Of a stretch of DNA of 13,036 bases, positions 1-13,036 are shown in pieces. This DNA is from a virus. How positions within the stretch are numbered: position 1 is the stretch's first letter; each line of letters starts with the position of its first letter. The stretch lies in IMG/VR virus record IMGVR_UViG_3300045988_138655, one strand, 5' to 3'. A program made the translations under genes and the position numbers. Below the pieces are notes generated by a model, which was given only the letters and a program-made list of their open reading frames with translations, had not been told where the DNA came from and did no database searches.

Positions 1-43
1 GGCAAGACAAACCTGTGAACAAATTATTAACATTTCCCCAATC

Positions 44-76
44 TGTTCATATTTTGTTCATATTTTGTTCATAATT
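44..76. repeat. Three tandem 11-bp repeats (TGTTCATATTT x2, TGTTCATAATT) near the left terminus
   Basis: Read directly at 44-54, 55-65 and 66-76. An inverted copy of the TGTTCA core (TGAACA) lies at 15-20. Confidence 0.9.
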
Positions 77-157
77 GCAAAACTGGCATGATTCTTGCTA
101 GGCAACTATAACAATAAATTGTCTGACAATATAGCACAAAGTCCGACAGTTATTCTG

Positions 158-186
158 TTGAAATCTTAGTTCATATGGAGTATAAT
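158..186 (+). promoter_or_regulatory. SigA-type promoter in the left ITR, firing inward
   Basis: TTGAAA (158-163), 17-nt spacer, TATAAT (181-186). It is followed by GGAGG (224-228), 8 nt before the ATG at 237. Confidence 0.6.
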
Positions 187-236
187 TAAACCATCAAATA
201 AATCAAGCAACAGCCATAAGGTAGGAGGAACACTAA

Positions 237-611
237 ATGAAATCAAAATACAAAAAAATCAAGTACACGAACACCGGAGTAAAAGCCCCGGTAGTGACTT
301 GTTTAAAATCCAACCCAAATCTTAGTAGATCAGACATGATAGAATTAAATTATCCAGAAATAAAAATCATTGTAAGAAGAGTTTTTCGAAAAACTATGTA
401 CAATCGTGCTGAGTCTCTCATTGGTATCATGTATGATAATTTTACTAATTCATTTTTTGTTCATGATACTATTAATGATGCAAGAGTTGTATGTGAGAAT
501 CTTTATTTGATCATTAAAAAACCAGAATTAGATTTTCGCATAACAACTAGGGAATACGATAGCATTTATGAGTATATGAAGGGAGTATTATACAATGCCA
601 AGGAATCCTAA
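237..611 (+). CDS. Hypothetical early protein, 124 aa (left ITR copy)
   Basis: ORF with a GGAGG SD and the ITR promoter. It is identical to 12426..12800(-). No family was recognised. The N-terminus is basic (KSKYKKIKY). Confidence 0.7.
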   Translation: MKSKYKKIKYTNTGVKAPVVTCLKSNPNLSRSDMIELNYPEIKIIVRRVFRKTMYNRAESLIGIMYDNFTNSFFVHDTINDARVVCENLYLIIKKPELDFRITTREYDSIYEYMKGVLYNAKES

Positions 612-870
612 AATCCCAACCACGTCGAGGGGTCTGAACGTCAACCCAAACATGCTAACTACGCTGGAGACTCTACAGCTCCGCAGGCAGCTTGCAAAAC
701 GTCTGAATCAGCGTATGCGCAGATTAAAAGCAAAAGGTTTTGATTCAGAGGTTGGAGGAGCGTACGCAGACTATCAGGACTGGTCTGTAGCTTATCATGA
801 GGTATTTAAAGAGAAAAAATTCTATAAAGCTACTCAGAAAGTTTCTGATAGATGCAAAATAATACGATAG
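595..870 (+). CDS. Chimeric 91-aa ORF: first 62 aa of the terminal-protein candidate fused to 29 unrelated residues (truncated paralogue or pseudogene)
   Basis: Residues 1-62 are identical to those of the 206-aa ORF because they lie inside the ITR. The sequences diverge exactly at the ITR boundary (781/782). The stop codon (868-870) sits inside the terminator stem. Whether the product is functional is unknown. Confidence 0.5.
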   Translation: MPRNPKIPTTSRGLNVNPNMLTTLETLQLRRQLAKRLNQRMRRLKAKGFDSEVGGAYADYQDWSVAYHEVFKEKKFYKATQKVSDRCKIIR

Positions 871-896
871 CCCAGCGGATGCTGGGCTATCGTATT
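861..896. terminator. Bidirectional rho-independent terminator
   Basis: A perfect 15-16 bp stem (atacgatagcccagc / gctgggctatcgtat) with loop ggat. It is followed by TTTTCT on the plus strand and ATTTTG on the minus strand. It lies between the convergent 91-aa ORF and the last late gene. Confidence 0.85.
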
Positions 897-901
897 TTCT
901 A

Positions 902-2158
902 TCACATTGTAATAGAACCTCTATGAATCTGCACCTGTGTAACCTCTGTCAAAGTTCGGTAATTGTGCTTATCATCTGAAATATCGTATAAGCTCAAATA
1001 AATATGCCTACCTCGGAAATTAAGCTGTGCGGGGATATGGTAGAAGTCACTGCCAGACTTAACGATCACACTTGTTGGATAGCATGTGTAGCCGTTATTG
1101 TCACCAATAAAGGACGTTGAGAAAATACGCCCCAAACGGTACTCAGTGCCATCACATGTAAGTGTCCCGCTGTTTGGTAAGCAAACATAGTTGCCCCAGA
1201 TCAGAGTGCTTGTATTTTCATTGTATGAGCTGACAAAAGTCCAGCTTGAACCTGGTGTAGCTGTAAAGTCGCCAGCTTCAAAGTTTGCAGTAACTTCATA
1301 AAATGATGGACTGCACGATCCCGTTTCAACAGCGGTAGCAAGATAGCTTGCAAGTCTCTCCTGTCCTGCTGTGTTTGGATGGAAGCCATCAGAACCCAGA
1401 AAGCCATCAGCATGGAGAATATAGTCTGACCCTGTCAGATACCGCCAATTCTTTCTCTGAGTGTTATAAACAGACTTTGCGATCTTTAATCTATTTTGCA
1501 CTGTTGGGTCGTCCGTCCGATCTACCGACCATGCAACCATAGCGGCAAATACTTTTGCGTTCGGAAATCTTACTTCTGCTACTCCCATAAAAGCATTGAT
1601 TGCATTCTCAATGTCTGAATAAAAACCAAACTCATTAAAGCCACCTACAACAAGAATCTGTTTGACCTCATTAGAAGCAGGTACGGCATTTAAAAGCATA
1701 AGAAATGAGTTGTTACTAGTAGAAAAAGAAGCCCCACCATTTGCGGAGATTGTGACATCCTCAAGCCCGGTGTACTTGATAAAGTTAGTAGTCCAAGGAG
1801 TAATATTGCCATCCGGAGTATACCCAACGGTGTAGCTGTCTCCGATGATGATGGTTTTCCCGGAATGATCAAAAAGTCCGTCTCTTTTCTGTAACTTTGT
1901 GATTTCACTTGTATTTGTTCCAACCTGCCCTTTTAATGGTTCAATCTGTTCGTTGATTACTTTTGTAGTAGCATCATTTACTACTTTTCCGATCTCTCCA
2001 TCATCCAAACTTTTCTGAATTGCATCATCAATCATGGTCTGGGCTGTGTCTTTTATATGCGTCCATTCCTCATGATCTTTGTCAGCCTGTTTGCCAACTT
2101 TAAGCAGCCAGTCTAAGTTCATGTCTTGTGATCCACTATGTGGGTATCTGAAAAACAT
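902..2158 (-). CDS. Tail fibre / appendage (receptor-binding) protein with a central SGNH/GDSL esterase domain, 418 aa
   Basis: It is the last gene of the late operon, after the collar genes. SGNH blocks are readable: IIIGDSYTVGY (GDS at about residues 106-108), ANGGASF, VGGFNEFG (GxN) and SDGFHPN (DxxH). The N-terminal ~95 aa are charged and helical-looking, and the C-terminal ~130 aa look beta-rich. The SD AAGGAGGA lies 7 nt upstream of the ATG. Confidence 0.6.
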   Translation of the reverse strand: MFFRYPHSGSQDMNLDWLLKVGKQADKDHEEWTHIKDTAQTMIDDAIQKSLDDGEIGKVVNDATTKVINEQIEPLKGQVGTNTSEITKLQKRDGLFDHSGKTIIIGDSYTVGYTPDGNITPWTTNFIKYTGLEDVTISANGGASFSTSNNSFLMLLNAVPASNEVKQILVVGGFNEFGFYSDIENAINAFMGVAEVRFPNAKVFAAMVAWSVDRTDDPTVQNRLKIAKSVYNTQRKNWRYLTGSDYILHADGFLGSDGFHPNTAGQERLASYLATAVETGSCSPSFYEVTANFEAGDFTATPGSSWTFVSSYNENTSTLIWGNYVCLPNSGTLTCDGTEYRLGRIFSTSFIGDNNGYTCYPTSVIVKSGSDFYHIPAQLNFRGRHIYLSLYDISDDKHNYRTLTEVTQVQIHRGSITM

Positions 2159-2171
2159 AATTTATTCCTCC

Positions 2172-2861
2172 TTAATAAGTTAATAAAAGCAGATCCTGTG
2201 CAAATAGTCCGGTGCAATAATCAATAAAGCTTTGTTTCCGTAACTCAAGCTCTGACTGAATCATCTGCTGTGAAGTAGTAACTCCAATGTTGCCATGAAT
2301 ACGCCCGGAGTGCTTATTCTGTCCGGTCTCCCGGCTTGTTTCACCCTTTCCATATTCAAACGTATTTTTGTTTTCCCCAGAACTTTGTACTTTTGTGCTA
2401 GCCCCATACTCAGTAGTTGTTTTTTCGTTGGGGCTATAGTTTGCATCATTAAAAGCACTGACCTCATTTATAGCTGTATCTGCCCCAGAGTTTGTCGTAG
2501 TGGTTCCCTGTCCAGCTTCTGCCCTGTTTATGTCCTGTCCGGAACTTTGACTTGTTCGTGTCATATCCGGGCTGTCTGTCCATTCTTCATGGCGGTCATA
2601 GTTTTCAATCGGTTCATAGTTAAGTAAGTCTAACACGTTATAAACCTTGTCAATGCTACTTTTCCATTTCCTGCTCCATGCAGGAATAGCACTCTCATGC
2701 ATAAACTCCCAGTCCGGATATAAAGGCTCGCAGTCTCCATAGGACAGAAGCAAACTGTCGATAAAGTTCTGTCTATCTGCTGATTCTGGAAATTCCATTT
2801 TATCAAATAAATTTTCATTCCATTCATAAAGCCCTGCTATCGTTATCTTATAAAGTCCCAT
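2172..2861 (-). CDS. Lower collar (phi29 gp11-position) protein candidate, 229 aa
   Basis: It lies immediately downstream of the portal gene and overlaps it by 14 nt. GGAGGTG lies 7 nt before the ATG. It has a long S/T/G/N-rich central segment. The functional call rests on position only. Confidence 0.4.
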   Translation of the reverse strand: MGLYKITIAGLYEWNENLFDKMEFPESADRQNFIDSLLLSYGDCEPLYPDWEFMHESAIPAWSRKWKSSIDKVYNVLDLLNYEPIENYDRHEEWTDSPDMTRTSQSSGQDINRAEAGQGTTTTNSGADTAINEVSAFNDANYSPNEKTTTEYGASTKVQSSGENKNTFEYGKGETSRETGQNKHSGRIHGNIGVTTSQQMIQSELELRKQSFIDYCTGLFAQDLLLLTY

Positions 2862-3768
2862 ATGATTTCACCTCCGCAGTTTCATAGCTTCTGATCTTGA
2901 TGGACAAGTTCATCTCAGGGTAAAGCCTGTTTGTCATGTCAACTCCCGCTTGCATGGTTTCAAGCCAAGTAGTTAATCGTGTCACGGCTTCTGCATCATT
3001 TTTGCTTGTCTCAAGCACATTCAGACGTTCTTTTTTGTCAGATCCGACAGATGGAATACCGACCTCTGTGTCAAACTGATCCAGAAGCTTTTCAAAAACC
3101 TCAATCAGCTCCGGTGCAATAAAGTTTTGCTTCAGATCCTTGTTGAAGCTTTCCCATGCATCCTGCTTGCTTCCTTGTCTGTCTTCCGTTTTTATTGATA
3201 CGTCAAAAGCTTCAACTGGGTTACCAGCTTGTATGCTGTCATAGATTTTTTTCAGTGTCTGAGCTGCTGTTTTGTTTTTCGCTGCAATCAGAAAAGCAAG
3301 TTTTGAATTAAACACATTCATGTCAAAAGCAGACGCAACAAGTGCCAGTTTGTAGCTGTAAAAGCCAATGATATCTCCAATCCCACAAAAAGTCGGTCTG
3401 ATATAGATGACAGAACAGTCTTTCCCGATCTCCATATCCTCTATGTCAATTGTAGCGTTGCTTGCATACGTGTGTATGCTTGCTGTCGTTGGTTTAAAGT
3501 AAATATTGTATCCTGTCAGCATTGGATACTGACCAATCAGTCCATAAAGATCTGTCTTTGTGATGCAAATATACCCTCCAAAAAGTAGGCAGTATTTGAA
3601 ATAGTCAATATCAATGCTTCCGTTGTATTTTATGTCAAGAACAGAGCATACACGCTCATAAAGCATCCGGTCAAACGTATCAGTATATAAGCTGTCGACT
3701 TTTATTCCTGATGGCTGGAAGTAATTTGTGCATATGTTGATCTTGTCAAAATTCATAGGTACCCACAT
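2848..3768 (-). CDS. Portal / upper collar connector, phi29 gp10-like, 306 aa
   Basis: Its size is close to phi29 gp10 (309 aa). By-eye similarity to gp10 as recalled: KKERLNVLETSKNDAEA vs KKERMVTDEVSSNDEQ, and NRLYPEMNLSIKIR vs NELYGLNVKVKFR. It follows the tail-knob gene, as in phi29. Confidence 0.75.
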   Translation of the reverse strand: MWVPMNFDKINICTNYFQPSGIKVDSLYTDTFDRMLYERVCSVLDIKYNGSIDIDYFKYCLLFGGYICITKTDLYGLIGQYPMLTGYNIYFKPTTASIHTYASNATIDIEDMEIGKDCSVIYIRPTFCGIGDIIGFYSYKLALVASAFDMNVFNSKLAFLIAAKNKTAAQTLKKIYDSIQAGNPVEAFDVSIKTEDRQGSKQDAWESFNKDLKQNFIAPELIEVFEKLLDQFDTEVGIPSVGSDKKERLNVLETSKNDAEAVTRLTTWLETMQAGVDMTNRLYPEMNLSIKIRSYETAEVKSYGTL

Positions 3769-3783
3769 GTTTTCATCCCTCCT

Positions 3784-5130
3784 TTATTCAAAATAAAATC
3801 CATTATTCAAGTAACTGCTAACCTGCTCTTGATCCCCCTCAAATCCTGCAATCTGGATAGAAGCATCCCGGCACTTTACAAAACCACTCAGTGCAGAAAT
3901 GGTGCTTACAGTACCATCTACATAACCCTCACTTGCTCCATCTGGATCAAGACTTGTACAAGCATATGAATTGAACTCTAAAATCTGGTTATTGAGTATA
4001 TTCGATATATTTCCAATAGTCCCTAGCATAGATACTTCTGGAGCGGTAATGCTTCTTCCTGCTTCTATTCCTGATGAAATTCCCTGTGCAATGTTTCCTT
4101 GTAATCCAGCACCAACAAGGCTAACAGCTGAGGTAGTAAGTTGTGCTATGTTTGTGCTCGCATAACCGATTTGCACTGGAACTGACAGCTGGAATTGGTA
4201 AGATGCAAAAACAACTTTCTTTGATTGCAAAAATACATTACATAGTCCACTTGTGGCATCAAATTGATACAGTGCATTTACACTTTCATCTATTTTATAA
4301 GGGTTGAGACCAACCACTCCGATAAAAGGAAGCTTTATAAAATAGTTTGAAAATGATGAAGTATAGTAGCGAAAATCCGTGATAGCATAAAGCGGATTAT
4401 CAAAAGCAAAAGAATATGAAAAATTTACGACTGTATCCTCATCAATTCTTTTTGCTACTACACCACTGTCCCAAAAACCTAGCTGTATTGCTTCATCATT
4501 ACTATTTTTAAAAGCACTTTCAACAAAAGGAACCCATTTTAAATCAAGAATATATTTAAAGGGGTCAAACATTAATTTTGTAATGGCGTCCGTTATCACA
4601 TCAGCAAAGTTTGATTCTGTATACATATAGTCGAGCAAGTCATTTAATTGAGTTCCGTTTATATAATAGGAGGCAACTCCACTCTTTGAAACTACTCTTA
4701 TAATATATTGCTGTGAATAAGTTCTTGTCATTATTTTCTCTTTATGAGTCACATTTCTTGTGGATAGCATCCAGTCATTTGTCGGAATATACATGCTGTC
4801 GTCTGCAAGCGTAGTCTGTTTACTTGATCGTTCAATAAAGCATGTATAGTTGCCAATCTCTGTCCGGTATGTTGCCAGCACATCCTCACTCGCTGAGATC
4901 TCAACCATGTCATTATTTAAAGACACTGTTGTGCTGATAAAATAGTAATGGTCAGCCCATTTCAGATAGTTGTATTGCAATGCATTATCCAATGATAATT
5001 TTAATTTGAACACTGGATTTTGAAAAGTGGTATTTGATTTTAAAAAACAGGGAACTACGGTTCCCTGTTCTGTTGGTCTTTTTGTGCTGTTTTTTCGTTT
5101 GGAAAAATGATATAAAATAATCTCTGTCAT
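3784..5130 (-). CDS. Tail knob (distal tube) protein, phi29 gp9-like, 448 aa
   Basis: By-eye similarity to recalled phi29 gp9: YYFISTTVSLNNDMVEISASEDVLATY vs WFYAFVTELEF...VHFEIDVLQTW. There is a Gly/Ala/Ser-rich hydrophobic loop (SAVSLVGAGLQGNIAQGISSGIEAG). The C-terminus DQEQVSSYLNNGFYFE resembles NDLQEIRTIFDNGITLW. It precedes the portal gene, as gene 9 precedes gene 10. Confidence 0.65.
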   Translation of the reverse strand: MTEIILYHFSKRKNSTKRPTEQGTVVPCFLKSNTTFQNPVFKLKLSLDNALQYNYLKWADHYYFISTTVSLNNDMVEISASEDVLATYRTEIGNYTCFIERSSKQTTLADDSMYIPTNDWMLSTRNVTHKEKIMTRTYSQQYIIRVVSKSGVASYYINGTQLNDLLDYMYTESNFADVITDAITKLMFDPFKYILDLKWVPFVESAFKNSNDEAIQLGFWDSGVVAKRIDEDTVVNFSYSFAFDNPLYAITDFRYYTSSFSNYFIKLPFIGVVGLNPYKIDESVNALYQFDATSGLCNVFLQSKKVVFASYQFQLSVPVQIGYASTNIAQLTTSAVSLVGAGLQGNIAQGISSGIEAGRSITAPEVSMLGTIGNISNILNNQILEFNSYACTSLDPDGASEGYVDGTVSTISALSGFVKCRDASIQIAGFEGDQEQVSSYLNNGFYFE

Positions 5131-5777
5131 CTTAAGTATACCTCACCTTTTGCTGTGATTGCACAAATCCAGCCAGATGGAATCCTGACCCACGCTGCTC
5201 CGGCAGCATCCTTTTTTATATCTTTTACTGTGACTACGGTTCCTTTTTTCAGGCACCCATCAGAATAAGCGTGTTTCATACCATCCCTTGTCAGCTGTGC
5301 ATACTTTTTGATCTGACCCCACACACTGTATCGTACATGTAAGTGATCCACCATAGTAGTATAGGTTCTACCTATTTCATAAGATGGGCTTTTTTCATCC
5401 CATACTCTGCGGATGCAGGATAAGTCAGACCTACGACTTACAAGGCTTTTGACTACACCAATACCGGGATTATCGACATCGTTTTTTCTGCTACCTCTAC
5501 TTTCAATCATATATCCGTATCCTACGAAAATAGCACAATGAGTTACCGGAGTACCGAAAAAAAGAAAATCACCTACTTTTTGCTCTCCAATCGGAACCCT
5601 TGTTCCAAGCTTTGAATAGCTTGATGCCGTCAGTCTTCCAACATTTGACCCTGCTTTTTTCTGGATCCAGTAAAGCAATCCAGAACAGTCAAGTCCCTGT
5701 GTTGGGGTCGAACCACCCCACACATATCTAACTCCAAGTAATTCCTTTGCATTTTCAACAAGTTCGTTCGCTGTCAT
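5127..5777 (-). CDS. Peptidoglycan hydrolase: N-terminal NlpC/P60 cysteine endopeptidase plus C-terminal SH3b-like wall-binding domain, 216 aa
   Basis: It has the NlpC/P60 signature GVRYVWGGSTPTQGLDCSGLLYW (catalytic Cys) and a downstream His in VTHCAIFVGYGYMIES. The C-terminal ~80 aa (AAWVRIPSGWICAITAKGEVYL) look SH3b-like. Its stop overlaps the tail-knob start (ATGA). Confidence 0.8.
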   Translation of the reverse strand: MTANELVENAKELLGVRYVWGGSTPTQGLDCSGLLYWIQKKAGSNVGRLTASSYSKLGTRVPIGEQKVGDFLFFGTPVTHCAIFVGYGYMIESRGSRKNDVDNPGIGVVKSLVSRRSDLSCIRRVWDEKSPSYEIGRTYTTMVDHLHVRYSVWGQIKKYAQLTRDGMKHAYSDGCLKKGTVVTVKDIKKDAAGAAWVRIPSGWICAITAKGEVYLR

Positions 5778-5784
5778 TTTACAC

Positions 5785-6009
5785 CTACTTTCCTAAGTGT
5801 TCAATTAATGAGTTCATTTTTTCAATCGCAACAGTGTTGTTTTTAATCACTTCAGAAAGCGTATCAACTTCATCTTTATGCTCTTCATTGAGTTTGTCAA
5901 CTCTTGCGTTTGTCTGATCGTACATGTATTTCACAAAGTATGCCATCACACAACAACATACGATTGGAAAAGCATAGTTGCCCAAAATAGTTAAGAATGT
6001 ATCCATCAT
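5785..6009 (-). CDS. Holin candidate, BhlA/UviB-like architecture, 74 aa
   Basis: It has a single N-terminal TM segment (FLTILGNYAFPIVCCCVMAYFV) followed by a charged coiled-coil tail. It lies directly upstream of the lysin gene. The size and layout match BhlA/UviB-type holins. Confidence 0.55.
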   Translation of the reverse strand: MMDTFLTILGNYAFPIVCCCVMAYFVKYMYDQTNARVDKLNEEHKDEVDTLSEVIKNNTVAIEKMNSLIEHLGK

Positions 6010-6326
6010 ATTGTAACCTCCGTAAAATAATTCTCATTAATTTGCATGCTGGGTACTGTATCAATTAATACTTTCACATACGTATCATCTTTTGCGTTAT
6101 TTACGAGTTTAAAGTGTGATGCATCGGGGAAACCGTAATACGATTCAAATTTTAATTCGTACAATGCAGTGTATACACTTGTATTTATTAATGGAATAGT
6201 GTCATACTGCAAAACTACACCAGTAGCTGCCACATTCATTAAAAATCTTCTCACCGAAACAGATTCAAAAGGAAGTGAAACTACTATTGAACCACCAGCA
6301 GGTACCTTTATGTTTGCTGCTAACAT
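6006..6326 (-). CDS. Hypothetical protein, 106 aa, translationally coupled to the capsid gene (possible minor head protein)
   Basis: It shares a TAATG overlap with the upstream capsid gene and an ATGA overlap with the holin gene. It looks beta-rich. No family was recognised. Confidence 0.5.
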   Translation of the reverse strand: MLAANIKVPAGGSIVVSLPFESVSVRRFLMNVAATGVVLQYDTIPLINTSVYTALYELKFESYYGFPDASHFKLVNNAKDDTYVKVLIDTVPSMQINENYFTEVTI

Positions 6327-7522
6327 TATACTCCCTCCCCCAGCACGTAAAGAATCGCATTGTGCGTAAAGTTATTCCATGCATTAAAACGGTAATGGTC
6401 ATAGATGTTGTAGTAGCCACCTGCCGCATTGAATGGGGTAGATGCTGAGTACATCCACTGATTATTTACGCCCATCGCTCTACGATCGTAAAGTAAACCA
6501 AGTACATATGGCAGGCTTACAGCTGTAGTGGCTGTCTTTGAAACTCCGTTAGCATCAATAATGTTAGGTGTGATATTTATAGCCGGGCTGTCGAACTCCT
6601 GCCAGCCATTTACAAGCTCCATGTCGGCAATTTTCAAATACTTATCATTAAATACTTCCGGGAGTACCTGTGTTTCGCTGTCAACCCAAAAATCAGTGTA
6701 CATAAGCAACTTTTGATTCTCTGGTCTTGTGAATCGCAAGATGTTCTTTCCAGTCAGATTCATATGATACTTTGTGGTTCTGTCCTGCATCTTCTTTGAA
6801 TCTTTCTTAACTCTTGATACTACAAAAGCCATGAAATCTTTATGATGTTCAGGACTTAAAAGCAGCTTACGTGTGAGTTTTGTTCCATACTCTGTATTGT
6901 AAGCTTCTACCAGATCCACCTCATTTGTTCCAAGGGATGAGATACCAGCCATGAAGTTAAGCACCGTCAGTCTGCGTTTTGCTTCATTTCTGGATTCGAT
7001 ATCATTGTAATAAGCTATCATATAGCTACTTACAAACATCAGGAATTCTGCTTCGTTTGAGAAAGCAAGTGCCAGCTGATCCCGGAATCGTGTGATATGC
7101 GACTGTAGAACTTTACTGCCATAGAATTTCAACTCCACCAGTTTTGGAGCATTGATCTTGTACATATCAACCGACTGTCCATCAGCAAGCTGGTTTTCAC
7201 TCAAGTCTGTATTCCAATCCTGGGATGCTTCTGCGTCCAATGGAAGTGAAATGATCTCACGTGTGATAGCACCCCAACGTTCGTTATCCTCAATGATTGA
7301 CCGGAACACTCCGGATCTGTATTTTTCCTTTTCAAAATAGGTTTTTCCACACCACTGACTGAGTGCTTTCAATGTAGGTTCTACACCTGTCCGCAACATG
7401 GTTTCCCCGACAGATACAAAAGAGCTTGTGTCTACTGCTTTGATATTCTCCTGTCCGGTAGCCATCTTGTACAGATCATTAATGATCAAATAGGCATCCT
7501 GCACAACTAAACTGTTTGCCAT
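6326..7522 (-). CDS. Major capsid protein candidate, 398 aa
   Basis: It is the largest head-module ORF and lies directly downstream of the scaffold-like gene, as gene 8 follows gene 7 in phi29. It has a strong SD (AAGGAGGTG). No motif-level proof is available by eye. Confidence 0.6.
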   Translation of the reverse strand: MANSLVVQDAYLIINDLYKMATGQENIKAVDTSSFVSVGETMLRTGVEPTLKALSQWCGKTYFEKEKYRSGVFRSIIEDNERWGAITREIISLPLDAEASQDWNTDLSENQLADGQSVDMYKINAPKLVELKFYGSKVLQSHITRFRDQLALAFSNEAEFLMFVSSYMIAYYNDIESRNEAKRRLTVLNFMAGISSLGTNEVDLVEAYNTEYGTKLTRKLLLSPEHHKDFMAFVVSRVKKDSKKMQDRTTKYHMNLTGKNILRFTRPENQKLLMYTDFWVDSETQVLPEVFNDKYLKIADMELVNGWQEFDSPAINITPNIIDANGVSKTATTAVSLPYVLGLLYDRRAMGVNNQWMYSASTPFNAAGGYYNIYDHYRFNAWNNFTHNAILYVLGEGV

Positions 7523-7535
7523 TATTTACACCTCC

Positions 7536-7871
7536 TTAGTTCATAAGTTTCATTAGATCTTCTGCCACATTGTCGGAAGTACGCTGAGTAGATCCAGTTT
7601 TTCCGGATGCAGACAGGTTCCCCGCCTGTAACGTAGCAGTCAAAGTATTAATCGCTGTCAGCAGAGCTGCATTGGTTGCATCCTGTCCCGTCTGTGCTGT
7701 CATATTCAGTGAACTATTTGCAGGCTTCTGTCCCAGATTCTGAATCTGTTCTGTAGCCTGTGGGCTTGTGATCTGATTAAGCCCAGTCATGTTCTGTGCG
7801 TTCAGAATCCCAATGATCTCATTTTTTGAGAATCCAAGTTTACCAAGTTCTAAAATCTGATCTACTTTCAT
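7536..7871 (-). CDS. Scaffolding protein candidate, 111 aa
   Basis: It is a small, helical or low-complexity Q/T/N/A-rich protein immediately upstream of the capsid gene, the position of phi29 gp7 (98 aa). The SD GGAG lies upstream of the ATG at 7871. Confidence 0.5.
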   Translation of the reverse strand: MKVDQILELGKLGFSKNEIIGILNAQNMTGLNQITSPQATEQIQNLGQKPANSSLNMTAQTGQDATNAALLTAINTLTATLQAGNLSASGKTGSTQRTSDNVAEDLMKLMN

Positions 7872-7896
7872 TTTATCTCCTTTTCTGCCGGAAGTG

Positions 7897-7978
7897 AAAA
7901 ATTAAAATAGGTCAGAGCTTCCGGGTTATCATCCCATGGCATCCGCTTCCGGCGGTCGATGTAGCCACTCTGACCTAG
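7897..7978 (-). ncRNA. Candidate structured RNA: pRNA-like small RNA or late-operon leader/attenuator
   Basis: On the minus strand a 10-bp helix (7977-7968 pairs with 7917-7908) encloses about 50 GC-rich nt. The interior includes the hairpin CCGC-cggaa-GCGG. The helix is followed by UUUUAAUUUUU (7907-7897). The element starts at the predicted +1 of the upstream promoter. It is the most GC-rich noncoding patch in an AT-rich genome. Its function is inferred only. Confidence 0.3.
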
Positions 7979-7982
7979 CTCT

Positions 7983-8011
7983 AATATACCTGTTTCAAAA
8001 TAGTTTGTCAA
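7983..8011 (-). promoter_or_regulatory. Near-consensus SigA-type promoter (candidate late promoter)
   Basis: Minus strand: TTGACA (8011-8006), 17-nt spacer (aactattttgaaacagg), TATATT (7988-7983). It overlaps the last codons and the stop of the ATPase gene. The predicted start is near 7976. Confidence 0.6.
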
Positions 8012-9041
8012 TATAAAATTTTACAGAAATATTCTGGTAGCTGATTCTATTTGTCAGACGATAGCTGTCAATCCAGCTATAAAAACATCTAAACTGATCT
8101 TTTCCATGCTGGTTGTCTTCAAAAACATCTCTACAAGTGCCAGAAATATGATCAGAAACATACAAGTGCGCTTTTGATTTATGTTCGTAAATGGCCACTT
8201 TTCCAATCACACAAATTAGCTTGTATTGCCTGATGTCCTCTGATCTGACAGCCGAGACGTCATCATATGCAAATTCATTCGATAAAGCCATCTTTGCAAA
8301 GTCTGTGTCACCCGATAAAGCACGATACAACGCGGTATCTTTCTTCTTTTCTGAAATCGGGGAATCATTAATCAAAAGCAAGATGATTCCTCTCTCTTTT
8401 AGCATGGAAAACTCCTGCTTGTACTTTTTCATTCGTTCCAAGATTGGCAGCAATCCAAAAGCTTGCACAATTGCATTATCTAATGTGTTTGAGTTGGAAG
8501 CAAGCCACCAGCGGAATGGCTTCTTTCCTTGCAATTCTCTGTTTGCCGATATGGTCTCAACAGCATTCAGAAAAGCATCATCTTCCCCACTGATTGACTT
8601 AGCTATCTTCTCCGGGATGAACTCATCATAAATCCCCTCAGAGAAATCAGATCCAGAGAATCCGCGGTTGTTATGCATTGAGGTGAGACAGAATGCTTCA
8701 CCTCTATATACTTCCTCTTCCTCAACCTGCTCTACAATCTTAATACGTCCGTATTCACCTCTGGGCTTTTCAAAATGAAAAAACCTGTTCATATCTTTGT
8801 TTATGTCCAGCCATGGATCAAACTCCGGAAGAAATACTTTTTTCAGTTGCTCTTTTGTACGTCTCATATAGATGATCTTCTCATTTATTGAAAAAACATC
8901 ATTAATGAAGTGTTGGAAAATTCCATATGTTTTTCCGGTTCTTCTTGCTCCAATAATGAATATGAAATTAATTTTATTTTTATCGGCAAGCTGCGCAATC
9001 CTTGGAACATCCAGCCAACCATTTCTGTCATAGATATTCAT
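7995..9041 (-). CDS. DNA packaging (encapsidation) ATPase, phi29 gp16-like, 348 aa
   Basis: Walker A NFIFIIGARRTGKTYG resembles recalled phi29 gp16 NFVIGARGIGKSY. IYMRRT resembles IYVRRY. Walker B region IYDEFIPEK resembles VFDEFIREK. The start is moved to the ATG at 9041, which has GGAGGAGG 8 nt upstream and a TAATG overlap with the preceding gene. The 31-codon upstream extension in the ORF track overlaps the SpoVG-like gene and has no SD. Confidence 0.85.
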   Translation of the reverse strand: MNIYDRNGWLDVPRIAQLADKNKINFIFIIGARRTGKTYGIFQHFINDVFSINEKIIYMRRTKEQLKKVFLPEFDPWLDINKDMNRFFHFEKPRGEYGRIKIVEQVEEEEVYRGEAFCLTSMHNNRGFSGSDFSEGIYDEFIPEKIAKSISGEDDAFLNAVETISANRELQGKKPFRWWLASNSNTLDNAIVQAFGLLPILERMKKYKQEFSMLKERGIILLLINDSPISEKKKDTALYRALSGDTDFAKMALSNEFAYDDVSAVRSEDIRQYKLICVIGKVAIYEHKSKAHLYVSDHISGTCRDVFEDNQHGKDQFRCFYSWIDSYRLTNRISYQNISVKFYIDKLF

Positions 9042-9340
9042 TATCGAAATCCTCCTCCGGAGGATGCAGGCTGTGAAGTCTGATTGCACTCGTTGTATTT
9101 TTTGATGCAAGCATCCTGCAAAAGCTGTGTCCATTCTTTATCGAGTGAATAGACTGAATTATAGTATTTTCCATCTTTTCCTTTTGTGCTGGGGAATGAC
9201 AGGAAAAGCCCGTCTTTACCCTCAACCAGTGTAAGTCCTTTAATTACAAGGGTACCATCCAGTTCGAGATCAACAAAAGCTTTTGTTTTTGATGTACCAG
9301 AATAAGGTTTGCAATTAATTTTTACGTTTGATTTTAACAT
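9041..9340 (-). CDS. SpoVG-fold nucleic-acid-binding protein, 99 aa
   Basis: It aligns by eye with recalled B. subtilis SpoVG: KAFVDLELDGTLVIKGLTLVEGKDGLFLSFPSTKGKDGKYY...QDACIKKY vs [41 protein letters not shown]...QDAVLNEY. The SD AAGGAG lies upstream of the ATG at 9340. Confidence 0.7.
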   Translation of the reverse strand: MLKSNVKINCKPYSGTSKTKAFVDLELDGTLVIKGLTLVEGKDGLFLSFPSTKGKDGKYYNSVYSLDKEWTQLLQDACIKKYNECNQTSQPASSGGGFR

Positions 9341-9341
9341 A

Positions 9342-9479
9342 TTAGTTTATCTCCTTTACATCAATTCTAATGATTTTTCCTACTTTGTAAGCTACAATAC
9401 TGATCTTATCATCCTCGTAGGTTACTTTTCGCAAGCTGCTTGTTTGCAATGTTTCATAGATTTCCGACATATCAATCAC
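9342..9479 (-). CDS. Small hypothetical ORF, 45 aa (below the ORF-track cutoff)
   Basis: My translation is MIDMSEIYETLQTSSLRKVTYEDDKISIVAYKVGKIIRIDVKEIN. GGAGGTG lies 8 nt before the GTG at 9479, and there is an in-frame ATG at 9470. The stop TAA (9344-9342) is 1 nt before the SpoVG-like ATG. Confidence 0.4.
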   Translation of the reverse strand: MIDMSEIYETLQTSSLRKVTYEDDKISIVAYKVGKIIRIDVKEIN

Positions 9480-9492
9480 TTTTCTCACCTCC

Positions 9493-9606
9493 TTAATCAC
9501 CTAACAGCATCCATACTTGACAGCTTGCAAACATGCAAGCAAAAGTGACGCATGTCCAGAAAAGGGTACTTAAATCTTCCTTATTTTCTTTCCAGAATTT
9601 TTTCAA
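9493..9606 (-). CDS. Small hypothetical membrane peptide, 37 aa, TTG start (below the ORF-track cutoff)
   Basis: My translation is MKKFWKENKEDLSTLFWTCVTFACMFASCQVWMLLGD, with one hydrophobic segment. GGAGGTG lies about 9 nt upstream of the TTG at 9606. The stop TAA is embedded in the next SD (TAAGGAGGTG). Caveat: the 7-bp hairpin GCTTGCA-n4-TGCAAGC (9523-9540) lies inside it, so the region could instead be noncoding. Confidence 0.35.
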   Translation of the reverse strand: MKKFWKENKEDLSTLFWTCVTFACMFASCQVWMLLGD

Positions 9607-9681
9607 AGTTTTTTACACCTCCTGTCTATATATTGTAACTTATTTATGTTACAAAACTATTACAGTTTTATAACATTTATT

Positions 9682-11805
9682 CTAACTATATACGGTATCT
9701 TCCATTTCAAACGGCAACGGCAGTCCTGTTTCCTTGTCATATGGAATCGTGTGATCTAACTCGTACTCTGTATCACTCAATCGGATAGCACATCCATACT
9801 CAATCTTGCACCCGTCAACAGTCACTTCATTGATTCCATCATGGAAAATATACTCCGTCTTCATTTTCCATTTGGGATCCTGCCAATCGTTCGATCTGCG
9901 GTAGTTCCTGCGGAATGTCAAATCATTTTTGAAAACAAATCCTTTTCGAAAGTTTGTGATATCATCATCCAAGCAATATATGCCCTCTTTTGGTACTCCT
10001 GCAACCGTCAGATGCAAGGATGCATCTTTTTTCAGTCGGTAGCAATACCGCTTGCTACCCATTGTTATAAATTCACTGTATATTCCATCAAACTCACCAA
10101 TTCCTAACCGGAAAGTTTTTTCTTTATATTCTACCACTCCAATGTTTCTCTTTTGCGACATTTCAATGATTGATTGATTAAACTCATCCAATTTATCATG
10201 ATCCCAGTCTGTACCCTTTACAGAATCTGTGTCTGAGTATAACCACCTCCGGCAGCATGAACCCAGCCGGAACAGAAAAGCCTGTGCATAGGCTGTAATC
10301 CATACCCCCCACTGGTAGGGCATGAAGCTGTTCTTATTCCGATAGAACTTTTCAAGCTCTTTTTCCCTGTCCTCTGGTTCTTTTGCTTCCCACTCTCCTG
10401 ACTCCATAAGCTCTGTACATAAGATTTGAATGATTCTCTGAACCGTCATGCCGTACATGCCATTTAGCTCCCCCTTTGATATCATGTAGTTTGCTTCGTC
10501 CAAACCTTTAAGGGTGCATTTTTTAAAAAACAATTCCATTAAGTAATCAGTGAACCACTCTGGCAAGTAGTCTTTTGTAGCTCTCATGACTTTAGACACA
10601 TCAGCCCAGTCATAATCATAACTTGACAGGATAACTTGTAAATCTGGATCCGTAAAGGGATAAATGACAAGATCAGCATTAACGATCTTTCCATTATCCA
10701 GATTATCATGAAACTGTTCTTTTTTGCTTTTTGCTTCCGGAAAAACACATACTTTTGCTTTTGAAAAAGCCAACGGGGGCATGGGACAGTCTTTTTTCAA
10801 TCTCAGATTCTTAAGTCTTATATAGCCGGAAAAAGCATAATCTTCTTTCAGTTCCATAATGTCTTTTAATGTGATATTGTTAGTATAACAAAACCTAGTC
10901 ATTGGAAACTTACAATAGCACATCCAAGCAATATAGGAACTTACAAAATCATAGCACTCAACAGGTTCTTTTATTAATTGATTCACGTAATACCTATTGG
11001 CATGGGTATAGCCACCATGATAGCAATCAAGCATTTGATCGTATTGCTCCAACGTCAGAGCCATTTTCTCAAATTGCTTTCTCCATTTCTTGTCTTTTCT
11101 TGCTCTCCTGCGGGCGTTCGTCCGGATAAAGCCCGTATTGGTCAGCGGACAGTTCGCCACGTTAAATCCTCGTTGGTCTATGTATTTACGGAGTGCTTTG
11201 CAAAGACTGATCGTATCCGTACAGGCATAGGCTATTTCTTTTGCTGTACGTGGACTTGCCGGAGTTCGAAACTTCTTATAGTCCCATGTTCCGACAGCTT
11301 TCTCAGTTGTTCCCATGTCTTTACAAAGCTTCTCAAGTGATCTTTGTGTCAAGATGAGACTATCACGGAACTCAATGCCTTGTCCTGTCCATTTCATAAA
11401 AATATATTTATGTGTCTTAGCAGCCAGTGATTTATCAGGATTCCCCCACTTTTGGAAAAAATGGTTACGAAGAAAAACATAGTCATATGGAAAGTTATGC
11501 ACATAAAAGCGTACAAGGTGGCTATCGTCAGCATGTAAAGTTGTGCAAATCCTGTCGATCGTATCAATCAGATCAGAAACATGGTTGCCGTAAATACAAC
11601 AATCATCCTCTATCGTGATTGTCCAATCCGTGACAAAGCCAATGTTTTTGTTAAGATAGACAAAAGTTTCCGTATCAACAGTTATTATTTTTTCATAGAC
11701 ACCTAGATAATGACCTGCATTGGATCTCCGGATAAAATCACCATTGAATAGTCGCATATAATCATAGTTTTTAAAATAAATAACTGGATATCCTGCGACT
11801 ACCAT
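9682..11805 (-). CDS. Family B DNA polymerase, protein-primed type, 707 aa
   Basis: All motifs are readable: ExoI TVDTETF (D44/E46 by my count), ExoII HNFPYDYVF (N104/D108), ExoIII YACTDT (Y193/D197), motif A YDFVSSYIAW (D286), motif B KGELNGMYG (K444), motif C YSDTDS (residues 523-528, verified at nt 10239-10222) and KxY GSKRYCY (K585/Y587). It lies adjacent to a terminal-protein candidate in a genome with ITRs. Confidence 0.9.
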   Translation of the reverse strand: MVVAGYPVIYFKNYDYMRLFNGDFIRRSNAGHYLGVYEKIITVDTETFVYLNKNIGFVTDWTITIEDDCCIYGNHVSDLIDTIDRICTTLHADDSHLVRFYVHNFPYDYVFLRNHFFQKWGNPDKSLAAKTHKYIFMKWTGQGIEFRDSLILTQRSLEKLCKDMGTTEKAVGTWDYKKFRTPASPRTAKEIAYACTDTISLCKALRKYIDQRGFNVANCPLTNTGFIRTNARRRARKDKKWRKQFEKMALTLEQYDQMLDCYHGGYTHANRYYVNQLIKEPVECYDFVSSYIAWMCYCKFPMTRFCYTNNITLKDIMELKEDYAFSGYIRLKNLRLKKDCPMPPLAFSKAKVCVFPEAKSKKEQFHDNLDNGKIVNADLVIYPFTDPDLQVILSSYDYDWADVSKVMRATKDYLPEWFTDYLMELFFKKCTLKGLDEANYMISKGELNGMYGMTVQRIIQILCTELMESGEWEAKEPEDREKELEKFYRNKNSFMPYQWGVWITAYAQAFLFRLGSCCRRWLYSDTDSVKGTDWDHDKLDEFNQSIIEMSQKRNIGVVEYKEKTFRLGIGEFDGIYSEFITMGSKRYCYRLKKDASLHLTVAGVPKEGIYCLDDDITNFRKGFVFKNDLTFRRNYRRSNDWQDPKWKMKTEYIFHDGINEVTVDGCKIEYGCAIRLSDTEYELDHTIPYDKETGLPLPFEMEDTVYS

Positions 11806-11821
11806 ACTTTACCCCCCCTTG

Positions 11822-12442
11822 CTATGGTCTATATTTCAAAGCTTCTGCTTCGCCAGAAAAACCAAGTTGCTTTGCTATTGCATCGGCAGCATCTGGATCA
11901 GTTCTCTCCCGGAATTTTTCCAGATCTTTTATGATCTCAGAAACCGTAGAATCATCCAGTTTATGACTGATGATTCTCATTGTCTGTTTACTGTCATAAA
12001 ATCGTTGCATCCACTTCCATACCTCAGATTTGAAAAATAATTTCATTTCTTCTTTTGACTTGAAATTGATTCCATATTCAGTGCTGAGGGTTTTTTGGCG
12101 TTGATCTATGATCTCTCTCCAGCCCTGAACAGTGCTGCTCTTTTCTTTCAATATCTTTTGGATGGCTTTCACCTGAGCTCGCGGTAATCCCTTGTATTTT
12201 TCATTTTCCAAGTTTTCCGGGATTGTTGATCTACCCGGGAAAAATCTTGCAAGCAAGTCCTGATAGTCTGCGTACGCTCCTCCAACCTCTGAATCAAAAC
12301 CTTTTGCTTTTAATCTGCGCATACGCTGATTCAGACGTTTTGCAAGCTGCCTGCGGAGCTGTAGAGTCTCCAGCGTAGTTAGCATGTTTGGGTTGACGTT
12401 CAGACCCCTCGACGTGGTTGGGATTTTAGGATTCCTTGGCAT
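11822..12442 (-). CDS. Terminal protein (priming protein) candidate, 206 aa
   Basis: It lies immediately upstream of the polymerase gene, as gene 3 precedes gene 2 in phi29. The basic N-terminus MPRNPKIPTT...QLAKRLNQRMRRLKAKGFD resembles recalled phi29 TP MARSPRIRIK...RLVKNTKAKIARTKKKYGVD. The priming residue cannot be identified by eye. Codons 1-62 lie inside the right ITR. Confidence 0.6.
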   Translation of the reverse strand: MPRNPKIPTTSRGLNVNPNMLTTLETLQLRRQLAKRLNQRMRRLKAKGFDSEVGGAYADYQDLLARFFPGRSTIPENLENEKYKGLPRAQVKAIQKILKEKSSTVQGWREIIDQRQKTLSTEYGINFKSKEEMKLFFKSEVWKWMQRFYDSKQTMRIISHKLDDSTVSEIIKDLEKFRERTDPDAADAIAKQLGFSGEAEALKYRP

Positions 12443-12800
12443 TGTATAATACTCCCTTCATATACTCATAAATGCTATCGTATTCCCTAGTTGTTATGCG
12501 AAAATCTAATTCTGGTTTTTTAATGATCAAATAAAGATTCTCACATACAACTCTTGCATCATTAATAGTATCATGAACAAAAAATGAATTAGTAAAATTA
12601 TCATACATGATACCAATGAGAGACTCAGCACGATTGTACATAGTTTTTCGAAAAACTCTTCTTACAATGATTTTTATTTCTGGATAATTTAATTCTATCA
12701 TGTCTGATCTACTAAGATTTGGGTTGGATTTTAAACAAGTCACTACCGGGGCTTTTACTCCGGTGTTCGTGTACTTGATTTTTTTGTATTTTGATTTCAT
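12426..12800 (-). CDS. Hypothetical early protein, 124 aa (right ITR copy, first gene of the replication operon)
   Basis: It is identical to 237..611(+). It has the same promoter and SD, and it overlaps the terminal-protein candidate start by 17 nt. Confidence 0.7.
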   Translation of the reverse strand: MKSKYKKIKYTNTGVKAPVVTCLKSNPNLSRSDMIELNYPEIKIIVRRVFRKTMYNRAESLIGIMYDNFTNSFFVHDTINDARVVCENLYLIIKKPELDFRITTREYDSIYEYMKGVLYNAKES

Positions 12801-12850
12801 TTAGTGTTCCTCCTACCTTATGGCTGTTGCTTGATTTATTTGATGGTTTA

Positions 12851-12879
12851 ATTATACTCCATATGAACTAAGATTTCAA
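12851..12879 (-). promoter_or_regulatory. SigA-type early promoter in the right ITR, driving the 124-aa / terminal protein / polymerase operon
   Basis: ITR mirror of 158-186: TTGAAA-17-TATAAT on the minus strand. Confidence 0.6.
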
Positions 12880-12960
12880 CAGAATAACTGTCGGACTTTG
12901 TGCTATATTGTCAGACAATTTATTGTTATAGTTGCCTAGCAAGAATCATGCCAGTTTTGC

Positions 12961-12993
12961 AATTATGAACAAAATATGAACAAAATATGAACA
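12961..12993. repeat. Mirror copy of the 11-bp tandem repeats near the right terminus
   Basis: ITR counterpart of 44-76: aattatgaaca aaatatgaaca aaatatgaaca. Confidence 0.9.
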
Positions 12994-13036
12994 GATTGGG
13001 GAAATGTTAATAATTTGTTCACAGGTTTGTCTTGCC

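What the first reader, a model, noticed from the sequence alone, without database searches (positions are those of the whole stretch)
1..13036. Whole window is a complete, unusually small protein-primed tailed-phage genome
The ITRs reach both window ends, and a full phi29-type gene set lies between them. There are about 16 distinct genes in 12,255 bp of unique sequence. As I recall, characterised phi29-like phages are about 16-21 kb, and only Mycoplasma phage P1 (about 11.7 kb) is smaller among tailed phages. This genome would therefore sit near the lower size limit. Several phi29 functions were not recognisable here: SSB (gp5), DBP (gp6), the gp4 regulator, the head fibre, a gp12-type appendage and a second lysin. 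It is effectively a minimal parts list for this lineage.
Basis: partly seen in the sequence, partly recalled or inferred. Interest (0 to 1): 0.7.

Follow-up and report, generated by a model that had tools for sequence, protein, structure and literature searches.

The report
Small gut phi29-like phage genome
The window is a nearly complete 13-kb linear genome of an uncultured, protein-primed phi29-like phage that is common in human gut metagenomes; its size is normal for its lineage, and its only unusual feature is a terminal repeat about three times the usual length.

Summary
A perfect 781-nt inverted terminal repeat (ITR) reaches both window ends, and a phi29-type gene set lies between the arms: protein-priming PolB, gp16-type ATPase, Phi29_MCP, gp10 connector, tail knob, probable lower collar, holin and lysin.

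- **Completeness:** the genome is gene-complete, but about 25 contig ends of relatives start 5'-AAACTTGGCAAG. The window therefore probably lacks 6 nt at each end.
- **Size:** it is not unusual. More than 50 IMG/VR contigs with 94-98% identical PolB are 11-13.8 kb. GenBank MT836115.1 (12,876 bp) is 88% identical. Cultured relatives are smaller: Amedibacillus phages at 12.2-12.3 kb and astrithr-like phages at 11.5-11.9 kb. A 2024 review lists 2,115 phi29-like sequences.
- **"Missing" functions:** some are present as analogues, namely a SpoVG-like nucleic-acid-binding protein and an SGNH esterase in the gp12 position.

The distinctive feature is the ITR. Relatives have about 230 nt, ending at the ribosome-binding site. 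Here the ITR also copies the first early gene and 62 codons of the putative terminal-protein gene into a variable left-end slot. The left junction recurs in two other assemblies. This is a new member of a known kind, of low interest.

The parts
1..781 (.). Left arm of the inverted terminal repeat. About 1-236 matches the ITR of relatives. 237-781 is an extension found only in this strain and, in diverged form, in L004.
   Evidence: 781 nt, 100%. (ITRs of relatives are typically 225-255 nt and end at the ribosome-binding site).
12256..13036 (.). Right arm of the inverted terminal repeat.
1..157 (.). Non-coding terminal region and presumed replication origin. It lacks the outermost 6 nt (AAACTT). 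It holds three tandem 11-nt units, TGTTCATATTT, at 44-76.
   Evidence: Conserved as far as relatives with 69% PolB identity (L053, L054). The origin role is inferred.
158..186 (+). Early promoter-like site inside the ITR (TTGAAA-17-TATAAT). Its mirror copy lies at 12879-12851 on the minus strand.
   Evidence: 11 of 12 matches. Relatives carry TTGACA-17-TATAAT at the same place.
237..611 (+). Left copy of a 124-aa early ORF of unknown function (lineage-restricted).
   Evidence: No family match. Only 5 clusters among 1.84 billion representative proteins.
595..870 (+). 91-aa hybrid ORF. Residues 1-62 are the N-terminus of the putative terminal protein. Residues 63-91 are the C-terminus of the ancestral left-end ORF.
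   Evidence: The exact protein occurs on other assemblies.
861..896 (.). 16-bp-stem hairpin where the left-end ORFs meet the long minus-strand operon; reads as a two-way terminator.
   Evidence: Conserved in relatives. The Rfam 'BSnc120' hit here is only this hairpin.
902..2158 (-). 418-aa SGNH/GDSL hydrolase in the gp12 (appendage) position. Presumed receptor-binding or surface-polysaccharide esterase.
   Evidence: Lipase_GDSL_2, 31.4 bits, just below the 32.9 cut-off. (phrog_31573, 1e-25).. GDSY and DGFHP motifs are visible. The role is inferred from position.
2172..2861 (-). 229-aa probable lower collar / tail tube protein (gp11-like).
   Evidence: The family profile's best PDB hit is phi29 gp11 (6qz9), E 0.0037. 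hhalign probability 73%. 27% identity to the syntenic AD70P2 protein. Foldseek found nothing.
2848..3768 (-). 306-aa connector / upper collar (gp10).
   Evidence: PF05352, 52.4 bits against a 25.6 cut-off. (phrog_2038).
3784..5130 (-). 448-aa tail knob (gp9-like).
   Evidence: it hits the same two PHROGs as phi29 gp9. (the top 7 Foldseek hits are phi29 gp9, E 2.4e-4, followed by the C1 and Andhra tail knobs; the model is reliable only for residues 1-88)..
5127..5777 (-). 216-aa NlpC/P60 endolysin with a C-terminal binding domain.
   Evidence: PF00877, 57.9 bits..
5785..6009 (-). 74-aa holin-like membrane protein.
   Evidence: weak holin PHROG match, 8.5e-4. It lies directly before the lysin.
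6006..6326 (-). 106-aa protein of unknown function, directly after the capsid gene.
   Evidence: No family match.
6326..7522 (-). 398-aa major capsid protein of phi29 type.
   Evidence: PF25622, 63 bits against a 27 cut-off.
7536..7871 (-). 111-aa Q/T/N-rich protein. Scaffold candidate by position only.
   Evidence: Inference from gene order (phi29 gp7 precedes gp8).
7995..9041 (-). 348-aa gp16-type DNA-packaging ATPase. The mechanical ORF list starts it at 9134; gene callers use 9041.
   Evidence: PF05894, 55.1 bits against a 25 cut-off. (348-aa gene call).
9041..9340 (-). 99-aa SpoVG-like protein. Candidate nucleic-acid-binding protein.
   Evidence: PF04026, 60.1 bits against a 29.6 cut-off.. 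SpoVG-like genes are known in C. perfringens phi29-like phages (PMC3362512).
9342..9500 (-). Small ORF of 45-52 aa, function unknown.
9493..9606 (-). Conserved 37-aa hydrophobic ORF. It starts with TTG here and with ATG in relatives.
   Evidence: ribosome-binding site, mostly third-position changes.
9682..11805 (-). 707-aa protein-priming family B DNA polymerase.
   Evidence: PF03175, 41.1 bits against a 25.8 cut-off. (phrog_1907, 1e-50). (aligns with phi29 gp2 through YxGG, Kx3NSxYG-like and YxDTDS).
11822..12442 (-). 206-aa putative terminal protein. Its first 62 codons lie inside the ITR.
   Evidence: It lies directly upstream of PolB on the same strand, as phi29 gp3 does. 26% identity, E 3e-6, to the equivalent AD70P2 ORF. 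The family has a conserved NQRxxRLxxxG motif. No similarity to phi29 TP.
12426..12800 (-). Right copy of the 124-aa early ORF, the first gene of the long leftward operon.
   Evidence: This position is conserved in most relatives.

Best explanation
The window is the essentially complete linear dsDNA genome of an uncultured phi29-like podophage from the human gut. It probably lacks 6 nt (AAACTT) at each end, which would make the true length about 13,048 bp.

Inferred mechanism, by analogy with phi29:
- The 206-aa protein encoded just upstream of PolB primes DNA synthesis at both ends and stays attached to the 5' ends.
- The template 3'-TTTGAA end allows internal initiation followed by sliding back.
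- The roughly 230-nt core ITR holds the origin, 11-nt repeats, an early sigma-70-type promoter and a ribosome-binding site.
- The right-end promoter drives one long leftward operon. Its order is: 124-aa ORF, terminal protein, PolB, small ORFs, SpoVG-like protein, gp16 ATPase, scaffold candidate, capsid, 106-aa ORF, holin, lysin, tail knob, connector, lower collar, SGNH tail protein.
- The left-end promoter drives a short, highly variable accessory slot that ends at a shared hairpin terminator.

In this strain the ITR has grown to 781 nt. A copy of the right-end 124-aa gene plus 62 codons of the terminal-protein gene replaced most of the left slot and fused in frame to the tail of the old left-end ORF.

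The genome size is typical for the lineage and is not a record.
For: - **ITR:** 781 nt, 100% identical, at both window ends.
- **Hallmark genes above curated Pfam cut-offs:** PolB, gp16, MCP and connector.
- **Other tail genes:** tail knob and lower collar.
- **Gene order:** collinear with the cultured Amedibacillus phage AD70P2, and all four proteins tested are homologous.
- **Physical ends:** 25 contig ends begin AAACTTGGCAAG, and one has an adapter remnant joined to that terminus. phi29 ends in AAAGTA.
- **Free-standing replicon:** 65 IMG/VR loci and 637 homologues of the tail knob. The longest contig among the listed clusters is 13.6 kb there, and the longest contig in any list is 14.4 kb. 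Contigs carrying the exact PolB are all under 20 kb. No close hit in 185,579 representative genomes.
- **ITR extension is real:** ENA contig k127_95548 equals w655-12382 at 100%. That is the unique region plus exactly k = 127 nt of each arm, as expected where a de Bruijn graph breaks at a true inverted repeat. A contig from another sample (ERZ502019) spans the left junction 781/782. L004 has the same kind of left-end duplicate with a different junction, and its two copies have diverged to 79%.
- **Human gut source:**
Against: - No reads are available. Coverage at the ends, twofold coverage over the ITR, and the linkage of the left arm to the outermost 216 nt are not directly shown.
- The terminal-protein assignment rests on position and on conservation within the clade. 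It shows no similarity to phi29 TP.
- No pRNA was found, so packaging may differ from phi29.
- The tail-knob model is poor overall (pLDDT 38.9).
- The lower collar has only marginal statistical support.
- The missing 6 nt are inferred from relatives at 92% ANI or less.
- The ENA contig with the 127-nt overlaps could come from the same sample as the window.
- The 646-nt contig has very low coverage (0.73x) and carries an 11-nt deletion.
Confidence: 0.88

Rival explanations
1. The 781-nt ITR is an assembly or amplification artefact. On this view the real genome has the clade-typical ITR of about 230 nt and a different left-end ORF, and 237-781 was wrongly copied from the right end.
For: All but one of 54 relatives have the 124-aa ORF at the right end only. 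ITR lengths of contigs in this clade scatter widely, from 55 to 1430 nt, and some contigs are clearly chimeric at their ends: L011, L017, L049. PMC9610469 warns about ITR artefacts in gut virome contigs.
Against: The left junction 781/782 is present in two other assemblies made with other assemblers, one from a different sample. The junction is in frame and joins sequences with almost no shared k-mer. L004 carries an independent event of the same kind whose two copies have diverged to 79%, which an assembler cannot produce.
Confidence: 0.06
2. One reading: this is an exceptional, near-minimal tailed-phage genome at the lower size limit of the lineage.
For: 13 kb and about 16-18 genes is small compared with phi29 (19,282 bp, 27 genes). 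No gp4, gp5, gp6, head-fibre or second-lysin homologue was found.
Against: Cultured and RefSeq phages are smaller: astrithr 11,569 bp, Phanie 11,885 bp, DU_PP_III 11,504 bp, AD70P3 12,228 bp, and AD70P2 12,320 bp with 15 CDS. Within its own clade, L045 (12,431), L022 (12,655) and L026 (12,901) lack the left-end ORFs altogether. The review reports clusters of 11-14 kb.
Confidence: 0.04
3. The element is part of a larger replicon, either a prophage or a phage-plasmid, and the window is only a fragment.
For: Some phi29-like sequences are phage-plasmids of 30 kb or more. A few related contigs carry foreign sequence at an end (L011, L017).
Against: No related contig exceeds 14.4 kb across hundreds of assemblies. 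Many contigs end at the identical nucleotide. No integrase, partition or repressor genes were found. There is no close hit in bacterial genomes. The foreign pieces are short, GC-rich and unique to single contigs.
Confidence: 0.02

Closest known systems
Uncultured human-gut phage cluster: GenBank MT836115.1 (12,876 bp, Mexico, unannotated), over 50 IMG/VR UViGs, and ENA contigs
   Same: Same gene content and order. PolB is 94-98% identical at the protein level. ANI is 82-92% over 90-100% of the window. One ENA contig is 100% identical over 11.7 kb. The terminal sequence and ITR core are the same.
   Different: Relatives have an ITR of about 230 nt ending at the ribosome-binding site. Their left slot holds other small ORFs or none. 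Only the window (with its identical contigs) and L004 duplicate the right-end early genes there. The best IMG/VR ANI is about 92%, below the usual 95% species line.
Amedibacillus phages AD70P2 and AD70P3 (cultured; filed under Guelinviridae in GenBank)
   Same: Genomes of 12.2-12.3 kb. In the annotated AD70P2, nearly all genes are on one strand and the order is the same: TP-like ORF, PolB, small ORFs, packaging ATPase, capsid, tail knob-like, portal, lower collar-like, tail protein. Homology was detected for PolB (30%), MCP (31%), TP candidate (26%), tail knob (25%) and lower collar (27%).
   Different: Only about 25-31% protein identity. AD70P2 has no holin or lysin between the capsid and tail knob genes, and a different 578-aa distal tail protein. 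The review gives its GC content as 26.7%, against 35-43% in 1-kb windows here.
Bacillus phage phi29 (Salasmaviridae)
   Same: Protein-priming PolB with the same catalytic motifs. The TP gene position is directly upstream of PolB. It has a gp16-type ATPase and the same local order gp9, gp10, gp11, gp12-position protein. The A-rich terminus is similar: AAAGTA in phi29, AAACTT here.
   Different: phi29 is 19.3 kb with 27 genes, a 6-bp ITR and a pRNA. It has gp4, gp5, gp6, a head fibre and two lysins, and its early and late genes diverge. Here no pRNA was found, the ITR is 781 nt, there is essentially one transcription direction, and PolB is only 24% identical.
Clostridium perfringens podophages PhiCPV4, PhiZP2 and PhiCP7R (PMC3362512)
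   Same: phi29-like phages that also encode a SpoVG-like protein of about 100 aa and a long PolB (727 aa there, 707 aa here).
   Different: Their genomes are 18 kb with 26-28 ORFs and ITRs of only 25-30 bp. Direct sequence comparison was not done here.
Streptococcus phage Cp-1 and Mycoplasma phage P1 (from my own knowledge, not tested here)
   Same: Protein-primed small podophages with ITRs of hundreds of base pairs (about 236 bp in Cp-1). P1 is about 11.7 kb.
   Different: As far as I recall their ITRs do not contain a complete gene. They did not appear among the PolB or MCP hits.

Membership tests
phi29-like protein-primed podophages (hallmark set p2, p3, p8, p9, p10, p11, p16; PMC11476376) | Protein-priming type family B DNA polymerase | tested here: met
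   PF03175, 41.1 bits against a 25.8 cut-off. phrog_1907, 1e-50. Motif-level alignment with phi29 gp2.
phi29-like protein-primed podophages | Terminal protein gene next to PolB | tested here: inconclusive
   A 206-aa ORF lies directly upstream on the same strand and is conserved in AD70P2 (E 3e-6). It has a conserved N-terminal motif. It shows no similarity to phi29 TP or to any PDB chain.
phi29-like protein-primed podophages | Protein covalently bound to the 5' ends of virion DNA | not testable with these tools
   This needs virion DNA and protease-dependence or gel-shift assays.
phi29-like protein-primed podophages | Inverted terminal repeats at true physical ends, with a reiterated terminal base | tested here: met
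   ITR present. 25 ends of related contigs stop at AAACTT, and one shows an adapter junction. The window itself lacks those 6 nt.
phi29-like protein-primed podophages | phi29-type major capsid protein | tested here: met
   PF25622, 63 bits against a 27 cut-off.
phi29-like protein-primed podophages | gp10-type connector | tested here: met
   PF05352, 52.4 bits against a 25.6 cut-off.
phi29-like protein-primed podophages | gp9-type tail knob | tested here: met
   Moderate support from three lines. It hits the same PHROGs as phi29 gp9 (3.2e-4 and 6.5e-3). The top 7 Foldseek hits are phi29 gp9, followed by the C1 and Andhra knobs, although the model's mean pLDDT is 38.9. It also sits directly before the connector.
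phi29-like protein-primed podophages | gp11-type lower collar | tested here: inconclusive
   The profile's best PDB hit is phi29 gp11, E 0.0037. hhalign probability is 73% over 49 columns. Foldseek gave no match. The position after the connector fits.
phi29-like protein-primed podophages | gp16-type packaging ATPase without a nuclease domain | tested here: met
   PF05894, 55.1 bits against a 25 cut-off.
Salasmaviridae (phi29 in the strict sense) | Prohead RNA (pRNA) gene | tested here: not met
   No Rfam hit at E up to 1. The longest non-coding stretch is the 236 nt before the first ORF in each ITR arm (157 nt of it outside the promoter), and it has no conserved fold. The stretch after PolB is coding.
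Salasmaviridae (phi29 in the strict sense) | Very short ITR (6-8 bp) and close protein similarity to phi29 | tested here: not met
   The ITR is 781 nt. PolB is 24% identical. phi29 is absent from the MCP tblastn hits.
Guelinviridae | Placement within the family by ICTV criteria (shared core proteins, phylogeny) | not tested
   The nearest cultured phages, AD70P2 and AD70P3, are filed there, but PolB and MCP are only 30-31% identical. No phylogeny was built.

The most novel reading that the evidence does not exclude
In this lineage the ITR boundary moves. The repeat captures whatever lies next to it and so reshuffles an early accessory slot driven by the ITR promoter. In relatives this slot holds cargo including an AcrIC5-like anti-CRISPR ORF.

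In the window this process doubled the dose of a lineage-restricted 124-aa early gene. It also created a separately expressed protein consisting of the conserved N-terminal module of the terminal protein. That protein could modulate replication initiation or genome localisation. The hybrid would then be functional, not a by-product.
Probability: 0.15. Interest if true: 0.4.

Novelty: new member of a known kind. Interest (0 to 1): 0.2.

Why it matters
Mainly as a correction. Small size and a reduced gene set do not make this genome special, because phi29-like phages of 11-14 kb are abundant, catalogued and partly cultured.

Three points have modest value:
- The shared terminus AAACTT gives a precise physical end for a very common but undescribed gut phage group.
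- The clade shows how terminal repeats of protein-primed genomes expand and contract across strains. This matters for completeness calls based on ITRs in viromes.
- The left-end slot behind the ITR promoter looks like an anti-defence cargo site.

Tried and rejected
- **pRNA:** Rfam at E up to 1 gave only a terminator hairpin and two chance hits. There are no tRNAs. RNAalifold on 29 ITR sequences gave weak energies (-12.5 and -4.3) and no convincing structure. The gap after PolB proved to be a conserved 37-aa ORF plus about 70 nt.
- **Terminal protein:** phmmer and a family profile against PDB, and hhalign against phi29 gp3, showed no relationship.
- **Lower collar:** the AlphaFold model (pLDDT 66.7) had no Foldseek match in PDB.
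- **Single-sequence PDB searches** for the 448-, 229- and 418-aa proteins found nothing useful.
- **Defence-system models (PADLOC):** no match for nine small or unassigned proteins.
- **Is the ancestral left-end 91-aa ORF an old paralogue of the terminal protein?** Rejected (BLASTP E 0.37).
- **Vibrio phage K58 g2 (10,390 bp) as a smaller genome:** not used. The record starts inside the terminase gene and ends in a truncated PolB, so it looks incomplete.
- **Host assignment:** only a general Gram-positive signal, from the lysin hits and the SpoVG-like gene. The single genome-contig hit is a distant phage contig binned with a Eubacteriales MAG.
Full report
**1. Observation**

The window has a perfect inverted repeat: arms 1-781 and 12256-13036 are 100% complementary and touch both ends.

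Nearly all long ORFs lie on the minus strand, and GC skew is negative throughout.

These proteins pass curated Pfam cut-offs:
- DNA_pol_B_2 (707 aa)
- Podovirus_Gp16
- Phi29_MCP
- Phage_connector (gp10)
- NLPC_P60
- SpoVG

. PHROGs agree.

The polymerase aligns with phi29 gp2 through the YxGG, Kx3NSxYG-like and YxDTDS motifs. DxE, NFxYD and YxxxD exonuclease motifs are visible in the sequence.

**2. The remaining hallmark genes**

- **Tail knob.** phi29 gp9 belongs to phrog_2248 and also hits phrog_16615. The window's 448-aa protein hits the same two families weakly and in the matching N-terminal region. Its AlphaFold model is poor overall (pLDDT 38.9; only residues 1-88 are confident). Even so, the top seven Foldseek matches in PDB are phi29 gp9, followed by the tail knobs of phages C1 and Andhra. 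I accept it as a tail knob.
- **Lower collar.** A profile built from the 229-aa protein and its homologues finds phi29 gp11 as the best PDB sequence, E 0.0037. hhalign gives 73% probability. Foldseek finds nothing. The assignment is probable but not proven.
- **Terminal protein.** The 206-aa ORF directly upstream of PolB occupies the terminal-protein position. It is homologous to the ORF at the same position in a cultured relative. It shows no similarity to phi29 TP. The assignment is an inference.
- **pRNA.** None was found, and there is almost no non-coding space for one.

**3. Is it complete and free-standing?**

Sixty-five IMG/VR loci encode a related PolB. More than 50 are 94-98% identical at the protein level, and all of those contigs are 11-13.8 kb.

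The tail knob has 637 homologues. The listed clusters never sit on a contig longer than 13.6 kb. The largest contig seen in any list is 14.4 kb.

The exact PolB occurs on human-gut ENA contigs, all under 20 kb. Representative genomes of 185,579 bacterial and archaeal species contain no close copy.

Twenty-five ends of 16 related contigs begin with the same bases, 5'-AAACTTGGCAAG. Two relatives with 69% PolB identity begin AAACTAGGCAAGG. In L025 the last ten bases of an Illumina adapter are joined directly to AAACTT. This marks a real DNA end.

The window begins at GGCAAG, so it probably lacks six bases on each side. The true length would be about 13,048 bp. The A-run resembles phi29's AAAGTA and would allow the sliding-back step of protein-primed initiation. 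That last point is inference.

**4. Is it unusually small?**

No. The evidence:
- GenBank holds MT836115.1, 12,876 bp from human faeces, 88.5% identical over 86% of the window.
- Cultured or RefSeq phages with related PolB are smaller:

| Phage | Genome (bp) |
|---|---|
| DU_PP_III | 11,504 |
| astrithr | 11,569 |
| Phanie | 11,885 |
| Amedibacillus AD70P3 | 12,228 |
| Amedibacillus AD70P2 | 12,320 |

.
- AD70P2 has 15 CDS in the same order as the window. Four further proteins are homologous.
- A 2024 review collected 2,115 phi29-like sequences of 7.9-34.6 kb and describes clusters of 11-14 kb.
- Within the window's own clade, some genomes lack the left-end ORFs entirely and are shorter (L045, L022, L026).

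The nearest IMG/VR genomes have about 92% ANI. The window may therefore be a separate species-level unit within a well-sampled group.

**5. The 'missing' functions**

- A SpoVG-like protein (60 bits) is a plausible nucleic-acid-binding protein. SpoVG-like genes were already reported in C. perfringens phi29-like phages.
- The 418-aa protein in the gp12 position has an SGNH/GDSL fold signal (31.4 bits, just under the cut-off) with GDSY and DGFHP motifs. It is probably the receptor-binding esterase.
- One holin-lysin pair is present.

**6. What is actually distinctive: the ITR**

In relatives the ITR runs from the terminus to the ribosome-binding site and is typically 225-255 nt. It contains one to three TGTTCATATTT units and a TTGACA-17-TATAAT promoter. 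The first gene differs at the two ends.

The right end starts the long operon. The left end carries a variable slot with one of the following:
- nothing;
- one ORF of about 91 aa;
- two or three small ORFs.

One of these small ORFs matches the anti-CRISPR family AcrIC5 above its Pfam cut-off.

In the window, 237-781 is an exact copy of the right-end 124-aa ORF plus the first 62 codons of the terminal-protein gene. It is fused in frame to the last 29 codons of the ancestral left ORF (WSVAYHEVFK...).

I tested whether this is an assembly artefact:
- An ENA MEGAHIT contig equals w655-12382 at 100%. That is the unique region plus exactly 127 nt (the k-mer size in its name) of each arm. This is the expected pattern where a graph breaks at a genuine inverted repeat, and the contig contains the left junction.
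- A SPAdes contig from another sample (ERZ502019) spans 217-873, including the junction.
- L004 has the same kind of duplication with a different junction (after QLAK), and its copies have diverged to 79%.

I conclude that the extension is real and that such events recur. Read-level proof is still missing.

**7. Verdict**

The reading 'complete protein-primed phi29-like phage genome' is supported. The claims of unusual smallness and of a unique minimal gene set are not.

This is a new member of a known and heavily sampled kind. The extended ITR and the hybrid terminal-protein fragment are a minor variant worth a note, not a new category.

Noticed in passing
Relatives, window orientation: L041 297-485, L050 240-428, L025 279-473; also L030, L039, L020: A 62-aa acidic ORF in the left-end slot behind the ITR promoter matches Pfam AcrIC5 (anti-CRISPR), E 3.3e-8, 34 bits against a 27 cut-off. 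It is absent from the window.
   Followed up: partly
L046 (IMGVR_UViG_3300045988_080276), both ends: This contig has a 1430-nt perfect ITR. It duplicates the left end at the right end, including about 870 nt of the SGNH tail-protein gene. That is an ITR extension in the opposite direction, or an artefact.
   Followed up: no
L013 1-760 and L016 (locus orientation; the window's right end): An extra gene with a PAPS_reduct (PP-loop) domain lies upstream of the 124-aa ORF (PF01507, 33 bits against a 22.5 cut-off). The contigs stop inside it, so these relatives are larger than 13.3 kb.
   Followed up: partly
L017 1-285; L011 last 36 nt; L049 first 33 nt: Foreign sequence at contig ends: 285 nt of about 60% GC joined inside the ITR (L017), 36 nt of GC-rich sequence outside the terminus (L011), and a poly-A run (L049). 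These are probably chimeric assemblies.
   Followed up: partly
window 44-76 (mirror copy 12961-12993): Three tandem 11-nt units, TGTTCATATTT / TGTTCATAATT, lie in the ITR. Copy number varies from 1 to 3 among relatives. They may be protein-binding sites at the origin.
   Followed up: no
L072 (ENA ERZ502019 NODE_7931), equal to window 217-873: In this sample the left copy of the 124-aa ORF carries an 11-nt deletion (window 430-440) that breaks the frame. Coverage is only 0.73x, so it could be an error.
   Followed up: no
window 9493-9606 (-): A conserved 37-aa hydrophobic ORF that gene callers missed. It starts with TTG here and ATG in relatives, has a GGAGG site, and varies mainly at third codon positions.
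   Followed up: partly
window 237-611 (+) and 12426-12800 (-): The duplicated 124-aa early protein is restricted to this lineage. Only 5 clusters match among 1.84 billion representative proteins, and no family library matches it.
   Followed up: yes
window 7872-7994 and 9607-9681 (-): These short gaps before the scaffold/capsid genes and after PolB carry strong promoter-like sites: TTGACA-17-TATATT at 8011-7983, TTGACA-16-TAGAAT at 8071-8044, and a conserved TTGTAACATAAATAA block. They may be middle or late promoters.
   Followed up: no

What the first reader, a model, noticed from the sequence alone, without database searches (positions are those of the whole stretch)
7885..8011. Near-consensus promoter followed directly by a GC-rich ~70-nt stem-loop and U-tract between the ATPase and scaffold genes
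On the minus strand, TTGACA-17-TATATT (8011-7983) places +1 near 7976. A 10-bp helix starts right there (7977-7968 pairs with 7917-7908). It encloses about 50 GC-rich nt that include the hairpin CCGC-cggaa-GCGG. UUUUAAUUUUU follows, and the scaffold SD and ATG follow that. The heptamer CCGGAAG occurs twice inside the element (complement of 7946-7952 and of 7918-7924). Its complement CUUCCGG occurs once, just after the U-tract (complement of 7888-7894), which allows alternative or intermolecular pairing. There are three readings. (a) It is a discrete RNA of about 80 nt. gp16-type ATPase plus gp10-type connector motors in phi29 relatives need a pRNA, and no other pRNA is evident here. (b) It is a promoter-proximal terminator that gates the late operon, like lambda PR'-tR', which would require an unidentified antiterminator. 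(c) It is a 5' stabilising stem-loop. A 24-codon ORF (7942-7868, MPWDDNPEALTYFNFSLPAEKEIK) also runs through it and ends in an ATGA overlap with the scaffold start, but its SD is poor.
Basis: partly seen in the sequence, partly recalled or inferred. Interest (0 to 1): 0.75.

Follow-up and report, generated by a model that had tools for sequence, protein, structure and literature searches.

The report
Miniature pRNA-like RNA in gut phage
Between the packaging ATPase and scaffold genes of this small phi29-like gut phage lies a conserved ~70-80-nt RNA gene whose fold is a half-size copy of the phi29 packaging RNA (pRNA), a molecule so far reported only from Bacillus phages (one unconfirmed Cp-1 proposal aside), so it may show that RNA-dependent DNA packaging is far more widespread.

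Summary
In detail: promoter, 10-11-bp helix, inner hairpin, U-tract and repeated heptamers sit exactly where stated.

The element is a conserved structured RNA. A covariance model finds one copy in 72 of 72 close relatives. In a 22-sequence alignment, 19 of 27 base pairs show compensatory changes (slid controls 3-6).

The fold is a three-way junction. P1 closes the 5'/3' ends. P2 carries a 5'-side bulge and a 4-bp hairpin with loop CGGAA. P3 is a hairpin whose loop is complementary to the P2 bulge. This is the layout of phi29 pRNA (A helix, C helix, CE bulge, E hairpin, D hairpin, CE/D kissing) at 70 instead of 117 nt.

The same layout, with covarying bulge-loop pairing, occurs in at least nine more lineages of gut phi29-like phages. 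These include the isolates Amedibacillus AD70P3, Clostridium CI55P1 and Eggerthella LE1-1. Gene neighbours differ between lineages. No Rfam family matches, pRNA included.

Best reading (about 0.5): a discrete pRNA-type packaging RNA that starts at the promoter and ends at P1 plus the U-tract, with read-through giving late mRNA. Main rival: a cis-acting late-operon leader. The 24-codon ORF is not conserved. Function is untested.

The parts
7983..8011 (-). Sigma-A-type promoter: TTGACA (8011-8006), 17 nt, TATATT (7988-7983). The -35 hexamer overlaps the last ATPase codons and the stop codon lies in the spacer. The predicted start is at or 1-2 nt before the first P1 base (about 7977).
   Evidence: A TTGAnA-17-TAnnnT promoter sits at the same short distance from P1 in all related families. 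This includes families where it is not inside a coding region: L152 and L328.
7967..7977 (-). P1 5' strand, UAGGUCAGAGU. Equivalent to the pRNA A helix. Pairs with 7918-7908.
   Evidence: 8 of 11 pairs show double compensatory changes in A1 and 10 of 11 in A4.
7964..7966 (-). P2a 5' strand, GGC. Equivalent to the C helix. Pairs with GCC at 7940-7938.
   Evidence: GC to AU to GU changes. GC/CG/AU types in A4.
7956..7963 (-). 5'-side bulge of P2, UACAUCGA. Equivalent to the CE loop. AUCG (7960-7957) is complementary to UGAU in the P3 loop.
   Evidence: The four kissing pairs in A4 columns 25-28/57-60 are 100% paired. Types are AU:14/GC:8, CG:11/UA:11, CG:22 and AU:19/GU:3. These columns were not part of the covariance model. 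In the window itself the pairing is only 3 Watson-Crick pairs plus one G-U, which is not significant alone (p = 0.47).
7943..7955 (-). P2b hairpin, CCGC-CGGAA-GCGG. Equivalent to the E helix and E loop. The pentaloop CGGAA is invariant in the family.
   Evidence: 100% paired with CG to UA double changes. A CNGAA pentaloop recurs in the distant families L152, L153, L154, L155, L157, L292 and L328.
7938..7940 (-). P2a 3' strand, GCC.
7923..7935 (-). P3 hairpin, GGG-AUGAUAA-CCC. Equivalent to the D helix and D loop. Loop bases UGAU (7931-7928) pair with the P2 bulge.
   Evidence: The stem is invariant in A1 and has one GC to AU change in A4. For loop covariation see the bulge entry.
7908..7918 (-). 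P1 3' strand, GCUCUGACCUA.
7897..7907 (-). U-rich tract UUUUAAUUUUU directly after P1. Probable 3'-end-forming, leaky intrinsic terminator.
   Evidence: 66 of 70 unique family members have at least 5 T in the 10 nt after P1. The terminator scan did not call it because the 'loop' is a branched 48-nt domain. The tract is weak or absent in the L154, L156 and L157 families.
7887..7894 (-). CUUCCGGC, complementary to GCCGGAAG (7953-7946: the end of the P2b 5' strand, the E loop and the first 3' base). It lies 5 nt upstream of the SD. It is an alternative pairing partner available only in read-through transcripts, or in trans.
   Evidence: 8-nt Watson-Crick complement; 40 of 5000 shuffles do as well. 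Comparable complements to other parts of the RNA occur in clades B1, C and D and in L152. They are absent in B2, L328, L153 and L154.
7869..7882 (-). SD AAGGAG (7882-7877) and ATG (7871-7869) of the 111-aa scaffold-like gene, the first gene of the late operon.
   Evidence: Synteny with scaffold followed by Phi29_MCP.

Best explanation
The element is a discrete, conserved RNA gene of about 70 nt of fold plus a U-rich tail.

**Shown**
- It adopts a three-way junction. P1 pairs the 5' and 3' ends. P2 carries a 7-8-nt 5'-side bulge followed by a 4-bp hairpin with the invariant loop CGGAA. P3 is a short hairpin whose loop is complementary to the P2 bulge.
- This is the architecture of phi29 prohead RNA (A helix, C helix, CE bulge, E hairpin, D hairpin, CE/D loop pairing) at about 60% of the size.
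- The phage has the phi29-type motor proteins and no canonical pRNA.

**Inferred**
- Transcription starts at the first P1 base from the near-consensus promoter.
- Most transcripts end at P1 plus the U-tract, releasing the small RNA.
- Read-through transcripts become the late (scaffold, capsid and so on) mRNA.
- In read-through transcripts the segment CUUCCGGC can invade the E hairpin and unfold the RNA domain.
- The released RNA assembles on the prohead portal vertex through bulge-loop kissing between neighbouring copies and helps dock the gp16-type ATPase, as pRNA does in phi29.
For: **1. Real structured RNA**
- The covariance model finds one hit in each of 72 of 72 close relatives, always on the gene strand just after the ATPase gene.
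- It also finds strong hits (E about 1e-7 to 1e-15, the two weakest cut off at contig ends) in the 40%-identity ATPase family, where the RNA lies elsewhere in the genome.
- Covariation: 13 of 26 pairs (A1) and 19 of 27 pairs (A4) have double changes, against 1-6 in slid controls.
- Frequent G-U pairs fix the transcribed strand.

**2. pRNA architecture**
- The Rfam RF00044 consensus on phi29 reads: A helix, 1 nt, C helix, 9-nt 5' bulge, 4-bp E helix with a 6-nt loop, UUU, 6-bp D helix with a 5-nt loop, A'.
- Independent MFE folds of the window RNA and most of the 13 relatives folded give the same order of elements; three (L364, L367, L152) do not, and L154 only in part.

**3. Bulge-loop complementarity is conserved and covaries**
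- Window superfamily: AUCG/UGAU, ACCA/UGGU, AGCCA/UGGCU.
- L157 superfamily: an 8-bp helix, 100% paired, 4 pairs with double changes and at least 4 separate variants, while P1 and P2b stay nearly invariant.
- LE1-1 family: GGGGC/GCCCC changes to GUGCA/UGCAC.
- Across 14 lineage variants, Fisher p is about 1e-8 against composition-preserving shuffles.

**4. Right kind of phage**
- Podovirus_Gp16 ATPase, gp10 connector, Phi29_MCP and protein-primed PolB are present.
- The ATPase matches gp16 of the phi29 motor structure 7JQQ.
- There is no RF00044 hit in the window or in ten related genomes.

**5. No fixed gene neighbour, as expected for a trans-acting RNA**
- After the ATPase and before the scaffold gene in the window.
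- Far from the ATPase, before the scaffold gene, in L328 and L152.
- Before the ATPase in CI55P1.
- Mid-operon before ORF18 and the ATPase, and far from scaffold and MCP, in LE1-1.
- Separated from the scaffold gene by a tRNA in L156, so RNase P would release it.

**6. Intermediate form**
- LE1-1 carries a 97-107-nt version. It has a bulged 14-18-bp outer helix, a 10-bp C helix, a 4-bp E helix with a 6-nt loop and a 6-bp D helix. These dimensions are close to phi29's.
Against: - No experiment: no transcript ends, no RNA in proheads.
- Rfam's pRNA model does not match the window or LE1-1, even at E <= 10 in a 121-261-nt search space.
- P1 is only 11 bp here and ranges from 6 to 18 bp across families. 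The phi29 A helix that binds gp16 is about 26 bp.
- Whether the bulge-loop pairing is intermolecular (as in pRNA) or an intramolecular tertiary contact cannot be decided from sequence. With P2a and P3 both about 3 bp long, an intramolecular contact looks sterically possible here.
- In the window itself the kissing is only 3 Watson-Crick pairs plus one G-U.
- In most families the RNA sits at the 5' end of the morphogenesis operon, which also fits a cis-acting leader.
- The connector N-terminus lacks the basic RKR stretch that binds pRNA in phi29 (sequence; the role of the motif is from my own knowledge).
- The ATPase C-terminal domain is not alignable to gp16's pRNA-binding CTD.
- No copy was located in Clostridium phage CI644P6.
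Confidence: 0.5

Rival explanations
1. Cis-acting leader of the late operon. The folded junction closes P1 next to the U-tract and terminates most transcripts started at the constitutive-looking promoter, as in lambda PR'-tR'. A phage or host factor, or simple leakiness, sets read-through. In read-through mRNA the downstream complement refolds the leader and influences scaffold translation. The bulge-loop pairing would be an intramolecular tertiary contact that stabilises a protein-binding fold.
For: - The element lies directly behind a strong promoter in every family examined.
- In the window, L152, L153, L154, L156 and L328 families it lies ahead of late genes.
- A U-rich tail is conserved in the window family.
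- Downstream segments complementary to the RNA interior recur in 5 of 10 lineages, at p about 0.005-0.04 each.
- A phage-encoded SpoVG-like nucleic-acid-binding protein is available as a possible partner.
- A 2023 survey listed unnamed candidate structured RNAs upstream of Podovirus_gp16 genes as possibly cis-regulatory (PMC10690425).
Against: - The U-tract is weak or absent in the L154, L156 and L157 families.
- The first downstream gene differs: scaffold, a small membrane protein, ATPase, ORF18 or a tRNA.
- In L156 a tRNA separates the RNA from the mRNA.
- In LE1-1 the RNA is in the middle of the rightward gene block.
- The CI644P6 late promoter runs straight into the SD with no such leader.
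- Junction nucleotides are poorly conserved, while helices and the kissing pairs covary rapidly. This is unlike riboswitches or protein-binding leaders.
- The downstream complement is missing in half the lineages.
Confidence: 0.25
2. Another trans-acting small RNA unrelated to packaging. Examples are a regulator of host or phage mRNAs acting through the exposed CGGAA loop or the bulge, or a decoy or anti-defence RNA.
For: - It is a discrete promoter-to-terminator unit.
- The single-stranded loop CNGAA is conserved across families.
- The same phage's late mRNA contains complements to the RNA interior.
Against: - Nothing explains why such an RNA should copy the pRNA layout.
- Nothing explains why it should be confined to phages with gp16-type motors.
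- No conserved target was found.
- The complementary mRNA segments hit different parts of the RNA in different clades.
Confidence: 0.12
3. A 5'-terminal stabilising stem-loop. P1 begins at +1 and protects the late mRNA from 5'-end-dependent decay in a Firmicute host.
For: - P1 starts within a few nucleotides of the predicted start site in every family.
- From my own knowledge, 5' stem-loops of this kind stabilise Bacillus mRNAs such as the aprE leader.
Against: - A simple hairpin would suffice. The conserved three-way junction, CNGAA loop and covarying bulge-loop pairing are unexplained.
- The U-tract would cut off most transcripts in the window family.
- In L156 tRNA processing would remove the structure from the mRNA.
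Confidence: 0.08
4. A 24-codon leader peptide (7942-7868) translationally coupled to the scaffold gene.
For: The ORF exists in the window and ends in an ATGA overlap with the scaffold start.
Against: - In 70 unique relatives the equivalent ORF is 2, 7, 14, 21-43 codons long or has no ATG.
- The frame shifts with indels in the U-tract.
- Substitutions follow base-pairing rules, not codon rules.
Confidence: 0.01

Closest known systems
phi29 prohead/packaging RNA (pRNA; Rfam RF00044, 'Phage_pRNA')
   Same: - The order of elements is the same: an outer helix pairing the 5' and 3' ends, a three-way junction, and two arms.
- One arm is a helix, a 5'-side bulge and a 4-bp hairpin. The other arm is a hairpin.
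- The bulge and the hairpin loop are Watson-Crick complementary and covary.
- Sequence is poorly conserved while structure is conserved.
- The RNA starts at the promoter's +1 (inferred here).
- It is encoded by phages with a gp16 ATPase, gp10 connector, phi29-type capsid protein and protein-primed polymerase.
   Different: - The fold is 70 nt instead of 117 nt (174 nt as transcribed).
- The A helix is 11 bp and unbulged, against about 26 bp with bulges.
- The C helix is 3-4 bp against 9, and the D helix 3 bp against 6.
- There are 4-5 unpaired nucleotides between D and A, against none.
- It is not detected by RF00044.
- It is encoded at the head of the late operon behind a late-position promoter, not at the genome end behind early promoter A1.
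- Its function and oligomerisation are untested.
- According to a 2024 review and a 2025 search paper, pRNAs are known only from Bacillus-type phages (PMC11476376, PMC12670572). One older, unconfirmed proposal concerns Streptococcus phage Cp-1 (cited in PMC6266182).
Lambda PR'-tR' unit (6S RNA) with Q antitermination (from my own knowledge)
   Same: - A strong promoter is followed within about 80 nt by a stem plus U-tract ahead of the late genes.
- A short terminated RNA is the default product.
   Different: - There is no Q-like gene and no evidence of antitermination.
- The terminated RNA here is a conserved, covarying three-way junction rather than an incidental product.
- The U-tract is not conserved in sister families.
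Three-way-junction RNAs with loop-loop or loop-bulge tertiary contacts, such as the purine riboswitch and natural hammerheads (from my own knowledge)
   Same: - About 70 nt, with P1 closing a three-way junction.
- Two short arms whose distal unpaired regions are complementary.
   Different: - There is no Rfam hit at E <= 10.
- Junction nucleotides are not conserved between families.
- No conserved catalytic or ligand-binding core is apparent.
[quoted passage not shown]
   Same: They may include the CI55P1- or LE1-1-type copies, which lie upstream of the ATPase gene.
   Different: - They were listed only as possible cis-regulatory candidates.
- No structure, kissing interaction or link to pRNA is mentioned in the main text.
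- The supplement was not available, so identity could not be checked.

Membership tests
pRNA (phi29 prohead RNA, RF00044) | Significant match to the family covariance model | tested here: not met
   RF00044 scores 145 bits on phi29. It gives no hit at E <= 10 on the window, on the LE1-1 gap, or at the gathering threshold on ten related genomes.
pRNA (phi29 prohead RNA, RF00044) | 5' and 3' ends paired in an outer (A) helix that closes a three-way junction | tested here: met
   P1 is 7977-7967 with 7918-7908. 8-10 of 11 pairs show compensatory changes. MFE and RNAalifold agree.
pRNA (phi29 prohead RNA, RF00044) | Arm 1 is C helix, 5'-side (CE) bulge, then a short E hairpin. Arm 2 is the D hairpin. 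| tested here: met
   The consensus structure line of RF00044 compared with the folds of the window RNA and 13 relatives shows the same order of elements in most; the MFE folds of L364, L367 and L152 differ. The E helix is 4 bp in both.
pRNA (phi29 prohead RNA, RF00044) | CE-bulge bases complementary to D-loop bases, maintained by covariation | tested here: met
   A4 columns 25-28/57-60 are 100% paired with AU to GC and UA to CG changes. The L157 superfamily has an 8-bp helix with 4 covarying pairs. For 14 lineage variants, Fisher p is about 1e-8. Caveat: the window's own pairing is 3 Watson-Crick pairs plus one G-U.
pRNA (phi29 prohead RNA, RF00044) | That pairing is intermolecular and builds a ring of RNAs on the prohead | not testable with these tools
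   Sequence cannot separate intra- from intermolecular pairing. The test needs mixed-mutant complementation, native gels or cryo-EM.
pRNA (phi29 prohead RNA, RF00044) | Size of about 117-174 nt with a long (about 26-bp), bulged A helix that docks gp16 | tested here: not met
   The window fold is 70 nt and P1 is 11 bp without bulges. The LE1-1 relatives are intermediate: 97-107 nt with a 14-18-bp bulged outer helix.
pRNA (phi29 prohead RNA, RF00044) | Encoded by a phage with a gp16-type ATPase and gp10-type connector and no terminase small subunit | tested here: met
   PF05894, PF05352, PF25622 and PF03175 hits, PHROG hits and a match to 7JQQ gp16.
pRNA (phi29 prohead RNA, RF00044) | Binds proheads and is required for DNA packaging | not testable with these tools
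   Experimental only.
Intrinsic (Rho-independent) terminator | A G+C-rich stem with a short loop, immediately followed by a U-tract | tested here: inconclusive
   The stem and U-rich tail are present and conserved in the window family (66 of 70 with at least 5 T in 10 nt). The 'loop' is a 48-nt branched domain, so the scan does not call it. Sister families lack a good U-tract.
Riboswitch / ligand-binding leader | Highly conserved junction or core nucleotides across distant hosts, plus an expression platform with mutually exclusive pairing | tested here: not met
   J3/1 varies (GGAAG, GCAAG, AUAAG, UGAAA, AUAA, AAGA, AUG, UA). There is no Rfam match. The downstream alternative pairing is present in only 5 of 10 lineages and lies after the U-tract.

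The most novel reading that the evidence does not exclude
These RNAs are genuine packaging RNAs. On this reading, pRNA-dependent DNA packaging is not a peculiarity of Bacillus phi29-type phages. It would be a general, probably ancestral, feature of small protein-primed podoviruses of gut Firmicutes and Actinobacteria (Guelinviridae and unclassified relatives). A natural minimal pRNA of 62-70 nt would retain only the three-way junction, the E hairpin and the interlocking bulge and loop. The rapid switching of the 8-bp interlocking sequence among near-identical phages (L157 family) would then be a specificity code that keeps the RNA rings of co-infecting phages apart.
Probability: 0.45. Interest if true: 0.9.

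Novelty: new variant of a known kind. Interest (0 to 1): 0.8.

Why it matters
**A question that becomes testable.** pRNA is the only known RNA component of a viral DNA-packaging motor. It is a workhorse of RNA nanotechnology. Reviews still describe it as unique to phi29 and related Bacillus phages (PMC11476376). How the nuclease-less gp16-type ATPase docks on the portal in all other phi29-like phages is an open question.

**Material is available.** A conserved, covarying RNA with the pRNA blueprint occurs in hundreds of gut phage genomes. It also occurs in cultured phages with known hosts: Amedibacillus AD70P3, Clostridium CI55P1 and Eggerthella LE1-1.

**If it is a pRNA**, it defines the minimal natural pRNA. 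It extends RNA-dependent packaging across families and provides many orthogonal kissing pairs.

**If it is not a pRNA**, it is still a new, widespread, well-supported phage RNA family at the early/late boundary, and it is absent from Rfam.

Tried and rejected
- **Rfam.** Scans of the whole window and of the 121-nt core at E <= 10 returned only chance hits to snoRNA families and no pRNA.
- **tRNA or tmRNA.** None found.
- **Model R1 on distant genomes.** The covariance model built from the window family does not reach L152-L157, CI55P1, CI644P6, LE1-1, phi29 or Cp-1. Distant members had to be found by eye, by a CNGAA-pentaloop hairpin scan and by MFE folds.
- **Generic descriptor search.** A Python search for P1/P2a/bulge/P2b/P3/kissing was too permissive. 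The true sites did not outrank random ones, so it was dropped.
- **IMG/VR pattern scan.** A DNA pattern for the conserved core returned only the same phage family.
- **Small ORF.** Rejected.
- **The two CCGGAAG copies as a conserved repeat.** Rejected, because the second copy varies.
- **Cp-1.** I checked the leader between mapped late start sites PL1 and PL2, the scaffold-MCP gap and the PE3 leader. No equivalent architecture was seen. The 1996 paper proposing a Cp-1 pRNA is not held.
- **CI644P6.** The late promoter abuts the SD, and no three-way junction was found in the 400-nt terminal non-coding region.
- **A3 (LE1-1 family).** MAFFT mis-registers the inner helices because the E loop length differs, so only the outer helix and the kissing pairs could be counted there.
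- **Automatic measurement of the -10-to-P1 distance.** The result is noisy in AT-rich flanks. The distance was read by anchoring on TTGACA plus 17 nt.
Full report
**1. The window**

The 13,036-bp window is a complete linear genome with perfect 781-bp inverted terminal repeats. Nearly all genes are on the minus strand, in this order:
- two small ORFs
- a type-B DNA polymerase (9682-11805)
- a SpoVG-like protein (9041-9340)
- a Podovirus_Gp16 ATPase (7995-9134)
- the element under study
- a 111-aa scaffold-like gene (7536-7871)
- a Phi29_MCP capsid gene (6326-7522)
- a lysis/NlpC-P60 gene, a tail gene, a gp10 connector (2848-3768), a probable lower collar and a GDSL tail protein
- a strong terminator at 896-861

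The ATPase matches gp16 in the phi29 motor structure 7JQQ. Its nearest database relatives come from human faeces, and the cultured relatives infect Amedibacillus and Clostridium innocuum-group hosts.

**2. The observation**

- The 70-nt core folds into P1 plus two inner hairpins with z about -3.
- The 141-nt stretch is not exceptional.
- Rfam 15 has nothing at this site, even at E <= 10 in a 121-nt search space, and there is no canonical pRNA anywhere in the window. There are no tRNAs.

**3. Conservation and covariation in the window's family**

IMG/VR holds 339 relatives of the ATPase. In all 72 loci with ATPase identity of at least 63%, the element follows the ATPase stop codon. A covariance model built from 35 distinct copies finds exactly one hit per locus (72 of 72).

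Substitutions obey base pairing.

| Helix | Variants seen |
|---|---|
| P1 | AGGUCAGAG/CUCUGACCU, AGGUCAACG/CGUUGACCU, AAGGGAAAAC/GUUUUCCCUU, AGGAAAGCA/UGCUUUCCU |
| P2b | CCGC/GCGG, CCGU/ACGG, CUGC/GCAG |
| P2a | GGC/GCC, AGC/GCU, GAC/GUC |

- In alignment A1, 95.3% of cells are paired and 13 of 26 pairs carry double changes. Slid controls give 1-3.
- RNAalifold predicts the same nested helices on its own.
- The same model also finds the RNA in the 40%-identity ATPase family, with E from about 1e-15 to 1e-7.
- On the combined 22-sequence alignment A4, 19 of 27 pairs have double changes against 3-6 in slid controls.
- Many G-U pairs (for example U-G at 7967/7918) show that the structure belongs to the RNA of this strand.
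- The 24-codon ORF is not conserved: 2-43 codons in most relatives, and no ATG in the four unique loci of clades C and D.

**4. A covarying long-range pairing**

The 5'-side bulge of P2 (UACAUCGA) contains AUCG. The P3 loop (AUGAUAA) contains UGAU. In register, other clades have ACCA/UGGU and AGCCA/UGGCU.

Pair types in A4 columns 25-28/57-60 are all 100% paired:
- AU:14 / GC:8
- CG:11 / UA:11
- CG:22
- AU:19 / GU:3

These columns were not part of the covariance model, so the alignment is not biased toward them. For the window alone the pairing is weak (3 Watson-Crick pairs plus one G-U; p = 0.47). The support comes from covariation.

**5. The same blueprint in distant phages**

Phages whose ATPases are only 25-35% identical carry an RNA with the same order of elements behind a TTGAnA-17-TAnnnT promoter. 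P1 begins at or within a few nucleotides of the predicted start in each.

| Phage or family | Bulge / P3-loop pairing |
|---|---|
| AD70P3 | AUCC/GGAU |
| MT836263 family | GGC/GCC, with G-U in one variant |
| MT836155 | GUCG/CGAC |
| MT836587 | UCC/GGA |
| MT835998 | GCUA/UAGC |
| MT835901 superfamily | see below |
| Clostridium phage CI55P1 | UACCA/UGGUA |
| Eggerthella phage LE1-1 family | GGGGC/GCCCC, changing to GUGCA/UGCAC |

In the MT835901 superfamily the pairing is 8 bp long and switches between at least four variants:
- AAAAGGAA/UUCCUUUU
- AACAAGAG/CUCUUGUU
- AAGAUAAG/CUUAUCUU
- AAGACAAG/CUUGUCUU

P1 and P2b stay almost invariant through these switches. The helix is 100% paired and 4 of its 8 pairs carry double changes.

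Independent MFE folds of most of the 14 representatives reproduce the nested architecture; L364, L367 and L152 do not, and L154 only in part. Across 14 lineage variants, the bulge-loop complementarity beats composition-preserving shuffles with a Fisher p of about 1e-8. The E-type hairpin usually carries a CNGAA pentaloop.

**6. Comparison with pRNA**

On phi29, Rfam's RF00044 consensus reads: A helix, 1 nt, C helix (9 bp), 9-nt 5'-side bulge, 4-bp E helix with a 6-nt loop, no 3' spacer, UUU, 6-bp D helix with a 5-nt loop, A'. The known intermolecular pairing joins the 3' end of the CE bulge (AACC) to the D loop (GGUU). That pairing is from my own knowledge and from PMC5066667.

The window RNA has the same elements in the same order, with shorter helices: P1 11 bp, P2a 3-4 bp, P2b 4 bp, P3 3 bp. 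It also has 4-5 unpaired nucleotides between P3 and P1'.

LE1-1's copy is intermediate: a 14-18-bp bulged outer helix, a 10-bp C helix, a 4-bp E helix with a 6-nt loop and a 6-bp D helix.

None of these RNAs is detected by RF00044. This is a structural and contextual resemblance, not demonstrated family membership.

The literature held here describes pRNA as known only in phi29 and related Bacillus phages (PMC11476376; PMC12670572). There is one unconfirmed older proposal for Cp-1. A 2023 survey mentions unnamed candidate RNAs upstream of gp16 genes as possibly cis-regulatory.

**7. Genomic position**

| Phage or family | Position of the RNA |
|---|---|
| Window family; AD70P3, MT836263, MT836155, MT836587, MT835901 families | after the ATPase, ahead of the next genes |
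| L328 and MT835998 families | far from the ATPase, near one contig end, ahead of the scaffold or a small membrane-protein gene and MCP |
| CI55P1 | between polymerase and ATPase |
| LE1-1 | between the lysozyme gene and ORF18-ATPase, about 8 kb downstream of the scaffold and MCP genes |
| MT836587 | a tRNA begins 13 nt after P1, ahead of the scaffold gene, so RNase P should release the RNA |
| CI644P6 | late promoter abuts the SD; no copy found |

The only constants are the promoter and the RNA itself. This favours a trans-acting product over control of a particular gene. A generic role as leader of the morphogenesis operon is still possible for most families.

**8. The 3' end and the downstream complement**

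- In the window family a U-rich tail follows P1 (66 of 70 unique copies have at least 5 T in 10 nt). Promoter, P1 and tail therefore delimit an RNA of about 80 nt.
- Termination is probably leaky, because the late genes have no other obvious promoter. This is an inference.
- Sister families lack a convincing U-tract. Termination is therefore not the conserved function.
- Equally improbable complements (p about 0.005-0.04) to other parts of the RNA occur in clades B1, C and D and in MT835998. They are absent from four other lineages.
- This points to a recurrent but facultative device. I infer that it unfolds the RNA domain in read-through mRNA or tunes scaffold translation.

**9. Weighing the explanations**

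That this is a real, conserved, structured RNA family is close to certain.

For a pRNA-type function:
- the element-for-element architecture
- the covarying, fast-switching bulge-loop pair
- restriction to phages with gp16/gp10 motors that lack a canonical pRNA
- an RNA 5' end fixed at +1
- variable gene neighbours
- the intermediate-sized LE1-1 form

Against a pRNA-type function:
- no experimental data
- a short P1 of variable length
- no RF00044 match
- a possible intramolecular reading of the kissing pair
- no recognisable pRNA-binding motifs in the connector or the ATPase CTD
- the frequent position at the head of the late operon

I put about 0.5 on the packaging-RNA reading, about 0.25 on a cis-acting late leader or attenuator, and about 0.12 on another trans-acting role. 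A mere 5' stabiliser gets about 0.08 and the peptide about 0.01.

**10. Caveats**

- Most metagenomic relatives come from one large IMG/VR dataset (3300045988). The sequences are distinct, and independent GenBank and isolate genomes agree.
- Transcription start and end points are predictions.
- Structures of distant families rest on single-sequence folds plus within-family covariation. They do not rest on one superfamily alignment, because the tools could not take a hand-made alignment.

Noticed in passing
window 1-781 and 12256-13036: There are perfect 781-bp inverted terminal repeats, so the window is a whole linear genome. Each repeat carries a promoter-like site (158-186 / 12879-12851), a complete 124-aa ORF and the first ~62 codons of the 206-aa ORF. 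That makes the 91-aa ORF at 595-870 a truncated, diverged copy of the 206-aa ORF. These repeats are far longer than phi29's 6-bp repeats.
   Followed up: partly
window 9041-9340 (-): The phage encodes a SpoVG-family protein (PF04026, E = 2e-16) just upstream of the ATPase. SpoVG proteins bind DNA and RNA, so this is a candidate regulator of the early/late switch or a partner of the RNA. I did not check whether the sister families also carry it.
   Followed up: no
L156 (MT836587) 8491-8563 (-): A tRNA gene (Rfam, 64.8 bits) sits 13 nt after the RNA and before the scaffold gene. RNase P processing would therefore release the upstream RNA.
   Followed up: partly
L070 (clade C of the window family): Its bulge-loop pair is AACCA/UGGUU. 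This contains the same AACC/GGUU pair as phi29's right- and left-hand loops. It is probably coincidence.
   Followed up: no
L047 (IMGVR_UViG_3300045988_092829), just after the ATPase stop: There is a ~25-nt tandem duplication of the promoter region (TATATTGACAAATTATTCAAATAATCT x2), giving two promoters in tandem ahead of the RNA.
   Followed up: no
L239-L290 (MT835901 family), 100-nt spacer between the RNA and the SD: The spacer is a mosaic of at least four unrelated inserts. Each is bracketed by GUUUCUGAG...UUCAGAAAC-type long-range stems. Some repeat the P1 3' strand (CCCCCGC). They may be a 'domain II'-like appendage or alternative pairing partners.
   Followed up: no
L337 (LE1-1) 12640-12720: A second, very stable hairpin (CCUUUGACUUAGCCGCCCUCC...GGAGGGCGGC...GUCAAAGG) directly follows the pRNA-like RNA and precedes the SD of ORF18. 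The whole gap folds with z = -4.3.
   Followed up: no
window 861-896: A 16-bp G+C-rich hairpin with flanking A- and T-runs lies between the end of the late operon (902-2158, -) and the convergent ORF 595-870 (+). It is a likely bidirectional terminator. Rfam's weak 'BSnc120' hit here is just this hairpin.
   Followed up: no
window 8071-8044 (-): There is a second 11-of-12 promoter-like site (TTGACA-16-TAGAAT) inside the 3' end of the ATPase gene, 60 nt upstream of the promoter studied. Its conservation was not examined.
   Followed up: no
L154 family (L159-L238): Two different genes follow the RNA in otherwise near-identical genomes. One encodes MDANT...FPIAAFLL-type small membrane proteins and the other MNVYAVLAVLVF-type proteins. 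This indicates module exchange immediately downstream of the RNA.
   Followed up: no
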